Shown here in pieces: positions 1 through 58,013 of a DNA stretch of 58,013 nt. The position numbers and the translations under genes were made by a program. Under the pieces are notes generated by a model. That model saw nothing but the letters and a program-made list of their open reading frames with translations. It ran no database searches and was not told the DNA's origin. The stretch covers positions 1 through 58,013 of the forward strand of contig JAFTJI010000077.1 of assembly GCA_017456495.1 (NCBI GenBank). Reading direction: 5' to 3'. Position 1 is the first letter of the stretch. Each line of letters opens with the position of its first letter. Source of the DNA: Lentisphaeria bacterium (GTDB taxonomy: Bacteria; Verrucomicrobiota; Lentisphaeria; Victivallales; UBA1829).

Positions 1-43
1 AGATGATCTTCAGCGAAAATTTAACCGGTGCAAAGACGATCCT

Positions 44-1198
44 ATGAACGCTGATCTTCTGAAAGTGTTCCGGAACATTTTCGCAAGCTGTGAAGAAGTG
101 CAGAAAAATGCGGGAGTCTGTCAGGAGGTCCTGAAAAAACAGCAGAATTTGGAAGACTTGGAACAATTCTTGAAGTCGAATAATATCTCTTTTCCCAAAG
201 AATATCATGGTAAGAAAACCGTTGCAGATCAACTGCTTGCCATGAAGCGTTATGAAGCTGCCGGAGGTGTTTTATCTGAACTTTGCACGCTTCTGAGCAA
301 AGAAAAAGAGCTTTACGAAAAGAAGCGAAAAGCTGAGGAAGAAGCCCAACGGAAAGCTGAGGTAGATGCCTGTAAGAAAGCAAAGCAGGAAGTTCATCGA
401 AAAGAAATATTGTCTGGAAAAGTCGAACTCCCGGGAGGGCATATTCTGGAAATGGTTCAAATCGAACCGGGGACATTTACCATGGGAAGTCCTGCAGGGA
501 GAGAAGAAAACACATTTTTATATTTTACTAAAACCGTAGGAGAAGAACTTGGACGGTGGGATGATGAAAAACAACATCAGGTAACTCTGACGAAAAGATT
601 TTATCTTGGGAAATATCCTGTTACCCAAAAAGAGTATCAAGCTGTAATGGGAAATAATCCTTCTAAATTCAAGGGGGATAATCTTCCCGTGGAACAAGTC
701 AGTTGGGATGATGCCAAGAGTTTCTGCAGTAAGCTGAATGATTTGAAACGCAATGAATTACCGGCGGGATATCGTTTTGATTTACCCACAGAAGCTCAAT
801 GGGAATATGCCTGCCGTGCAGGAACGACTACTGCATTGAATAACGGATTGAACTTGACTTCTGTAAATAGTCGTTGTTCTAATTTGGAAGAAGTAGCGTG
901 GTATGATGAAAATTCGGATGGAAAAACACATCCTGTCGGACAGAAAAAGCCGAATGCCTGGGGGCTTTATGACATGCATGGCAATGTCTATGAATGGTGC
1001 AACGATTGGAACTCGAATTATCCGAGCCGTGCAGTTACAGACCCGACAGGTCCGGATTTAGGCTCGCGCCGCGTGATACACGGGGGCAGTTGGTACAGCA
1101 CCGCGCAACGCTGCCGTTCAGCGTTTCGGCTTAGCAGCTATCCGGCGGACCAGTATAGCTACGTCGGCTTCCGCGTTGCCCTCGTCCCAGTGGATTGA
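44..1198 (+). CDS. Formylglycine-generating-enzyme (FGE/SUMF1) domain protein with a charged coiled-coil-like N-terminal third
   Basis: The C-terminal ~250 aa carry FGE-sulfatase-type blocks: HQVTLTKRFYLGKYPVTQKEYQAVMGNNPSKF, PVEQVSWDDAKSFC, RFDLPTEAQWEYACRAG, NAWGLYDMHGNVYEWCNDW, RVIHGGSW and YVGFRVA. The frame stays open upstream of the ATG at 44 to the window edge, so the true start may lie outside the window. Confidence 0.8.
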   Translation: MNADLLKVFRNIFASCEEVQKNAGVCQEVLKKQQNLEDLEQFLKSNNISFPKEYHGKKTVADQLLAMKRYEAAGGVLSELCTLLSKEKELYEKKRKAEEEAQRKAEVDACKKAKQEVHRKEILSGKVELPGGHILEMVQIEPGTFTMGSPAGREENTFLYFTKTVGEELGRWDDEKQHQVTLTKRFYLGKYPVTQKEYQAVMGNNPSKFKGDNLPVEQVSWDDAKSFCSKLNDLKRNELPAGYRFDLPTEAQWEYACRAGTTTALNNGLNLTSVNSRCSNLEEVAWYDENSDGKTHPVGQKKPNAWGLYDMHGNVYEWCNDWNSNYPSRAVTDPTGPDLGSRRVIHGGSWYSTAQRCRSAFRLSSYPADQYSYVGFRVALVPVD

Positions 1199-1209
1199 GA
1201 GCGGGGCTT

Positions 1210-1256
1210 CCGGCAGAGCCGGAGAGACTGGCACACTAGCAAAGGATCGGCTGGGG
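1210..1256 (+). repeat. Partial copy (5' module, ~47 bp) of the structured repeat element seen in full at 1365-1553 and 19501-19753
   Basis: CCGGCAGAGCCGGAGAGACTGGCACACTAGCAAAGGATCGGCTGGGG is nearly identical to 1365-1411 and to the reverse complement of 19707-19753. Confidence 0.85.
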
Positions 1257-1258
1257 AA

Positions 1259-1304
1259 AACGGACGATAACGGACACAAACGGAAGAGAACGGAGAAATA
1301 ACGC
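1259..1304. repeat. Short-period repeat, AACGGA recurring every ~10 bp (4-5 units)
   Basis: AACGGA starts at 1259, 1269, 1279 and 1289, with a degenerate AACGC at 1300. Confidence 0.6.
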
Positions 1305-1323
1305 CCGGGTGCGCATCAAAAAA

Positions 1324-1364
1324 CCTATACGGCTTATACGACCTATACGACCTATTATGCCTAT
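1324..1364. repeat. 9-bp tandem repeat, consensus CCTATACGA, ~4.5 units
   Basis: Units are cctatacgg cttatacga cctatacga cctattatg cctat, read directly from the sequence. Confidence 0.8.
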
Positions 1365-1553
1365 CCGGCAGAGCCGGAGAGACTGGCGCACTAGCAAAGG
1401 ATCGGCTGGGTACTAAGAGTACTGGGAGTACTGTTTTTGGCGCCGGGGTGCGCAAAGAAAACGCCTTTCGCAAACCCTTTTCTTTGCCCGCACACTCCCA
1501 GTATTCCCAGTACTCCCAGTATTCCCAGAACCCGGGCAGACCATCTTTTCCGG
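1365..1553 (+). repeat. Structured intergenic repeat element, copy A (~189 bp). It has two opposed arrays of a 9-mer (TACTGGGAG / CTCCCAGTA type) flanking a conserved core
   Basis: Its reverse complement aligns end to end with 19501-19753. The 3' array has 4 units (1492-1527) and the 5' arm has ~2.5 units in the opposite orientation (1410-1432), so a long hairpin is possible. Confidence 0.85.
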
Positions 1554-1666
1554 CAACTGCCGCAGGAAACACTTTCCGTTATCCACCGTTCTTTTTTACC
1601 TTTTCTTTCCGGGTTCTCTTCATAAAAAAAAACGCAAAAAAACAAAAGAAAACTTCGTTTTTCCGC

Positions 1667-1694
1667 TTGAAAATTTTTTGATTTGTGGTAAATT
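1667..1694 (+). promoter_or_regulatory. Candidate sigma70-type promoter for the hisF arm
   Basis: TTGAAA (1667-1672), a 16-bp spacer, then TAAATT (1689-1694), ~40 bp upstream of the hisF ATG. This is motif-level evidence only. Confidence 0.3.
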
Positions 1695-1735
1695 TCCGGC
1701 ATACAGCACCACCAATAACAAATGGAGTAGGAACT

Positions 1736-2503
1736 ATGGACAGAAAAATCAAAATTATGCCGTGTCTTGACATGCAAAACGGACGTGTGGTGAAAGGCGT
1801 TCATTTTGTTGATATTGCAGATGCCGGCGACCCCGTTGAATGTGCAAAAGCCTATTGTGAAGCCGGAGCCGATGAGTTGGCTCTTTTAGACATCACAGCA
1901 ACCGTTGAAAAACGCGATACCCTGCATGATGTGGTGTGCCGCGTTTCTCAGGCTTGTTCCGTTCCTTTTACCGTCGGCGGCGGGATCCGTGATGTGGCAA
2001 CAGCTGCAGCCGTTCTTGAAGCCGGTGCGAACCGCATTTCTTCCAGCAGCGCAGCGTTCCGGAAACCGGAAGTCATCAAAGAGATGATCAAAGAGTTTGG
2101 TGCGGACCGCGTGGTCGTTGCGATCGACGTCGATGTGAACCCCGCTCTTCCTTCCGGATATGAAGTTTATGTCGATGGCGGAAGAACCGCTACCGGTTCC
2201 GATGCAGTGGAATTTGCAAAACTCGTTTACGGTTTCGGAGCACAGACCATTCTGCCCACAAGCAAAGCGGGGGATGGAGCAAAGACCGGTTATGATCTTC
2301 CTGTGATCCGCGCGATCCGTCAGGCTTGCCCGGATGCACATGTGGTTGCTTCCGGCGGCGCAGGAACGATGGAACATTTCTATGATGCAGTTCAGGCTGG
2401 TGCAGATATTCTGCTTGCAGCTTCTGTGTTCCACTTCAAGATGATCCAGATCCCTGAACTGAAAAAATATCTTGCCGCAAAAGGCGTGAATGTAATCGGG
2501 TGA
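1736..2503 (+). CDS. hisF: Imidazole glycerol phosphate synthase, cyclase subunit HisF
   Basis: MDRKIKIMPCLDMQNGRVVKGVHFVD..., FTVGGGIR and ASGGAGTMEH..AASVFHF are typical of HisF. I chose the ATG at 1736 (preceded by GGAGTAGG) rather than the ORF-track GTG at 1685. Confidence 0.92.
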   Translation: MDRKIKIMPCLDMQNGRVVKGVHFVDIADAGDPVECAKAYCEAGADELALLDITATVEKRDTLHDVVCRVSQACSVPFTVGGGIRDVATAAAVLEAGANRISSSSAAFRKPEVIKEMIKEFGADRVVVAIDVDVNPALPSGYEVYVDGGRTATGSDAVEFAKLVYGFGAQTILPTSKAGDGAKTGYDLPVIRAIRQACPDAHVVASGGAGTMEHFYDAVQAGADILLAASVFHFKMIQIPELKKYLAAKGVNVIG

Positions 2504-2507
2504 CGAA

Positions 2508-3236
2508 ATGCCGAAAGAAACGTGGCTTTTGTGGAATGATATCTCCCGTTCTCCGTACATGAACATGGCGGTGGATGAGCTGCTTCAGAAAGAAGCTATG
2601 GCACACGGAAAAGTGATCCTGCGCTTTTACGGTTGGGATCGCGATTCCGTCTCTTTCGGATATGCACAGGCTCCCAGCGCCCTGCCGGAACGGGCAAACG
2701 GTTTCGCTTATGTCCGCCGTCCCACAGGCGGCGGAATCGTGTTTCACGATGACGATTTGACCTATACTCTGGCAGTTCCGCCGGAGCATCCCATCTGCCG
2801 TCTTGACCGTATGGAATCTTACCGTGTGATCCACGAAGCAGTCATGGATGCTGTCCGTGATCTGGGAACGGCTGCCTCTCTTGCAGAAGCCGATATGGGC
2901 GATCATACCAAAGCCACGCTTCAGTGTTTTGTATCTCCGACGCTTCATGATATTCTGGGGGAATCCGGAAAACTGGCAGGCGCAGCCCAGCGGCGCGGTC
3001 ACTCCGGGATCCTGCATCAGGGAAGTATCTCCAATGAAACAGCCCATGGACATAGCCGTCAGGAGTTTATTCAGGCTGTTGCAGATGCTTTTGTCGCCCG
3101 CTTCGATCTGGCGTATGAACCGCTCCCGGTGGAGAATGGTGATTTCCTTGCAAGAGCAGAAGAACTTGCCAACCGGAAATATGCTTCTGATGACTGGAAC
3201 AATGACCGGATCGTTCCGGAGGCTTCCCGTTCATGA
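2508..3236 (+). CDS. Biotin/lipoate A/B protein ligase family protein (LplA/LipM-like catalytic domain only)
   Basis: NMAVDELL, ILRFYGWDRDSVSFGY, VRRPTGGGIVFHDDDLTYTL and KLAGAAQRRGHSGILHQGSI match the lipoate-protein ligase / octanoyltransferase fold. Confidence 0.75.
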   Translation: MPKETWLLWNDISRSPYMNMAVDELLQKEAMAHGKVILRFYGWDRDSVSFGYAQAPSALPERANGFAYVRRPTGGGIVFHDDDLTYTLAVPPEHPICRLDRMESYRVIHEAVMDAVRDLGTAASLAEADMGDHTKATLQCFVSPTLHDILGESGKLAGAAQRRGHSGILHQGSISNETAHGHSRQEFIQAVADAFVARFDLAYEPLPVENGDFLARAEELANRKYASDDWNNDRIVPEASRS

Positions 3237-3955
3237 AATCCGATTTGACCAAACTGCAAAGGATCCTGGGGTATCAATTCTCTGATTTACAGCTTTTGAA
3301 AGAAGCCGTGATGCACCGGTCCTTTGCATCGGAAAATAATCTTAATTTTGACAATCAGCGTTTGGAGTTCCTGGGGGATTCCGTGATGCAGATCATTCTT
3401 TCCGAGTTCGTTTTCAAGAAATATCCGGATTTTGCGGAAGGGATGATGACGAAGGTCCGCAGTGCGATGGCGGATCAAAGTTCCTTTGCGCGTCTTGCCC
3501 GCCAGCTGGAACTCGGCGAGTTTATCATGCTTGGCAAGGGGGAGATCGAATGCGGCGGAGCAAACCGCGATTCCACTCTTTCCGATGCGTTTGAATCAGT
3601 GATCGCGGCGATTTTTCTGGACTCCAATCTGGAAAAGACCCGTGAGATCGCAATGCAGCTGATCAATGATGTCTATCCGGATCCTGTAGCTCTTCTTTCC
3701 ACCAACAATCCGAAAGGTGCTTTGCAGGAGTATTGCCAGCAGCATTTCGGGAAATCTCCCCATTATACGACCCTTTCTATCTCCGGCGAGGACCATGATC
3801 CTGTCTTTACGGTGCAGGTCGAAATCGGCGATGTTGTGCTTGCCACCTCCTCTGCCCGGAAACGGAAAATTGCGGAAGGGGCTGCTGCAAATGAAGCCTT
3901 GACCTTGATTCGTGAGGGTAAGATCGAAGGGCTGAAGGAAAAAGGTCAATTATGA
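3233..3955 (+). CDS. rnc: Ribonuclease III
   Basis: It has the RNase III signature NQRLEFLGDSV, then DAFESVIAAIFLD, and a C-terminal dsRBD (KGALQEYCQ...PVFTVQV...GEGSSARKRKIAEGAAA-like). The start has an ATGA overlap with the upstream gene. Confidence 0.93.
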   Translation: MKSDLTKLQRILGYQFSDLQLLKEAVMHRSFASENNLNFDNQRLEFLGDSVMQIILSEFVFKKYPDFAEGMMTKVRSAMADQSSFARLARQLELGEFIMLGKGEIECGGANRDSTLSDAFESVIAAIFLDSNLEKTREIAMQLINDVYPDPVALLSTNNPKGALQEYCQQHFGKSPHYTTLSISGEDHDPVFTVQVEIGDVVLATSSARKRKIAEGAAANEALTLIREGKIEGLKEKGQL

Positions 3956-5049
3956 GCTGTTCGTACACATTTCCGGGGAATATCCGGTTCGGAGAGGGGG
4001 CGTTCCGCGAATTGCCCGCTTGCCTGCCTGCCGGATGCCGTCCGATGCTTGTCATGGGAAAATCATTCTCCCTTTCTGCTGAGGGCAAAGAGCTTCTGGA
4101 ACTGCTTGCACCGCTTCAACCGGTCATCCGGATCGGTGTTCCGGCAGAACCTCCTCTGGAATCTGTGGACGAATTGATAACACTTGGCAGAGCAGGGCAG
4201 GTGGATTCCGTGATCGCTGTTGGCGGCGGAAGTGTGATTGATGCCGCAAAAGCTGCTGCCGCGTTGATTCCCGTTGAGGGAACCGTAGGAGAATATTTTT
4301 CCGGAGCCCGGACGATTCCCGGGAAAGGTTTATTTTTTGCCGCATTGCCTACAACAGCCGGAACCGGTGCGGAATCTACCAATAATTCTGTTCTGACCGA
4401 TACTGCGACCAAAATCAAAAAATCTTTGCGGCATCCATTGATGAAAGCTGATCTTGCGATCGTTGACCCCATGCTGACCTGGAGCTGTCCGCGCGCTTTG
4501 ACTGCTGCCAGCGGGCTGGATGCTTTTGTTCAGGCATTTGAGGGATATACCAATCCGAAAGCCTCTGAGTTGACCAGGGCATTGTCCGCTCAGGCAGTAA
4601 AGCTGATCCTGAAGAACCTGAAAGCCGCTTGTGATGGCGATCATGCCGCGCGGAATGCCATGGCGGAAGGTTCCATGCTTTCCGGAGTTGCTTTTTCTCA
4701 AACAGGACTCGGTGCGATCCATGGTTTTGCCCATCCGATCGGCTCCCTGCTGCACGTTCCCCATGGTGTCGCCTGCGCGGTGCTGATGGTTCCGGTCATG
4801 CGTTGGAACGAACCTGTTTGCGGAGCGCGTTACCGGGAGCTTGCTGAGATTTGCGGCGTGCCGGATTTCATCGGTGCAGCCGAAGAGCTTGCCCGGGCTT
4901 TGGAGATCCCTTCTGATTTCAAAAAGTATGGTTTGACAAAAGATCATTTTCCGTTTATCGTAAAAAATTGCCGGAGTGCGAGTATGGCAACCAATCCCCG
5001 TCCGTTCACGGATGGAGAAGCTGAGGACTTCCTTGAAACTTTTTGCTGA
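3952..5049 (+). CDS. Iron-containing (group III) alcohol dehydrogenase family protein
   Basis: VIAVGGGSVIDAAKAAA, LPTTAGTGAE and the His-rich GAIHGFAHPIGSLLHVPHG metal-site region. Confidence 0.85.
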   Translation: MSCSYTFPGNIRFGEGAFRELPACLPAGCRPMLVMGKSFSLSAEGKELLELLAPLQPVIRIGVPAEPPLESVDELITLGRAGQVDSVIAVGGGSVIDAAKAAAALIPVEGTVGEYFSGARTIPGKGLFFAALPTTAGTGAESTNNSVLTDTATKIKKSLRHPLMKADLAIVDPMLTWSCPRALTAASGLDAFVQAFEGYTNPKASELTRALSAQAVKLILKNLKAACDGDHAARNAMAEGSMLSGVAFSQTGLGAIHGFAHPIGSLLHVPHGVACAVLMVPVMRWNEPVCGARYRELAEICGVPDFIGAAEELARALEIPSDFKKYGLTKDHFPFIVKNCRSASMATNPRPFTDGEAEDFLETFC

Positions 5050-6343
5050 AATTATTCTGTTGTTGAGTCTGTTCTTCCCATATTTGAATTTTGCCCGGGA
5101 AGTGATTATTGATCCCCGGACCGGGGAACCTGCACGATATGCCGGCGATTATCTGGAAAAGCCTTATGTTACAGTTCCGAAAAAATCCGTATTCAAGCGT
5201 AATATGTTCCGGGGCGTTTGGGTGGCAACTGTTGAAAATATTGATTTTTCCAGACACCAGAGTGTGGAGTCTTTCAAGCGGGAGTTCATAACTGTAGTGA
5301 ATAATCTGAAGTCGATCCATGCAACAGCGGTCATCTTTCAGATCCGCCCCATGAACGATGCTTTTTATCCGTCCAAACTGAATCCGTACTCCAAATTTAT
5401 GACCGGGACGGAAGGGGTCGGTTTCCGTTCGTTTGACCCTTTGAAATTTATGATATCAGAGTGTCACAAGCGGGGGATTGAGTTCCACGCCTGGCTGAAT
5501 CCTTACCGGGTCCTGCATAATGTCAAGGTTTCCAAAGCCGTTGCGTTGCGTGGACTGAGCAAAAAGAATTTTGCGCGTCAGCATCCGGAATATGTTCTGA
5601 ATGTTCCGGGAAATGACGGTAACCGTCTGTTGATTCTTGATCCGGGTCGTCCGGAAGTCAGAGCTTTCCTTTTGGCAACCGTCCGGGAAATCATCATGAA
5701 CTACAATGTGGATGCCATTCACTTCGATGATTATTTTTATCCCTATGAGGGGACTGATGACAAGGATCTTGCAACCTATCAAAGGTTCAATCCGCGTCGG
5801 CTTTCCTTGGAGAACTGGCGCAGAAACAATGTAAATCTCATGATTTATTCCGTATCGCAGCTGATCCGTTCGGTGAATAAAGCGCAGAAACGGAACATTC
5901 AGTTCGGGATAAGCCCGTTCGGGATCTGGGGGAATAAAAAACGCATCCGTTACGGTTCTCTGACCGGCGGATCGGAATCCTATTTCAAACAGTATGCCGA
6001 TACCCGTCTCTGGGTTCGCTCCGGCTGGCTGGATTATATTGCACCTCAGCTTTACTGGTCCTTCGGGCACAGTACCGCTGCCTATGCTCACCTTGCAGAC
6101 TGGTGGGCAGGGACAGTCAGAGGTACAAGAACAAAACTTTATATCGGTCACAGTATTGCCCGGCTGGGAACAAACCGGGAGTGGAGCAATCCCAAAGAAG
6201 TTTACAATCAGATGCGCTATAATTCAATGGTTCCGGGAATCCAGGGGTCCATCCTTTATTCTTATTCCAAAATCTTTTCGCCCATCAATCCGGTTATGAA
6301 AACAGGAAGCCGGAAAGTGACAGACCTCTGGAAGAAGTTCTGA
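5012..6343 (+). CDS. Glycoside-hydrolase-like family 10 (GHL10 / YddW-YngK type) secreted or anchored protein
   Basis: FRGVWVATVENIDF, AVIFQIRPMNDAFYPS, GIEFHAWLNPYRV, VDAIHFDDYFYPY, FGISPFGIW and WLDYIAPQLYW. The start is uncertain. The ORF track begins at a GTG at 4976. I prefer the ATG at 5012, which leaves an N-terminal signal/anchor (MEKLRTSLKLFAEIILLLSLFF). Either start overlaps the ADH gene. Confidence 0.75.
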   Translation: MEKLRTSLKLFAEIILLLSLFFPYLNFAREVIIDPRTGEPARYAGDYLEKPYVTVPKKSVFKRNMFRGVWVATVENIDFSRHQSVESFKREFITVVNNLKSIHATAVIFQIRPMNDAFYPSKLNPYSKFMTGTEGVGFRSFDPLKFMISECHKRGIEFHAWLNPYRVLHNVKVSKAVALRGLSKKNFARQHPEYVLNVPGNDGNRLLILDPGRPEVRAFLLATVREIIMNYNVDAIHFDDYFYPYEGTDDKDLATYQRFNPRRLSLENWRRNNVNLMIYSVSQLIRSVNKAQKRNIQFGISPFGIWGNKKRIRYGSLTGGSESYFKQYADTRLWVRSGWLDYIAPQLYWSFGHSTAAYAHLADWWAGTVRGTRTKLYIGHSIARLGTNREWSNPKEVYNQMRYNSMVPGIQGSILYSYSKIFSPINPVMKTGSRKVTDLWKKF

Positions 6344-7507
6344 TCAATCTTCCGGATCCGGAATGACCCGTTTTGAATAGACAGACTGCACGATCCCGAG
6401 AGCCATCAGAGACGTTACCATAAACGTGCCGCCATAGCTCACAAGCGGCAGCGGCAAACCTGTCACCGGCATCATACGGATGGTCATGCCCATATTCACG
6501 ATGGAGTGCAGCGCGAACATCGCACCGATCCCGGCACATAAATATCTGCCGAAATCATCCTGTGCTGTAATTGCAGTGCTGAAAATCGAAATCATCAGAA
6601 GAACATACATGGCAATCACAACTGCCGCCCCGAGAAAACCGGTTTCTTCTGCAATGACAGAAAATATAAAGTCTGAGTTCGAAACCGTCTGCGGAAGATA
6701 TCCCAGATTGTTCTGGGTCCCATGCATGAAACCTTTACCGGTCAAACCTCCGCTGCCGACTGCAAGTTCCGACTGCATCTGGTTCCATCCGGCATTCAAC
6801 GGATCTTTGGAGGCATCCAGAAACACCGCGATCCGTTCTTTGTGATAATCCCGCAGCATTCCGTAACCGATCGGGGCAAGAATTGCCGCAATCGCAGTGA
6901 TGATAAGAATGATTTTGACTTTCAGCCGTGCTGTAAAAATAACAGCTGTCCCGCAAATCAGAACCGTTAATGCTGTACTCAAATTCGGCTGCTGGAAGAT
7001 CAAAAACGCCGGAACTGCAAGAATCAGCAGTGAAAGGAAAAACCACTTGAGCTTATTTACATCAATATCTTTTCTCGACAGAAGCCATGCAAGAAAGACG
7101 ATCGTGCAAAGTTTCGCGATTTCTGATGGCTGAACACTGAAGCCGAACAGCGAAAACCAGCGTTTCGCACCGAACCGGTCAACCCCGAATTTCAGGACGA
7201 TCCCGAGCAGGGCTATGCTGATGGGCCAGAGAAACAGTGCTAAAAATCCATATTTCCGGTAGTCAAAAAGTGCCATCAGAAGCCAAAGTACCAGACCGAT
7301 AGATGCCCATTGGATTTGACGTCTCCAATAGATTTCCGCTCCGACACCGCCGACTTGCTGACCGATTCCGTAAACAAAGAAAATTCCGATCAGAAGCAGA
7401 ACAAACATCGGAATCAATTGCTTGTAATCAAAGCGGAAAAAAACGGATCTCAGGATTGCTGATACCTGAGATCCGTCTGATTTTTTTCTGGTGAAGAATG
7501 ACGGCAT
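6344..7507 (-). CDS. SEDS family peptidoglycan polymerase (FtsW/RodA/SpoVE)
   Basis: It is a multi-pass membrane protein with PSEIAKL, NSDFIFSVIAEETGFLG and PVTGLPLPLVSYGGT. I cannot distinguish RodA from FtsW by eye. Confidence 0.88.
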   Translation of the reverse strand: MPSFFTRKKSDGSQVSAILRSVFFRFDYKQLIPMFVLLLIGIFFVYGIGQQVGGVGAEIYWRRQIQWASIGLVLWLLMALFDYRKYGFLALFLWPISIALLGIVLKFGVDRFGAKRWFSLFGFSVQPSEIAKLCTIVFLAWLLSRKDIDVNKLKWFFLSLLILAVPAFLIFQQPNLSTALTVLICGTAVIFTARLKVKIILIITAIAAILAPIGYGMLRDYHKERIAVFLDASKDPLNAGWNQMQSELAVGSGGLTGKGFMHGTQNNLGYLPQTVSNSDFIFSVIAEETGFLGAAVVIAMYVLLMISIFSTAITAQDDFGRYLCAGIGAMFALHSIVNMGMTIRMMPVTGLPLPLVSYGGTFMVTSLMALGIVQSVYSKRVIPDPED

Positions 7508-7508
7508 A

Positions 7509-8798
7509 TTACCCCAGACAGTCGGAAATCAGAGCAAACGTCTGATCGCGCTTGGGTCCGACAGAGATAATACCGATTTTTGCATTGACTTCTTTTGCCA
7601 TGCGTTCCAGATATTTCTGAGCATTGACAGGAAGTTCATCAAAGGAACGTGCGTTTTCAGTGGATTCCTTCCAGCCGGGAAGATCTTCATAGACAGGTTC
7701 AAGTTCCGCGAAAGAACATGCTTCTGCGGGGAAGTTGCGGACGATTTCGCCGTTGATCTTGTAACCGACGCACATCTTGACAGTGTCAAGACCGTCAAGA
7801 ACGTCAAGCTTGGTGACTGCAAGATAATCAACACCGTTGACCATGCAGCTGTAACGGCATGCAACAGCATCGAACCAGCCGCAGCGGCGGGGACGACCGG
7901 TGGTTGCACCGAATTCACCGCCTTTGGTACGGAGGTGTTCGCCCATGTCATCAAACAATTCGGTGGGGAAGGGACCTTCACCGACGCGTGTGGTATAAGC
8001 CTTGATCACACCCCAGACTCTTGTGACAGATCTGGGAGAAAGTCCTGTACCTGTGCAAGCTCCGCCTGTGGTGGTGTTGCTGCTTGTCACAAAAGGATAG
8101 GTTCCGTGGTCAATATCAAGGAACATTCCCTGAGCACCTTCCAGTAGAACTTTTTTACCTGCCTGAGCTGCTTCATTGATCGTAACAACGGTGTCCTGAA
8201 TATAGGGCTTGACAAAGTCAAGAGCAGGTTCAATATCTTTCCATGCAGCTTCAAGATCAAGAGCAGTTGCTCCTGCAGGAACATAGAGCTTGTTGTAGGC
8301 TTCACCCTGTTCCATGAAACGCTGTTTGAATGCTTCTTTGTTGAGGATTTCACCGCCGCGGATACCAGTACGGGCGATTTTATGAGTGTAGGAAGGACCG
8401 ATGCCGCGGAGTGTCGTACCAATCTTTTTGCCTTTGGCAGCAGTGGATTCGTTGAACGCATCCAGAAGTTTGTGCCAGGGCATGATCAGGTGACAGCGGG
8501 AGCTGACCTGGATGGAGGAGATATCAACACCGCGGTCGCGGAGAAGTTCCATTTCTTTTTTCAGTTCGATGGGGTCGACGACAACACCGTTTCCGATCAC
8601 ACAGGGAACTCCGGGACGGAGAATTCCGGAGGGAACCAGGTGAAGCACATGTTTTTCATCGCCGTTTTCTACAGTATGACCTGCGTTATTGCCGCCCTGA
8701 AAACGGACGACCATTTCTGCGCCGCTCGTGAGAACGTCGATAATTTTTCCTTTTCCTTCATCCCCCCACTGGATGCCGACAAGTACGTTGACTGACAT
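7509..8798 (-). CDS. purA: Adenylosuccinate synthase
   Basis: MSVNVLVGIQWGDEGKGKIID and GGNNAGHTV. I set the start at the internal ATG (8798), which is preceded by AGGAAG, rather than at 8831. Confidence 0.93.
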   Translation of the reverse strand: MSVNVLVGIQWGDEGKGKIIDVLTSGAEMVVRFQGGNNAGHTVENGDEKHVLHLVPSGILRPGVPCVIGNGVVVDPIELKKEMELLRDRGVDISSIQVSSRCHLIMPWHKLLDAFNESTAAKGKKIGTTLRGIGPSYTHKIARTGIRGGEILNKEAFKQRFMEQGEAYNKLYVPAGATALDLEAAWKDIEPALDFVKPYIQDTVVTINEAAQAGKKVLLEGAQGMFLDIDHGTYPFVTSSNTTTGGACTGTGLSPRSVTRVWGVIKAYTTRVGEGPFPTELFDDMGEHLRTKGGEFGATTGRPRRCGWFDAVACRYSCMVNGVDYLAVTKLDVLDGLDTVKMCVGYKINGEIVRNFPAEACSFAELEPVYEDLPGWKESTENARSFDELPVNAQKYLERMAKEVNAKIGIISVGPKRDQTFALISDCLG

Positions 8799-8950
8799 AT
8801 TTATTCTTCCTTTGCAAAAAGTCTGATACAAGGTCTGCTCTTCAAGCAGTCCGAAACAAGTGGAACTATATCTCTTGTTTGGTGAAAATGCAAGCCCACT
8901 TTCCTATAAAAGCGTGTTTTTTTTCATTTTTTCAGCCGCTTTTCCCGGAT

Positions 8951-9877
8951 TCAGGCTCTCGGATGGAACTTTTTATGGATGGATCGCAGTTTCCGGGTAT
9001 CTACATGAGTATAGATCTGAGTCGTCGAAATATCTGCATGTCCAAGCATTTCCTGAATCATTCTCAGGTCTGCTCCATTGGAGAGAAGGTGGGTTGCAAA
9101 AGAGTGGCGGAACGTGTGCGGATGGATCTCTTTTTCAATCCCCGCCTGTTTCGCCGTTTCTTTTACGATCATCCAAATCCGTTCCCGGTCCAGCGGTTTC
9201 CCGCGATATGACAGAAACAGTGCCGTCGTTTCTGATGATTTTTTGTGCAGCGGTCTTACCTTTGTCAGATAACGTTCCACAGCCTGGAGCGCATGGTGTC
9301 CGACAGGAACCAGCCGTTCTTTCGAACCTTTCCCGCAGACTCTCACAACAGAATCATCCCGGTTGATCGACGCTACTGTCAGATCAACCGCCTCCGAAAC
9401 ACGCAGACCGCAGGCGTACATGACTTCCAGTATCGCCCGGTTCCGGATGCTCAGTTCATCTTGGGTATTGACCGGATAAATAGCAAGCATCCGTTCGATT
9501 TCATCTTCCGTGAGGGAATCCGGAAGTGTCCGCCAAATCTTGGGCGCATCCATGACTTCCATAATATTGACCGGGATGATCTTGTCCTGGAAAAGATATC
9601 CGAAGAAGACTTTCAGGCAGACGATCCGGCGCGCCATCGTCGATGCTTCAAACCCGCGCTCTTTGCAGTTGAAAAGATAATCTTCAATATCTTCCCGCTC
9701 AATTTCTTCATAAGACGTGATGCCGGATTCGCAGAGAAATTCAGCAAAATCTTCCAGATCACTCTCATAAGCATCAGACGTGTTCAGACTCAATCCGCGT
9801 TCAATGGCAATATACCCCTTGAACTGACGGATCGGGGAATAAATGGCTTTGTTCGGATTCTCTTCCATCAGCAGCAC
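8951..9877 (-). CDS. xerD: Tyrosine site-specific recombinase XerD (XerC/D family)
   Basis: The N-terminal SAM-like domain has ERGLSLNTSDAYESDL. The catalytic region has HTFRHSFATHLL...GADLRMIQEMLGHADISTTQIYTHV. Confidence 0.85.
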   Translation of the reverse strand: MLLMEENPNKAIYSPIRQFKGYIAIERGLSLNTSDAYESDLEDFAEFLCESGITSYEEIEREDIEDYLFNCKERGFEASTMARRIVCLKVFFGYLFQDKIIPVNIMEVMDAPKIWRTLPDSLTEDEIERMLAIYPVNTQDELSIRNRAILEVMYACGLRVSEAVDLTVASINRDDSVVRVCGKGSKERLVPVGHHALQAVERYLTKVRPLHKKSSETTALFLSYRGKPLDRERIWMIVKETAKQAGIEKEIHPHTFRHSFATHLLSNGADLRMIQEMLGHADISTTQIYTHVDTRKLRSIHKKFHPRA

Positions 9878-9883
9878 CGCAGA

Positions 9884-11551
9884 TCAAAGTCTGAAAATAG
9901 ATCCCAGTTTTTTACCGAGCAGAACCCCCGCCGCCGCAATTGAGGCGCAGAGAAAGAGCATCGTCCAGACTCCGAACGCACATGCTGTATATGAACCTGA
10001 GCCGAGAATCTGCGAAAGCTCAAAGATCGCTCTCGTAATCGGGAAATGCTGCGATTTCTGCGCAAGGATCAGAGAGTCAGAAACTTCCAGCATAGAGAAA
10101 CTGAAGGCAAATAAAGCTCCGACCAGAAGGTTCGCTCCAATCATGGGGAAGACGATCTTCCGGACCGTCTGGAACGGCGTCGCGCCAAATGTTCTCGCAG
10201 CTTCTTCATACTCCAGCGGTGTCTGTTCAAGACCGGCTGCAACGGAACGCAGAACATAAGGCAACCGGCGAACCGCATACGCAACAGAGAGCAGCCAGAC
10301 AGGATTTTCCATGGGATTGAAAAATTCTCTCGCCCAGGAAAATTCAACTGCCATTCCAAGATAGCCGAATGCAACAACAATTCCGGGAACCGCAACCGGA
10401 AGCATGGCAAGTGCATCAAGGATCCAACCGCCGGGTATCTTCCAGCGTTTTGTGATGAACGCAATCACCGTGCCGACCGTCAACGCAAAAAGCATGGCAA
10501 GTCCGGAATAACGCAAACTGTTGATGATCCCGGGAACGACCAGCGGATGAGATAACGCATTGTCATAGTTCAGGAGAGTCCAGTTCTCCGGCAGAATCGT
10601 GGAGTGCCATCTGAGAGAAAATGAGGTCAGGATCAATGCAATGTGGGGCAGGGCGGCAAGGAAGGTGATCAAACCGAAGAACAGTGTCGGAAGGTATTTT
10701 TTCGCACCTTCCAGCTGATCCGCCGCGGTTCCGGCTGTCCCTTTGGAGGAACCGGCACTTTCACTGCGGAGAATCACTTTCGCAAGCAGATACATGATCG
10801 TGGAGATCACAAGCATGACCAGAACCAATGCAAACGGTTCCGGATTGGATTTCAGTTCTGTCAGTCCATTGAAAATCTGAACAGCTGTCGTCCGGTTGTA
10901 ACCGAACATGAGCGGAGTTCCCAACTCCGTGAAACTCCAGATCAGAACAAGACTTCCTCCGGCAAGGATCCCCGGGCGGATCATGGGAAGAGTGATGCAG
11001 AACAATCTGCGGAAAAATCCTGCCCCCATGTTCCGGGCAGCATCCCGCATCGCAGGGTCGATATTCCCCAGTGATGATACCAGATTCAAATACAGAATCG
11101 GATAAAGGTGAAGTGCTTCGATCAGGCAGATCGACCAGAAACGTCCATCGCCTGTCAGAAAGTTGACCCGCTCCATTCCGCAGTTGACTAATATGGTGTT
11201 GATCACTCCGTAATGACCGAGGATCTGCTGGAACCCGAGAGCCCCCACAAACGGCGGCAGGATCATGGGGATCATTGCTGCAATGTGTGCCAAACCCTTT
11301 CCGGGAAAATCAAATCCGTCATAGATCAATGCCATGGGCAGCGCGATAAGAAAAACAAGAAACGTGGTGACAACTGCAATTTTGAACGAGTTGAGCAAGC
11401 CCTGCATATAGACTGCATTTGCAAAAACTTCTTTGACCAGCTGGAGGTCTGACATCCCGCCGAAGATCACTGTCCCGACAGGGAGAATCAGGAACACCGT
11501 CAGAAAGACTGCGGTCAGAAGCGTAACAGCATATTTTGTAAATTTCAGCAT
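9884..11551 (-). CDS. ABC importer permease with two fused transmembrane domains (FbpB/ThiP-like)
   Basis: It has two BPD-transporter-like halves, each with an EAA-type loop (DAARNMGAGFFRRLFCITLP and EEAARTFGATPFQTVRKIVFP). I moved the start to the ATG at 11551 to remove the overlap with the binding-protein gene. Confidence 0.85.
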   Translation of the reverse strand: MLKFTKYAVTLLTAVFLTVFLILPVGTVIFGGMSDLQLVKEVFANAVYMQGLLNSFKIAVVTTFLVFLIALPMALIYDGFDFPGKGLAHIAAMIPMILPPFVGALGFQQILGHYGVINTILVNCGMERVNFLTGDGRFWSICLIEALHLYPILYLNLVSSLGNIDPAMRDAARNMGAGFFRRLFCITLPMIRPGILAGGSLVLIWSFTELGTPLMFGYNRTTAVQIFNGLTELKSNPEPFALVLVMLVISTIMYLLAKVILRSESAGSSKGTAGTAADQLEGAKKYLPTLFFGLITFLAALPHIALILTSFSLRWHSTILPENWTLLNYDNALSHPLVVPGIINSLRYSGLAMLFALTVGTVIAFITKRWKIPGGWILDALAMLPVAVPGIVVAFGYLGMAVEFSWAREFFNPMENPVWLLSVAYAVRRLPYVLRSVAAGLEQTPLEYEEAARTFGATPFQTVRKIVFPMIGANLLVGALFAFSFSMLEVSDSLILAQKSQHFPITRAIFELSQILGSGSYTACAFGVWTMLFLCASIAAAGVLLGKKLGSIFRL

Positions 11552-11555
11552 AAGA

Positions 11556-13136
11556 TCAACGTCCTTCTGCGGCAAGACGCGCCGCGTTCTTGTAATGAGC
11601 CCGCATTTCATCGCGCCATTTCCGTTTCAGACGGACAACGTCACGGGCATTTTCTGCATTCAAACCTTTGGCGGCGGCAGCGGCTTCCGCATAGGTGAAC
11701 GGAAGAGCGTTAAACTCTCTCATCGCTTCCGGAACTTTATCCGGACCGCCGGCTTTGATGATCGCCGCCCAGGCAGCCTGAAGTTCTTCCTGGCAATCCA
11801 GCATGAGAACACGGATCAGATTGCGGAGAAGATCATAATATCTTCCGGTACGTTCCGGACGGTAGACAAAATCTGCTCCGGAGGCGTAAGGATTGTAGTC
11901 CGGATCGGAACGGAACTGACGGAACTGCGGCTGATACAGGGTTTTCAGAACCGGCGGTCTGCGCAGCGCATACTCTTTGGGTCCGCCCGGTGTGCCTGCT
12001 TTGAAACAGAGCGTCTTCTGTCCTTCAGAAAGCATAAATTCGATAAATGCGCGGGCTGCCTGTTTGTTGGGAGCACCGCGAAGCATCTGTACCGGGTCAG
12101 GAGAAACTGCAGTTCCGCCTTTCGGGGTGATGTAGAAGAAATGTGGTGTTCCGAACTGAAGCGTGTTCCACTCCTGTTCCGTCAAACCGTATGTGTCGAT
12201 CGCCATTCCGGCAGCAGCATTTCCGGAGGCTACGTCACGGGTAACTTTCCCTGCTGAATCTGTGATTATAGCAGCGTTGGCAATGATCCGTTTGATCAGA
12301 TTCAAACCATCGCTCCAGCCATCCTGCCAGGTTTTGCCAGGAGTGTTCTCCGCTTCTGCCATGCACTGTTGAACGACAATTTCAAAACATTTGTTGGCAG
12401 AACCGGATTTTGAGGGGTCGGCAACAGCCAGATTATTGAAAAATCTGGGATCTCCAAGGTCTGCCCAGCGAACTGGCTTCTCTTTATTTTTCATCTCCGC
12501 GATCCGGTCGGTATTGATACAGATCCCGAAAGTGGAAAGACATAAGCCATAGTAGAGACCGTTGCGGTCATAGATTTTTTCACCGCCGAACGTCGACGGC
12601 ATTTTATCCGCTGTCAGATAAGACGGATCTACGTTTGCATTGACGGCAAATCCGCGGGAAGCCTGACGGGATAAGTCAAACACTCCGCCGCCGTACATCA
12701 GGTCAATTCCGATCCCGACATCAGATGAGAGAAACAGTTTCCGTGCCTTTTTGACGTTCGGATCCGCGTTCGGATTTTTGTCGGTGGAGGGATCTGCAAA
12801 ACCGGTAGCAACGGCAGGTGTCCAGGGGATCCCATTCTCTTCACAAACTGCTCTGAACTCAATTTTATATCTGTCGGCAATAAAACGGATGATATCAGAT
12901 GTCCCGCCGGGAGCCCGGAAGTCCAGAATAATATCTTTCCCGTATTTCTTCTTGTAATATGCCCGGAATGCATTGCCGGTTTCTGTCTTGATGGAATCAG
13001 AGTGCGGTGTGATAATAACAAGCCGTTCCGTTCCCGGAGGGGGAATCACCGGCGCAGCCCCCTTATCCCGCAGCAGAATCGGCGGGAGCAGGATCACTGC
13101 AAAAATAATCAGGATAGTAAGGATTTTTGTTTTCAT
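11556..13136 (-). CDS. ABC transporter substrate-binding protein, unusually long (526 aa), with an uncleaved-looking N-terminal anchor
   Basis: The call rests on its position between the permease and the ATPase, the hydrophobic N-terminus MKTKILTILIIFAVILLPPILL (no lipobox Cys), and an iron/thiamine/polyamine-type SBP-like sequence. The substrate is unknown. Confidence 0.65.
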   Translation of the reverse strand: MKTKILTILIIFAVILLPPILLRDKGAAPVIPPPGTERLVIITPHSDSIKTETGNAFRAYYKKKYGKDIILDFRAPGGTSDIIRFIADRYKIEFRAVCEENGIPWTPAVATGFADPSTDKNPNADPNVKKARKLFLSSDVGIGIDLMYGGGVFDLSRQASRGFAVNANVDPSYLTADKMPSTFGGEKIYDRNGLYYGLCLSTFGICINTDRIAEMKNKEKPVRWADLGDPRFFNNLAVADPSKSGSANKCFEIVVQQCMAEAENTPGKTWQDGWSDGLNLIKRIIANAAIITDSAGKVTRDVASGNAAAGMAIDTYGLTEQEWNTLQFGTPHFFYITPKGGTAVSPDPVQMLRGAPNKQAARAFIEFMLSEGQKTLCFKAGTPGGPKEYALRRPPVLKTLYQPQFRQFRSDPDYNPYASGADFVYRPERTGRYYDLLRNLIRVLMLDCQEELQAAWAAIIKAGGPDKVPEAMREFNALPFTYAEAAAAAKGLNAENARDVVRLKRKWRDEMRAHYKNAARLAAEGR

Positions 13137-14194
13137 TTGCAGCTCCCGGGGAGAAGAACGATATTTTCAGGAGCAACGAAAAGTTCGTATTCCCGATGAA
13201 ATTCTCTGATGGGCGGGAACGTTTCACTGACAGTCAGACTTCCGCAGACAGAATCCAGAAGCCACTCGGTACGTTCCCCAAGGTATGTTCCTTCTTTTAA
13301 AGTCGCTTTGATGGAAACTTCTGAATCGTTGTTCCGGTTGAAACTGAATGCCGGAGGACGGATCATGACTTCCGCTTCAGTTCCGGGAGCAACTTCTTTT
13401 TCGCATTGGAACGGCAGAACCCCGAGAGCCGTTTCAATTTTTTTTCCATCCAGAATTTTGCCCGGAAGGATATTTGCATCTCCCAGAAAACAGGCAACAA
13501 ATCTGTCTGCCGGCGTGCAGTAAAGTTCACGCGGGGTTCCTGTCTGATGAAGAATCCCGTTATTGAGAACCGCGATCCTGTCTGCCATACTCAGAGCTTC
13601 CCGGCGGTCATGGGTTACATAAATGGAGGTAAGAGAACGTTCTTTGCAGATCCGGCGGATTTCCAGCCGCATCTCATCACGGAGCCGGGCATCAAGGTTG
13701 GAGAGCGGTTCATCCAGAAGAAGAACCGCCGGGTCAACTGCCAGCGCACGGGCGAGTGCCACGCGCTGCTGCTGCCCGCCGGAAAGAGACTGGATCTTAC
13801 GGTCCGCAAAATCTGCCAGTCTGACATGATCCAAAGCCTCAAGTGCCCGTTTTCTGATCTCCTGAGAGCTCAATCCGCCCATGGCTTTCAAGCCGAACTC
13901 CACATTTTCCTGAACGTTCATGATGGGCCAGAGAGCATAATTCTGGAAAACCATTGCCGCACGGCGTTTTTCCGGTGCCAGGTCTGTGATGTCTTTTCCG
14001 TCAAAGAAAATTTTTCCGCTGTCAGGAGTAAGAAGACCGGCAATGGTTCTGAGAAGTGTTGATTTTCCACAGCCGGAAGACCCCAGCAGGAAGAAAATCT
14101 CGCCGGGATTCACCGTGAGATTGATTGGTTCAAGAACTTTTTTCCCTTTGACGTAAGATTTGGAAATTCCGCGAATCTCAACTTGTGATCCCAT
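13133..14194 (-). CDS. ABC transporter ATP-binding protein (PotA/FbpC-like with a C-terminal regulatory domain)
   Basis: Walker A GSSGCGKST, signature LSGGQQQRVALARAL and Walker B LLLDEPLSNLD. Confidence 0.92.
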   Translation of the reverse strand: MGSQVEIRGISKSYVKGKKVLEPINLTVNPGEIFFLLGSSGCGKSTLLRTIAGLLTPDSGKIFFDGKDITDLAPEKRRAAMVFQNYALWPIMNVQENVEFGLKAMGGLSSQEIRKRALEALDHVRLADFADRKIQSLSGGQQQRVALARALAVDPAVLLLDEPLSNLDARLRDEMRLEIRRICKERSLTSIYVTHDRREALSMADRIAVLNNGILHQTGTPRELYCTPADRFVACFLGDANILPGKILDGKKIETALGVLPFQCEKEVAPGTEAEVMIRPPAFSFNRNNDSEVSIKATLKEGTYLGERTEWLLDSVCGSLTVSETFPPIREFHREYELFVAPENIVLLPGSCK

Positions 14195-14215
14195 TTGATC
14201 CAGCTCCTTTGAAAA

Positions 14216-14509
14216 TTACAGCCCCAGCTCTTTCATGATGATTTCAGCGGGCGTTAAATATTTTTTTTCGGAATTACATTCCTTGCAGCAGGGAACAACA
14301 TTGCCTCTGGTCGATTTCCCGCCGCGGACAACCGGAACAATGTGATCCATGGTCAACTCTTCCGGTTTGAATTTTTTCTTGCAATAATAACAAATCCCGG
14401 TGGAGAGCTGCTGCTTCCACCAGGACGAATTACGCAGCTCCCGGGCTTTTGCACGCTCCCGGGAGACATGTGCGTCATCTTTTTGTATGTCGATCCAATC
14501 GTCTGACAT
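14216..14509 (-). CDS. Small stand-alone HNH endonuclease-domain protein (97 aa)
   Basis: CYYCKKKF...DHIVPVVRGGKSTRGNVVPCCKECNSEKK is a Cys4/HNH motif. The gene lies 3 nt from leuD and 21 nt from the ABC ATPase gene. Confidence 0.8.
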   Translation of the reverse strand: MSDDWIDIQKDDAHVSRERAKARELRNSSWWKQQLSTGICYYCKKKFKPEELTMDHIVPVVRGGKSTRGNVVPCCKECNSEKKYLTPAEIIMKELGL

Positions 14510-14512
14510 ATC

Positions 14513-15037
14513 TCAATACTTCTTGTCAGCGTAGTCGACCCAGCCGCCGGCTTTCACCAGCTCAAAGTCGAATTTGCCAACTTCAAATTTGTATTCTTTG
14601 GTCACTCCGCTGCCGGAGATCGTGAAGACAAGCTTGTCGAGGTCGGTGGAACATTCCGCTTCGCCGCCTGCAAAAGTCTTGAAAATATCATCAATTGCTT
14701 CGGGTGAAAGCTGGATTGCCATCAAACCGCAGTTGAACATATTCTGACGGAAGATACGGGCAAAGTTTTCTGCGATCACAAGGTTGATCCCGTTGCATTC
14801 CAGAACCCAGGGAGCATGTTCACGGGAGGAACCGCAGCCGAAGTTTGCACGGGTGATGATCACACTCTTTCCGGCAACATCAGTCTTCGGATTGAACGGA
14901 GGAAGGTTCAAATCTTCCAGACAGTAGGGCTTGAGGGCTTCCTTCGTCAATTCTGTCAGATATTTCGCAGGAATGATTTCATCCGTATTGATGTCAGAAC
15001 GATCCAGAAACAGGATTTTACCACTGAAATTTTTCAT
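14513..15037 (-). CDS. leuD: 3-isopropylmalate dehydratase small subunit
   Basis: NTDEIIPAKYL and RANFGCGSSREHAPW. I set the start at the ATG at 15037 (MKNFSGKILF) so that it does not overlap the leuC stop at 15048. Confidence 0.88.
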   Translation of the reverse strand: MKNFSGKILFLDRSDINTDEIIPAKYLTELTKEALKPYCLEDLNLPPFNPKTDVAGKSVIITRANFGCGSSREHAPWVLECNGINLVIAENFARIFRQNMFNCGLMAIQLSPEAIDDIFKTFAGGEAECSTDLDKLVFTISGSGVTKEYKFEVGKFDFELVKAGGWVDYADKKY

Positions 15038-15047
15038 GTTTTCACCC

Positions 15048-16334
15048 TTATCCTTTATAAAGAGGAGAGTTTTTGATGCATCCGGCAATAGCGGTGGCTG
15101 CTGCAGAAGCAGGGCTCATCAGGTGAACCATACCGCCTTTACCCATACGTCCGTTGAAGTTGCGGTTCGTGGTACTTGCACAGACTTCGCCGTTAGCAAG
15201 AACTCCGTTGCTCATACCGAGACATGCACCGCAAGTCGGGTTGGTCACGCAGAATCCGGCATCCATGAAAATCTGGATAATCCCTTCTGCCAGAGCCTGA
15301 CGGAACACCAGCGGGGTCGCGGGAGAAACGATTGCGCGGACATTGGGAGCGATCCGTTTGCCTTTCAGCACAGATGCCGCAATACGAAGGTCTTCCAGAC
15401 GTCCGTTTGTACAGGAGCCGATATAGACCTGATCGACTTTTGTGCCTTCCATCTCACGGATGGTGCGAACCTGGTCGGGCTTGTAGTTGACGGTCATAAC
15501 AGGTTCCAGAGTGGTCACGTCAAAGTCGATGACCTTGAAGTATTCCGCATCATCATCCGGACGCCACTTGGAGTATTCTTTCAGAGCTTCTGCTCTGCTG
15601 CTGAACTCTTTGGAGATGAAACTCCAGAGATAGTCTACTGTCACCATATCGGGATAGCAGCAGCCGCAGGTTCCGCCCGCTTCGATCGCCATGTTGCAGA
15701 GTGTCATACGGGATTCCATTGTGAATCCGTCGATCACAGGACCCGCGAATTCGATGACTTTGTCAGTTGCACCGTTCACGGTCAGCATCTTGATGATGGA
15801 AAGGATAACATCCTTTGCATAAACGCCTTCCGGAAGTGTTCCGGTAACATTGACCTTGATGGTTTCAGGGGCACGCATGGTGCAGACACCCTTGAGGATA
15901 CCGACTTCCAGGTCAGTTGTACCGACACCTGCGGCAAACGCGCCGAATGCACCATGTGTACAGGTGTGGGAGTCACCCATGATGACGGTGAAACCGGGGC
16001 GGACAAATCCCTTTTCCGGGAAGATCGCATGGCAGACACCGTTTTCGCCGATGTCAAAGAAATCCTTGATATCATTCCGTCTTGCCCAGTCGCGGAGCGT
16101 CTTTGCCTGTTCCGCTGTTTTGGAGTCTTTGGACGGAGTGACGTGGTCGATCACAGCCTTGATTTTGGTGGGATCGAAGACTCGGTCTTTGCCCCGTGCA
16201 ACCAGGTCATTGATTGCGATGGGGGTGGTGATTTCATGGCAGAACACTCTGTCGAGGGAGAGGACGGAAACACCCTCTGCCGGAGTATCGATCAGGTGTG
16301 CATCAAAAATTTTCTGTGCTAATGTTTTTCCCAT
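15048..16334 (-). CDS. leuC: 3-isopropylmalate dehydratase large subunit (short, aconitase-family LeuC/HacA type)
   Basis: Aconitase-family blocks VMGDSHTCTHGAFGAFA, IGSCTNGRLEDL and NRNFNGRMG. Confidence 0.9.
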   Translation of the reverse strand: MGKTLAQKIFDAHLIDTPAEGVSVLSLDRVFCHEITTPIAINDLVARGKDRVFDPTKIKAVIDHVTPSKDSKTAEQAKTLRDWARRNDIKDFFDIGENGVCHAIFPEKGFVRPGFTVIMGDSHTCTHGAFGAFAAGVGTTDLEVGILKGVCTMRAPETIKVNVTGTLPEGVYAKDVILSIIKMLTVNGATDKVIEFAGPVIDGFTMESRMTLCNMAIEAGGTCGCCYPDMVTVDYLWSFISKEFSSRAEALKEYSKWRPDDDAEYFKVIDFDVTTLEPVMTVNYKPDQVRTIREMEGTKVDQVYIGSCTNGRLEDLRIAASVLKGKRIAPNVRAIVSPATPLVFRQALAEGIIQIFMDAGFCVTNPTCGACLGMSNGVLANGEVCASTTNRNFNGRMGKGGMVHLMSPASAAATAIAGCIKNSPLYKG

Positions 16335-16346
16335 GTGAGAACCTCA

Positions 16347-17594
16347 TTACTTTTTGGCTTCGATCTTGTCGAAGCCGGTGTAGGGACGCAGAACTTCGGG
16401 GATGACAACGGAACCGTCTTCCTGCTGATAGTTTTCCAGCAGACAGATCACGCAGCGGTCAGTCGCAGCGGTCGCACTGATGGTGTGAACATAACCTTTC
16501 TGTCCGTCTTTGGTCTTGTAACGGATGTTCAGACGGCGGGACTGGAATTCTGTCAGGTTTGTGTTGGAGGTGAGTTCGCGGTAGCCGTTGAAGCTGGGGA
16601 ACCAGCCTTCAATGTCATACTTGCGGTATCCGGGAGCACCCATGTCGCCGACACAGACGTCAACGACGTGGTAGGGAATCCCGAGTTTTTGCAGGATCAG
16701 TTCTTCGTTTTCCAGAGCAAACAGGTGCTGCTTGACGGAGTCTTCCGGCATACAGAAAATGATCTGTTCGACTTTGTGGAACTCATGAACGCGGAAGATA
16801 CCGCGGCTTGCTTTACCGTAGCTTCCGGATTCTGTACGGAAACAGGGGGAGTGAGCAGTATAGCAGAGGGGCAGAGTTTCTGCTTCCAGAACTTCATCGG
16901 TATGATAGCCGACAAGTGTCTGTTCAGAAGTACCGATCAGCGCAAGGTCATCGCGTTCGATCTTGTAGGTCTGGTCTGCAAAGAAGGGAAGATAACCTGT
17001 ACCGAACAGGGTGCGTTCCTTGGCTGCGCTGGGGGTGATGAACGGGGTGAAACCGCGCTTCATCAGTTCAGCCTTGATCCAGGTGTACATCGCATCGCAA
17101 AGGATCGCTCCTTTTCCTTTCCAGTAGTAAAAACCGGACTGAGCGACTTTTGCACCGCGTTTGATGTCGAGAATATCAAGAGATTCACCCAGTTCAACGT
17201 GGTCTTTCACCTTGAAACCGAATTCGGGGATCTTGCCGACAACACGGATTTCTTTGTTTGCCTGATCATCATCTCCATCGGGCACTTCGGGGTCGAGGAT
17301 GTTGGGGAGCCAGGAGAGCTTTTCATCGAGCTGTGCGCCCAGTTCTGCTTCTTTCTGTTCCAGAGCGGTGAGCTCTTCTTTCATTGCCTTGACCTGTTCG
17401 CGTGCTTCGGGGTTCTTACCGCATTCTTTGCTCAAGCGGTTGCGTTCAGCGCGGAGCTGTTCCGCACGGGTCTGAACCGTGCGGCGTTCTGCGTCAATCT
17501 GAACGATTGCATCAATATCCGCATCGGAACCTCTGCGTTTGCAGTTGTCCTTGATGAACTGCGGATTTTCGCGGATATACTTAATATCAATCAT
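16347..17594 (-). CDS. serS: Seryl-tRNA synthetase
   Basis: It has an N-terminal coiled-coil arm and class II motifs (FRTESGSYGKASRGIFRVHEFHKVE, TATAATDRCV...). Confidence 0.93.
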   Translation of the reverse strand: MIDIKYIRENPQFIKDNCKRRGSDADIDAIVQIDAERRTVQTRAEQLRAERNRLSKECGKNPEAREQVKAMKEELTALEQKEAELGAQLDEKLSWLPNILDPEVPDGDDDQANKEIRVVGKIPEFGFKVKDHVELGESLDILDIKRGAKVAQSGFYYWKGKGAILCDAMYTWIKAELMKRGFTPFITPSAAKERTLFGTGYLPFFADQTYKIERDDLALIGTSEQTLVGYHTDEVLEAETLPLCYTAHSPCFRTESGSYGKASRGIFRVHEFHKVEQIIFCMPEDSVKQHLFALENEELILQKLGIPYHVVDVCVGDMGAPGYRKYDIEGWFPSFNGYRELTSNTNLTEFQSRRLNIRYKTKDGQKGYVHTISATAATDRCVICLLENYQQEDGSVVIPEVLRPYTGFDKIEAKK

Positions 17595-17613
17595 GATTCA
17601 CCTGATCTTTCTG

Positions 17614-19329
17614 TTAGAACTGGGGCATGGGGAATGCTTTTGTAAATTCCGCCACTTCTTTGGCGATGGCTGCGAGAGCTGCATCGTCATTTTTGTTTTC
17701 CACTGCACGGTTGATGAAATCAGCGATTCTGACCATTTCAGCTTCTTTCATGCCGCGGGTCGTGACTGCGGGAGTACCAACGCGGACTCCGCTTGTGACG
17801 AAGGGCTTTTCGGGATCGAAGGGGATCATGTTCTTGTTCAAGGTGATTCCAGCCTTGTCGCAAGCGATCTGAACTTCTTTTCCTGTGCAGCCTCTGGGAC
17901 GGAGGTCAACCAGCATCAGGTGGTTGTCGGTACCGCCGGAGACGATACGGAAACCTTTCTTGACCAGTTCATCAGCCAGAACTTTAGCGTTCTTGACCAG
18001 CTGTTCCTGATATGCTTTGAATTCATCGCTCATGGCTTCCTTGAAGCAGACAGCCTTTGCTGCAATAACATGTTCGAGAGGTCCTCCCTGAAGTCCGGGG
18101 AACACTTTGCTGTTGATTGCCTTGATGTATTTTTCTTTGCAGAGGATCAAACCGCCGCGGGGACCGCGCAGGGTCTTGTGGGTGGTTGTGGTGACAACGT
18201 CACAGTAGGGAACCGGATTCGGGTGAAGTCCGGCAGCAACCAATCCTGCAATGTGAGCCATGTCAACAAAGAGGAAGGCATTTGCTTTGTCAGCGATCTG
18301 ACGGAGTCTTGCAAAGTCGATGGTTCTGGGATATGCACTTGCACCGGCGAGGATCATGCGGGGCTTGCATTCCATTGCCATTGCTTCGATTTCATCATAG
18401 TCGATCTGTTCGGTTTCCTGAGAAACACCGTAGGGAACGATATTGTAGAGCTTGCCGGAGAAGTTCATTGGGTGACCGTGGGTCAGGTGTCCGCCGTGGT
18501 CAAGGCTCATTGCAAGAACGGTGTCGCCGGGGTTGAGCAGAGCGAAGTAGACAGCCATGTTTGCCTGGCTTCCTGCGTGGGGCTGAACGTTTGCAGCTTC
18601 TGCTCCGAACAGTTTGCAGGCACGGTCGATCGCGATCTGTTCGACCTGGTCAACATTCACGCAGCCGCCGTAGTAACGCTTTCCGGGATATCCTTCAGCA
18701 TATTTGTTTGTGAGAACGCTTCCCTGAGCAGCGCGGACAGCGGTGCTTGTGAAGTTTTCGGAAGCGATCAGCTCAATTCCTTCATCCTGACGCTTTGCTT
18801 CTGCATCGATGCAAGCAGCGATTTCGGGGTCAGCAAAACGGAGAGCTGCAATATCATCATAGCTGAGTTTTTCAGCTTTTTCGAGACGTGCCATGTGGCG
18901 GCCGCCTTCAAAAGATCCACCGAGCCATGCGGTGATGATCTTTTCGATTTCTTCTTTGGTAACATAATCAGCAGGGATGACCAGAACGTTTGCACTGTTG
19001 TGAGCGCGGCATGCAGAAGCGATCTTTTCGTTGAAGCAGAGAGCTCCGCGGACATTGTGGAAACGGTTGGCGCAGATGCCCATTCCGACACCGGAACGGC
19101 AGAGAAGGATACCGCGTTCCAGTTCTCCAAAGGAGACTGCGCGGGCAAGACCGACACCGAAATCACTGTAATCATCCAGCGGATCGAAGACTGTCGGACC
19201 GTAGTCCAGAACTTCGTATCCCTGAGCGGTCAGGGTTGCTGAGATCTCTTTTTTGAGTTCAAATCCACCGTGGTCAGCGGCGATCCCGATTCGTTTGTCA
19301 TCTTTGTTCCAGTCAGTGATAGCTTTCAT
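17614..19329 (-). CDS. glyA: Fusion protein: ribose-5-phosphate isomerase B (N-terminal ~150 aa) joined to serine hydroxymethyltransferase
   Basis: The N-terminal part has [29 protein letters not shown] and [10 protein letters not shown] (RpiB/LacAB). From about residue 160 it has [26 protein letters not shown], the lysine-site region [14 protein letters not shown], and the rest of SHMT. It is one uninterrupted frame. Confidence 0.88.
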
Positions 19330-19444
19330 TGTCCGGACTTCCTTTCTTTATGGATTATGGTTTTGAATAGTTTTTTCTTCTTTTTAAAACAAAAGATAAT
19401 ATACCTCTTGATTCTGAAAAATCAAGGGATTATCTGAAAAATAG

Positions 19445-19473
19445 AACAGCAGATAATGAAGAAATCTGCTGTT
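19445..19473 (-). terminator. Rho-independent terminator candidate (bidirectional hairpin) between repeat copy B and the rpiB-glyA promoter region
   Basis: AACAGCAGAT / ATCTGCTGTT form a 10-bp stem with a 9-nt loop, and T-runs follow on both strands. Confidence 0.5.
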
Positions 19474-19500
19474 TTTTGAAAAAAAGGCAGGGGAGAGTAG

Positions 19501-19753
19501 CCGGAAAATCAGGTCTTCCCGGGTTCTGGGAATACTGGGAGTACTGGGAATACTGGGAATACTGGGAATACTGGGAATACTGGGAATACTGGGAGTACTG
19601 GGAGTACTGGGAGTGTGCGGGCAAAGAAAATGTTTTGCGAAAGGAGTTTTCTTCGCGCCCCCCGGCGCAAAAAACAGTACTCCCAGTACTCTTAGTACTC
19701 CCAGTTCCCCAGCCGTTCCTTTGCTAGTGCGCTATTCCCTCCGGCTCTGCCGG
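19501..19753 (-). repeat. Structured intergenic repeat element, copy B (~253 bp), inverted relative to copy A
   Basis: It aligns over its whole length with the reverse complement of 1365-1553. The extra length is almost all additional 9-mer units. Confidence 0.88.
19527..19616. repeat. 9-bp tandem array inside copy B, 10 units of TGGGA(A/G)TAC
   Basis: tgggaatac, tgggagtac, tgggaatac x5, tgggagtac x2, then tgggagtgt. The corresponding array in copy A has 4 units. Confidence 0.9.
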
Positions 19754-19759
19754 AAACGC

Positions 19760-21604
19760 TTACGCTCTTCTCATCCAGACTGCCATGTTGCAATCTCCTC
19801 TGTTCTGCCAGAGAGCGTACGGAATTGCCCGGAACGTGACTTCTGAATATTCCGGCGGTGTCGTGGGATAAAGTTCTTCGCCTGCAAATTTTTCCCGGAG
19901 GGCTTTCCCTTCGATAACGGGGACATCGGACGGCAATCCGTCTGGCGCAGCAACGAGCTTCAACGGTTCATCCAGTTTCAAAATCATCTCTCTCACCGGA
20001 CAGGTTTGATCGATTTCTTCCAAAGTATAAACGATCGGTCCCCGCATGATTGCGATCCGTCCGGTGTTCGTGGTGATCCGCGGATTGGCATAGTACCATT
20101 CCGGATTCATCTCAAGATCAAGCTCCAGAATATCGTTGTTCCGGCAGCGGGTAATTGCTTTTTCGTTGATTTCAGCTCCGTTGAGTTTTGCATTCCACTT
20201 TCTGCACCAGCCGGGAATACGGAATTTTAACGTGAATTCCGCTTCAGATTTGATTCTGACAACGATTTTTCCATCGTAAGGATAGCCGCTTTCCACATCA
20301 AAAACAACTTTCTTTCCTTTCAATTCGATTTCTGCATGGTTGGCAGCAGGAATGTTCAGCGATATTTCATTTTCTTCCGCATTGACGGAGTAGATGAATT
20401 TTCCGAGCTGGGGAAGGAATCTTGCAAAACTCGTCGGACAACAGGCGCAGCCGAACCAGGGCTGTCGTTCTCTTGAATCAACTGCCGGTGGAAGATTCTC
20501 ATCAACTTCAAGATAGTTCGTATAAAAGAATTGATTGCCGTCCAAGCTGATCCCGGAAAGAATACCGTTATAGATACAGCGTTCAACTGTATCAAGATAT
20601 TTTGTGTTTCCGGTGATGTTGAACATCCGGATCGCGAAGAGAGCGAATCCCATGGCTGCACAGCTTTCTGCGTACATGAGACCTCCATTGGAGAGATCGT
20701 AATCCACGGAGAATTTTTCCTGATAGAAGTTTGACCCGATCCCGCCGGTCAGATACATCTGCTTTGAAACGATATGATCGTGAAGCCGTTCGCAGACTGC
20801 AAGAAGCGATTCATCCTGATCGATCTCCGCAAGATCTGCCATACCGCAGCAAAGATAGATCTGTCTGACCGCATGACCTGTTCCGGAAGTCTGTTCTCTG
20901 ACGGGGACATCTGCCTGCGCATATTTCCGTGGGGCAGGATCTTTTTCCACTTCTTCATAATAGTTCGGTTCCGTTCCCCGGTCATTGATAAAATATTGAA
21001 GGAGTTTCCGGTACTCTTCTTTTTTGGTCAGACGGTAAAGTTTTGCCAGAGCAAGTTCGATCTCTTCGTGTCCGGGCCAGCCGCGGCGTTTGCCTTCTTC
21101 AAAACCGAAAACGGAGCAGAGATAATCCGCATAACGGCAGAGACAATCCAGCAGTTTTGTTTTTCCGAGAGCCTGATACCCTGCAACGGCAGCTTCGATC
21201 AGGTGACCGGCACAATATAACTCATGGGCATAGGAAAGATGTTTAAACCGGTCTTCCGGCTTGACAATAGTGAAATAAACATTGAGATACCCATCCGGCT
21301 GCTGTGCGGAACAGATAAGATCGACCCATTCATCGTATATTTTTTCCAGTGCCGGATCCGGATTGAGGGCGAGCGTATAAGCCATGCCTTCCAGAACTTT
21401 TGCCACATCAGAATCCCAGAAAACGTGCGGCTGATTGGGCATCCCTTCTTTCCAGTCAAGAGCAAATGCCTGGATACGTCCGGTGTCGATGGTTTGTTTG
21501 ATACACTGCGGGATGGTTGCGGCGTAACAATTTTTCTGGCGCGGTGCCATGACGGAGTCTTTCAGCAAGACTGATTTCAATTCCGGTGCAGTAAATTTTT
21601 TCAT
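19760..21604 (-). CDS. GH127 family beta-L-arabinofuranosidase (DUF1680 type), cytoplasmic
   Basis: VFWDSDVAKVLEGMAY, HELYCAGHLIEAAVA, HEEIELALAKLY, plus the GH127 Zn-site pattern (YAESCAAMG and FGCACCPTSFARF). There is no signal peptide. Confidence 0.85.
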   Translation of the reverse strand: MKKFTAPELKSVLLKDSVMAPRQKNCYAATIPQCIKQTIDTGRIQAFALDWKEGMPNQPHVFWDSDVAKVLEGMAYTLALNPDPALEKIYDEWVDLICSAQQPDGYLNVYFTIVKPEDRFKHLSYAHELYCAGHLIEAAVAGYQALGKTKLLDCLCRYADYLCSVFGFEEGKRRGWPGHEEIELALAKLYRLTKKEEYRKLLQYFINDRGTEPNYYEEVEKDPAPRKYAQADVPVREQTSGTGHAVRQIYLCCGMADLAEIDQDESLLAVCERLHDHIVSKQMYLTGGIGSNFYQEKFSVDYDLSNGGLMYAESCAAMGFALFAIRMFNITGNTKYLDTVERCIYNGILSGISLDGNQFFYTNYLEVDENLPPAVDSRERQPWFGCACCPTSFARFLPQLGKFIYSVNAEENEISLNIPAANHAEIELKGKKVVFDVESGYPYDGKIVVRIKSEAEFTLKFRIPGWCRKWNAKLNGAEINEKAITRCRNNDILELDLEMNPEWYYANPRITTNTGRIAIMRGPIVYTLEEIDQTCPVREMILKLDEPLKLVAAPDGLPSDVPVIEGKALREKFAGEELYPTTPPEYSEVTFRAIPYALWQNRGDCNMAVWMRRA

Positions 21605-21708
21605 GGGATACTCCTCCTGTTTTATTCTTTTTTAATATATTTTGCAGGAAGCAGACTTGCAAATAATTTTACAGGGGACTATATTACAGAAAAAGGAGAT
21701 AAAGTTGT

Positions 21709-22476
21709 ATGTTATATGAAATTCATAACGGCGGAAGATTCATTTCCAGAGGGAAAGGGGAACACCCGACACGGATCATTGATACGGATGAGCTGATTTA
21801 TGTTCTTCATGGAACGCTTGATATGTTTGAGGGAGAGCAGCAGTTCAATGTGCGGAAAGGGGAATGGCTGATCCTTCACCGGGGAAAACGGCATGGCGGA
21901 AAAGCATTATATCCGAAAAATCTTTCTTTTTTCTGGCTTCATTTCCGGGATCTTGACGGCTGGCTTGACGGACTTCCGCAGCATGGAAAAATCGAAAATC
22001 CCTCTGCTGTTTCCGTTTATATCCAGAATTTTCTGAATGAGCAAGCCCGTGTTGAACCGGATAAAAAGATACAGGATCTTCTTTTTCAGCTGATTTTTGC
22101 CGAATTGCGGCGGAAAACTGTTCCGGAACCGGACCGGACTCCTCTTGCCATCGCTGCAAAAAATTATGTTGATCTTCATTTTATGGAACCTGTCAATTTG
22201 TGTTCTGCTGCGGAAGAACTCAAGTGCAATACAGAATATCTCGGCAGATTGTTTCATCGGTGTTACGGAGAATCTTTTGTGGCCTATCTGAACCGGAAAC
22301 GGATCGAACAGGCTGCGGGATATCTTGCTGACGGAATATATTCTGTCAAAGAGATCATTGAACTTTGCGGTTTCCGGGATCCAGCCTATTTCCGGCGGAA
22401 GTTCCGTTCCTGTTACAATCAATCTCCGGGGGAATACAGAGATAACCACAGCGGCGGTCATCGTAATACTCTTTGA
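21709..22476 (+). CDS. AraC family transcriptional regulator (cupin sensor plus AraC HTH)
   Basis: It has an N-terminal cupin-like region and a C-terminal HTH (SVKEIIELCGFRDPAYFRRKFRSCYNQSPGEYR). A good RBS (AAAGGAG) lies 11 nt upstream. Confidence 0.88.
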   Translation: MLYEIHNGGRFISRGKGEHPTRIIDTDELIYVLHGTLDMFEGEQQFNVRKGEWLILHRGKRHGGKALYPKNLSFFWLHFRDLDGWLDGLPQHGKIENPSAVSVYIQNFLNEQARVEPDKKIQDLLFQLIFAELRRKTVPEPDRTPLAIAAKNYVDLHFMEPVNLCSAAEELKCNTEYLGRLFHRCYGESFVAYLNRKRIEQAAGYLADGIYSVKEIIELCGFRDPAYFRRKFRSCYNQSPGEYRDNHSGGHRNTL

Positions 22477-22540
22477 GATACAGGATAATAGAAAGTTTTA
22501 TCATAAAACAGCATTTTATATCGGAAAAATAATAAAAAAT

Positions 22541-22602
22541 GGCAGATAATTCTATTTTTCTGATAATTTGTACTAGAAAAAAAAGAGTTTATGTATTATA
22601 AT
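22541..22602 (+). promoter_or_regulatory. Candidate promoter/operator module of the first paralog unit
   Basis: GGCAGATAATTCTATTTTT (22541-22559), TAGAAA (22574-22579) and TATAAT (22597-22602). The same layout recurs at 33120-33182. Confidence 0.45.
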
Positions 22603-22652
22603 ACAGAAAAGATAAAAAATACAGAACAAGAAATATGAAAGGAGAATATCTT

Positions 22653-25600
22653 ATGATTCGCAAAACTTTGTCTGCCGTGGCTCTGGCAGCTGCGGTGAGT
22701 TCATTCGGTGATGCAATGTCCGATGCAACGATCCTGCGAATGCCGGCAATGCCGAAAGCCCCCGTGATCGACGGTAAAATCAGCACTGATGAATGGCGTT
22801 ACGCCTCCACTACATTTGGCGGTATTTCCACAAAAACCGGACTCATGACCCGCCGTCAGAACGATTTCCGTTTCGGTTATGATGCAAAGAATCTTTATGT
22901 TTCCATCACAAGTGAAACTCCTCTTGCTCCCCAGCCGATGACTAGCGACGATCGCGTGGAGTTCCGTTTCCTTCCCCCCGGAAAAACAACTCCTGTCATT
23001 ATTGAATTTGACTATACCGGAAAAGGAAAAATTCCCGCCGGAGTGATCGTGAAAAACTCCATCGGCGTTTCTGAAATGAATTCCGAACAGGGCGAATGCT
23101 GGACAACAGAAGTTGCTATTCCTCTTTCCGTCCTCGGGGTGGAAACGATTGAAAACGGCAAGGAATGGAAATTCCAGATGATGCGCCACTGGTCAAGCCA
23201 GAAAGAAACCGGCTACTTCCACCGTCCGAAAAATGATAAAGACATGGCAACATTTATTCCCGATAAGGATGCTATGGCGGTCAGCTTCGATGGTTTCGGG
23301 CATCACATGTATCCGGCAACCGGAAACTATACCTGGACTTACCGCGTTGAAAACCCGCATAACTATAAGGCTTATGTTCACTCCAACAGTTTCCGTTCCG
23401 GTTTGGACGGCGCACCGACACTTGACATCAACAACCCCGATCTTTTCGGAAAAGAAAAGAAAGCCCGTATCGGTTACAGCGTATTGGCAAAACCCGGCAT
23501 CTCCAGTTACTTCCAGCTATATATGATGGCACAGTTCCCCGGAAAGCCCCGCTGTCTTTACTCCCAGATCGTTTCTGTCAACAGAGATAAAGTATATTAT
23601 CAGCGAGTGATGTTCTGGGACACCTCTATTTCTCAGAGAGCTGCTGTTTATAAAGATTCTGTCGGTTATCCCTATCTGAGCTGCGGTTACTATCCCTCTT
23701 TCGGTGAAAAACTCCGTGTTGCAGCTACGTTCAACAGAAAACTCCCCATCGGTTATGCTGAAATCAATGTGCGCGACTCCAAAGGAAAAGTTCTTCATAC
23801 ATTCAAAAAATCTGCATTCGGAAACCCTCTGCAGAGTTTTGAAGATCAGACTGTCCTGAAAAATCTTCCTCTCGGTGATTATACTGTCACGATGGATACC
23901 ATCGCTCTTGACGGAAGAAAATTCTCTCACAAGAGAACTTTTTCCGTCCGTAAATTTGAATGGCAGGGCTTGAATATCGGGAAGGAACGTGTGATCATTC
24001 CTCCGTTCAAACCGTTGAAGCATAACGCTTCTAAGAAAGAGGTCCATGCGCTCATGACCGGTTATAAAATCGGCGGCGGCGTTTGGGATGCAATTTATGC
24101 AGAAGGAGAGAATATTCTTGCCGCACCCATTCAGCTTTTCCTCGATGGTAAGCCGGTTGCAGCAGGAAATATCAAGCTGATCTCCGTAGAAAAAGACCGT
24201 GTTGTTTATGAAACGACTTCTCAGGCAGGAAAAGTCAAGTTCGTTTTGAATCAGGATTATGATTATGACGGATTCTGCAAACTGACCGTGAAAGTCATCC
24301 CCCAGGGTACTGTGAAAGTCAAATCTTTTGATCTCCGTATTCCTGTCAAAAACAAATATGTCAAATATTATACCGCACTGCATTCCAACCGCAAGCGCGC
24401 ACTTGGAAAACCTGACTGGTCCATTCCGGCAGGGCAGGGCGAGCTGAACATGGATTCCGCTCTTCAGCGCAAAGGAAGAATCCAGAATTATGTCTGGCTT
24501 GGTGAAGAATATAAAGGGATCAGCTGGATCATTGATTCCCAGAAAGGCTTCTCTCTTGATAAAAAGAGTTTTCCTTACAAGTTGATCCGCAAGGGTGATA
24601 CCGTCACCTTCATTCAGCAGATGGTGAACGTTCCGACAGAATGGAACAAACCCTGGGAATTTGTCATGGGCTTCTCTCCCACACCTGTCAAACCTCAGGC
24701 AAAACAGTTCCGCAGCATCTCCCAGCCGATGTATGACTATCCTACCGCAAAGGGTGCTGTTGCTGCCGGTATCATGAATGTGACCCAGTGGCCCCTCGGC
24801 TATTACTATCCCATCAACGCATTCCCTAACGGCGATGATTCCTACTTCCGCATTATGCTCGACAGCCGCGGAAACAAAGGCATAACCGAAGCGCAACGGA
24901 AAAAGAATGCGGATAATTATATTGCACGCCACAAAAACTGGGTTCTGAAGAATGCTCCTCTTGCAAGTCTCAGCAATATGAGACGTCAGTTGATGGATCG
25001 CCGTTCTTATGGAGAAGATTACATCCTGATGTATCACAATCCGGCGTTCTATTCCTGCCGCTGGGCTGAAGCTGAAATGTACAAGGCGGAATGGCTCCCC
25101 TGGGATTATCCTGTTGATGATGCTCATAATGAATATATCGCATGTCAGACACCCCAGTACATTGACAAGATGCTGTGGGAAATGCGTACTCAGGCACGAT
25201 ATGGTTTCAGCGGTATGAACTTCGACTGCTTCCCTCTCGGCGGAGGGTTCAACACTGTCTCCATGAACGCATTCCGTGAACGCCCCGGAGCAGCTCCGAT
25301 CATCAGCAATGTGAATATGCTTCAGATCGCTTCCCCCGGGATCCAAGCCGGAACCAACCTGTTCGGCTGGCGCGAACTTATGAAACGGACCGCCCATATG
25401 CTTTATACCGAAAAACGGCTTACGTTCGGTGTGCCCTGGGTGGAAGTCCACTCAACCAATGCGATCGTTCCGTCTGTCGCAGCATTCTGCTCCACGGTCA
25501 TTACAACAGAATGTGCTTCCAAAGGAAAAGATTACTATGACCGTTTCCCCGACAGCTATACTCTCTGTGATCTTGTCGGCACCCAGTCCGGTGTGGTTCC

Positions 25601-26051
25601 CCGTCCTATCTTCTCCACTGTATCCAGTCTGATTCCTAAAGCGGAACAGGTCAGGACAATGATCGCATTCTCCTTTGCTTATGGTTTGATGAACCATTGC
25701 GACCAGGGGATCGAGCGCGGTCATAAGGAATACCGGATCGCCCGTGACGAAGTCTTTACTTTCGGCTACGGCAGACCGGAAAACAAGACCATTGCTTTCT
25801 ATGACAAAGAACCGCAGCCCATTAAGTGTAATGCGAAAAACATCCGCACTACTCAGGTGATCCGTCCCGATGGAAAGGCTCTTCTCATGGTGGGTAACCT
25901 CGGCGGAAAAGTCAAAGTGAAGTTCGATCTTTCCGGATTGAACTACAAAAATTACAAGATTACAGATGTTTACACAGGAAAAGTGCTTAAGAGTGCAGAA
26001 ATTGTGGTTGATAACCACGGCTATGCTCTGCTCAAAATTGAGAAACTTTGA
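22653..26051 (+). CDS. Secreted ~1130-aa multidomain protein, paralog 1 (CBM9-like N-terminus; uncharacterised putative glycan-active core)
   Basis: I set the start at the ATG after GAAAGGAG. It has the signal peptide MIRKTLSAVALAAAVSSFG and is homologous over its full length to the ORFs at 26092, 29546, 33230 and 40387. Confidence 0.85.
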   Translation: MIRKTLSAVALAAAVSSFGDAMSDATILRMPAMPKAPVIDGKISTDEWRYASTTFGGISTKTGLMTRRQNDFRFGYDAKNLYVSITSETPLAPQPMTSDDRVEFRFLPPGKTTPVIIEFDYTGKGKIPAGVIVKNSIGVSEMNSEQGECWTTEVAIPLSVLGVETIENGKEWKFQMMRHWSSQKETGYFHRPKNDKDMATFIPDKDAMAVSFDGFGHHMYPATGNYTWTYRVENPHNYKAYVHSNSFRSGLDGAPTLDINNPDLFGKEKKARIGYSVLAKPGISSYFQLYMMAQFPGKPRCLYSQIVSVNRDKVYYQRVMFWDTSISQRAAVYKDSVGYPYLSCGYYPSFGEKLRVAATFNRKLPIGYAEINVRDSKGKVLHTFKKSAFGNPLQSFEDQTVLKNLPLGDYTVTMDTIALDGRKFSHKRTFSVRKFEWQGLNIGKERVIIPPFKPLKHNASKKEVHALMTGYKIGGGVWDAIYAEGENILAAPIQLFLDGKPVAAGNIKLISVEKDRVVYETTSQAGKVKFVLNQDYDYDGFCKLTVKVIPQGTVKVKSFDLRIPVKNKYVKYYTALHSNRKRALGKPDWSIPAGQGELNMDSALQRKGRIQNYVWLGEEYKGISWIIDSQKGFSLDKKSFPYKLIRKGDTVTFIQQMVNVPTEWNKPWEFVMGFSPTPVKPQAKQFRSISQPMYDYPTAKGAVAAGIMNVTQWPLGYYYPINAFPNGDDSYFRIMLDSRGNKGITEAQRKKNADNYIARHKNWVLKNAPLASLSNMRRQLMDRRSYGEDYILMYHNPAFYSCRWAEAEMYKAEWLPWDYPVDDAHNEYIACQTPQYIDKMLWEMRTQARYGFSGMNFDCFPLGGGFNTVSMNAFRERPGAAPIISNVNMLQIASPGIQAGTNLFGWRELMKRTAHMLYTEKRLTFGVPWVEVHSTNAIVPSVAAFCSTVITTECASKGKDYYDRFPDSYTLCDLVGTQSGVVPRPIFSTVSSLIPKAEQVRTMIAFSFAYGLMNHCDQGIERGHKEYRIARDEVFTFGYGRPENKTIAFYDKEPQPIKCNAKNIRTTQVIRPDGKALLMVGNLGGKVKVKFDLSGLNYKNYKITDVYTGKVLKSAEIVVDNHGYALLKIEKL

Positions 26052-26091
26052 TAAAGGTGAAACAAAAAATATAGAATAAAGGAACTGGCTT

Positions 26092-29000
26092 ATGCGACGA
26101 TATTTTTTCACTGCAGCTGCAGGTTTGTTTTTTGCAGCTTCTGCAATGGGTGACAAACTGTCAGATGAAACAATTCTGCGTTTTGCTCCCATGCCGAAAG
26201 CTCCGGTGATCGACGGAAAAATCACTCCGGAAGAGTGGAAATTTGCCTCCACAACTTTTGGCGGGATCTCTCCGAAAACCCGTTTGATGACATTCCGTCA
26301 GAATGATTTCAGAATCGGTTACGATGCAAAAAATATTTATGTTGCAATCACCAGTGAAACGCCTCCGCCGCCCCAGCCGATGAACAGCGGAGATCTGGTG
26401 GAATTTCAGTTCATTCCTCCCGGAAAAACAACTCCGCTGATCGTAAAATTTGACAGTACCGGTAAGGGAAAAATCCCTGCCGGGGTCAAAATCGCAAACG
26501 GATTCAGTTTTTCTCCGATGAACTCTGAAAAGACCATTTGCTGGAACGCAGAAGCCGTGATCCCTCTTTCTGTCCTTGGTGTAAAATCAATCGAAGACGG
26601 AAAAAAATGGAAATTCCAGATGATCCGTCACTGGGCAAGTCAGAGTGAAACCGGATATTTTCATCTCCCTGCAAAAGAGGGGGATATGGCAACATTCATT
26701 CCTGATAAAAAAGCCCTGACAGTCAGCTTTGACGGTTTCGGTCACAATCTCTACGCCGCAACAGGAAACTATACCTGGATCTATCGCATTGAAACCACTT
26801 TGAAGCACAGAGTTTATGTTCACTCCAAGAGTTTCCGCGCCGGTCTGGATGGTGCCGCAACTCTGGATATCAACAATCCCGATCTGATTGGAAAAAGCAG
26901 AAAGGTCCGCATCGGTTCCAGTACCAGAACCATTCCCGGAAAAACCAGTTATTTTCAGCTTTACATGATGGCGCAGTTCCCCGGAAAACCCCGATGTCTT
27001 TACTCTCAGATTTTCGATGATGCCAAACCAAGACAGGTTTTGTATCAGCGCACGATGTTCTGGGATACCAACATCTCCCGCAAGGCTGCCTCTTTCAAGG
27101 ATGATTCTGGCTATCCTTTCCTGAACGCCGCATTCTATCCCTCTTATGGAAATAAGTTCCGTTTTGCGGCAACTTTCAATAAAAAATTGCCCATCGGTTA
27201 TGCGGAAGTCAAGGTGAAAGACACCAACGGGAAAGTTTATTATACCTTTAAAAAATCAAGTTCCGGAAAAGCTCTGAAAGATTTTGAAGAGCAGACGGCT
27301 CTCCCGAATCTGCCTCTTGGTGATTATGTCGTCACCCTGGATACCATTGCGCTTGACGGAAGAAAATTCTTCCATAAGAGAACTTTTTCCATCCGCAAAT
27401 TTGAATGGCAGGGGTTGGATCTGGGGAAAGAACGGGTCATTGTTCCTCCGTTCAAACCGCTGAAACACAATGCTGATGCGAAAGAAGTCCATGCACTTCT
27501 GACCGGCTATAAAATCGGAGATGGTATCTGGAGCAAAATTTATGCGGAAGGGGAAAATATCCTTGCGGCTCCCATTCAGCTGTTCCTTGACGGAAAAGCG
27601 GTGAAAACCGGAAAAATCAAACTCGTCTCTGCCGAAAAGGATCGTATCGTTTATGAACTGACTTCTCAGGTCGGAAGAGTCAAGTTCCAGATCAATCAGG
27701 ATTATGATTACGATGGATTCTGCAAACTGACCGTAAAAGTTATTCCTCAGGGAAAAGTGAAAGTCAAATCTTTTGAACTCCGGATCCCCTTGAAGAATGA
27801 TCTTGTGAAATATTACACCTCTCTGCGCAGCAGTCGGAAGCGGTCTCTCGGAAGACCTGATTGGACCATCCCGGCAGGGCAGGGGGAACTGAAACTGGAT
27901 GCCATTCTCAGGAAAAAGGGCAGAATTGAGCACTATTTCTGGCTCGGAGAAGAGTACAAAGGTCTCAGCTGGATCATTGACACCCAGCGCGGATTCACTG
28001 TTGATAAGAAAACCTACCCCTGCAAACTCATCCGGAAAGGGAATACCATCACCTATGTTCAGCAGATGGTGAACGTTCCGACCGAATGGAGCAAACCGTG
28101 GGAATTTGAAATGGGCTTCTCTCCCACACCTGTGAAACGACAGAACAAACAGTTCCGTACATTGAGCCAGTGGATGTATCACTATCCGGTGGCAAAAGGT
28201 TCCACCAACGGCGGAAGTATGCTCGTTTCACAATGGCCGCTGCTCTATTTCTATAACATCAATGAATTGCCGCAGGGCGATGATTCCTACTACCGCAAGC
28301 TCATGGAAACTCGCGGCAAAACTGTCAGCAATGAAGAACGGATCAAATTCGGCGAAGCATATATTGCCCGCCACAGCGACTGGATTCGGAAAAACAGACC
28401 GCTCGTTGAGATGTCTGTTTTCAGACGGCATGTGCTTGACCGCCGTAATTTTGGTCTTGACTATTATCTGCAGTATCACAATCCGGCGTTCTACTCCTAT
28501 CGCTGGCCCGAAGCTGAAATGTATAAGGCTGAATGGCTCCCCTGGGATTATCCTGTGGACGATGCTCATAACGAATACATCGCGGCGCAGTCCTCCACCT
28601 ACATCGACAAAATGCTTTGGGAGATCCTGACGCAGATCCGCTGGGGTATGGACGGCATGAATTTTGATTGTTTCGCTCTTGGAGGCGGTCATAACTCTGT
28701 CTCTATGAAAGGGTTCCGTGATGCTCCGGGGCGTGTTCCCATGGTCACGAACAGCAATATGCTTCAGATCGCCTCACCGGGATATATCCCCGCAACCAAC
28801 CTGTTCGGCTGGCGTGAACTTCTGAAACGGACAGCTCATCTGCTTTATACCGAAAAACGGCTCGTCTTCGGTGTCCCCTGGGTGGAACTTCACTCAACAA
28901 ACATTCAGGCCGTTCCGGTCACTGCGTTCTGCTCTACTGTGATTACAACTGAATGTGCCAGCGGCGGAAATGATTACTTCGACCGATTCCCCCGTGCTGC

Positions 29001-29493
29001 TGTCCTGGCTGATATCGCAGGACTTCAGTCCGGAGTGGTTCCCAGAAATATTATTTCAACCAAGTCCACAAAACTCTCACCGGAAGAACAGATGCGAACG
29101 ATGATGGGGCTCTGTTTTGCCTATGGTTTGATGAACCATTTTGACCAGGGAATCATGAAGGGGTACACCGATTACGGAATTGCCCGTGATGCCATTTTCT
29201 CTTTCGGCTACGGAAGACCGGAAAACCAGACCATTGCGTTTTATGACAAGGAAACTCAGCCTGTTACTTGCAATGCAAAAAATATCCGCACAACGCAGGT
29301 TATCCGTCCTGACGGAAAGGCTCTCATTCTTGTCGGAAATATTGGTGAGAACGTCAAGGCAAAGTTTGATCTTTCCGGTTTGAATTACGGAAAATATAAA
29401 ATCACAGATGTATTTACCGGGAAAGTTCTGCCGACTGCTGAAATTGAAGTTCAGCGGCACGGTTATGCTCTGTTGAAGATCGAAAAACTTTGA
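26092..29493 (+). CDS. Secreted ~1130-aa multidomain protein, paralog 2
   Basis: Signal peptide MRRYFFTAAAGLFFAASAMG. It has the same invariant blocks as paralog 1 and lies 40 bp downstream of it. Confidence 0.85.
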   Translation: MRRYFFTAAAGLFFAASAMGDKLSDETILRFAPMPKAPVIDGKITPEEWKFASTTFGGISPKTRLMTFRQNDFRIGYDAKNIYVAITSETPPPPQPMNSGDLVEFQFIPPGKTTPLIVKFDSTGKGKIPAGVKIANGFSFSPMNSEKTICWNAEAVIPLSVLGVKSIEDGKKWKFQMIRHWASQSETGYFHLPAKEGDMATFIPDKKALTVSFDGFGHNLYAATGNYTWIYRIETTLKHRVYVHSKSFRAGLDGAATLDINNPDLIGKSRKVRIGSSTRTIPGKTSYFQLYMMAQFPGKPRCLYSQIFDDAKPRQVLYQRTMFWDTNISRKAASFKDDSGYPFLNAAFYPSYGNKFRFAATFNKKLPIGYAEVKVKDTNGKVYYTFKKSSSGKALKDFEEQTALPNLPLGDYVVTLDTIALDGRKFFHKRTFSIRKFEWQGLDLGKERVIVPPFKPLKHNADAKEVHALLTGYKIGDGIWSKIYAEGENILAAPIQLFLDGKAVKTGKIKLVSAEKDRIVYELTSQVGRVKFQINQDYDYDGFCKLTVKVIPQGKVKVKSFELRIPLKNDLVKYYTSLRSSRKRSLGRPDWTIPAGQGELKLDAILRKKGRIEHYFWLGEEYKGLSWIIDTQRGFTVDKKTYPCKLIRKGNTITYVQQMVNVPTEWSKPWEFEMGFSPTPVKRQNKQFRTLSQWMYHYPVAKGSTNGGSMLVSQWPLLYFYNINELPQGDDSYYRKLMETRGKTVSNEERIKFGEAYIARHSDWIRKNRPLVEMSVFRRHVLDRRNFGLDYYLQYHNPAFYSYRWPEAEMYKAEWLPWDYPVDDAHNEYIAAQSSTYIDKMLWEILTQIRWGMDGMNFDCFALGGGHNSVSMKGFRDAPGRVPMVTNSNMLQIASPGYIPATNLFGWRELLKRTAHLLYTEKRLVFGVPWVELHSTNIQAVPVTAFCSTVITTECASGGNDYFDRFPRAAVLADIAGLQSGVVPRNIISTKSTKLSPEEQMRTMMGLCFAYGLMNHFDQGIMKGYTDYGIARDAIFSFGYGRPENQTIAFYDKETQPVTCNAKNIRTTQVIRPDGKALILVGNIGENVKAKFDLSGLNYGKYKITDVFTGKVLPTAEIEVQRHGYALLKIEKL

Positions 29494-29545
29494 TTCGGAT
29501 CATTGAAATCTGAAAAATAATATACAAACCTAACAGGAGGAAAAC

Positions 29546-32500
29546 ATGAGAACTTCGTTGTTAACAGCTGCTTTTGCTGTTACCGCAGCTGCTTCATCGT
29601 TTGGAAATACGATTTCCGACGAGACATTGCTGCGTTTTGCACCAATGCCGAAAGCACCCGTGATCGATGGGCGGATCGACTACAATGAATGGAAGTATGC
29701 TTCCACCACTTTCGGAGGTATCTCTCCGAAAACAAAGTTGATGACCCGCCGTCAAAATGATTTCCGGATCGGTTACGATGCAAAATACATTTATTTTGCA
29801 ATTTCCAGCGAAATCCCTCTTCCGCCCCAGTCTTTAAGCCCGGAAGATCAAGTCGAGTTCCAACTGCTCCCGCCGGGAAAAAAGGAACCTGTCGTAATCA
29901 AATTTGATGTCACTGGAAAAGGAAAAATCCCTGCCGGAGTCAAAGTCCGCAACACGATCGGATATGTTATTATGAACGCAGAGCAGGGGAAATGCTGGAC
30001 AACAGAAATTGCAGTTCCTTATTCCGCTTTGGGCGTTTCAGGAATCAAGTCCGGCGAAAAATGGGGACTTCAGATGATCCGTCACTGGTCCAGCCAGAAG
30101 GAAACCGGATTCTTCCATCTTCCGAAAAAAGCTGGAGAAATGGCAACCTTTATTCCTGATTTCAATGCGCCGACCATCAGTTTCGACGGTTTCGGTCTGC
30201 TGATGTACACCGCAACCGGAAACTACAACTGGACCTATCGTATTGAGAATACCCTGAAACAAGATTTCGGTGTCCATTCTGAAAGTTACCGCTCCGGTGT
30301 CAATGCAGCTGCAACTCTTGACATCAACAATCCCGATCTCTTCGGCAAAGAAGAGAAAGTCCGGATCGGTTACAGTCAGGTGGTCAAACCCGGAAAAACC
30401 GGTTTGTTCCAGCTGCACATGATGGCTCAGTTCCCCGGAAAGCCCCGTCTGCTTTACTCCTTCCTGAAAGGATATAACAATGTTGTTTACTACAAACGCA
30501 CCATGTTCTGGGATGTGATCCTTTCCCAGAGAGCTGCTGTTTATAAAGATGAGCGCGGTCTTCCTTACCTCAATGCCGGTTACTATCCCTCTTTCGGCGA
30601 AAAACTCCGTGTCGCTGCCAGTTTCAACAAGAAACTTCCCATCGTGAATGTTTCTATTACTGTCAGAAACTCCAAAGGAAAAGTCCTTCATACCTTCGCA
30701 AGATCCGGATTCGGACGTCCTCTGGAAGATTTTGAAGATCAGACGATCCTGAAGAATCTCCCTGTTGATGATTACACCGTGACCATGGAATCCATGGACA
30801 TGAACGGAAAAACTTATACTCATGTGAGAACATTCTCCATTGCCAAGTTCCCGTGGCAGGGCTTGAACCTTGGAAAAGAACGGATCATTATTCCGCCGTT
30901 CAAACCCTTGAAAGTCGATAAAAAGAAACAGGAAGTCCATGCTCTGCTGACCGGTTATCAGATCGGCGGCGGTGTCTGGAACGCCATTTATGCTGAAAAT
31001 GAAAATATTCTTGCGGCACCCATCCAGTTCGTGCTGAACGGAAAACCGGTTCCTGCAGGAAAAATCAAATTGCTCTCCGCAGAAAAAGACCGTGTTGTTT
31101 ATGAAGCGACTACGGGCAGCGGAACAGTCAAATTCGTTCTCAATCAGGAATATGATTATGACGGATTCTGCAAACTGACGACCAAAGTCATTCCTCAGGG
31201 GATGGTCAAGGTTACCTCTTTCCAATTGCTGATCCCCATGAAGGCGGAATATGCAAAGTATTACGCTGCTCTTGGTTTCGGAAACAGAACCCGCGGACAG
31301 GGGAAACCTGATACGACCATTCCTGCAGCGCAGGGGGAAATCAAGCTGAATGTCAATCAGCGCAAAGGTTTTATCCTGAATTATTTCTGGTTCGGAACCG
31401 CTTATAAAGGTTTCAGCTGGATCATTGACACTCAGAAAGGGTTCGCGCTTGACAAGAAAAAATACCCGCACCGCATGGAGCGGAAAGGCAATACAGTTGT
31501 CTTTACTCAGGACATCGTGAATATGCCGACCGTCTGGGATAAGCCGTGGGAATTTACTTTTGGTTTCTCTCCCACACCGGTGAAGCCCATCAACAAGAAC
31601 TATCGCAGTCTTTCAACCTGGATGTATGACTATAAGCCTGCCAAAGGTTCTGACAAAGCCAATATGTCGATCCAGCAGCTTCCTCTTGGCGAATATTATG
31701 ATATTCAGGCAACACCTCCGGGTGGAGAAAGCTACTATCTGGATATTGTGAAGAACCGCGGCAGATTTATCCCCCCCGCAGAACGCAAGAAAATGGCAGA
31801 TGAATATATTGCCAAACATAAAGATTGGATCCTGAAAAATGCCCCGATGGCAGATTTCAGCCTCATCCGGAAAATGTTTGAAGATCAGCGTGTCTGGGGC
31901 GACCATTACTTCCTCGTTTACAATGACCCCGCTCATTACTCCTACCGTTGGAAAGAAGCGGAAATGTACAAGGCAGAATGGCTCCCGTGGGATTACCCCG
32001 TGGATGATGCTCTGAACGAATATGTTGCATGCAAAACACCGCAGTATATCGACAAAATGCTTTACGATATGCGCAGATATGCCCGCTGGGGAATCGAAGG
32101 CATGAACTTCGACTGTTTCCCGCTTGGCGGCGGACGGAACACTGTCTCCTGCGGCGCATTCCGCGAAAAGCCCGGTCCGGTGCCGCTGATCTACAACCAT
32201 AACATGCTTCAGATCGCTCCCTATGGAATCGTTCCCTGCCGCAATCTTTTCGGCTGGCGCGAACTTACCAAGAGAACGGCTCATATGCTTTATACCGAAG
32301 GTCGCCTTGTTCATGGTGTGCCCTGGGTAGAACTCCACTCCACAGATTCTGCAGTGCCGGCAGTGACCGCTTTCTGTTCCACTGTGATCACAACCGAATG
32401 TGCTTCTCTCGGAAGTGATTTCTTTGACCGGTTCCCGGAAAGCTATCTGCTGAGTGACCTTGCCGGACTTCAGGCTGGTGTCATGCCCCGTCCCATCGTT

Positions 32501-32938
32501 TCCACCCGTTCATCCAAACTGTCCCGTCAGGAACAGGTGAAATCTCTGATCTCATGGAGTTTCGCCAGCGGTTTGATGACTCATTGCGATCAGGGCGTTC
32601 TGAGAGGTCAGAAAGATTTCCAGGTCATGCGTGACGAAATCTTCAGTTTCGGATTCGGCAGACCGGAAAACAAGACCATTGCGTACTATGACAAAGAACC
32701 TCAGCCCATCAAATGCAAAGCTCCCATGGTTCGGACAACTCAGGTGATCCGTCCTGACGGAAAAACTCTGCTCATGGTCGGTAATATGGGCGACAAAGTG
32801 ACAGCAACGTTTGATCTTTCCGGATTGAACTATAAGAAATACAAAATCACAGATGTCTTTACCGGAAAAGTTCTGCAGAAAGCAGAAGTTGAGCTGTCCC
32901 GTCATGGATATGCTCTGCTGAAGATCGAAAAACTCTGA
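29546..32938 (+). CDS. Secreted ~1130-aa multidomain protein, paralog 3
   Basis: Strong RBS AGGAGG and signal peptide MRTSLLTAAFAVTAAASSFG. Paralog 4 is its closest relative. Confidence 0.85.
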   Translation: MRTSLLTAAFAVTAAASSFGNTISDETLLRFAPMPKAPVIDGRIDYNEWKYASTTFGGISPKTKLMTRRQNDFRIGYDAKYIYFAISSEIPLPPQSLSPEDQVEFQLLPPGKKEPVVIKFDVTGKGKIPAGVKVRNTIGYVIMNAEQGKCWTTEIAVPYSALGVSGIKSGEKWGLQMIRHWSSQKETGFFHLPKKAGEMATFIPDFNAPTISFDGFGLLMYTATGNYNWTYRIENTLKQDFGVHSESYRSGVNAAATLDINNPDLFGKEEKVRIGYSQVVKPGKTGLFQLHMMAQFPGKPRLLYSFLKGYNNVVYYKRTMFWDVILSQRAAVYKDERGLPYLNAGYYPSFGEKLRVAASFNKKLPIVNVSITVRNSKGKVLHTFARSGFGRPLEDFEDQTILKNLPVDDYTVTMESMDMNGKTYTHVRTFSIAKFPWQGLNLGKERIIIPPFKPLKVDKKKQEVHALLTGYQIGGGVWNAIYAENENILAAPIQFVLNGKPVPAGKIKLLSAEKDRVVYEATTGSGTVKFVLNQEYDYDGFCKLTTKVIPQGMVKVTSFQLLIPMKAEYAKYYAALGFGNRTRGQGKPDTTIPAAQGEIKLNVNQRKGFILNYFWFGTAYKGFSWIIDTQKGFALDKKKYPHRMERKGNTVVFTQDIVNMPTVWDKPWEFTFGFSPTPVKPINKNYRSLSTWMYDYKPAKGSDKANMSIQQLPLGEYYDIQATPPGGESYYLDIVKNRGRFIPPAERKKMADEYIAKHKDWILKNAPMADFSLIRKMFEDQRVWGDHYFLVYNDPAHYSYRWKEAEMYKAEWLPWDYPVDDALNEYVACKTPQYIDKMLYDMRRYARWGIEGMNFDCFPLGGGRNTVSCGAFREKPGPVPLIYNHNMLQIAPYGIVPCRNLFGWRELTKRTAHMLYTEGRLVHGVPWVELHSTDSAVPAVTAFCSTVITTECASLGSDFFDRFPESYLLSDLAGLQAGVMPRPIVSTRSSKLSRQEQVKSLISWSFASGLMTHCDQGVLRGQKDFQVMRDEIFSFGFGRPENKTIAYYDKEPQPIKCKAPMVRTTQVIRPDGKTLLMVGNMGDKVTATFDLSGLNYKKYKITDVFTGKVLQKAEVELSRHGYALLKIEKL

Positions 32939-32961
32939 TTTTTCTGATATCAGTATTAAAA

Positions 32962-32993
32962 CCGGAGAACTTTTCAGTTTCTCCGGTTTTTTT
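32962..32993 (+). terminator. Rho-independent terminator after paralog 3
   Basis: CCGGAGAA / TTCTCCGG stem, 9-nt loop, followed by a run of 7 T. Confidence 0.7.
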
Positions 32994-33119
32994 ATTTGGA
33001 AGACATTGACAGCCGGATATTTTACAGCAGAAATGCCGTTTCTTTTGCTTCACGGATTGACTGTTTTTGTCCGGGTTACCTTTTATTCCATAAAAAATGC
33101 TGATTTTTTATGGATTTTT

Positions 33120-33182
33120 GGCGGATAATTCTATTTTTTTTATAAAACAGGTCTTGTTTTTTTCAGGTTTATGGAGTATAAT
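33120..33182 (+). promoter_or_regulatory. Candidate promoter/operator module of the second paralog unit
   Basis: GGCGGATAATTCTATTTTT (33120-33138), TTGTTT (33154-33159) and TATAAT (33177-33182). The spacing matches the 22541-22602 module to within 1 bp. Confidence 0.45.
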
Positions 33183-33229
33183 TCAGTAAAATCTATACAG
33201 AACATTTTTATCATCCGGAGGCATCTTTC

Positions 33230-36200
33230 ATGCAAAAACGATTTTTAATTGCTGCATTGTCAATTTCAACTGCAGTTTCAGCACTGGGTTATTCCCTGTC
33301 AGATGAAACCTTGCTTCGTTTTTCCGCGATGCCTGAAGTTCCGGTTATTGATGGTAAAATCGACTATAATGAGTGGAAATACGCCTCAACAACTTTCGGC
33401 GGAATTTCCCCGAAAACAAAATTGATGACTTTCCGCCAGAATGATTTCAGAATCGGTTATGACGATAAGTTTGTTTACTTTTCCATCACAAGCGAAATTC
33501 CGCTGCCGCCCCAGACTCTTGATAAGGACGATTGCGTGGAATTACAGCTCCTGCCTCCCGGAAAGACGAAACCTGTTGTGATCAAATATGACTATTCCGG
33601 AAAAGGACAGGTTCCTGCAGGTGTGAAAATCAGAAGTTCTATCGCTTATACGACCATGAATGCCGAACAGGGAAAATGCTGGATCACTGAAGCTGCGATC
33701 CCTTATTCTGTCCTTGGCGTTTCCAAATTCAATGACGGGGAAAAATGGGGGCTTCAGATGATCCGTCACTGGTCCAGCAAGAAAGAGACCGGATATTTCC
33801 ATCTTCCGAAAAAGAACGGCGAAATGGCAACTTTTATTCCGGATTCCAAGGCTCCGGTTTGCAGTTTTGACGGATTCGGTCTGCTCATGTATCAGAATGC
33901 CGGAAATTATATGTGGACCTACAGAGCCGAAAATACTCAGAAACATAAATTCGGCGTGATTTCCAAAAGTTACCGTTCCGGTGTCAATGCCGCTGCAACT
34001 CTTGATATCACAAATCCCGACCTCATCGGAAAAGAGGTCAAGGCTCTCATTGCCGGAAACAAAATGCTTAATCCCGGAGAAACTGCTCTGTTCCAGCTCC
34101 ATATGGTGGCTCAGTTCGCCGGAAAACCACGTTTGCTTTACTCTCATCTGAAAGGTTATAATAACATTGATTATTACAAACGGGTGATGTTCTGGGATAC
34201 TTCCATCTCTCAACGGGCGGCAACTTATAAAGATGAGATCGGTCTGCCTTACCTCAATGCCGGTTATTATCCCTCTTACGGAGAAAAGCTCCGTGTTGCG
34301 GCAAGTTTCAATAAAAAACTCCCCATTGCCAATGTGAGCATTACAGTACGGAACTCAAAAGGAAAAGTCCTGCATCGTTTCTCCAGATCCGGTTTCGGTC
34401 GTCCCGTAGAGGATTTTGAAGACGAAGTGATTTTGAAAAATCTGCCCGTGGATAGCTATACCGTGACCATGGAATCCATGGATATGAACGGAAAAACTTA
34501 TAATCATGTCCGGACGTTTGCTATTGCCAAGTTCCCGTGGCAGGGCTTGAATCTCGGAAAAGAACGGATCATTATTCCGCCGTTCAAACCCTTGAAATTG
34601 AATAAACAAACCCGGGAGATCCATGCTTTGCTGACCGGTTACAAGATCGGCGGCGGGATTTGGAATGCTGTTTATGCAGAAGGCGAAAATATCCTCGCAG
34701 CTCCGATTCAGTTTGTGCTGAATGGAAAACCGCTCCCCGCGGGAAATATCAAACTGCTCTCTGCAGAAAAAGATCGCATCGTTTATGAAGCAACTGTAAC
34801 CGAGGGAAAACTTAAACTCATCTTGAATCAGGAGTATGATTATGATGGTTTCTGCAAGTTGACGACAAAGATCATTCCTCTTGCTCCGATCAAGGTCAAA
34901 TCTTTTGAACTGCATATTCCTATGAAAGATAAGTATGCAAAATATTATGCAACGATCCGTGGAAACCGTCCCCGTGCCCAGGGAAAGCCTGACACAACGA
35001 TTCCGGCGGGGCAGGGTGTGCTTGATATCAAAGGTGCTCTGCAGGAAAATGGCAGAGTTATGAACTATTTCTGGTTCGGAACTGCATACAAAGGTTTCAG
35101 CTGGATCATTGATACTCAGAAAGGTTTTTCTATCGAAAAGAAAAAATATCCGCATCGCATGGTTCGGAACGGGAATGCAGTCATCTTTGTCCAGGACATT
35201 GTGAACAGACAGACTGTCTGGGACGCCCCCTGGGAGTTCACATTCGGATTTTCTCCCACACCTGTGAAACCGATCAACAAAAATTACCGTACTCTTTCAA
35301 CCTGGATGTATGATTATCCCCTGCCGACAGGCGCGGATAAATGCAATATGCAGGTCGAACAGCTCCCACTGGGCGATTATTATGATGTTCAGGCTGTGCC
35401 CAATGGCGATGATTATTATTACAGACAGATCGTCGCCAGCCGCGGAAAAGTCATATCTGATGCGGAACGCAACAGAATGGCTGATGCCTATATTGCAAAA
35501 CATAAAGATTGGATCCTGAGAAATGCTCCTCTTGCTGATTTCAGCCTGATCCGGAAACTTTTTACAACCAAGCGCGCCTGGGGCGATCATTATATGCTCA
35601 TGTATAATGACCCGGCTTATTACTCCTATCGATGGAAAGAGGCGGAGATGTACAAGGCTGAATGGCTGCCATTCGATTATCCCGTCGATGATGCGTTGAA
35701 TGAATACGTCGCAAACAAAACTCCGGAATACATCGACAAGATGCTGTGGGAAATGCGCCGTTATGTCCGTTGGGGGCTCGATGGTATGAATTTTGACTGC
35801 TTCCCGCTGGGCGGAGGAAGAAATACCGTCTCAATGGGTGCTTTCCGTGAAAAGCCCGGAAGAGTTCCTTTGATGTACAATCATAACATGCTTCAGTTCG
35901 TTCCGGAAGGAATCATTTATGCCAGAAACTTTTTCGGATGGCGTGAACTGACCAAGAGAACGGCTCACATGCTTTATACCGAAGGAAAACTCATCCATGG
36001 TGTCCCCTGGGTGGAACTTCATGCAACTGATGCGGCAGTTCCGGCAGTTGCGGCATTCTGTTCAACGGTAATTACTATGGAATGCGGTTCTGCCGGGAAA
36101 GATTATTTCGACCGTTTCCCCGAAAGTTATGTGTTGAGTGACCTTGCCGGAACTCAGGCTGGTGTTGCGCCGCGTCCCATCGTTTCCACTCATTCTACCA

Positions 36201-36622
36201 AATTGACCCGCGCAGAACAGGTCAAGTCTCTCATCAGCTGGATCTTCGCCTATGGTATGATGAACTATTGCGATCAGGGCGTTTTGAAAGGACAGAAAGA
36301 TTTCCGGGTTCAACGGGATGCAATTTTCGGTTTCGGTTATGGCAGACCTCAGAACAAAACCATTGCTTTCTATGATAAAGAACCTCAGCCGATTACCTGC
36401 AATGCTCCCATGGTCCGGACAACTCAGGTGATCCGCCCCGATGGAAAAGCTCTGCTCATGATCGGTAATACCGGAGATAAAGTCAAGGTGAAATTTGATC
36501 TCTCCGGGTTGAAGTATGGAAAATATAAAGTGACGGATCTGTTTACCGGAAAGGTTCTGACAAGTACAGAGCTGGAACTGCCCCGTCACGGTTATGCACT
36601 TTGGAAAATAGAAAAACTTTGA
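33230..36622 (+). CDS. Secreted ~1130-aa multidomain protein, paralog 4
   Basis: RBS GGAGG and signal peptide MQKRFLIAALSISTAVSALG. It is homologous end to end with the other four. Confidence 0.85.
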   Translation: MQKRFLIAALSISTAVSALGYSLSDETLLRFSAMPEVPVIDGKIDYNEWKYASTTFGGISPKTKLMTFRQNDFRIGYDDKFVYFSITSEIPLPPQTLDKDDCVELQLLPPGKTKPVVIKYDYSGKGQVPAGVKIRSSIAYTTMNAEQGKCWITEAAIPYSVLGVSKFNDGEKWGLQMIRHWSSKKETGYFHLPKKNGEMATFIPDSKAPVCSFDGFGLLMYQNAGNYMWTYRAENTQKHKFGVISKSYRSGVNAAATLDITNPDLIGKEVKALIAGNKMLNPGETALFQLHMVAQFAGKPRLLYSHLKGYNNIDYYKRVMFWDTSISQRAATYKDEIGLPYLNAGYYPSYGEKLRVAASFNKKLPIANVSITVRNSKGKVLHRFSRSGFGRPVEDFEDEVILKNLPVDSYTVTMESMDMNGKTYNHVRTFAIAKFPWQGLNLGKERIIIPPFKPLKLNKQTREIHALLTGYKIGGGIWNAVYAEGENILAAPIQFVLNGKPLPAGNIKLLSAEKDRIVYEATVTEGKLKLILNQEYDYDGFCKLTTKIIPLAPIKVKSFELHIPMKDKYAKYYATIRGNRPRAQGKPDTTIPAGQGVLDIKGALQENGRVMNYFWFGTAYKGFSWIIDTQKGFSIEKKKYPHRMVRNGNAVIFVQDIVNRQTVWDAPWEFTFGFSPTPVKPINKNYRTLSTWMYDYPLPTGADKCNMQVEQLPLGDYYDVQAVPNGDDYYYRQIVASRGKVISDAERNRMADAYIAKHKDWILRNAPLADFSLIRKLFTTKRAWGDHYMLMYNDPAYYSYRWKEAEMYKAEWLPFDYPVDDALNEYVANKTPEYIDKMLWEMRRYVRWGLDGMNFDCFPLGGGRNTVSMGAFREKPGRVPLMYNHNMLQFVPEGIIYARNFFGWRELTKRTAHMLYTEGKLIHGVPWVELHATDAAVPAVAAFCSTVITMECGSAGKDYFDRFPESYVLSDLAGTQAGVAPRPIVSTHSTKLTRAEQVKSLISWIFAYGMMNYCDQGVLKGQKDFRVQRDAIFGFGYGRPQNKTIAFYDKEPQPITCNAPMVRTTQVIRPDGKALLMIGNTGDKVKVKFDLSGLKYGKYKVTDLFTGKVLTSTELELPRHGYALWKIEKL

Positions 36623-36649
36623 TCATAATAAAAAAGAAAGGAAAACATT

Positions 36650-37426
36650 ATGAAAAAAAGTATCATTCTCTCTTCAATGTTGACTGTTGCATGTTTCGCA
36701 GGTGCCGCAGAATATGTTTTTGATTCTCAGGCAGATTGCAGATTGGAAGGCGGAAAAAGACTGGAATTCAAGGATGGATGCCATGTCCTGAAAGGTGCCT
36801 GCCATTTCATGACAGATAAAGCTTTTACCAATAATCCGGCAAAAAAGTATAAACTGTTTGCAGATATCAAGCGCGGAACCAACCAGAAAACCAGTGGCTT
36901 GACTTTTGCAGTCATGTATCTTGATGAAAAAGGAAGAACGATCCAGACCCGTGAATATCTGACGGTTCCCAACTCCTTTACCGAACTTGCAAAGCCGATG
37001 AAGCCCACTGATAAGGTTATCACACTCAAGAAACCTGCAAATTTCAAAAAAGGTTACAACTGGCCCGTCGTTGTCGCTTTTGAAGCAAAAGCAGATGAAT
37101 CTGATATTCCCAACCCCAAAGTTACCACCAAAACCAGCAAGGTGGTGATTGGTGCAGATACCATTACAGTGACTCTTGACAAGCCGACTTTTGCAGCTTA
37201 TCCTGCCGGAACAAAAGTCAGACTCCACTATGCTCTGGCTTTCTACCGTCCGCTGAATATCGACAAGTTCTACAACCATCCTACAGACAAATGGGTTACC
37301 ATCGGCGGCGATGTCCCCATGCCCAAAGGCGTGAAAAAATTCAAACCCGTTATCGTCTACTATGACTGGGCTAAAGGTACCACAAAAACCGTTCTGGTCC
37401 GCAACTTCAAGCTCATTGAGGAATAA
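36650..37426 (+). CDS. Secreted 258-aa protein of unknown function (beta-rich, possibly a binding module)
   Basis: RBS AAAGGAAAA and signal peptide MKKSIILSSMLTVACFAGA. I recognise no family motif. Confidence 0.7.
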   Translation: MKKSIILSSMLTVACFAGAAEYVFDSQADCRLEGGKRLEFKDGCHVLKGACHFMTDKAFTNNPAKKYKLFADIKRGTNQKTSGLTFAVMYLDEKGRTIQTREYLTVPNSFTELAKPMKPTDKVITLKKPANFKKGYNWPVVVAFEAKADESDIPNPKVTTKTSKVVIGADTITVTLDKPTFAAYPAGTKVRLHYALAFYRPLNIDKFYNHPTDKWVTIGGDVPMPKGVKKFKPVIVYYDWAKGTTKTVLVRNFKLIEE

Positions 37427-37429
37427 GAA

Positions 37430-38566
37430 ATGAAAAAGATTCAGACAGCCGTTTATTATTTCCCCAACTACCATGTGGATCCCCGGAATGAAGCTGTTCA
37501 TGGACAGGGATGGACCGAATGGGAACTCATGAAAGTCGCGCGTCCCCGTTTTGAAGGACATGATCAGCCGAAGGTCCCTCTTTGGGGATATGAAGACGAG
37601 GCAGATCCCGCAGTAATGGCAAAAAAAATCGACGTCGCTGTAGAACATGGTGTCGATGCGTTTATCTTTGACTGGTACTGGTACGAAGGACCCTATCTGG
37701 AACGCTGTCTGAAAGAAGGTTTCCTCGGCGCGCCCAATAATGACAAAATGAAATTTGCTCTTATGTGGGCGAACCATGACTGGAAGAATTTCCATCCGGG
37801 CGGACGGGATACGAAAAACTATCCCATCAACTTCCCGTGGAGTACCCGCCGGGAAACTGTCGGATACGTCTGGGATTATATCATTGAAAACTTCATGACC
37901 AAGCCAAATTACTGGCGCGTGGATGGTCTGCCGTACTTCTCCATTTATGCTGTGAACCGTTTTATTGGTCAGATGGGCGGCGTGGAAGCAACCGCAGAAG
38001 TTCTCGCTGAGTTCCGTGAAAAAGCCGTCAAAGCCGGTTTGCCCGGAATCCATATCGGCGGTATCTGGTTTGACGTTCTCGACAGTCATCCGGCTTACTC
38101 CGAATGTCCTCAGGCTGACTGGGCAAACAAACTCGGTTTCTCCAGCTACACCAGTTACAACAACTGCTGCACGACTGATGAATGGTTCCGGAACTTCCCG
38201 CACATTGATTACGATAAATCTGCGGAAGAGTACTATCAGATCGCCCGCAAGGCTATGACAACTCTTCCCGCACCGTATCACCCCGTTGTAACTGCCGGAT
38301 GGGATTCCACGCCACGCTGTACGCAGTCTGAAGTTTATGATGCCAAGCCGTCCTATCCCTATCTTGGTGTGATGCAGCCCACTCCTGAAAAATTCGGAAA
38401 AGCCGTTGCAGAAACAGTAAAGATTTTGAAAGAATATGCTGCAGATAATCCGATTTTCTTCATCAACGCATGGAACGAATGGACAGAAGGAAGCTATCTG
38501 GAGCCTGACACCCGGTTCGGTATGGCTGTATTGGAAAACCTGAAAAAAGAACTTGCTTTACAATAA
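37430..38566 (+). CDS. WbsX / GH99-like domain protein (PF14307-type), no signal peptide
   Basis: [15 protein letters not shown]...[32 protein letters not shown] and [15 protein letters not shown] resemble the WbsX/GH99-like TIM-barrel family. Confidence 0.65.
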
Positions 38567-38588
38567 TTTACAGAAAAGAGGTCTTTTT

Positions 38589-39386
38589 ATGAAAAGAATG
38601 AACCCCGCCTGCAGGCGGGTAAAGCACCAGTGCTTTACCTTGATAGAGCTGTTAGTGGTAATTGCAATCATCGCGATTCTTGCAGGAATGCTTCTGCCTG
38701 CTTTGAACAGTGCCAGAGAAAAAGGAAGAAGTTCTTCGTGTGTGAATAATTTGAAAGGCATTGGAACTGCTCAGGCAATGTATTCTGATGATCACGACGG
38801 TTGGATTCTTCCCTGTAGAATGCCAAATTATGAAGAGTCTCAGGATCAGTGGTTTATGGTTCTTTCAGGCGTTGACAGTTCCGGTGTGAAAAGCAAAAAA
38901 TATGCCGGATGGGGAGTCGCTTTTTATGGGCTAAATAATCCAAAAGGATCTTTTTATTGTCCTTCTGCCAATCCGAAAGTGAAATATGGCTGCACAACAT
39001 ATGGCATCAACCGTTTTTTGCTGGGAGATGACGGAGTTGGTTATTACGCCAGAAAAACTTCATGTGTAACCAGTGCAGCTTCAGCTGTTTTTTCTGCAGA
39101 TTTATCTCATACAGGAACTTATCGTATGCATGATTCCGGATCTTTGGCATTCCGTCATGGCGGCGATCCCGGAGATGGTGTCCGTGGGCTCGGTTCGGGA
39201 TACAATCTTAAATCCGGTGGAGCTGGTTATACTCCCGCCGGAAAGACGAACGTCCTTTATTTTGACGGTCATGTTTCAAGCTTGAGCTTGCAGCAGGTGA
39301 TGATCCTTGATGGCGGGATTAATAACCATAAATTCATAAAGTCTACAGGTTTTAATCCTGATCAGAAAAGTGCCCCGTTGATGTAA
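38589..39386 (+). CDS. Prepilin-type N-terminal domain protein of the DUF1559 / H-X9-DG class (pseudopilin-like)
   Basis: [32 protein letters not shown] at the N-terminus and [10 protein letters not shown] near the C-terminus. I set the start at the ATG at 38589, after AAAAGAGG. Confidence 0.85.
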
Positions 39387-39405
39387 AACCACATGAAATG
39401 GTACG

Positions 39406-39443
39406 GCATAACAAAGCTGCTTGAAAAATTATCTTTGTTATGC
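39406..39443 (+). other. Perfect 11-bp stem hairpin between the two pseudopilin-like genes
   Basis: GCATAACAAAG, 16 nt, CTTTGTTATGC. No clear T-tract follows, so its function is unclear. Confidence 0.3.
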
Positions 39444-39493
39444 TGGATTGTATAGTGAACACCCCCAAAAAAATTTTATATAGGAGTTTGAAA

Positions 39494-40306
39494 ATGGAAA
39501 GAGCAGGCAGGACTTTTTGCAGCAGGTTTACTTTGATCGAATTGTTAGTTGTTATCGCAATCATTGCGATTCTTGCCGGCATGCTGTTGCCCGCATTGAA
39601 CAGTGCCAGAGAAAAAGGGCGCAGTGCCAGCTGTACCAATAATTTAAACACGATCGGCAAAGCTCAGGCTATGTATTCTGCGGATCATGATGACTGGATC
39701 CTGCCCAGCCGTATGCCGAATTATGATGGCAATTACGACCAGTGGCATATGGTGCTTTCCGGAAAAGATACCAGTGGAAAAAAGAATCCGAAATATGCCG
39801 GTTGGGGGGCAAGTTTCCACGGAGATTTCAGATACGCAGGAAAAGGAAAAACCTGTACTTTTACCTGCCCGACGGCGAATCCGAATGTTGCCTGGACAAC
39901 AACTCATTATGCCCACAACCGTTTTTTACTGGGAGATGTCAAAGAGGATGGGGTCCAAAAAGTTTTTGCCAGAAAAACTTCTTGCGTAACCTCCGCATCT
40001 TCAGTAATTTTTGCCAGCGACCTGGTCAATAAAGGAGGTTCTTATTTGCATGATATGGCATCATCTTCATACCGTCATGGCGGGAGTGGAGATCCCGGTG
40101 ATGGAACACGGGGAGTCGGAACAGGTTGGCATTAAAAAAACAATAAATTAGGTTATATTCCGTCAGGCAGGACAAATATCGTTTACTTTGATGGTCATGT
40201 TCATTCCATGTCCGTTGCAGAAGCTGTTGCCTTTGAAGGTAATGTTGATGGCAAACTTCTGAAAACCGGCTGGAATGATGTCCGCGGTCCGGAGTGGGCT
40301 TATTAA
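39494..40306 (+). pseudogene. Second DUF1559 / H-X9-DG pseudopilin-like gene, interrupted by an in-frame TAA at 40133-40135
   Basis: The ORF 39494-40135 ends ...GVGTGWH-stop. The same frame then continues KNNKLGYIPSGRTNIVYFDGHVHSM... to a TAA at 40304-40306, colinear with the intact neighbour. Confidence 0.75.
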
Positions 40307-40326
40307 AATAGTGTTTTCTCTGAAAA

Positions 40327-40354
40327 AACTCCTGAAAGGTTCTGTTCAGGAGTT
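40327..40354 (+). terminator. Weak terminator/attenuator-like hairpin upstream of paralog 5
   Basis: AACTCCTGAA / TTCAGGAGTT form a 10-bp stem with an 8-nt loop, followed by a short T run that partly lies within the stem extension. Confidence 0.35.
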
Positions 40355-40386
40355 TTGGGCACTTATTCTAATCTTCAGGAGTCAAA

Positions 40387-43300
40387 ATGAAGAAAATATT
40401 TTCTGCTGTTGTCCTTTTTGCGGCAGTGAGTATATTCGGGAATCCAATGTCCGATAAAACCATTTTACGCTTTGCTGCCATGCCTGCGGCTCCGGTGATA
40501 GATGGAAAAATCGGTGTCGATGAATGGAAATATGCCTCAACGACCTTTGGCGGGATCTCTCCGGAAACTGGATTGATGACACGCCGCCAGAATGATTTCC
40601 GTCTGGGGTATGATGCAAAAAACATTTACGTTGCTATTACCAGCGAAACACCTCTTGCTCCCCAGCCTCTTACAGACGCGGATCGCGTGGAGTTCCGTTT
40701 CATCGCCCCCGGAAAACAGACTCCTGTTGTGATTTCTTTTGACAGCACAGGGAAAGGAAATATCCCTGCCGGAGTGATCGTGAAAAACGGTATTGATGTT
40801 GCCTTGATGAACTCCGAACAGGGCAAATGCTGGACCGCTGAAGTTGCGATTCCCCTTTCCGTCTTCGGTCTCACTTCTATTCAAGATGGAGAGGAATGGA
40901 AATTCCAGATGATGCGTCATTGGTCAAGCCGGAAGGAAACAGGATATTTCCACAATCCGAAAAGGAATAATGAAATGGCGACCTTTATTCCGGATCGGAA
41001 CGCCATGATTGTCAGCTTTGACGGTTTCGGACATCATATGTATCCCGCAACCGGAAACTACAATTGGACCTACCGGATTGAGAATCCGCACAACTTTAAA
41101 GCCTATGTTCACTCCAACAGTTTCCGATCCGGGTTGAATGGCGCTCCAACCCTTGACATCAATAATCCTGATCTTCTTGGCAGTGAAACAAGAGTCCGGA
41201 TCGGTTACAGTGCGTTGCTCCATCCCGGAAAAACGGAGTATTTCCGTCTTTACATGATGGCTCAGTTCCCCGGAAAAGCACGCTGTCTTTACTCTCAAAT
41301 CGTTGATAATACGAAAGAACGCCGTCCGCTTTATCAGCGTGTGATGTTCTGGGATACTGTTCTGTCCCAGCGTGCAGCCGTTTATCAGGATGAAGTCGGT
41401 TATCCCTACTTGAGCAGCGGTTTTTATCCCTCTTACGGAAACAAGCTCCGGGTCGCTGCAACATTCAATCCGAAATTGCCTGTCGGTTATGCGGAGATCA
41501 ATGTCCGGGATTCCAAAGGAAAGGTCATACATACATTCCGAAAGAGCAATTTCGGCAAGGCGTTAAAAGATTTTGAAGACCAGACTGTCCTTCCGGAACT
41601 TCCCCTGGGTGATTACACTGTGACAATGGATACCATCGCTCTGGATGGCAGAAAATTCAGTCATACAAGAACCTTTTCTGTCCGCAAGTTTGCATGGCAG
41701 GGATTGAATCTTGGAAAAGACCGGGTAATCATTCCGCCTTTCAAGCCTTTGAAGTACAGCTCTGTGTTCAGCAAAGAAGTTCATTCCCTGCAGACCGGCT
41801 ACAAACTCGGTGACGGGATCTGGCAGGAGATCTATGCGGAAAAAGAGAATATCCTTGCTGCGCCTGTTCAGCTTTTTCTTGACGGTAAACCCGTCAAAGC
41901 CGATTCCATCAAGCTGATTTCTGCCGCAAAAGATCAGATCGTCTTTGAAACCTCTTCCAAAATGGAGAAAGTAAAATTTGTTCTGCGTCAGGATTACGAT
42001 TATGACGGATTCTGCAAGGTGACTGTAACAATGATTCCGGATGGAACAGTCAAAGTCAAAAACTTTGAACTGCGCATCCCCCTGAAAAATAAAATTGTAA
42101 AATATTACTCGTCTTTGCACGGAAACCGCCGCCGTGGTCAGGGAAAAGTCGATTGGTCTGTCCCGAAAGGCGAGGGGGAACTCAACATGTCTGCTTTTGT
42201 TCACTCAAAAGGACGAATCCAGAATTACTTCTGGATGGGTGGGGAATATAAAGGGCTTGGCTGGATCATTGATACCCAGAAAGGGTTCTCTCTGAACCGG
42301 AATACTGTCCCTTACAGAATCGTTCGCAAGGGGGATACTCTCACCTACATAATGGATATCGTGAACATCCCGGCAGAATGGAAAAACTCCTGGAGTTTTG
42401 AAATCGGTTTCATCCCCACTCCTGTTAAACCCCAGAACAAACGTTATCGTGCAATCTCCCAGCCGATGTATGACTATCCTACTGCTGAAGGTTCTGTCGC
42501 AGCCGGTATGATGAATGTCTTCCAATGGCCCCTGGATTACAGCTATGACATCAACCAGTTCCCCAATGGAGATGATTCCTACTACCGTACGATCCTTGCC
42601 AGCCGCGGTAAAAAGGTTACTGAGCCCCAACGGAAAAAATATGCTGATGATTATATTGCACGGAATCAAGAGTGGATCTTGAAACATGCTCCGCTTACAG
42701 ACTTGAATGTGATCTGGAAAAAGTTCTATGACCGCCGCGTTTATGGCGAAGATTACTTTCTGATGTATCATAATCCGGCTTACTATTCCTGCCGCTGGAG
42801 AGAAGCTGAGATGTATAAAGCAGAATGGCTTCCGTGGGATTATCCTGTGGATGATGCCCATAATGAGTATATCGCATGCCAAACCCCGGAATACATTGAT
42901 AAAATGCTGTGGGAAATAAAAAAACAGATCGATTACGGTTTCGATGGCATGAACTTTGACTGTTTCCCCCTTGGCGGCGGGTTTAACACCGTTTCAATGA
43001 AAGCCTTCCGGGAACATCCGGGAAGTGCGCCGATCATCAGTAATGCCAACATGCTTCAGACGGCATCAGCAGGAATCAATCATGTAACCAATCTGTTCGG
43101 CTGGCGCGAATTGATGAAACGGACTGCTCATCTGCTTTATGTCAATAACCGTCTGGTCTTCGGCGTTCCCTGGGTCGAGGTTCACGATACCAATGTTCAG
43201 CCTGTCTGTATTGCCTCTTTCTGTTCCACTGTAATAACTACAGAATGCGGCAGCGGCGGAAAAAGTTACTTTGACCGTTTCCCGGAAGGCGCAGTTCTTG

Positions 43301-43785
43301 GGGATATCGCCGGGCTTCAGTCCGGTGTCGTTCCCCGGACGATCTTTTCCACTTCATCCGGTAAAATTTCCAAAGCGGAACAAATCAAGAGTTTGATTGC
43401 CTTCTCCTTTGCATATGGTCTGATGAATCATGTTGATCAGGGCGTGACAAGAGGTTACAAAGATTACCGGATTGCCAGAGATGAAGTTTTTTCATTCGGT
43501 TACGGCAGACCGGAAAACAGAACTATTGCATTTTATGACGCTGAAAAGCAGCCCATTACCTGTAATGTGAAATCCATCCGTACAACGCAGGTGATCCGCC
43601 CGGATGGAAAAGCTCTCCTGATGGTTGGTAATACCGGCGATAAAGTCAAGGTCAAGTTTGATTTCTCCGGGTTGAAGTATGGGAAATACAAGATCACAGA
43701 TGTTTTTACCGGAAAAGTTCTGCCGTCTGCGGAAATCGAAGTCCAGCGTCATGGCTATGCTTTACTGAAAATCGAAAAACTTTAA
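40387..43785 (+). CDS. Secreted ~1130-aa multidomain protein, paralog 5
   Basis: RBS CAGGAG and signal peptide MKKIFSAVVLFAAVSIFG. Paralog 1 is its closest relative. Confidence 0.85.
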   Translation: MKKIFSAVVLFAAVSIFGNPMSDKTILRFAAMPAAPVIDGKIGVDEWKYASTTFGGISPETGLMTRRQNDFRLGYDAKNIYVAITSETPLAPQPLTDADRVEFRFIAPGKQTPVVISFDSTGKGNIPAGVIVKNGIDVALMNSEQGKCWTAEVAIPLSVFGLTSIQDGEEWKFQMMRHWSSRKETGYFHNPKRNNEMATFIPDRNAMIVSFDGFGHHMYPATGNYNWTYRIENPHNFKAYVHSNSFRSGLNGAPTLDINNPDLLGSETRVRIGYSALLHPGKTEYFRLYMMAQFPGKARCLYSQIVDNTKERRPLYQRVMFWDTVLSQRAAVYQDEVGYPYLSSGFYPSYGNKLRVAATFNPKLPVGYAEINVRDSKGKVIHTFRKSNFGKALKDFEDQTVLPELPLGDYTVTMDTIALDGRKFSHTRTFSVRKFAWQGLNLGKDRVIIPPFKPLKYSSVFSKEVHSLQTGYKLGDGIWQEIYAEKENILAAPVQLFLDGKPVKADSIKLISAAKDQIVFETSSKMEKVKFVLRQDYDYDGFCKVTVTMIPDGTVKVKNFELRIPLKNKIVKYYSSLHGNRRRGQGKVDWSVPKGEGELNMSAFVHSKGRIQNYFWMGGEYKGLGWIIDTQKGFSLNRNTVPYRIVRKGDTLTYIMDIVNIPAEWKNSWSFEIGFIPTPVKPQNKRYRAISQPMYDYPTAEGSVAAGMMNVFQWPLDYSYDINQFPNGDDSYYRTILASRGKKVTEPQRKKYADDYIARNQEWILKHAPLTDLNVIWKKFYDRRVYGEDYFLMYHNPAYYSCRWREAEMYKAEWLPWDYPVDDAHNEYIACQTPEYIDKMLWEIKKQIDYGFDGMNFDCFPLGGGFNTVSMKAFREHPGSAPIISNANMLQTASAGINHVTNLFGWRELMKRTAHLLYVNNRLVFGVPWVEVHDTNVQPVCIASFCSTVITTECGSGGKSYFDRFPEGAVLGDIAGLQSGVVPRTIFSTSSGKISKAEQIKSLIAFSFAYGLMNHVDQGVTRGYKDYRIARDEVFSFGYGRPENRTIAFYDAEKQPITCNVKSIRTTQVIRPDGKALLMVGNTGDKVKVKFDFSGLKYGKYKITDVFTGKVLPSAEIEVQRHGYALLKIEKL

Positions 43786-43797
43786 AGGAAATTTGTA

Positions 43798-45402
43798 ATG
43801 CGGGATGAACGGGTAATTGACTATATAACACCGGTGCGTATTGTCGCCTCGGAGCATTGCGGGAACACTCAAATTCTGCTGAAAGAATCTCCGGGGCAGG
43901 CTTCAACATCTGCCAGACCGGAGTGTATCCTTGAACCGGGAGGTTGGATCGTTCTGGATTTCGGACGTGAATATTATGGCGGAATTGAACTCGTTTTTGG
44001 AGCATTCGAAGAGTCCATGCGGCACGTTTTGCTGACATTTGGAGAATCTGTTGCCGAAACGTTTTCGCATCCCAGGCACGGTCATTCGGTTCAGGAAACG
44101 ATGCTCTCTTTCCCCGCATGGAGTGTCATTACTTTCGGAAAACTTGCATTCCGGTTTGTAAAACTTGAAAATACAAACAGTTATCCAGTCGGGATTCAGG
44201 GGATCCGGGCATCGTTTCTGCATCGGGAATTCTCTGCTGAAGCCTCGTTCCGCTGTTCCGATCCGCTTTTGAATGAGATCTGGAATGCCTCCGCATGGTC
44301 TCTGAAACTCTGCATGCAGGATTATATGTGGGACGGCGCAAAGCGTGATCAGCTTGTTTGGATGGGTGATCTTCTGCCGGAGCTTTTTACCTGTGCAACC
44401 CTGTTCGGACATCAGGAAATAGCAGAAAAGAGTCTGGATTATCTCCGTGATGAGACTCCTTTGCCGCAAATGATGAACGGTTGCGGAACATATTCGTTCT
44501 GGTGGATCATCGGGCAGGGATTCTGGTATCGTCGGTTCGGGTCACTTGAATATTTGAGAATGCAGCATGATTATTTAAAGGGATTGGTGACACTTCTCGC
44601 CGGAATGATTTCTGAGAATGGCGATCTTCAGCTGAAAGGCGGCTATCAGCTTCTGGATTGGGCAACAGGTATTGGCGTTGATGACGGACCCGCCATCCGA
44701 GCCGGATCTCATGCAATTTTACGATTGGCGTTTCTTGCCGGTGCTGAGCTATGCCGTGTTCTCAATGATGAAGAAACCGCATTGATTTGTGATGCCGCTG
44801 CGGAAAATTTATTGCGGAAACCGTTGCCGTTGTCGCACAGTACCGCTGCCAATGCGTTTCAGGTTCTTGCAGGGTTCCGGGATGCAAAAGAAGTTTATGA
44901 CCAGTGTTTCTCTGGGAATTTACCTCATGGCTTGTCAACATTCCTCGGCTGCTTCGTTCTGGATGCCTGTGCAAAAGCCGGACACCGGAAAGAGGCTTTG
45001 GAGTATATGCGTCAATACTGGGGCGGGATGCTGTCTGTCGGTGCGACCTCATTCTGGGAACATTTCGATCTGGACTGGCTGAAAGATGCCGGACGGATTG
45101 ATGAGCTTGTTCCTGAAGGGAAGCATGATATTCACGGTGAATATGGTGAAGGCTGTTTCAAGAGTTACCGGAACAGCTTCTGTCACGGTTGGGGTTCCAT
45201 GCCGGCAGAGTGGCTCTCACGGCAAATTTGCGGCGTAGACTTCGTTGATTCCCGGACGATCCATTTTATGCCTGATCTCTGCGGACTTGAGTGGGTCGAG
45301 GCAGATTTTCCTGTTTCCAATGGAATGATCCGGGTTCATCTCTCATCAGAAAAACAGGATATATCCGTTCCGGAAGGTTTTACCGTTATACGGCAGAACT
45401 GA
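43798..45402 (+). CDS. Six-hairpin glycosidase related to GH78 alpha-L-rhamnosidases (short form, cytoplasmic)
   Basis: WDGAKRDQLVWMGD resembles the GH78 DCPxRDExxGWTGD block, and SFCHGWGSMPAEWL resembles the C-terminal GH78 block. There is no signal peptide. Confidence 0.55.
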   Translation: MRDERVIDYITPVRIVASEHCGNTQILLKESPGQASTSARPECILEPGGWIVLDFGREYYGGIELVFGAFEESMRHVLLTFGESVAETFSHPRHGHSVQETMLSFPAWSVITFGKLAFRFVKLENTNSYPVGIQGIRASFLHREFSAEASFRCSDPLLNEIWNASAWSLKLCMQDYMWDGAKRDQLVWMGDLLPELFTCATLFGHQEIAEKSLDYLRDETPLPQMMNGCGTYSFWWIIGQGFWYRRFGSLEYLRMQHDYLKGLVTLLAGMISENGDLQLKGGYQLLDWATGIGVDDGPAIRAGSHAILRLAFLAGAELCRVLNDEETALICDAAAENLLRKPLPLSHSTAANAFQVLAGFRDAKEVYDQCFSGNLPHGLSTFLGCFVLDACAKAGHRKEALEYMRQYWGGMLSVGATSFWEHFDLDWLKDAGRIDELVPEGKHDIHGEYGEGCFKSYRNSFCHGWGSMPAEWLSRQICGVDFVDSRTIHFMPDLCGLEWVEADFPVSNGMIRVHLSSEKQDISVPEGFTVIRQN

Positions 45403-45416
45403 AAGAGTTGTGGCTC

Positions 45417-46289
45417 ATGAAAGAATATTTATCCAGCAAGATGTTTACGGATCCGGAGTTCCCCGTGGCGGTTTCCCGTCTGCTCCAGCGGTCCCAAATG
45501 ACACCGCACACCCATGATTTTATCGAATTTGTACTTGTCGCGGAAGGTCATACGATCCATCGTGTTGGTGCGGAAGGGGATTCTCTTTCCTATGGCTTGA
45601 TCCAGGGGGATTGCTTTACGATCCTTCCCGGGGAAGTTCATGCTTATTCCGACAGTAAAAACCTTGTTTTGTACAACGTCGCCTTCAAGGAAGAACTGCT
45701 TCAGAGTGTTCTTTCCGAGCTGAAGCAGTTGCCCATGTGGTCAAGATTGTTTGAATCCGGCAACTCTCCGCTGAGTAAACGGTTGCATTTACTGCCCCAT
45801 GAACGGATCAGAGCGGAAAGTTTTCTCCGGAAGATGATGTTGGAATTTTCTTACCGCCGTCCGGGATATCAATTCCGGGTAAAACTTGCATTGATGGAGA
45901 TGCTTTGCGCTGTTGATGATGCCAATATCGTTGAATGGCAGCCTTATGATGTGGAACCTTACAGCGGTTTGCTGAAAACTCTGGATTATCTGGAAAAAGT
46001 GGAAAGTGAGCCCTTCAATTTGACGGAACTTTCCCGTATGGCAGGGATGAGCGTCTCTTCTTATACAAAAAAATTCCGGGAAATGATCGGGGATTCTCCC
46101 TGCGAATATTTTCTCGGGATCAAACTGGAAAAAATCCGGAGTGAGCTTCTCCGGTCTGATATTTCCGTTTCAGAACTTGCTTTTAAATACGGCTTCTGCG
46201 ATACGTCTTATATGATAAAATTATTCCGTCGCAGGCATGGTTTGACCCCCACGCGTTACCGGAATATCATCATGTCAAAATCTAAATAA
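45417..46289 (+). CDS. AraC family transcriptional regulator (second copy, at the 3' end of the paralog operon)
   Basis: It has a cupin-like N-terminus (HTHDFIEFVLVAEGH) and an AraC HTH (VSELAFKYGFCDTSYMIKLFRRRHGLTPTRYR). I set the start at the ATG at 45417. Confidence 0.85.
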   Translation: MKEYLSSKMFTDPEFPVAVSRLLQRSQMTPHTHDFIEFVLVAEGHTIHRVGAEGDSLSYGLIQGDCFTILPGEVHAYSDSKNLVLYNVAFKEELLQSVLSELKQLPMWSRLFESGNSPLSKRLHLLPHERIRAESFLRKMMLEFSYRRPGYQFRVKLALMEMLCAVDDANIVEWQPYDVEPYSGLLKTLDYLEKVESEPFNLTELSRMAGMSVSSYTKKFREMIGDSPCEYFLGIKLEKIRSELLRSDISVSELAFKYGFCDTSYMIKLFRRRHGLTPTRYRNIIMSKSK

Positions 46290-46385
46290 ACTTCTTTTTT
46301 TTGTATCGTTTAATACCATTTAATATCGTTTGCTGTCAAATAGTGCTGATTAATATTTTATCTGAAAAGGCGTGTAACATAAAAA

Positions 46386-46425
46386 AGGACATGGAGTCCT
46401 CTATTACAGAAAAAATCCATGTCCT
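46386..46425 (-). terminator. Rho-independent terminator candidate for the GH2 gene
   Basis: AGGACATGGA / TCCATGTCCT form a 10-bp stem with a 20-nt loop. Read on the minus strand, a T5 run follows. Confidence 0.5.
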
Positions 46426-46445
46426 CAATAATATGGCTGTTCTGT

Positions 46446-48020
46446 TTATTCTGATAAGTATTTCTTCAGATCATGCCATGCAAGTTTCGGCTTGCGGTAT
46501 TCGTCGACCAGTCCTTTGTTGTTGTAACCGCGCGGACGCATCATGATCCGCTCATTGTCGTCGACTTGTGTGTTGCAGAACTGCCAGTAAAGCACGCCGC
46601 TGTAACGGGGATCTTTCCGGATCAGTTTCAGTGTTGAAAGGATCAGCTGACTCTGATAATCTTCCGACCAGCGTCTGCCGCTGTGATCGCCGGGCAGGGC
46701 GGCTGCCCCGATTTCACTGATGATCATCGGCTTATCAGCCAACTCCGGTGTGCTGCGGACAAAATCTGCGATTCGGTCAAGTTCCGCCTTGATGATATTC
46801 TGATCAAAAAACGTATAAGTTCCGTTATACCAGCCAGGATAGGTGTTGAAAGCGGCAATATCCACAAGATCAAGACACTTGTCTCTGTCTGACATCATGG
46901 TTGCAAAAGTGACCAGCCGGGAAGAGTCTTCCGCTTTGACTGCAGTTGTCAGTTCCGCAATACACCTGCGTGCGCTGTCATCATTTGTGATTGCTTCGTT
47001 AAGGAATCCCCAGAAGACGATGCTGGGGTGGTTGATGCTGTTGCGGATCATCCGTTTCAGGGCGGATTTCTGACGGCGGATAAATTCGTCGTTGTTGAGC
47101 GAATCCAGCGGGTTCTCCCAGCCGAGAGACTCATCCCAGACAAGCAGACCGAGTTCATCAGCGAGATCCAGCATGTGTTCCGATTGCGGATAATGGGAAC
47201 CGCGGATGAAGTTCATACCGGAATCTTTGATCATCTGCAAATCAGCCTTGAGCTGTTCGTAAGGCATCGCTGCACCTGTCAGCGGATAAACGTCATGACG
47301 GTTCACTCCGACAATGTTCAATTCTTTGCCGTTGAGGTAAAGTTTTGCATTTTTTGATTCGATGGAACGCAGTCCGAAACGGGTTTTACAGCAATCGTCT
47401 CCGCAAGTGAGTTCCAGTGTGTAGAGATTCGGTTCATCCGGCGACCAGAGTTTTGGATCATTGATGGAGAACTCAAAATCTCCTGCACCGGGGAACTTCA
47501 TTGTCGTTCCGTCGGAAAGTTTTGCTGTGATCGGTTTTTCAGGACCATCCAGCTCAATATGCAGCTGAACCTTTCCGGAAAAGGGATCTGCGGGGATAAC
47601 TTTCACATAAGAAAAGCTTGTTTCCGGCAACTCTCTGATCGTGACATCGCGGTAGATCCCGCCGAAGCCGTAGAAGTCATAAAATCTACGGAATTCCGAT
47701 TCCGGAGTCTCCTGAATGGTGTTATCGCAAATGATTTTCAGCGTATGAACGCCTTTTTCTCCTGCATCAAAACGGATGGAAAGGGGCGTGTAAGCAGTGA
47801 GTTCTTCTCCGATTTTTTTATCATCCCAGAAAATTTCTGCCCGCAGTCCGATTCCTTCCAGGTGCAGTTCGCAGTATCCTCCGCATTGAACTTCGCGCCA
47901 ATAAGCGGCTTTCCCGCGTTTGCAATAATATTCCCCTGCTGCATCAAAACAGCTCGGGACTTGCATTTTTACCGATTTTCCATTTTCGAATGAAAAATTC
48001 CAAAGTCCATTCAAAAGCAT
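46446..48020 (-). CDS. GH2 family glycosidase, beta-glucuronidase-like, cytoplasmic
   Basis: NFIRGSHYPQSEHMLDLADELGLLVWDE, HPSIVFWGFLNEA (acid/base region) and MIISEIGAAA (nucleophile region). Confidence 0.8.
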   Translation of the reverse strand: MLLNGLWNFSFENGKSVKMQVPSCFDAAGEYYCKRGKAAYWREVQCGGYCELHLEGIGLRAEIFWDDKKIGEELTAYTPLSIRFDAGEKGVHTLKIICDNTIQETPESEFRRFYDFYGFGGIYRDVTIRELPETSFSYVKVIPADPFSGKVQLHIELDGPEKPITAKLSDGTTMKFPGAGDFEFSINDPKLWSPDEPNLYTLELTCGDDCCKTRFGLRSIESKNAKLYLNGKELNIVGVNRHDVYPLTGAAMPYEQLKADLQMIKDSGMNFIRGSHYPQSEHMLDLADELGLLVWDESLGWENPLDSLNNDEFIRRQKSALKRMIRNSINHPSIVFWGFLNEAITNDDSARRCIAELTTAVKAEDSSRLVTFATMMSDRDKCLDLVDIAAFNTYPGWYNGTYTFFDQNIIKAELDRIADFVRSTPELADKPMIISEIGAAALPGDHSGRRWSEDYQSQLILSTLKLIRKDPRYSGVLYWQFCNTQVDDNERIMMRPRGYNNKGLVDEYRKPKLAWHDLKKYLSE

Positions 48021-48043
48021 GATTTTTCCCTTCTGCCGAAAAG

Positions 48044-49870
48044 TTACTTGATCTTGTATTCCTTGGAAACAGAGCCGTCTTTACGGATCAGTTTGACAAC
48101 AAGAGAATCGCCTTTGGCTTCAACGATTGTCATACAGTTGTCGTAGGTAAAACGCATTCCCTCGTTGATGAACATTGCAAAGGGAACATTTGCCGTTGAG
48201 TGCTTCTTTTTTCCGTCGATTGTAACGGCTATATCGCTGTTTGCAGGAGCGAAATAGCCACGGTGAATATGTCCGGAAACCAGAAGGTCAAGGCGTTCTG
48301 ACGGAGCTTTCCCGGTAAAGATCCCGTTCATGACATTCAGAATCGTCCGTGCATAACCTGATCTCGGGGAGAGCGTCGGAAAATGGGCAAACATGATCCG
48401 GTGTTTTGCTGTTTGAAATTCCGGCGTTTTAACTGCTTTTTTCAGCCATTCCCGCTGCTTGGAGTTCCATACATCCAATCCGATAATACAGACATCTCCG
48501 AACCGGTTGATGGAATATCCCCGGAAGTCAGGCGTTCCGAAAACGTCAAAGAATGTGTTCGGGGAGCATCCGGCATATTCATGGTTTCCGCGGAAGTTGA
48601 GGATCGGCTTTTTGCTTGCAAACGAGAGCTGTGCATCAAGATATCCGTGGAAAATTGAACGGATCCCTGTGCTGTTGGATATCATATCGCCCACATTCAC
48701 CAGAATATCACAGCTGTCCATCAGCTTTTTATTGTCAAGAAGCGGTTTCAAACCATAACCTTCATTATGGACATCCGTGAAAACTCCGATCGTCAGATCT
48801 TTTTTTCCATGAGTGGTAAATGTATAGAGTGAACCATCCTGCGGAAAAGTTACTGCCGGGGAATAGGTTCCGTTCACATTCTCAATTTTGTATTCATAAA
48901 CAGTGCCTTTTGCCAGCCCTTTCAGCTGAACTTTATGAAGCCTCTGGTCTCTGTCCCAGCTGTTGTTCCTGTCCCATGATCTGACAGCTTTGAATTTTGT
49001 TTCGCCTTTTTTCCGGTAGTAAAGTGTGGAACCGGTTCTTCCGTAGTTGAACCATCCGATATTCATTTCTGTTTCAGAAGCAGCATAAAGCCAGGGACCA
49101 TAAATGATTTTTTCCGCCGGAACAGAACGCTCGGCTGAAAGCTTTTCATATTCGGCGCGGGAGAGCTTCTTATCGGAATAGTAGTGAAACTTAAGCTGAG
49201 CAGCGGTATCATACGAACCGAGAATCAGTTCGGGATAACGGGGGATATTCTGGAAGTCATTTCCGACATTCTGCCAGACAACATAAGTTTTATATTTCGG
49301 GATAAGCCGTGCAATATGGAATTTCAGAGAAGAATCCACAAGATTCGGCTGGATCATCGAAAGTTTGAGACGCATTTCGGTTGTCCAGTAATCATCGAAG
49401 ATTTTGCTCTTGTGTTCCCACTTGCCATTAGAAGCATAACGGTGGGTGCCGGAGCCCCAACAGAACTGATAAACGCTTGGTTCGGGATTCATTCCGCCGA
49501 GGAAGAGCTCAATGCAGTCTCCAGCCCAGAGATTACCTTTGTCGACTGGTCTGGTATCTTCCCGTTTATCATAACATTTCATACCGATATAAAGATATTC
49601 TCCATCATGAAAAACACGAACTTCTGTTTTGGAATCCGGCATTTTCTTTGTCCGGAAAGGAACAAAGTCATCAAAGAAACCGGCTTTCTTCCAGTTGGAT
49701 TCTCTGAGTTCTCCATCAAGAGTCATTTTCCCGTTCAGATAAGGTGCTGCAATAGCTTTGCTGTATGAGACAGTCGAATTTTTTACTGATTTTTCGATCA
49801 TGTTGATTGTACTGCATCCGGTGAAGAGGACCGCAGCGGCTGCGGAGAGCAGCAGAAAACACTTGTTCAT
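48044..49870 (-). CDS. Lipoprotein metallophosphoesterase with an N-terminal CBM9-like module and a purple-acid-phosphatase-like beta domain
   Basis: I set the start at 49870, giving MNKCFLLLSAAAAVLFTGC (a lipobox). Calcineurin-like motifs are GVFTDVHN, NVGDMISN, FRGNHEY and VSGHIHRG. The N-terminal LDGELRESNWKKAGFFDDF...EYLYIGMKC is CBM9-like. Confidence 0.75.
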   Translation of the reverse strand: MNKCFLLLSAAAAVLFTGCSTINMIEKSVKNSTVSYSKAIAAPYLNGKMTLDGELRESNWKKAGFFDDFVPFRTKKMPDSKTEVRVFHDGEYLYIGMKCYDKREDTRPVDKGNLWAGDCIELFLGGMNPEPSVYQFCWGSGTHRYASNGKWEHKSKIFDDYWTTEMRLKLSMIQPNLVDSSLKFHIARLIPKYKTYVVWQNVGNDFQNIPRYPELILGSYDTAAQLKFHYYSDKKLSRAEYEKLSAERSVPAEKIIYGPWLYAASETEMNIGWFNYGRTGSTLYYRKKGETKFKAVRSWDRNNSWDRDQRLHKVQLKGLAKGTVYEYKIENVNGTYSPAVTFPQDGSLYTFTTHGKKDLTIGVFTDVHNEGYGLKPLLDNKKLMDSCDILVNVGDMISNSTGIRSIFHGYLDAQLSFASKKPILNFRGNHEYAGCSPNTFFDVFGTPDFRGYSINRFGDVCIIGLDVWNSKQREWLKKAVKTPEFQTAKHRIMFAHFPTLSPRSGYARTILNVMNGIFTGKAPSERLDLLVSGHIHRGYFAPANSDIAVTIDGKKKHSTANVPFAMFINEGMRFTYDNCMTIVEAKGDSLVVKLIRKDGSVSKEYKIK

Positions 49871-52092
49871 GATAAAACCTTTCTGATATTGTAAGTTCTT
49901 TTTGTGTTGCCTGAAATATTTTCTGCAATGCTGTTCAAACGGCATTTGCAGGAGAGTGTGCCTGTCAAAGCGATCTCTGCTTTGATGACTCCGCTCTTTT
50001 TCCGTTCCCATTTTACAGTGACGGTTCCTTTTTCCGGGATTTCACAGGAACATTCAAAGCGGTCCAATCCGTTTACAAAAACAGGTGACCAGGTGAGATC
50101 TCCGCCATCAAGACGGATCCCGCCCAGATGTTCCATGCACCAGTTCGGGATATCGCCGAACATGATATGATTCCGGGACCAGAGACCGCTCCATGTTTCC
50201 CAGAGCGTGGTTGCTCCGAGTTTCACCCAGTTGCCCCAGCCGGGATATTCCGGCTGAGTAAAAAGTTTCAATGCATCATCGGCATAGCCGTGCCATGCAA
50301 GAACATGGGGAACATACTTTGCTCCGAGGATCCCGAAGTCGACTTTATGTTCATTTGCCCGGACCTTTTCCACCAGTCTTTTTGCGATGACAGGAGCTTC
50401 TGCTTCATCGGCAAACCCGAAGAATACCGCGCAGCCGAGAGCTGTCCAGGTGTCATCTCCAACGATACCGTCTTCTTTGAAAAATGCTTTCCGGAACGCC
50501 TCTCTGATCCGGGCAGAAAGTTTTTGATAACGTTTTTGATCTTCAGCTTTTCCGAGCAGTCCGGCAAAGAATACCATCTTTTTTGCCATATCATAATAGC
50601 ATCCTGTGGAGGTGATGACTGCTTTTGTCATACGGAAATGTTCCACCGGACACCAGTCGCCCAGCCCGTTATAGAGCAGTCCGTCATCCTGTTCCATCTG
50701 GGCGCAGAAGTCAAGATACCGCTCCATGTTGGGATAGTACCGTTCAATATACTCTTTGTTTCCGGTGAACCGGTAGATCTGGTATGGCAGGACGAAGAGT
50801 ACCATATCCCAAGCCGGACCGCAGCCCCAGTTATAGCCCCAGACTCCTGACGGTGCAATACAGGGCAAGTGCCCGTTGGGTCTTTGTGTTCCGATGACAC
50901 AATCAAGAAAATGTCCGTAGTCAGTTTCCGCATTATAGAGGAATAATCCTGTTTCGCATGCAAGCTGAACATCGCCGGTCCAGCCGTTCTTTTCCCGGTG
51001 CGGGCAATCTGTCGGGATCCCCATGAAATTGGATTCATAACTCCGTTTCGTCAGTGTCAGCAGTGCGTTTAACGTGGAATCTGATGAAGAATAACTTCCG
51101 ATTTCCCGGAAAGAATTATGGATCACACACGCCTGAATCTTTTCGATTTTGATGTCGGGATGTTCTGCCCGCATGCGGACATACCTGAATCCGTACCAGG
51201 TAAAACGGGCATGAACGTTTTCCAGCCGTCCGGAAGGTCCGACCGTAAACCGGTCTTCCTGAAAAACACTGGAATTATCAAGAAAATGAATAAACTCCCG
51301 TTCGACATCTCCGTTATCGCGGACCATTTCTCCGTATTCAAGATAGATCGTTGTTCCCGGAGGCGCAGTAAAAGTCAGCTCGCACCATCCGGCAATATTC
51401 ACACCGAAGTCATAAATGATGCGTCCGAAAGGAAATACCTTTTTGCCGACAGGATCGATTTTCTGATGAACTTTGCAGGGGTGTCCCTGTTCCGGTTTGA
51501 TAATGCCGCCCGGAGGATGACAGAGTTTGATTTCTTCCCATGCAGAATCATCGGTTCCCGGTTCATGAACTCCCGGAGTTTCTTTGTTTGCATCATAAAA
51601 TTCACCGTGCCGGAGAGAATTGAAGACGACTCCGGAGGGCGCAGATTTCCAGGTACCGTCAGTTTTGACGAGTACGGTGTTTTCCGTTTCGATATAAGCC
51701 ATGACTTTCGGGAAGTCCCGGAAAGGGGCATGGTCAAGATTGGAATAATCTTTTTCCCAGCAATTATAAAATCCGTTGCCGAGTAAGAATACAATGACAT
51801 TTTTACCGGGTTTCAGAAGATGCGCCACTGGATAAACGGTGTATTCCACGAATTTGTCATACTGCCCCGGGGCAGGGGTGAGGACTCTTTCCGGATCGGC
51901 GGGTTGTCCGTTGATATAGACTTCATAGAAACCTGCGGCGGCACAAAAGAGATTTGCCTCCTGCGGCAGTTCTGCAACTTCAAATGTTTTCCGGATCCAG
52001 TAAGCATGTCCCTGATTTTCGACAGGCTTCTGGATCCATTTCGCAAGGTAAATATTCATTATCCGGGATATTCCTTTCATGTTGTCATTCAT
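49867..52092 (-). CDS. GH78 alpha-L-rhamnosidase, cytoplasmic
   Basis: The canonical block IPTDCPHREKNGWTGD sits in a six-hairpin region. The start may be the internal ATG at 52059 (MNIYLAKW), which is preceded by AAAGGAA. Confidence 0.85.
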   Translation of the reverse strand: MNDNMKGISRIMNIYLAKWIQKPVENQGHAYWIRKTFEVAELPQEANLFCAAAGFYEVYINGQPADPERVLTPAPGQYDKFVEYTVYPVAHLLKPGKNVIVFLLGNGFYNCWEKDYSNLDHAPFRDFPKVMAYIETENTVLVKTDGTWKSAPSGVVFNSLRHGEFYDANKETPGVHEPGTDDSAWEEIKLCHPPGGIIKPEQGHPCKVHQKIDPVGKKVFPFGRIIYDFGVNIAGWCELTFTAPPGTTIYLEYGEMVRDNGDVEREFIHFLDNSSVFQEDRFTVGPSGRLENVHARFTWYGFRYVRMRAEHPDIKIEKIQACVIHNSFREIGSYSSSDSTLNALLTLTKRSYESNFMGIPTDCPHREKNGWTGDVQLACETGLFLYNAETDYGHFLDCVIGTQRPNGHLPCIAPSGVWGYNWGCGPAWDMVLFVLPYQIYRFTGNKEYIERYYPNMERYLDFCAQMEQDDGLLYNGLGDWCPVEHFRMTKAVITSTGCYYDMAKKMVFFAGLLGKAEDQKRYQKLSARIREAFRKAFFKEDGIVGDDTWTALGCAVFFGFADEAEAPVIAKRLVEKVRANEHKVDFGILGAKYVPHVLAWHGYADDALKLFTQPEYPGWGNWVKLGATTLWETWSGLWSRNHIMFGDIPNWCMEHLGGIRLDGGDLTWSPVFVNGLDRFECSCEIPEKGTVTVKWERKKSGVIKAEIALTGTLSCKCRLNSIAENISGNTKRTYNIRKVLS

Positions 52093-52179
52093 TAATGAAA
52101 TATATACCCGGATTTAGATTTTACAAGTTTTTTTGAGTCTGTTTCCTTGAGAGATTTGCAGTTTTTTCCGTTAAAATTT

Positions 52180-54120
52180 TTACTGTCCGACCTCAAGAGA
52201 GATCAATGCAAAACCTTTGAATACCGGTACAGTAATTTCTATTGTATCCCCGTTGATCGTATAATCAACCGCCGCTCCTGTTGGTGCAAGCGTGACCGCT
52301 TTTACTTTTTTACCTGGGAGATTCAACCGGAATTTTCCATCCATTACAGCCATTGCATCTTCTACAACGGTCGCGTCCCCGCGCCGTTCCGGAGCATAGG
52401 CAACAAGATTGACATTGATCCGTCCGGGCTGCTGAGCAACTGTTGTCCGGACAAATCCGGGCAGACTGATATTTTCCAGCAGGAGCGGTGATGCCAATTC
52501 GTTGATACAGTTTTTCAGCAGTTCCCGCAGATGGAGTGCACCGCGGTAATAGTAGCCGGAGAACAGATCCCCGGAACACCAGATCCGATTCTGCTTCTTT
52601 GTCAGGAACGGAATATCGGTCACTTTGTCCGGCGGAATATAGAACTGGGCATAAACGCCGTTCCACTCTTTCTTGCAATATGCTTTGATCAGCGGAGCCA
52701 CAAATTCTGCATCTTTCAAACTTGCTTTGGTTGCGTTGGCATACAGCGAATGCGGCATGTCTTCAATATTCTTTGACATCGCCCCGGAGAGAGCGAAATA
52801 AACCGTTGTTTCGTCCAGATCCCCTTCGCAGACAATTCCCAGTTCATCGCCGAACGCCTCTGCGGCATTTTTTCCGCATGCAAAGAAGGCTTTCCCGGCT
52901 GCCATATGCTTTTTGATCCGTTCTTTCATCCGGTCGGAGATCACAATGTCTTCCGGAAGGACCAGAAGTTTGTACTGGTCCCATTCTTTATCACAATCAG
53001 CCAGAACGATATCGAACTGAACTTTCAGCTCATCCAGCATGCGAACTGCACTGGTAACTGATTTTGTATAACGCATCTCATGACGGTCTTCCGGATATAC
53101 GATCGCAACATCTGTCAGGTTTTCTGCGCCGATATGCCAGTCATCATATACTCTCAGCTTGGAATAAACTTCGGAAATCCGGTCAAAGACAGCCAGATCT
53201 TTATCGCCTCTCGGATGAAAATGTCCGGCAATATTCGGGCGCATACCATGAGATAACCCGTAGAACATATCAAATTCAAGGCTCTCTGCGCCGCGCAGTC
53301 CGCCAAAGTCGCCCCAGTCATAAAAACGTCCGGTCATATTGAGAATCTGTTTCCCTGGTGTGATATTCCGGATATAGTGCGCCATCGTCGGCAGGAACTC
53401 ATACCCCCAACCCGCAGTAGGAAGACATTCGCAGTCGTAGAATGTGTCAAGATCCCTGACCGTTCCGAACGCGGGACCGTTGAAATAGAGCATGGGATCC
53501 GGAATCACTGACTTGACTGTTGCTGCGATATCTCTGCAAAGATTGACCGCTGACTTCCGGCTGAACTCAACCACTTCTTCTTTCTTCGTCCAGTCGGTCC
53601 CAAGTTCTTTCATCTTTGTCACGCATGTATTGCAAACGCAGGGATAGCTTTGCAGACAATCAATGAAAAATCCCTGAACCGGATAATTTCCCGCAATTTC
53701 CCGGATCATGGCAAGAAGATGATCCCGGTAGCCGGAGTTGTAACACATCGTGTAAGCGTAAGGCGTGACCTTCCCGAAATGTCCAAGTCCCGGCATATAA
53801 ACGGTTCTCCATTCCGGATGGGCAACTGCTTCCATATTGCTGATCCCTCCGTTGAGATATGCGGCAACGGCAATTCCTTTTCTGGCACAGGCTTCTGTAA
53901 GCTGTCCGAACAGATCATAGGTCAGGGCAGGGTGTTTGATCCCGATTTTCGTATCGTAATAAGCCATTCCCTGATTGCAGCGGGCATGAAAACCGAGATA
54001 ATCCGCACCGCAGCGTTTGAGCTGGTCTGTAAAATATTCCGCATCAAAATCTTTTCCGACGTCCGGATTATCAAAGTGTGTGTGATTGTCGTAAAACAAT
54101 CCGTACTTTACCTTATGCAT
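52180..54120 (-). CDS. Putative TIM-barrel glycoside hydrolase (GHL6 / GH42-like architecture), cytoplasmic
   Basis: The N-terminal GADYLGFHARCNQGMAYYDTK...GIAVAAYLNGG resembles fucosidase/GHL6-type barrels, and it is followed by a flavodoxin-like middle domain. The family call is tentative. Confidence 0.45.
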   Translation of the reverse strand: MHKVKYGLFYDNHTHFDNPDVGKDFDAEYFTDQLKRCGADYLGFHARCNQGMAYYDTKIGIKHPALTYDLFGQLTEACARKGIAVAAYLNGGISNMEAVAHPEWRTVYMPGLGHFGKVTPYAYTMCYNSGYRDHLLAMIREIAGNYPVQGFFIDCLQSYPCVCNTCVTKMKELGTDWTKKEEVVEFSRKSAVNLCRDIAATVKSVIPDPMLYFNGPAFGTVRDLDTFYDCECLPTAGWGYEFLPTMAHYIRNITPGKQILNMTGRFYDWGDFGGLRGAESLEFDMFYGLSHGMRPNIAGHFHPRGDKDLAVFDRISEVYSKLRVYDDWHIGAENLTDVAIVYPEDRHEMRYTKSVTSAVRMLDELKVQFDIVLADCDKEWDQYKLLVLPEDIVISDRMKERIKKHMAAGKAFFACGKNAAEAFGDELGIVCEGDLDETTVYFALSGAMSKNIEDMPHSLYANATKASLKDAEFVAPLIKAYCKKEWNGVYAQFYIPPDKVTDIPFLTKKQNRIWCSGDLFSGYYYRGALHLRELLKNCINELASPLLLENISLPGFVRTTVAQQPGRINVNLVAYAPERRGDATVVEDAMAVMDGKFRLNLPGKKVKAVTLAPTGAAVDYTINGDTIEITVPVFKGFALISLEVGQ

Positions 54121-54247
54121 GCTGCACCTCTTTTGCGTATGATTGAAAATATTCGAGTAAAATATTTAACGTAAATGTTTACTCTTTATTATCATTTTAG
54201 CACATAACAACTGATTTGTCAAGTGGCTTTATATACTTTTCTGGCAA

Positions 54248-54275
54248 AAAAGATTTGAAATATTTCAAATCTTTT
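54248..54275. promoter_or_regulatory. Perfect 28-bp palindrome in a divergent AT-rich intergenic region
   Basis: AAAAGATTTGAAAT|ATTTCAAATCTTTT, verified base by base. It lies between the divergent starts at 54120 and 54393. Confidence 0.4.
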
Positions 54276-54392
54276 ACAGTATCCGGAGTAAAAAATATGT
54301 CTTGCTGTGAAATGTTGGAATTTTTCTTGTAAAATAAGTGGTTATGTGCTATATTAACAGGTTTTTAACAGCTTTTATATGAGGTTTTTTGA

Positions 54393-56171
54393 ATGAATAA
54401 ACAGAACTCAAGAGTGACTGCAAAAGAAAAAACAGTTGAAATATGCCGGATCGTACTGAGGAAAATCCTTCAGTTTTTTCGCAGTTGCAACATTTCTCCG
54501 GGAGAATTGGGATATCTTGCTTTGATGTATGTCCTGCTGTTGACTGTCAATTATTTTCTGATCGCCATGAACGGCTTTGCGATTTCCTATTATAAAACCT
54601 GGCCGGCAATCTCCTGTATTGATAATCTGAGTTATTTTTATCTCTTTTTGCTGCTTGGTCACTTCCTGTGCAGGCGCAGTCCCTGGTACTGCTGGGGACT
54701 GCTGACTCTCCACTTTATAATCCTTTTTATACTGCTTTCGATCTATTTTACGACTGGAACCTTTTTCTGTGAATCGATCCTTTATCTCGTTTATGATACT
54801 ACCTGGGAAGAGACAAAAGGATTTATTTCTGCGTATGTTTCTATAAAAAGTATTCTGTATATGATTGGAGTCGGTATTGCTTATTTTGTTCCGCTTTACT
54901 TTGCGATGAAGTTATACAAGCCGAATAAAAAATACACTCGCGGCGATTGCTGGCTTATCCTTGCCATCCTGCTTGCTTCTATTCCTTTTTTCAAGGATGT
55001 TTATCAAAACAGTAAAGACAGCAAAGATTGGTATGCTCCTTTTGAACACTGCTGGAATCTGCATCCGTTTTCATCTGTTTGGCTTCACATTGATATCTTT
55101 AATAAACATGCCGGTGAATTTACAATGGAAATGCGGCGGCGTAAAGCTCCTGATTTTGTGGTACTGCAGGATAATGTCAGAAAAAATCCGCCTGTCGGTA
55201 TTCTTGTAATTGGCGAATCTTCGATCCGTTCCCATCTTTCCATCTATGGATACCAGCGTAATACTACACCATATCTTTTGAAAGAAAAAGAACAGATTAT
55301 TGCATTTGATGATACTGTCGCAGTTCTTCCGATGACGATTACCGCATTGAAATACTGGTTGACCAATATGACTCTGGACAACCGGCACGTTACATGGACG
55401 ATCTTTGATGCTTTGAAAAAAGCCGGTTATGAAATTGATATCATAACCAATCAAAACAAATCCGGTTGGGCAGATTCCCCGCTGCAGATGATTTTTTCTA
55501 CGGCGGATTCCGTTACTTACATGCACGAGGAAAATTACAGTGATTTGGATCATTCCCGCAACAGGGATATTTGCGATGAAAACGTGATTGAACCGTTCCG
55601 AAACCTCTTGAACAGAATTAAAACGAAAAAGTCAGGAAAACCTCATCTGATCATCGTTCATCTGTTCGGGAGTCATGAACCATTCTTCTCCAGATATCCG
55701 CAGAATTATACCCGCGAATTTCTGGATGATACCAACGTTCCGAATTTGATAAATGAATATGATACCTCTGTACATTATACAGATTTTGTTATCGGAAATC
55801 TTCTTGATGAACTGAAAAAAATTGATCGACCCGCGTATATGATCTATTTTTCAGACCACGGCTCAAAATGCGATGATCAAGATCTGCGGACTCCCATGTC
55901 AGAAGCAAATACCGCTTACGAGATCCCTTTCCTGATTTGGACAAATCAGCAGTACCGTTCCATAATTCCGGGAACGTTTAAGAGAATGCAGAACTCCCGA
56001 CAGGTTCCATTGCAGGCAGACCGTGCTCATTACGGGTTGTTGGAAATGATGGGACTGCGTTTCCTGAAAGATGTTGAAAAAGAAAATTTCCTGTCTGATA
56101 ATTTCATAAGACATCCCCGTTTTATTCTCGAAGGGGAAAGACCTTACAAAAAAGATTCCTCTGCAAAATAA
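54393..56171 (+). CDS. Phosphoethanolamine transferase family membrane protein (EptA/CptA-like; sulfatase-fold domain)
   Basis: It has N-terminal TM helices, then ILVIGESSIRSHLSIYGYQRNTTPYL, HLFGSHEPFFSRYP, YDTSVHYTDFVIGNLL and IYFSDHGS. Confidence 0.8.
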   Translation: MNKQNSRVTAKEKTVEICRIVLRKILQFFRSCNISPGELGYLALMYVLLLTVNYFLIAMNGFAISYYKTWPAISCIDNLSYFYLFLLLGHFLCRRSPWYCWGLLTLHFIILFILLSIYFTTGTFFCESILYLVYDTTWEETKGFISAYVSIKSILYMIGVGIAYFVPLYFAMKLYKPNKKYTRGDCWLILAILLASIPFFKDVYQNSKDSKDWYAPFEHCWNLHPFSSVWLHIDIFNKHAGEFTMEMRRRKAPDFVVLQDNVRKNPPVGILVIGESSIRSHLSIYGYQRNTTPYLLKEKEQIIAFDDTVAVLPMTITALKYWLTNMTLDNRHVTWTIFDALKKAGYEIDIITNQNKSGWADSPLQMIFSTADSVTYMHEENYSDLDHSRNRDICDENVIEPFRNLLNRIKTKKSGKPHLIIVHLFGSHEPFFSRYPQNYTREFLDDTNVPNLINEYDTSVHYTDFVIGNLLDELKKIDRPAYMIYFSDHGSKCDDQDLRTPMSEANTAYEIPFLIWTNQQYRSIIPGTFKRMQNSRQVPLQADRAHYGLLEMMGLRFLKDVEKENFLSDNFIRHPRFILEGERPYKKDSSAK

Positions 56172-56230
56172 AAAAAGAACCGCCGGCAGTTTACGCCAAC
56201 GGTTCTGAATTCTTTTCTGTATGACCGGAA

Positions 56231-57565
56231 TTATTTGAACGTGGTCAACTCTTCCTTGTATTCTTTCCGGTAATCTGCCCAGATGCCCTTTGCCTTTGTG
56301 ATGCTGGGCACATAAGGATCAAGACAGAGAGCCTGGATTGCAAGAGAATCGTTTCCTTCCGCAACCGCCTGTGCGACCATTTCGTGGATCACTGTCTGAC
56401 GACGGCAGATTTCTGCAGGAGCCATGGGCAGTTTTCCAACGTGGATGGAACGGACTTCTCCGCCGATTGCCAGCGCGGGAACGTCAAGGATCACATCATC
56501 CGGCAGGTTTTCAACTGCGCCGTTGTTGCGGATATTGATTGCATCGAAGTACAACGGAGTGTTGGTTTCCAGAGCGGTGATCACGCGGCAGGGATTTTCT
56601 GCATAGTACGGATGATCCGGGTCCACAGGGAAGGGCGGTTTCGCATAGTTTTTGCCCAGAAGCCGCTGCGTTTCCAGTGTATGGGATTTCTGCTTGACCA
56701 GATTTTCATAGAATTCTGCCAGAGAGTGGAGTCCCCATTTTTCCCATTCTTCAGGATCCTGGAAGAATGGCATATATTCCACAATGTGTTCGTCATATCC
56801 AACAGGGTACATGCCGAAGGTGTTGTAAACTTCTTTGGTAAATTTCTGTTCCGGGGTACTGGGGAATACTTCGTTCCAATATTTGGAAGCCTGCATCTTG
56901 GTGATAAATTCTTCCATGCAGCTTTCACGGGTGTTCCGGCGGCGGATATCAAAAAGCCAGTTCAGATGGTTAACCCCTGCGGTGATGACTTCCAGTTCGC
57001 CGGGTTCCATTCCCAACTCTTCCGCGATCAGACCGAAAGAACCGTGGACCTGATGGCAGAATCCGAGAGCTTTGATTTTCGGGAAGTAGTTTTTGAAGTA
57101 GGTACAGAGAATAGACATGGGGTTGGAAAAGTTCATCAGCCATGCGTTCGGACAGCATTTTTCCATCGTTTCAAGAATTTCTTTGTAAAGACAGATATTT
57201 CTTGCGCCATGGATGATTCCGCCGGGTCCGCCGTTTTCAGCTTTGACCTGGAAAACACCGTGCTTTTCTGCAATACGGAAATCTTTTGCCCAGTAGGCAT
57301 AACGGTTCTTTTCGCAGGAGGTAATAACATAATCAGCACCAGTCAGAGCAGGTTCAAGAGCTGTTGTAACTTCAACTTTGACATGATTCTTTCCGGTTGC
57401 GAGAACCTCTTCCACAGAGGCTTTTGCGACAGCCAGACGGTCTTCCGCAACGTCCATCAGCATGAAGGTGCTGTTATCAAAGACCGGATCTGTCAACAAC
57501 TCTTTTGCAATCGTGAGAACAAAGCCGGAGCCTGCTCCGAGCATCGTGATTTTCAAATTTTTCAT
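56231..57565 (-). CDS. GH4 family NAD/Mn-dependent glycosidase
   Basis: KITMLGAGSGFV Rossmann start, the GFCHQVHG motif and a length of ~444 aa. Confidence 0.8.
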   Translation of the reverse strand: MKNLKITMLGAGSGFVLTIAKELLTDPVFDNSTFMLMDVAEDRLAVAKASVEEVLATGKNHVKVEVTTALEPALTGADYVITSCEKNRYAYWAKDFRIAEKHGVFQVKAENGGPGGIIHGARNICLYKEILETMEKCCPNAWLMNFSNPMSILCTYFKNYFPKIKALGFCHQVHGSFGLIAEELGMEPGELEVITAGVNHLNWLFDIRRRNTRESCMEEFITKMQASKYWNEVFPSTPEQKFTKEVYNTFGMYPVGYDEHIVEYMPFFQDPEEWEKWGLHSLAEFYENLVKQKSHTLETQRLLGKNYAKPPFPVDPDHPYYAENPCRVITALETNTPLYFDAINIRNNGAVENLPDDVILDVPALAIGGEVRSIHVGKLPMAPAEICRRQTVIHEMVAQAVAEGNDSLAIQALCLDPYVPSITKAKGIWADYRKEYKEELTTFK

Positions 57566-57756
57566 TTTCCCTTTTTCCTTAACATTAAGTTAGTGTAGGT
57601 TACGATGTTTCCGATAATATATCTCTGACAATTGAAAAAATCAAGAGAGAGAAGTCTATTTTTCTTTGTTCTTTTCTCAAAAACAACTTGCCTTTTGCTG
57701 TTTTTGTGGTATAGTTATCTGAAACCTGAATTTATCAGAAACGAAAGGATTTTGTT

Positions 57757-58013
57757 ATGACATCTGCAGAAGTGATGGCTCTTTTCAAAGAGTACGGAAG
57801 ACGGACGGTTTTCATCGGTACAGAGAAAGCCGGAGTGATTGTTGCTCTCGATCAGGAAGGCAGACTTTTTTATGTTTATAACGGCGAAGTCGTCAGCCGT
57901 GTGAACGATGCTGCAATCAAAGGTATCACCAACCGTTCCGGTTACCTGAACCCCGGCGGAGATGGTCTCTGGCCCGCTCCCGAAGGAACCTGCTTCGGCT
58001 ATGAATATGCCAC
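57757..58013 (+). CDS. Hypothetical protein, 5' fragment running off the window
   Basis: An ATG at 57757 opens a frame (MTSAEVMALFKEYGRRTVFIGTEK...GGDGLWPAPEGTCFGYEYA) that stays open to the window edge. It is not in the ORF track because it has no stop. I recognise no family. Confidence 0.4.
   Translation, partial: MTSAEVMALFKEYGRRTVFIGTEKAGVIVALDQEGRLFYVYNGEVVSRVNDAAIKGITNRSGYLNPGGDGLWPAPEGTCFGYEYA

Follow-up and report, generated by a model that had tools for sequence, protein, structure and literature searches.

In glycoside hydrolase families GH27, GH31 and GH36 the nucleophile is located on strand 4 and the acid/base on strand 6. GH36 belongs to clan GH-D and has a catalytic module consisting of a beta-sandwich, a (beta/alpha)8 barrel and another beta-sandwich, a layout that recurs in the five proteins described here. 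The GH36 structures used for comparison, alpha-galactosidases and an alpha-galactosaminidase, are FpGalNase from Flavonifractor plautii (9awt/8x1b), AgaA/AgaB from Geobacillus (4fnt/4fnq), AgaSK (2yfn), the Lactobacillus enzymes (2xn0/3mi6) and SpAga (6phv). GH123 (NgaP, CpNga123 and BvGH123) and the DUF4091 groups of PMC11087588 likewise have an N-terminal beta-sandwich followed by a (beta/alpha)8 barrel. GH123 and the beta-N-acetylgalactosaminidases related to it have PF13320 (DUF4091/GH123_cat) as a conserved domain, and their catalytic DE motif shows 94% conservation (PMC11087588).

The window, i.e. the whole stretch of 58,013 nucleotides that was analysed, comes from a gut Lentisphaeria bacterium and contains an array of five large paralogous genes, all of them intact, with four accessory genes between copies 1-4 and copy 5 (Table 1). 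Copies 2-5 are 63-74% identical to copy 1 from end to end and the mean column identity of the alignment is 78%, a similarity far beyond chance. The ORF list and the alignment bear out the initial annotation, which had described five plus-strand ORFs at these positions as homologous over their full length. The mechanical ORF start of copy 1 is at 22635, and the GAAAGGAG ribosome-binding site just 5' of the ATG at 22653 favours the latter start, as had been annotated. Four blocks cited as invariant in the five copies, AEMYKAEWLP(W/F)DYPVDDA, GMNFDCF(P/A)LGGG, GVPWVE(V/L)H and FCSTVIT(T/M)EC, were all found as quoted, and so was the common tail RTTQVIRPDGK...HGYAL(L/W)KIEKL.

Table 1. Features of the five-gene array and its surroundings (positions in the window; residue numbers refer to copy 1)
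Feature	Position	Strand	Remarks
Copy 1	22653..26051	+	1132 aa; modelled copy; ORF and alignment
Copy 2	26092..29493	+	1133 aa; subclade 1/2/5; 69% identity to copy 1
Copy 3	29546..32938	+	1130 aa; subclade 3/4; 66% identity to copy 1
Copy 4	33230..36622	+	1130 aa; subclade 3/4; 63% identity to copy 1
Copy 5	40387..43785	+	1132 aa; subclade 1/2/5; 74% identity to copy 1
Copy 1, signal peptide	22653-22718	+	residues 1-22
Copy 1, beta-sandwich D1	22731-23267	+	residues 27-205; AlphaFold2 model
Copy 1, D2, accessory beta-sandwich	23277-23642	+	residues 209-330; AlphaFold2 model
Copy 1, D3, Ig-like	23673-23948	+	residues 341-432; AlphaFold2 model
Copy 1, D4, pre-barrel beta-sandwich	24018-24692	+	residues 456-680; model; Pfam GH123_N match
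Copy 1, (beta/alpha)8 barrel	24720-25802	+	residues about 690-1050; AlphaFold2 model
Copy 1, C-terminal beta-sandwich	25842-26048	+	residues 1064-1132; model; Pfam Melibiase_C match
Asp858 codon, copy 1	25224..25226	+	GMNFDCF; C-terminal end of barrel strand beta4; candidate nucleophile
Asp858-equivalent codons, copies 2-5	28666-28668, 32111-32113, 35795-35797, 42958-42960	+	
His933 codon, copy 1	25449-25451	+	end of beta5; invariant 109/109
Glu953 codon, copy 1	25509..25511	+	ITTEC; two residues past barrel strand beta6; candidate general acid/base
Glu953-equivalent codons, copies 2-5	28951-28953, 32396-32398, 36080-36082, 43243-43245	+	
AraC-family regulator	21709..22476	+	Pfam HTH_18 and AraC_binding; directly upstream of copy 1
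Promoter-like module	22541..22628	+	upstream of copy 1; repeated at 33120-33204 upstream of copy 4
Terminator-like hairpin	32962..32993	+	after copy 3; CCGGAGAAC...GTTTCTCCGG then TTTTTTT
258-aa protein	36650..37426	+	signal-peptide-like N-terminus
WbsX-like protein (PF14307)	37430..38566	+	Pfam 186 bits; without signal peptide; syntenic in L005
pp1, pilin-like	38553..39386	+	Pfam N_methyl (prepilin N-methylation motif) and SBP_bac_10/DUF1559
pp2, second pilin-like DUF1559 gene	39440..40312	+	Pfam; in-frame TAA at 40133-40135

The copies are old paralogs under purifying selection, as had been proposed from one short block: positions 25071-25142 (copy 1) and 42805-42876 (copy 5) differ in exactly 9 of 24 codons, and all nine differences are synonymous. 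Over whole genes the pairwise dS is 1.3-1.9 and thus saturated, dN is 0.16-0.32 and dN/dS is 0.10-0.21. The duplications are old, since other Lentisphaeria/Victivallales MAGs contain separate orthologs of most copies: L004_7220 for copy 2, L006_9426 and L005_9422 for copy 3, and for copy 5 the genes in L001, L007 and L008, each of which has a single copy. Tandem arrays are also found in L005 (three copies) and L016 (two copies). Both dN and a neighbour-joining tree support the division into subclades 1/2/5 and 3/4. Of the motifs given for these subclades, GKPRCLYSQI does not hold for copy 5, which has GKARCLYSQI.

The AlphaFold2 models of copy 1 are confident (pLDDT 91.3/pTM 0.90 and pLDDT 93.7/pTM 0.94) and predict a complete barrel. 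A structure without barrel or pocket, which the initial annotation had held to be incompatible with an enzyme, is not what the models show, and the expected core barrel with a small C-terminal beta-sandwich, as in TIM-barrel glycosidases, agrees with both the model and the Pfam match of the tail to Melibiase_C (23.4 bits for the copy 1 tail with a cutoff of 22.9, and 26.4 bits for the full-length protein of copy 4). The first domain, D1, had been proposed to be a CBM9/DOMON-type module, for which it is an unconfirmed candidate: its P-x-I-D-G...E-W motif is more than 90% conserved across relatives, the first domain on its own, from any of the five copies, has no match to CBM9_1 (PF06452) in Pfam at E<=10, and the sole such match, in the distant member P0062, scores 19.3 bits and is below the cutoff of 23.4.

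Inspected by eye, the five N-termini fit a Sec signal of the signal peptidase I type: K/R residues precede a hydrophobic run of about 12 positions, small residues follow at -3/-1 (e.g. SSFG|D), and there is no lipobox Cys; the model has a helix at residues 2-17 with low confidence. The same inspection revealed no signal-peptide-like N-terminus in the neighbouring GH127, WbsX-like, GH78-like, GH2, GH78, GHL6 and GH4 proteins, in line with the initial annotation, which had ascribed signal peptides to the five copies and none to the glycosidases around them. A Sec signal in a diderm is evidence for export across the inner membrane only. It is a reasonable inference that the five proteins may carry out the extracellular depolymerising or capturing step.

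Foldseek searches against the PDB were made with the whole protein and with residues 436-1132 as queries, and the best 50 matches were examined. With residues 436-1132 the first 16 matches are GH36 chains with E-values of 7e-16 to about 1e-12 and a probability of 1.0, at a TM of only about 0.4, an rmsd around 11 A and a sequence identity of 8-10%. The top match is 9awt (E 7e-16, TM 0.41-0.43), followed by 4fnt, 2yfn, 2xn0, 6phv, 3mi6 and 6jhp. After GH36 come structures of GH97, GH27 and GH31 (E 2e-11 to 1e-7), and a 3,6-anhydro-D-galactosidase (5opq) is at rank 45. The core, previously described as matching no recognisable family, is an orphan by sequence but not by structure, where GH36/clan GH-D-like enzymes are clearly closest.

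The conservation survey comprised 109 relatives with a mean column identity of 13%. The only barrel residues invariant in all 109 are D858, R907, R912, H933, E953 and G980 (copy 1 numbering), while E813, W814, Y794 and T935 are kept in over 90%. D858 is at the end of the model strand 854-860 and E953 just after the strand 948-951, which are strands 4 and 6 when alternating beta/alpha units are counted in the secondary-structure string of the model. The Asp/His/Glu triad is kept as D859/H934/E954 in copy 2, D856/H931/E951 in copies 3 and 4 and D858/H933/E953 in copy 5. By analogy with the pattern in GH27, GH31 and GH36, D858 is proposed as the nucleophile and E953 as the general acid/base; the essential counterparts in FpGalNase are K461/D463 and D532 (PMC11762096). 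Among the acids put forward earlier as catalytic, the Glu of TTEC (E953) is invariant in the whole family, but the Glu of WVE(V/L)H and the acids of DYPVDD are not conserved. The invariant Asp of GMNFDCF was not singled out in that annotation.

We consider it likely, with a probability of about 0.6, that the five proteins are exported, multi-domain retaining glycosidases of an uncharacterised family in which Asp858 would serve as nucleophile and Glu953 as acid/base. The analysis shows the paralogy, selection, fold, conservation pattern and gene context of the five copies; from here on we infer that they are hydrolases, and likewise their stereochemistry, the roles of single residues, the substrate and where the proteins end up. 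The most likely chemistry would be a classical double-displacement (retaining) mechanism in which Asp858 on strand 4 acts as nucleophile and Glu953 after strand 6 as general acid/base, in a sugar-binding site that may be lined by the invariant His933 at the end of strand 5, Glu813-Trp814 and Tyr794-x-Asn/Asp796. The three beta-sandwiches at the N-terminus probably serve to bind a polymeric substrate or to hold it in position. Having left the cytoplasm by the Sec route, the proteins would trim or depolymerise the glycan outside it, and the products would then be imported and finished by the GH127, GH78, GH2, GHL6 and GH4 enzymes without signal peptides, under AraC-type control. That the copies are ancient duplicates under purifying selection suggests that the five act on different linkages or contexts within one heterogeneous glycan.

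The fold and the conserved Asp and Glu would suit any enzyme with a glycosyl-enzyme intermediate. GH31 includes lyases, and retaining alpha-glycosidase families include transglycosylases. A GH36-like scaffold with non-hydrolytic glycan chemistry, such as that of a transglycosylase, a glycoside phosphorylase or an eliminase similar to alpha-glucan lyase, is nevertheless improbable in that nothing specific indicates such chemistry and the rest of the locus is made up of hydrolases. A phosphorylase is less likely because the proteins are exported.

The five copies match PF19543 (GH123_N) with 33.5-37.8 bits, where Pfam sets the gathering cutoff at 22 bits; among relatives, 40 of 41 pass this score as well. 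The match is confined to the pre-barrel sandwich (about positions 290-540 of the 969 in the Pfam model), even in relatives that NCBI names DUF6067. Two proteins with the NCBI name "DUF6067 family protein" match nearly the whole family profile, P0120 (MCM8803736.1) with 702 bits and MDD2480384.1, a member of the P0212 cluster, with 520 bits. Judged from these sequence matches, DUF6067/PF19543 is the database family of the five copies; clustered at 50% identity, it comprises about 10,400 clusters. The literature searched gave no functional account of DUF6067 or PF19543 and no characterised member. The isolated copy 1 barrel has no Pfam match at E<=10, the barrel has no NCBIfam match, and a PDB profile search with the 41-sequence family profile gave no match. 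Alignment with E. coli YicI (GH31) in hhalign gave a probability of 0.2 and no link, and the Pfam Melibiase/GH36 models are matched neither by the five copies nor by the 41 relatives. These searches agree with the initial annotation, which knew of no characterised family for these proteins and forecast at most DUF-type or distant GH123-like hits; PF19543 on the pre-barrel sandwich and the DUF6067 names bear out this forecast.

The PF19543 matches could mean that the five proteins are divergent GH123-type beta-N-acetylgalactosaminidases with substrate-assisted catalysis by an adjacent Asp-Glu pair, as could a second cassette in L031, in which a pilin-like gene stands beside one for a PF22680 (Glyco_hydro_123_N_2) protein. 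Pfam thereby links the sandwiches of the two groups, but not the barrels: PF13320 is matched by none of 41 members at E<=0.01, nor by the isolated barrel of copy 1. The DE motif is also absent, since the five copies all carry Cys directly after D858, and the counts at this position among the 109 members are 64 N, 20 C, 19 D and only 2 E. No GH123 structure is among the best 50 Foldseek matches, either for the whole protein or for residues 436-1132, and the GH123 reading is very unlikely. Least probable of all is that the five have no catalytic function and instead bind glycans or act as adhesins, at the surface or in the periplasm, with a glycosidase fold that has degenerated, as the beta-sandwich domains (about 60% of each protein in the model) and the adjoining pilin-like genes might suggest, because 109 of 109 members, at such low overall identity, keep an Asp, a His and a Glu where barrel strands end C-terminally, the signature of a maintained active site, and because residues 790-860, the barrel core, rank among the regions best conserved between the five copies, with 77% mean identity.

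Besides the array, the locus encodes GH127, two GH78-type proteins, GH2, GHL6, GH4, a sulfatase and two AraC regulators. The promoter-like modules of copies 1 and 4 have three elements in common at nearly equal spacing, and the L001 homolog is also flanked by an AraC gene. The 258-aa protein matches no Pfam family and is 55% identical to the product of a 257-aa gene 3' of the L001 homolog; in L005 a 259-aa ORF has the same place after the array, which is also trailed by a WbsX-like gene as in the window. In close relatives this small protein is thus a conserved companion of the large genes. Members of the family often have pilin-like DUF1559 genes beside them, in the same orientation and mostly no more than about 3 kb away, and pp2, whose conserved C-terminal part continues past the in-frame TAA, is 49% identical to a gene adjoining the L001 homolog. 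The neighbours vary between subfamilies, so that gene context does not fix the substrate.

The five proteins are good candidates for a new family of sugar-cleaving enzymes because they have an alpha-galactosidase-like build, yet no DUF6067 member has a known activity. A more tentative idea, and on balance a doubtful one, is that they are founding members of a new CAZy family with novel specificity and perhaps also provide the enzyme of a cassette for glycan acquisition that is peculiar to the PVC superphylum, i.e. the Planctomycetota-Verrucomicrobiota-Chlamydiota group, which includes Lentisphaerota. Such a cassette may consist of a regulator, a pilin-anchored DUF1559 (SBP-like) protein, a small secreted beta-sandwich protein (LamG-like or of unknown type) and a large DUF6067 enzyme; support for it comes so far only from recurrent adjacency on the same strand and from LamG fusions in some relatives. 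If true, the cassette in Lentisphaerota and their relatives would be a counterpart of the SusC/D-based polysaccharide utilisation loci (PULs) in Bacteroidota.

Compared with known systems, the PF19543 model recognises the pre-barrel sandwich only and is silent on function. GH97, GH27 and GH31 (5e1q, 5xfm, 4nx0, glucosidase II, MYORG and MalA), and also 5opq, have the same superfamily-level layout of barrel and beta-sandwiches, and the three families are weaker structural matches than GH36. Unlike GH36, the family has an invariant His on strand 5, an extra helical segment, about 85 residues long, between strands 1 and 2, and about 430 additional N-terminal residues that make up the signal peptide and three beta-sandwiches. 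The K-x-D nucleophile motif of GH36 corresponds to (Y/N)-(F/Y/W)-D-(N/C/D), where Lys is replaced by Y or N, and the putative acid/base of strand 6 is Glu in the family and Asp in GH36. Shared with GH36 is the C-terminal domain of the Melibiase_C type and, by the strand count in the model, an invariant Asp that ends strand 4 and an invariant carboxylate after strand 6 would be so too.

The proteins encoded by the five tandem copies are 1130-1133 amino acids long and can be aligned over their whole length; copies 2-5 are 63-74% identical to copy 1. An alignment of the five contains all the sequence blocks listed for them in the initial annotation, the sole slip being GKPRCLYSQI, quoted for copies 1, 2 and 5, which reads GKARCLYSQI in copy 5. 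The earlier comparison of copy 1 (25071-25142) with copy 5 (42805-42876), in which nine of 24 codons differ and all nine differences are synonymous, is exact, and the proposed subclades 1/2/5 and 3/4 are real. Pairwise dS over the whole genes is 1.3-1.9 (saturated), with dN 0.16-0.32 and dN/dS 0.10-0.21. Mean identity among the copies is fairly even by domain (64-68%); the insertion between barrel strands 1 and 2 is least conserved (50%), and the barrel core at residues 790-860 (77%, residue numbers as in copy 1) and the C-terminal domain (79%) are most conserved.

In a neighbour-joining tree of the five copies and homologs from other MAGs, copy 1 is found beside the ortholog L004_3789 (95% identity), copy 2 beside L004_7220, copy 3 beside L006_9426 and L005_9422, and copy 5 beside the orthologs from loci L001, L007 and L008, while copy 4 forms a basal branch of the copy 3 group. 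Because copies 1, 2, 3 and 5 each stand beside an ortholog of their own, the duplications are older than those species splits and the copies have not been homogenised. The observation of the array is confirmed, and the interpretation first put on it was essentially right. Tandem arrays also occur elsewhere: L016 has two copies, and L005 has three, with the 259-aa and WbsX-like genes again behind them.

Positions of the five copies, the parts of the modelled protein and the recurrent neighbouring genes
Feature	Position	Strand	Remark
Copy 1	22653-26051	+	ORF
Copy 2	26092-29493	+	ORF
Copy 3	29546-32938	+	ORF
Copy 4	33230-36622	+	ORF
Copy 5	40387-43785	+	ORF
N-terminal helix / signal peptide	residues 1-22		AlphaFold2 model of copy 1
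Beta-sandwich D1	residues 27-205		AlphaFold2 model of copy 1
Beta-sandwich D2	residues 209-330		AlphaFold2 model of copy 1
Ig-like sandwich D3	residues 341-432		Model of copy 1; CopC-like matches weak
Large beta-sandwich D4	residues 456-680		AlphaFold2 model of copy 1
(beta/alpha)8 barrel	residues about 690-1050		Model; ~85-residue helical insertion between strands 1 and 2
C-terminal beta-sandwich	residues 1064-1132		AlphaFold2 model of copy 1
~258-aa signal-peptide protein	window 36650-37426; L001 14242-15015; L005 12842-13621	+ (window)	No Pfam match; near the big genes
Pilin-like N_methyl+DUF1559 genes	window 38553-40312; L001 13417-14175; L031 7530-8222; L033 7475-8167; many of L005-L024		Pfam id SBP_bac_10

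The AlphaFold2 model of copy 1, made with a 41-sequence alignment, is confident (pLDDT 91.3, pTM 0.90), as is a second model of residues 436-1132 (pLDDT 93.7, pTM 0.94). Inspection by eye showed a Sec/signal-peptidase-I-type N-terminus, lacking a lipobox cysteine, in each of the five copies, and no signal peptide was seen in the neighbouring GH127, WbsX-like, GH78-like, GH2, GH78, GHL6 and GH4 proteins, in agreement with what had been noticed before.

The sole Pfam family found before the tail is PF19543 ('GH123_N', the DUF6067 family), with 33-38 bits against a cutoff of 22, and the match is limited to D4 and to model positions ~290-540 of 969. Of 41 relatives, 40 have an equally restricted match, and so do relatives annotated by NCBI as 'DUF6067 family protein'. 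The C-terminal domain matches Melibiase_C above the cutoff of 22.9 bits: copy 4 scores 26.4, and the tail of copy 1, searched on its own, 23.4. The isolated barrel rendered nothing in Pfam at E<=10, and copies 1 and 3 had no match in NCBIfam. Profiles of 5 and 41 sequences gave only chance-level fragments of CopC and choloylglycine hydrolase among PDB sequences, on the Ig-like D3. Alignment of the family profile with Escherichia coli YicI (GH31) by hhalign had a probability of 0.2 and was therefore no help in mapping catalytic residues.

A Foldseek search with the whole protein was dominated by LacZ alignments with TM 0.13-0.15, a generic multi-domain similarity, and was redone with residues 436-1132. 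The best matches of this segment are GH36 enzymes, with FpGalNase (9awt; E 7e-16, TM 0.41-0.43) followed by AgaA, AgaB, AgaSK, LaMel36A, SpAga and others. GH97, GH27 and GH31 entries lie below GH36, and the 3,6-anhydro-D-galactosidase 5opq is at rank 45.

Conservation was assessed in a family alignment of 109 members, with a mean column identity of 13% and identities to copy 1 down to about 20%. The barrel residues D858, R907, R912, H933, E953 and G980 are invariant in it, and Y794, E813, W814, D838 and T935 are more than 90% conserved. R907 and R912 lie within one helix of the model and D838 within another, and these three are therefore probably structural. D858 is at the end of strand 854-860, H933 at the end of strand 927-934 and E953 two residues past strand 948-951; counting of alternating beta/alpha units in the model places them on strands 4, 5 and 6, respectively. 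The enzymes of clan GH-D (GH27/31/36) have an Asp on strand 4 as nucleophile and a carboxylate after strand 6 as acid/base. The family consensus G-I-Y-(F/Y/W)-D-N resembles the nucleophile motifs of GH27/31/36, which we take to be a lead and not a test. The glutamate of the WVE(V/L)H block (Glu931) and the acids of DYPVDD had been put forward as catalytic candidates, and are rejected because they are not conserved family-wide among the 109 members. Only N, D or E occurs in the 109 relatives at position 796, which follows barrel strand 2 (Y-x-N/D-P). It is Asn in copies 1 (25038-25040), 2 (28480-28482) and 5 (42772-42774) and Asp in copies 3 (31925-31927) and 4 (35609-35611), a subclade-specific switch at what is probably a substrate-contact position.

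We give a probability of about 0.6 to the joint reading that the five copies arose by ancient duplication and are exported glycosidases of the DUF6067 family, retaining in mechanism, with a GH36-like catalytic module in which Asp858 is the likely nucleophile and Glu953 the likely acid/base, and that they would supply a locus of cytoplasmic glycosidases. That the copies are glycoside-active enzymes at all is held with clearly greater confidence.

The array is preceded by a divergently transcribed GH127 gene and an AraC regulator, with housekeeping genes further upstream, and followed by GH78-like, second AraC, GH2, metallophosphatase, GH78, GHL6, sulfatase and GH4 genes. It is interrupted by the 258-aa secreted protein, a WbsX-like protein and the two pilin-like genes (pp1 and pp2). 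In L001, the ortholog of copy 5 is present in single copy; after it come a DUF1559 gene, 49% identical to pp2, and a gene for 257 aa, 55% identical to the 258-aa gene of the window. The 258-aa protein is conserved beside the big genes in close relatives; no similarity was detected between it and the small partners, LamG or unknown, of distant subfamilies. Pairwise similarity was not found between the small partners of different subfamilies, so there is no single conserved small partner family-wide. The distant loci L031 and L033 (27-28% identity) have the order regulator, DUF1559 pilin-like gene, LamG protein of ~260 aa and big protein, and some relatives have a fused LamG domain. A second, parallel cassette in L031 includes a PF22680 (Glyco_hydro_123_N_2) protein.

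Pilin-like genes are found on the same strand as DUF6067-type genes, mostly ~3 kb or less away, over a range of identities from 71% to 27%. In a motif scan, roughly 15 of the loci with usable flanks had a pilin-like gene on the strand of the big gene, mostly no more than ~3 kb from it, an association that does not take the background density of pilin-like genes into account and serves as a lead. Other neighbours differ by locus (GH39-like, FAD_oxidored, beta-helix/PA14, ADP-ribosylglycohydrolase), and no substrate could be read from the gene context of the compared loci. An FGE-sulfatase (formylglycine-generating enzyme-like) gene (44-1198, +) and a sulfatase gene (54393-56171, +) at opposite ends of the window hint that the target glycans of the region may be sulfated. 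The C-terminal extension of one relative, P0058 (1389 aa; L033 9001-13170), appears to match a separate 285-aa gene that stands 3' of the homolog in L031 (12361-13218), with a common stretch CGKLNVRLGAATYWN seen by eye. P0058 would be a fusion of such a small protein to the enzyme.

The + strand regions 5' of copy 1 (22541-22628) and copy 4 (33120-33204) have in common a module of three elements, spaced almost alike in the two, namely GGC(A/G)GATAATTCTATTTTT, a -10-like GTTTATG.A.TATAAT and ATACAGAACA. The two sites are probably promoters under common regulation, with an operator in common that perhaps serves one of the AraC regulators. Terminator-like hairpins with a T run were seen by eye after copy 3 (32962-32993, +) and after pp2 (40329-40356, +). 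The arrangement suggests three transcription units: copies 1-3; copy 4, the 258-aa gene, the WbsX-like gene, pp1 and pp2; and copy 5 with the GH78-like gene. A sigma-70 promoter scan gave 37 sites against 26 +/- 4.5 in shuffles, and a terminator scan 15 against 21.5 +/- 4.9, missing both hairpins.

In pp2 (39440-40312, +) there is an in-frame TAA at 40133-40135, beyond which the same frame runs on to 40312 with the conserved C-terminal NIVYFDGHVHS part also present in the intact paralog pp1; either a nonsense mutation, which would make pp2 a pseudogene, or an error of assembly accounts for the TAA. One 571-aa ORF (17614-19329, -) holds both an RpiB/LacAB ribose-5-phosphate isomerase domain and a full serine hydroxymethyltransferase, an unusual fusion if not a start-codon artefact. 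The metallophosphatase ORF, as listed, has ~145 bp in common with the 3' end of the GH78 gene upstream of it (48044-50011 and 49867-52092, -), and its N-terminus looks non-native, so that translation probably starts more downstream.

Searched with the family profile, 1.84 billion representative proteins gave 10,436 clusters (at 50% identity) at E<=1e-3 and 2,267 at E<=1e-30, with more than 150 near-full-length matches above 500 bits. The relatives are named 'hypothetical protein', 'glycoside hydrolase domain-containing protein' or 'DUF6067 family protein' and come from Lentisphaeria, Victivallales, Victivallaceae and Omnitrophota. A genome survey built on the five-copy alignment, restricted to relatives keeping EMYKAEW or GMNFDCF, gave 26 loci, all from MAGs: Lentisphaeria/Victivallales of sheep and goat rumen and colon, digesters and other sources, and one from a ruminal Kiritimatiellia. 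Literature searches for DUF6067, PF19543, IPR045711 and GH123_N rendered only database-construction work and nothing functional, and no characterised member of the family of ~10,400 clusters was found.

Lentisphaerota and other PVC bacteria, common as glycan degraders in rumen, hindgut and digesters, are almost uncultured, and much of their enzyme repertoire lacks annotation. Five maintained copies in one locus represent a heavy investment by the organism. Assignment of an activity would probably establish a new CAZy family and allow thousands of genes now labelled 'hypothetical' or 'DUF6067' to be annotated. The pairing with DUF1559 is a testable handle on the function of that domain, among the largest unexplained gene families in PVC bacteria, and interest would be greater should the cassette of pilin-like and DUF6067 genes turn out to capture glycans as a functional unit.

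Among known systems, FpGalNase consists of an N-domain, a GH36 domain and a C-domain, with K461/D463 and D532 essential (PMC11762096). GH123 and related DUF4091 groups have an N-terminal sandwich, a barrel with a catalytic DE motif (94% conserved) and DUF4091 (PF13320) (PMC11087588). In contrast, the five copies and the relatives searched lack any PF13320 match, and the residue after D858 is Cys in all five copies and Glu in only two of 109 members. With neither PF13320 nor the DE motif, and with no GH123 structure among the 50 best Foldseek matches of residues 436-1132, the 'GH123_N' label therefore reflects homology of the beta-sandwich domain only. It invites annotation as beta-N-acetylgalactosaminidase, a prediction that the catalytic-site evidence does not support; the label is misleading, and an activity assignment would correct it. 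The copies are candidates for a new GH family, of a fold and mechanism class already known, and not a categorically new system.

Follow-up and report, generated by a model that had tools for sequence, protein, structure and literature searches.

Two adjacent genes encoding pilin-like proteins, gene 1 and gene 2, lie within a cluster of glycan-active genes in the window, i.e. the whole stretch of 58,013 nucleotides that was analysed (Table 1). As had been stated in the original prediction, they are flanked by a WbsX-like gene on one side and by the fifth member of a family of paralogs of ~1130 amino acids on the other. The gaps from the WbsX-like gene to gene 1, from gene 1 to gene 2 and from gene 2 to the fifth paralog are 22, 107 and 80 nt, respectively. 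Each gene has a ribosome-binding site, AAGAGG located 7-8 nt upstream of gene 1 and AGGAG upstream of gene 2, and the proposed co-transcription with the glycan-active genes is probable. Signal peptides are present in all five ~1130-aa paralogs and in the 258-aa protein. Pfam scans of the large open reading frames in the window detected no PilB/C/D/Q or Gsp genes, in agreement with the original prediction.

Table 1. Positions of the two pilin-like genes, their internal features and the surrounding genes in the window.
Feature	Coordinates	Strand	Description
AraC-family regulator	21709..22476	+	First gene of the cluster
Paralogs 1-4 of the ~1130-aa family	22635..36622	+	Signal peptide in each
258-aa exported protein	36650..37426	+	No Pfam match; gene order kept
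WbsX-like gene	37430..38566	+	PF14307, E = 1.7e-54; 22-nt gap to gene 1
Gene 1	38589..39386	+	Intact pilin-like protein, 265 aa (open reading frame and translation)
Leader peptide of gene 1	38589..38633	+	15 residues, Cys at -1
Double hairpin in the leader coding region of gene 1	38604..38639	+	Folding, covariation, covariance model
N-terminal assembly module of gene 1 (F1-L24, Glu at +5)	38634..38705	+	(Nearly) invariant in 91 relatives
RHGG...35 residues...DGH segment of gene 1 (R189-H228), with Gly/Asp-rich loop	39153..39272	+	Block pLDDT 95-98
Gene 2	39494..40306	+	Pilin-like paralog of gene 1, 270 codons, Arg at -1, stop-interrupted
Divergent central block of gene 2 (codons 97-241)	39782..40216	+	Comparison with sister strain
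In-frame TAA of gene 2	40133..40135	+	Leu codon in the L001 ortholog
12-bp hairpin 3' of gene 2	40325..40356	+	z = -2.27
Fifth ~1130-aa paralog	40387..43785	+	Partial GH123_N match, Sec signal peptide; directly 3' of gene 2
Rhamnosidase-like six-hairpin gene, then second AraC-family regulator	43798..46289	+	Same order in L004

The gene order of the window is kept in two relatives, L001 and L004. L001 is a 97.5%-identical strain in which the ortholog of gene 2 (P0016) is intact, and the stop-interrupted gene 2 of the window is a broken allele. Between the two strains 76 codons of gene 2 are changed (45 synonymous and 31 non-synonymous), almost all of them inside the central block with flanks that are ~100% identical, and in the WbsX-like gene 45 of the codon changes are synonymous and 1 is non-synonymous. 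Given that the changes in gene 2 sit in one block between near-identical flanks, uniform pseudogene decay was rejected as the source of its low identity to the sister strain; the central block of the gene is a recombined one. The first 33 mature codons (from F1 on) of genes 1 and 2 specify identical protein sequences, with 16 synonymous and 0 non-synonymous differences, and because 16 of the 33 codons differ synonymously, gene conversion was rejected as an explanation for the identical N-termini. The 12-bp hairpin located after gene 2 is possibly a weak terminator or a processing site.

That both proteins are pilin- or pseudopilin-like, as originally proposed, was confirmed by profile searches. 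PF07963 (N_methyl; E = 1.8e-7) matched gene 1 with 30.8 bits and gene 2 with 21.2 bits (cut-off 21.2) and the corresponding scores for TIGR02532 were 21.9 and 21.7 bits, against a cut-off of 16.3. With both models the alignment starts at Phe(+1), leaving the glycine position of the prepilin models unmatched. Phe at +1, Glu at +5 and the subsequent run of ~20 hydrophobic residues expected of a prepilin are all present, and the position of the expected Gly(-1) is occupied by Cys in gene 1 and by Arg in gene 2 (KHQC and FCSR, respectively, before the mature Phe). When a family profile was compared with solved pilins the best match was Thermus PilA (6xxd, E = 2.8e-17 over 105 residues), and every match to a solved pilin starts at the F1 of its mature form, which lines up with F16 of gene 1. 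The GspG model TIGR01710 gave 32.3 and 33.3 bits, far below its cut-off of 88.85, with only the N-terminal ~55 residues aligning. Judged by these profiles, the pilin signal of the two genes is beyond chance, and in sequence the proteins resemble type IVa pilins more than they do GspG.

The AlphaFold2 model of the gene 1 protein (pLDDT 95.5) has a 51-residue N-terminal helix (residues 18-68) and four strands. With the full-length model, a Foldseek search returned a weak pilin match alone (3sok, E = 0.066). For the C-terminal domain by itself, whose predicted structure had been suggested earlier as a check, no significant match was obtained when the head-only model was compared with the PDB using Foldseek (best E = 1.9), and no likeness of the head to a lectin or a carbohydrate-binding module was seen in the Foldseek results. 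Because no significant structural match was obtained in the PDB, the fold of the head gives no hint of function.

Both the residue at -1 and the distance between the conserved His and DG had been called atypical in the original prediction. The residues and the spacing themselves were correct: in intact gene 1, 35 residues separate H190 (RHGG) from D226 (YFDGHV), the corresponding number in gene 2 is 37, and both genes have Pro where the canonical His, 10 residues ahead of the Asp, would be expected. The models of the wider family matched short segments, PF07596 (DUF1559, SBP_bac_10) with 24.1 and 23.9 bits (cut-off 23.3) over profile positions 2-35 of 268 only and TIGR04294 (H-X9-DG) with 15.8 and 15.5 bits, below the cut-off of 19, over positions 6-22 of 22 only (7-22 in gene 1). 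Neither the non-Gly residue nor the long spacing is unusual in the lineage. Gly(-1) was found in 1/114 close relatives, in 6/121 independent representatives and in 4/46 Lentisphaerota genes, and a non-Gly residue is the rule across Lentisphaerota. Similarly, a long spacing between RH and DGH (median 28) marks a subfamily of ~700 clusters, a class defined in this analysis as the Lentisphaeria long-spacer pilin-like subfamily. The original prediction was to be abandoned if both details proved to be the family norm, which is what was found for both, the non-Gly residue being the norm of the lineage and the long spacing that of the subfamily.

The head of the subfamily is described by the pattern Cys51...Cys124, [FY]RHG, 22-38 residues and N..[YF].DGH, with any residue allowed at -1, and this pattern fits both genes, 105/107 close relatives and 131 further representatives. 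In the long-spacer proteins the leader is variable and carries positive charge. It is followed by a module of 24 residues that hardly varies and then by a head of ~220 residues, which is again variable and has a conserved core made up of the Cys pair and RHG...N..[YF].DGH. In 91 relatives F16 and E20 of gene 1 are invariant, as is most of the module, and the module is under purifying selection at the protein level across hundreds of paralogs. Genes 1 and 2 belong to a Lentisphaeria-specific type IV pilin-like subfamily that is related to the DUF1559/H-X9-DG proteins of PVC bacteria. No account of these proteins in Lentisphaerota was found in the literature on DUF1559/H-X9-DG and on Lentisphaerae/Victivallis pili or secretion.

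Characterised prepilin peptidases need Gly(-1), and its absence could mean instead that these proteins are never processed. According to this explanation the prepilin-like segment of the Lentisphaerota proteins has been reduced to an ordinary N-in signal anchor, no filament is formed and the heads serve in the periplasm as tethered helpers, for example by acting as chaperones, by binding oligosaccharides or by partnering enzymes. There is indeed no constraint on the -1 residue (K, S, R, T, N, C, I, L, D and others were seen in Lentisphaerota), leaders range in length from 2 to >60 residues, the relatives in Verrucomicrobiota and Planctomycetota retain Gly or Ala at -1 in 53/53 genes, and there are no machinery genes near any sampled locus. 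However, nothing in a plain anchor would call for invariance of Phe(+1), of Glu(+5) and of a 24-residue sequence, all kept by purifying selection, and a charged Glu within a membrane anchor is costly if it has no role. Furthermore, genes with Gly(-1) share the same type of context: the one at L008 occupies it, which suggests that Gly(-1) and non-Gly(-1) pilin-like genes form one functional class. We consider an uncleaved anchor unlikely. The idea that the Gly(-1) genes are the 'real' pilins of the machinery was also dropped, given that the single case examined, L008, sits among glycoside hydrolases likewise.

The leader coding region of gene 1 can form a double hairpin, in which hairpin 1 is CCCGCC-TGCA-GGCGGG and hairpin 2 is GGTAAAGCA-CCAG-TGCTTTACC, the 3' arm of the latter being made up of the -1 Cys codon and TTT ACC. 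The structure thereby spans the -1/+1 codons. The hairpin DNA is identical in paralogs with 35-42% protein identity, the pairing is backed by covariation, and matches to a covariance model were confined to pilin leaders. In a pattern scan of metagenome sequences 5/34 matches were pilin leaders, the others being unrelated GC-rich pattern matches. Folding of the gene 2 leader gave no hairpin. A scan of the whole window against Rfam at the gathering threshold gave no match, and the hairpin is therefore not a described RNA family.

With at least 7994 matches scored and at least 600 GTDB stretches matched, the best of these at 55% identity confined to the N-terminus, the family is a very large one, and the region is rich in CAZymes in any case, so that two of hundreds of copies might land in such a cluster by chance. 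The position of the pair is, however, kept in another genome, where the pilin-like gene P0007 shares 63% identity with gene 1, and the same cassette recurred in 11/11 inspected neighbourhoods, in which a regulator (AraC, GntR or LacI) is followed by one or several pilin-like genes and a large exported enzyme. The usual cassette in the long-spacer subfamily comprises a regulator, 1-7 pilin-like genes and a large Sec-exported enzyme. In nine further relatives the partner enzymes included GH130, GH9, GH5, CBM-rich proteins, DUF4838 and CE15, as well as a sialidase operon and unknown proteins of 580-1450 aa.

Near neighbours also differed significantly from distant genes (>5 kb away) when compared at 32 sampled Lentisphaerota loci using crude ORF calling and family counts from the 25 most frequent families: sugar-type regulators made up 18/98 near neighbours versus at most 2/93 distant genes (p = 2e-4) and proteins of at least 600 aa made up 32/107 versus 7/93 (p = 6e-5). 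The link between pilin-like and glycan genes is systematic and beyond chance, and accidental adjacency is very improbable. The subfamily is regularly represented in glycan-degradation operons that respond to their substrate, and the part of the original prediction that saw more than accident in the gene order holds, as the order is kept in relatives, the association recurs in every sampled neighbourhood and the neighbours are enriched.

The explanation that we prefer, with a probability of roughly 45%, is that the long-spacer pilin-like proteins in sugar-regulated operons are operon-specific adaptors to a secretion or pilus machine. The operon would be induced by its cognate sugar, the pilin-like protein would enter the inner membrane, and a prepilin peptidase with no need for Gly(-1) would cut before the Phe. 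Assembly via the shared module would then be carried out by a machine for type II secretion or of the type IV pilus kind whose genes lie elsewhere, and the variable head, as the operon-specific adaptor, would link the exported enzymes expressed along with it to their export or to display on the surface. Unlike the identity of the proteins and their genomic setting, this mechanism is one that we infer; most likely the subunits would tie the co-induced enzymes, or their glycans, to one such machine that all of them share.

The same operon linkage would be expected if, in line with the substrate capture or uptake originally proposed, the heads instead bound the polysaccharide degraded by the operon, and a retractile pilus-like fibre tethered the glycan or pulled it to the cell, in a manner that might resemble DNA uptake by the competence pseudopilus or the pilin-mediated adhesion to cellulose and chitin. 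The invariant Glu(+5) and Phe(+1) fit filament assembly, and the sequences are nearer to type IVa pilins than to GspG. In addition, type IV pili help the planctomycete Fimbriiglobus ruber to adhere to chitin and the selfish polysaccharide import of PVC bacteria is unexplained (PMC11131199), and Kiritimatiella is devoid of TonB-dependent glycan uptake systems (PMC5148204). On the other hand, the head has no structural likeness to a lectin or carbohydrate-binding module, and a capture fibre seems needless for operons devoted to small sugars, such as that of L093 (sialidase, SSF transporter and NanA-like protein). A fibre of this kind is doubtful, if marginally less so than the uncleaved anchor. 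Gene order is the sole basis on which the enzyme adaptor would be preferred, with glycan capture a close second.

If the adaptor explanation is extended to the whole family, a 'pilin-per-operon' system of Lentisphaeria might be envisaged, in which hundreds of pilin-like subunits share one assembly module and each, induced along with its own glycan-degrading operon, serves the one machine for secretion or pilus formation as an adaptor specific to a substrate or an enzyme. The subunits would be processed by a peptidase with no need for Gly(-1), the system would be a functional counterpart of the Sus-type loci of Bacteroidota, and the cis-acting RNA double hairpin would add post-transcriptional control in part of the family. 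Taken together these components make up a tentative proposal that is unlikely to hold in full, although less so than either the capture fibre or the plain anchor. If true, it would provide a first function for the DUF1559 superfamily.

Lentisphaeria such as Victivallis are fibre degraders of gut and rumen, and the answer therefore bears on a neglected group of glycan degraders. A whole Lentisphaeria branch of the DUF1559-related family is wired into sugar-regulated enzyme operons and has abandoned the prepilin Gly(-1) rule, and the operon link is a testable lead on the function of a very large protein family. The DUF1559/H-X9-DG proteins, of which Planctopirus limnophila has 68, are among the largest paralog families of PVC bacteria and no function is known for them (PMC10632474), and how export and import are organised around the many glycan-degrading enzymes of PVC bacteria is an open question (PMC11131199, PMC5148204).

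The present proteins resemble the DUF1559/H-X9-DG proteins (PF07596, TIGR04294) in that the N-terminus is prepilin-like, the long helix contains a conserved Cys and a hydrophobic strand in the C-terminal part precedes DG(H/S). Both also belong to very large paralog families of unknown function. They differ from those of Planctomycetota and Verrucomicrobiota in that almost any residue, rather than Gly or Ala, is found at -1, that the spacing between H and DG is 25-35 instead of 9, and that PF07596 matches the first ~30 positions only with TIGR04294 under its cut-off. The GspG-K pseudopilins likewise have the N-terminal hydrophobic module with its Glu at +5 and measure up to about 250 aa; for both groups a need for a peptidase and for an ATPase that drives assembly is to be expected, and both are tied to the export of degradative enzymes. 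In contrast to them, only the N-terminal helix aligns to GspG (32 bits against a cut-off of 88.85), Gly(-1) is missing, and the genes form hundreds of paralogs spread over catabolic operons with no gsp operon. Among type IVa pilins Thermus thermophilus PilA is the best solved structure by sequence and Dichelobacter nodosus FimA (3sok) the best by fold, albeit weakly, but the head is ~2x larger and has no significant structural match when the helix is left out.

In Bacteroidota, substrate-specific regulated loci carry their own non-catalytic surface component (SusD-like proteins and SGBPs) beside the enzymes. The resemblance to these loci would lie in the logic alone, as a functional analogy; fold and machinery are unrelated and there are no SusC/D genes here. 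Pilin-like cellulose-binding proteins occur in Ruminococcus albus and Fibrobacter. The chitin pili of Fimbriiglobus ruber (PMC11131199) likewise tie pilin-like proteins to the use of polysaccharides, but whereas adhesion in F. ruber and the rumen bacteria involves a dedicated pilus with a single pilin or very few of them, the Lentisphaeria proteins are operon-specific paralogs found within many enzyme loci.

The two adjacent pilin-like genes between the WbsX-like gene and the fifth ~1130-aa paralog (gene 1 and gene 2, see table) encode an identical N-terminal stretch of 24 residues, preceded at position -1 of the presumed prepilin peptidase site by Cys in gene 1 (KHQC) and by Arg in gene 2 (FCSR). 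In gene 1, 35 residues separate the His of RHGG from the Asp of YFDGHV, and both genes have Pro at the site where the H-X9-DG motif expects His. The original prediction had reported the same coordinates, -1 residues and gap of about 35 residues, all of which were seen again, and had regarded the -1 residues and the gap as atypical. Both details are ordinary for the lineage, and the lineage-wide pattern is the part worth following.

Coordinates and composition of the features described (arrows give gene order)
Feature	Locus	Position	Strand	Remarks
Gene 1	window	38589-39386	+	265 aa, intact, good ribosome-binding site
Double hairpin, gene 1 leader	window	38604-38639	+	two adjacent hairpins encoding ACRRVKHQC
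Conserved residues of gene 1	window	38739-39272		C51, C124, R189, H190, N221, D226, G227, H228
Gene 2	window	39494-40306	+	start at 39494 most likely (AGGAG 8 nt upstream)
Central block of gene 2	window	39782-40216		codons 97-241
Single in-frame TAA of gene 2	window	40133-40135		
Perfect 12-bp hairpin	window	40325-40356	+	AAAACTCCTGAA / TTCAGGAGTTTT; between gene 2 and next paralog; z = -2.3
~1130-aa paralogs	window	22635-36622, 40387-43785		signal peptides
Second AraC ORF	window	45291-46289		listed start GTG
Paralog homolog	L091	4527-7802		in another genome; also preceded by a pilin-like gene
Double-hairpin copy	L085	10028-10075		
Double-hairpin copy	L088	10064-10111		
Double-hairpin copy	L128	10049-10096		
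Double-hairpin copy	L128	7291-7340	-	
Double-hairpin copy	L045	about 2340-2375		
Double-hairpin copy	L067	about 3525-3560		
Cassette	L085	10001-15661		GntR, seven different pilin-like genes in tandem, two ~850-aa proteins without assigned role
Cassette	L088			GH130 -> pilin-like -> 581-aa protein
Cassette	L090			GH9, two pilin-like genes, GH9
Cassettes	L091			GntR -> pilin-like -> GH123_N; AraC -> pilin-like -> DUF4838 -> CE15
Cassettes	L092			GntR -> pilin-like -> 1321-aa CBM protein; GntR -> 267-aa pilin-like (FTLIE N-terminus) -> GH5
Cassette	L093			sialidase, SSF transporter, NanA-like operon with pilin-like gene at head
Cassettes	L128			GntR -> pilin-like -> 1106-aa protein; pilin-like + two similar-sized genes -> DUF4838
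Cassette	L130			LacI-type regulator -> pilin-like -> 1450-aa protein (full length in L129)
Locus with Gly(-1) gene	L008			pilin-like gene among GH42-, GH95-, GH78-like genes and a DUF4838 gene

Among the best 120 database relatives (35-98% identity) Gly was found at -1 in 1/114, the commonest residues being Asn, Cys, Ser, Thr, Arg and Lys, and in an independent sample of 131 further proteins, obtained by searching 1.84 billion representatives with the head domain only, Gly was found in 6/121. When 80 loci from species-representative genomes were compared between phyla, 4/46 Lentisphaerota genes had Gly(-1), with nearly any residue in the rest, whereas only Gly or Ala occurred in Verrucomicrobiota (35/35 genes) and Planctomycetota (18/18). 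This indicated that the Gly-less site is a phylum trait. Ala and Gly were nearly equally frequent in the loci of the latter two phyla (L009-L083; 23 and 30, respectively), and Ala(-1) seems to be widely accepted in PVC bacteria.

The canonical His was absent in 105/107 close relatives, which instead carry [FY]RHG 22-38 residues upstream of DGH, and the independent sample had a median gap of 28 (10-90% range 25-33.5). For the -1 residue and the spacing alike, this is the very outcome that the original prediction had named as refuting the claim of atypical features. Given that canonical H-X9-DG is frequent in other Lentisphaerota paralogs, as it is in Verrucomicrobiota and Planctomycetota genes, the long spacer marks a subfamily, which comprises about 700 clusters at 50% identity and in which gene 1 lies at the long end of the range.

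The -1 Cys of gene 1 is set partly by a nucleic acid constraint, since in the second hairpin of its leader the -1 Cys codon and the TTT ACC that follows make up the 3' arm, which thereby spans the -1/+1 codons, and covariation links the -1 codon's first base to the base opposite (Cys, GCA/TGC; Ser, GCT/AGC; Arg, GCG/CGC). Paralogs with only 35-42% protein identity share the same 37 nt without change, and in the L110 copy the element is read in another frame. Analogous hairpins formed from different sequences occur in other leader classes (e.g. L045, L067 and the minus-strand L128 copy). In 13 non-redundant copies 91.7% of cells were paired, a percentage inflated by partly pattern-based selection of the sample, as compared to 32-52% in slid controls and with none of 500 shuffles reaching this level; compensatory changes were present in 6/13 pairs. 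Leader hairpins were found in 15/143 non-redundant genes (1.2 expected) and in none of the Verrucomicrobiota or Planctomycetota loci. Every sense-strand match to a covariance model at or above 19 bits was in a pilin leader, the remaining matches being these same palindromic sites on the antisense strand, and the double hairpin had no Rfam match.

Gene 2 was 88.4% identical to its counterpart in the sister strain, as compared to 96-100% for neighbouring genes. Nearly all changed codons, as well as the stop codon, were located within the central block, where divergence from L001 (a 97.5%-identical strain with the same gene order and an intact gene 2) was about 20% at the nucleotide level while the flanks were near-identical. 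The block looks like a recombined or hypervariable head region. The hairpin downstream of gene 2 may serve in weak termination or in RNA processing.

The pilin or pseudopilin N-terminus that had been proposed was borne out by two methylation-motif models above cut-off (PF07963, 30.8 bits; TIGR02532, 21.9 bits), whose alignments begin at the Phe, and by a profile of 91 relatives that matched solved type IV pilins (best Thermus PilA, 6xxd, E = 2.8e-17 over 105 residues). Every pilin match began with mature F1 opposite F16 of gene 1, which identifies F16 as the homolog of pilin +1. Selection at the protein level maintains the 24-residue module starting there (over the first 33 mature codons, genes 1 and 2 show 16 synonymous but no non-synonymous differences), and neither F(+1) nor E(+5) varies in the 91 relatives, while the leader does. 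The AlphaFold2 model of gene 1 (pLDDT 95.5) has one helix of 51 residues plus four short strands and gave only a weak pilin match in Foldseek (3sok, E = 0.066). The head alone (pLDDT 96.7) gave no significant Foldseek match, its fold having no representative among solved structures. In the variable head Cys51, Cys124 and His228 are invariant and Arg189, His190, Asn221, Asp226 and Gly227 nearly so; the Cys pair is probably a disulfide joining the long helix to a loop region, and the His/Asp/His cluster beside an Asp-rich loop could be a metal site.

Pfam scans of all large ORFs in the window identified two AraC-family regulators, the five ~1130-aa paralogs, the WbsX-like gene, GH127-, GH2-, GH78-, GH4- and GHL6-like genes, sulfatase-related genes, an ABC transporter and housekeeping genes, and, as originally stated, no genes for pilus or type II secretion machinery. 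The enzymes encoded nearby have Sec signal peptides. The paralogs match only positions 366-516 of 969 of GH123_N and may constitute an undescribed glycoside hydrolase family. The true start of the second AraC ORF is probably further downstream, given the 289-aa homolog in L004 and the 112-nt overlap with the preceding gene.

Chance adjacency of these genes to glycan genes is nearly excluded. Besides L001, the gene order recurs in L004, a more distant relative with a pilin-like gene (P0007) of 63% identity to gene 1; there the gene for the exported 258-aa protein is found together with the WbsX-like gene, a pair of pilin-like genes, the rhamnosidase-like gene, AraC and GH2, but without the fifth paralog. 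Nine further relatives have the same cassette of, in order, a regulator (GntR, LacI or AraC), 1-7 pilin-like genes and a large enzyme. Two gene sets were compared in 32 Lentisphaerota loci, namely 98 genes no more than two positions from a pilin-like gene and 93 at a distance of over 5 kb, the latter mostly housekeeping genes. Peripla_BP_3 domains (12 near, at most 1 distant, p = 0.003), sugar-type regulators (18 and at most 2, p = 2e-4) and proteins of at least 600 aa (32/107 and 7/93, p = 6e-5) were enriched, figures that are indicative only given crude ORF calling and domain counts restricted to the 25 most frequent families. Many large proteins directly downstream of pilin-like genes (L085, L088, L128, L129/L130) had no Pfam match (581, 841, 851, 953, 1106 and 1450 aa).

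One identical module in hundreds of paralogs suggests a common partner machinery and packing of the subunits with each other. We tentatively favour (probability roughly 0.45) that the proteins would be operon-specific adaptor subunits of a secretion or pilus machine common to all, through which the co-induced enzymes are exported or displayed; the L085 tandem could be a complete custom subunit set. A role in glycan capture or uptake is less likely and ranks next. As -1 is free to vary, the peptidase of the lineage would read the +1 side, or else processing has been lost; that the proteins are uncleaved periplasmic anchors is slightly less likely than capture, and the invariant Glu(+5) speaks in favour of filament-type assembly and against a plain anchor.

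A literature search found no paper on the site without Gly, the subfamily with the long spacer, the cassette or the hairpin in the leader, and DUF1559 still counts as a family without known function (PMC10632474). The N-terminal part of both genes resembles that of pilins and pseudopilins, but Gly(-1) is missing and the GspG model stays below cut-off (32 bits, cut-off 88.85). Both genes differ from the H-X9-DG family in spacing as well as score (TIGR04294, 15.8 bits, cut-off 19). The DUF1559 model scores only just above its cut-off (PF07596, 24.1 bits, cut-off 23.3), on its first ~30 positions only. Both genes are best classified as a Lentisphaeria variant within the DUF1559 / H-X9-DG pilin-like superfamily.
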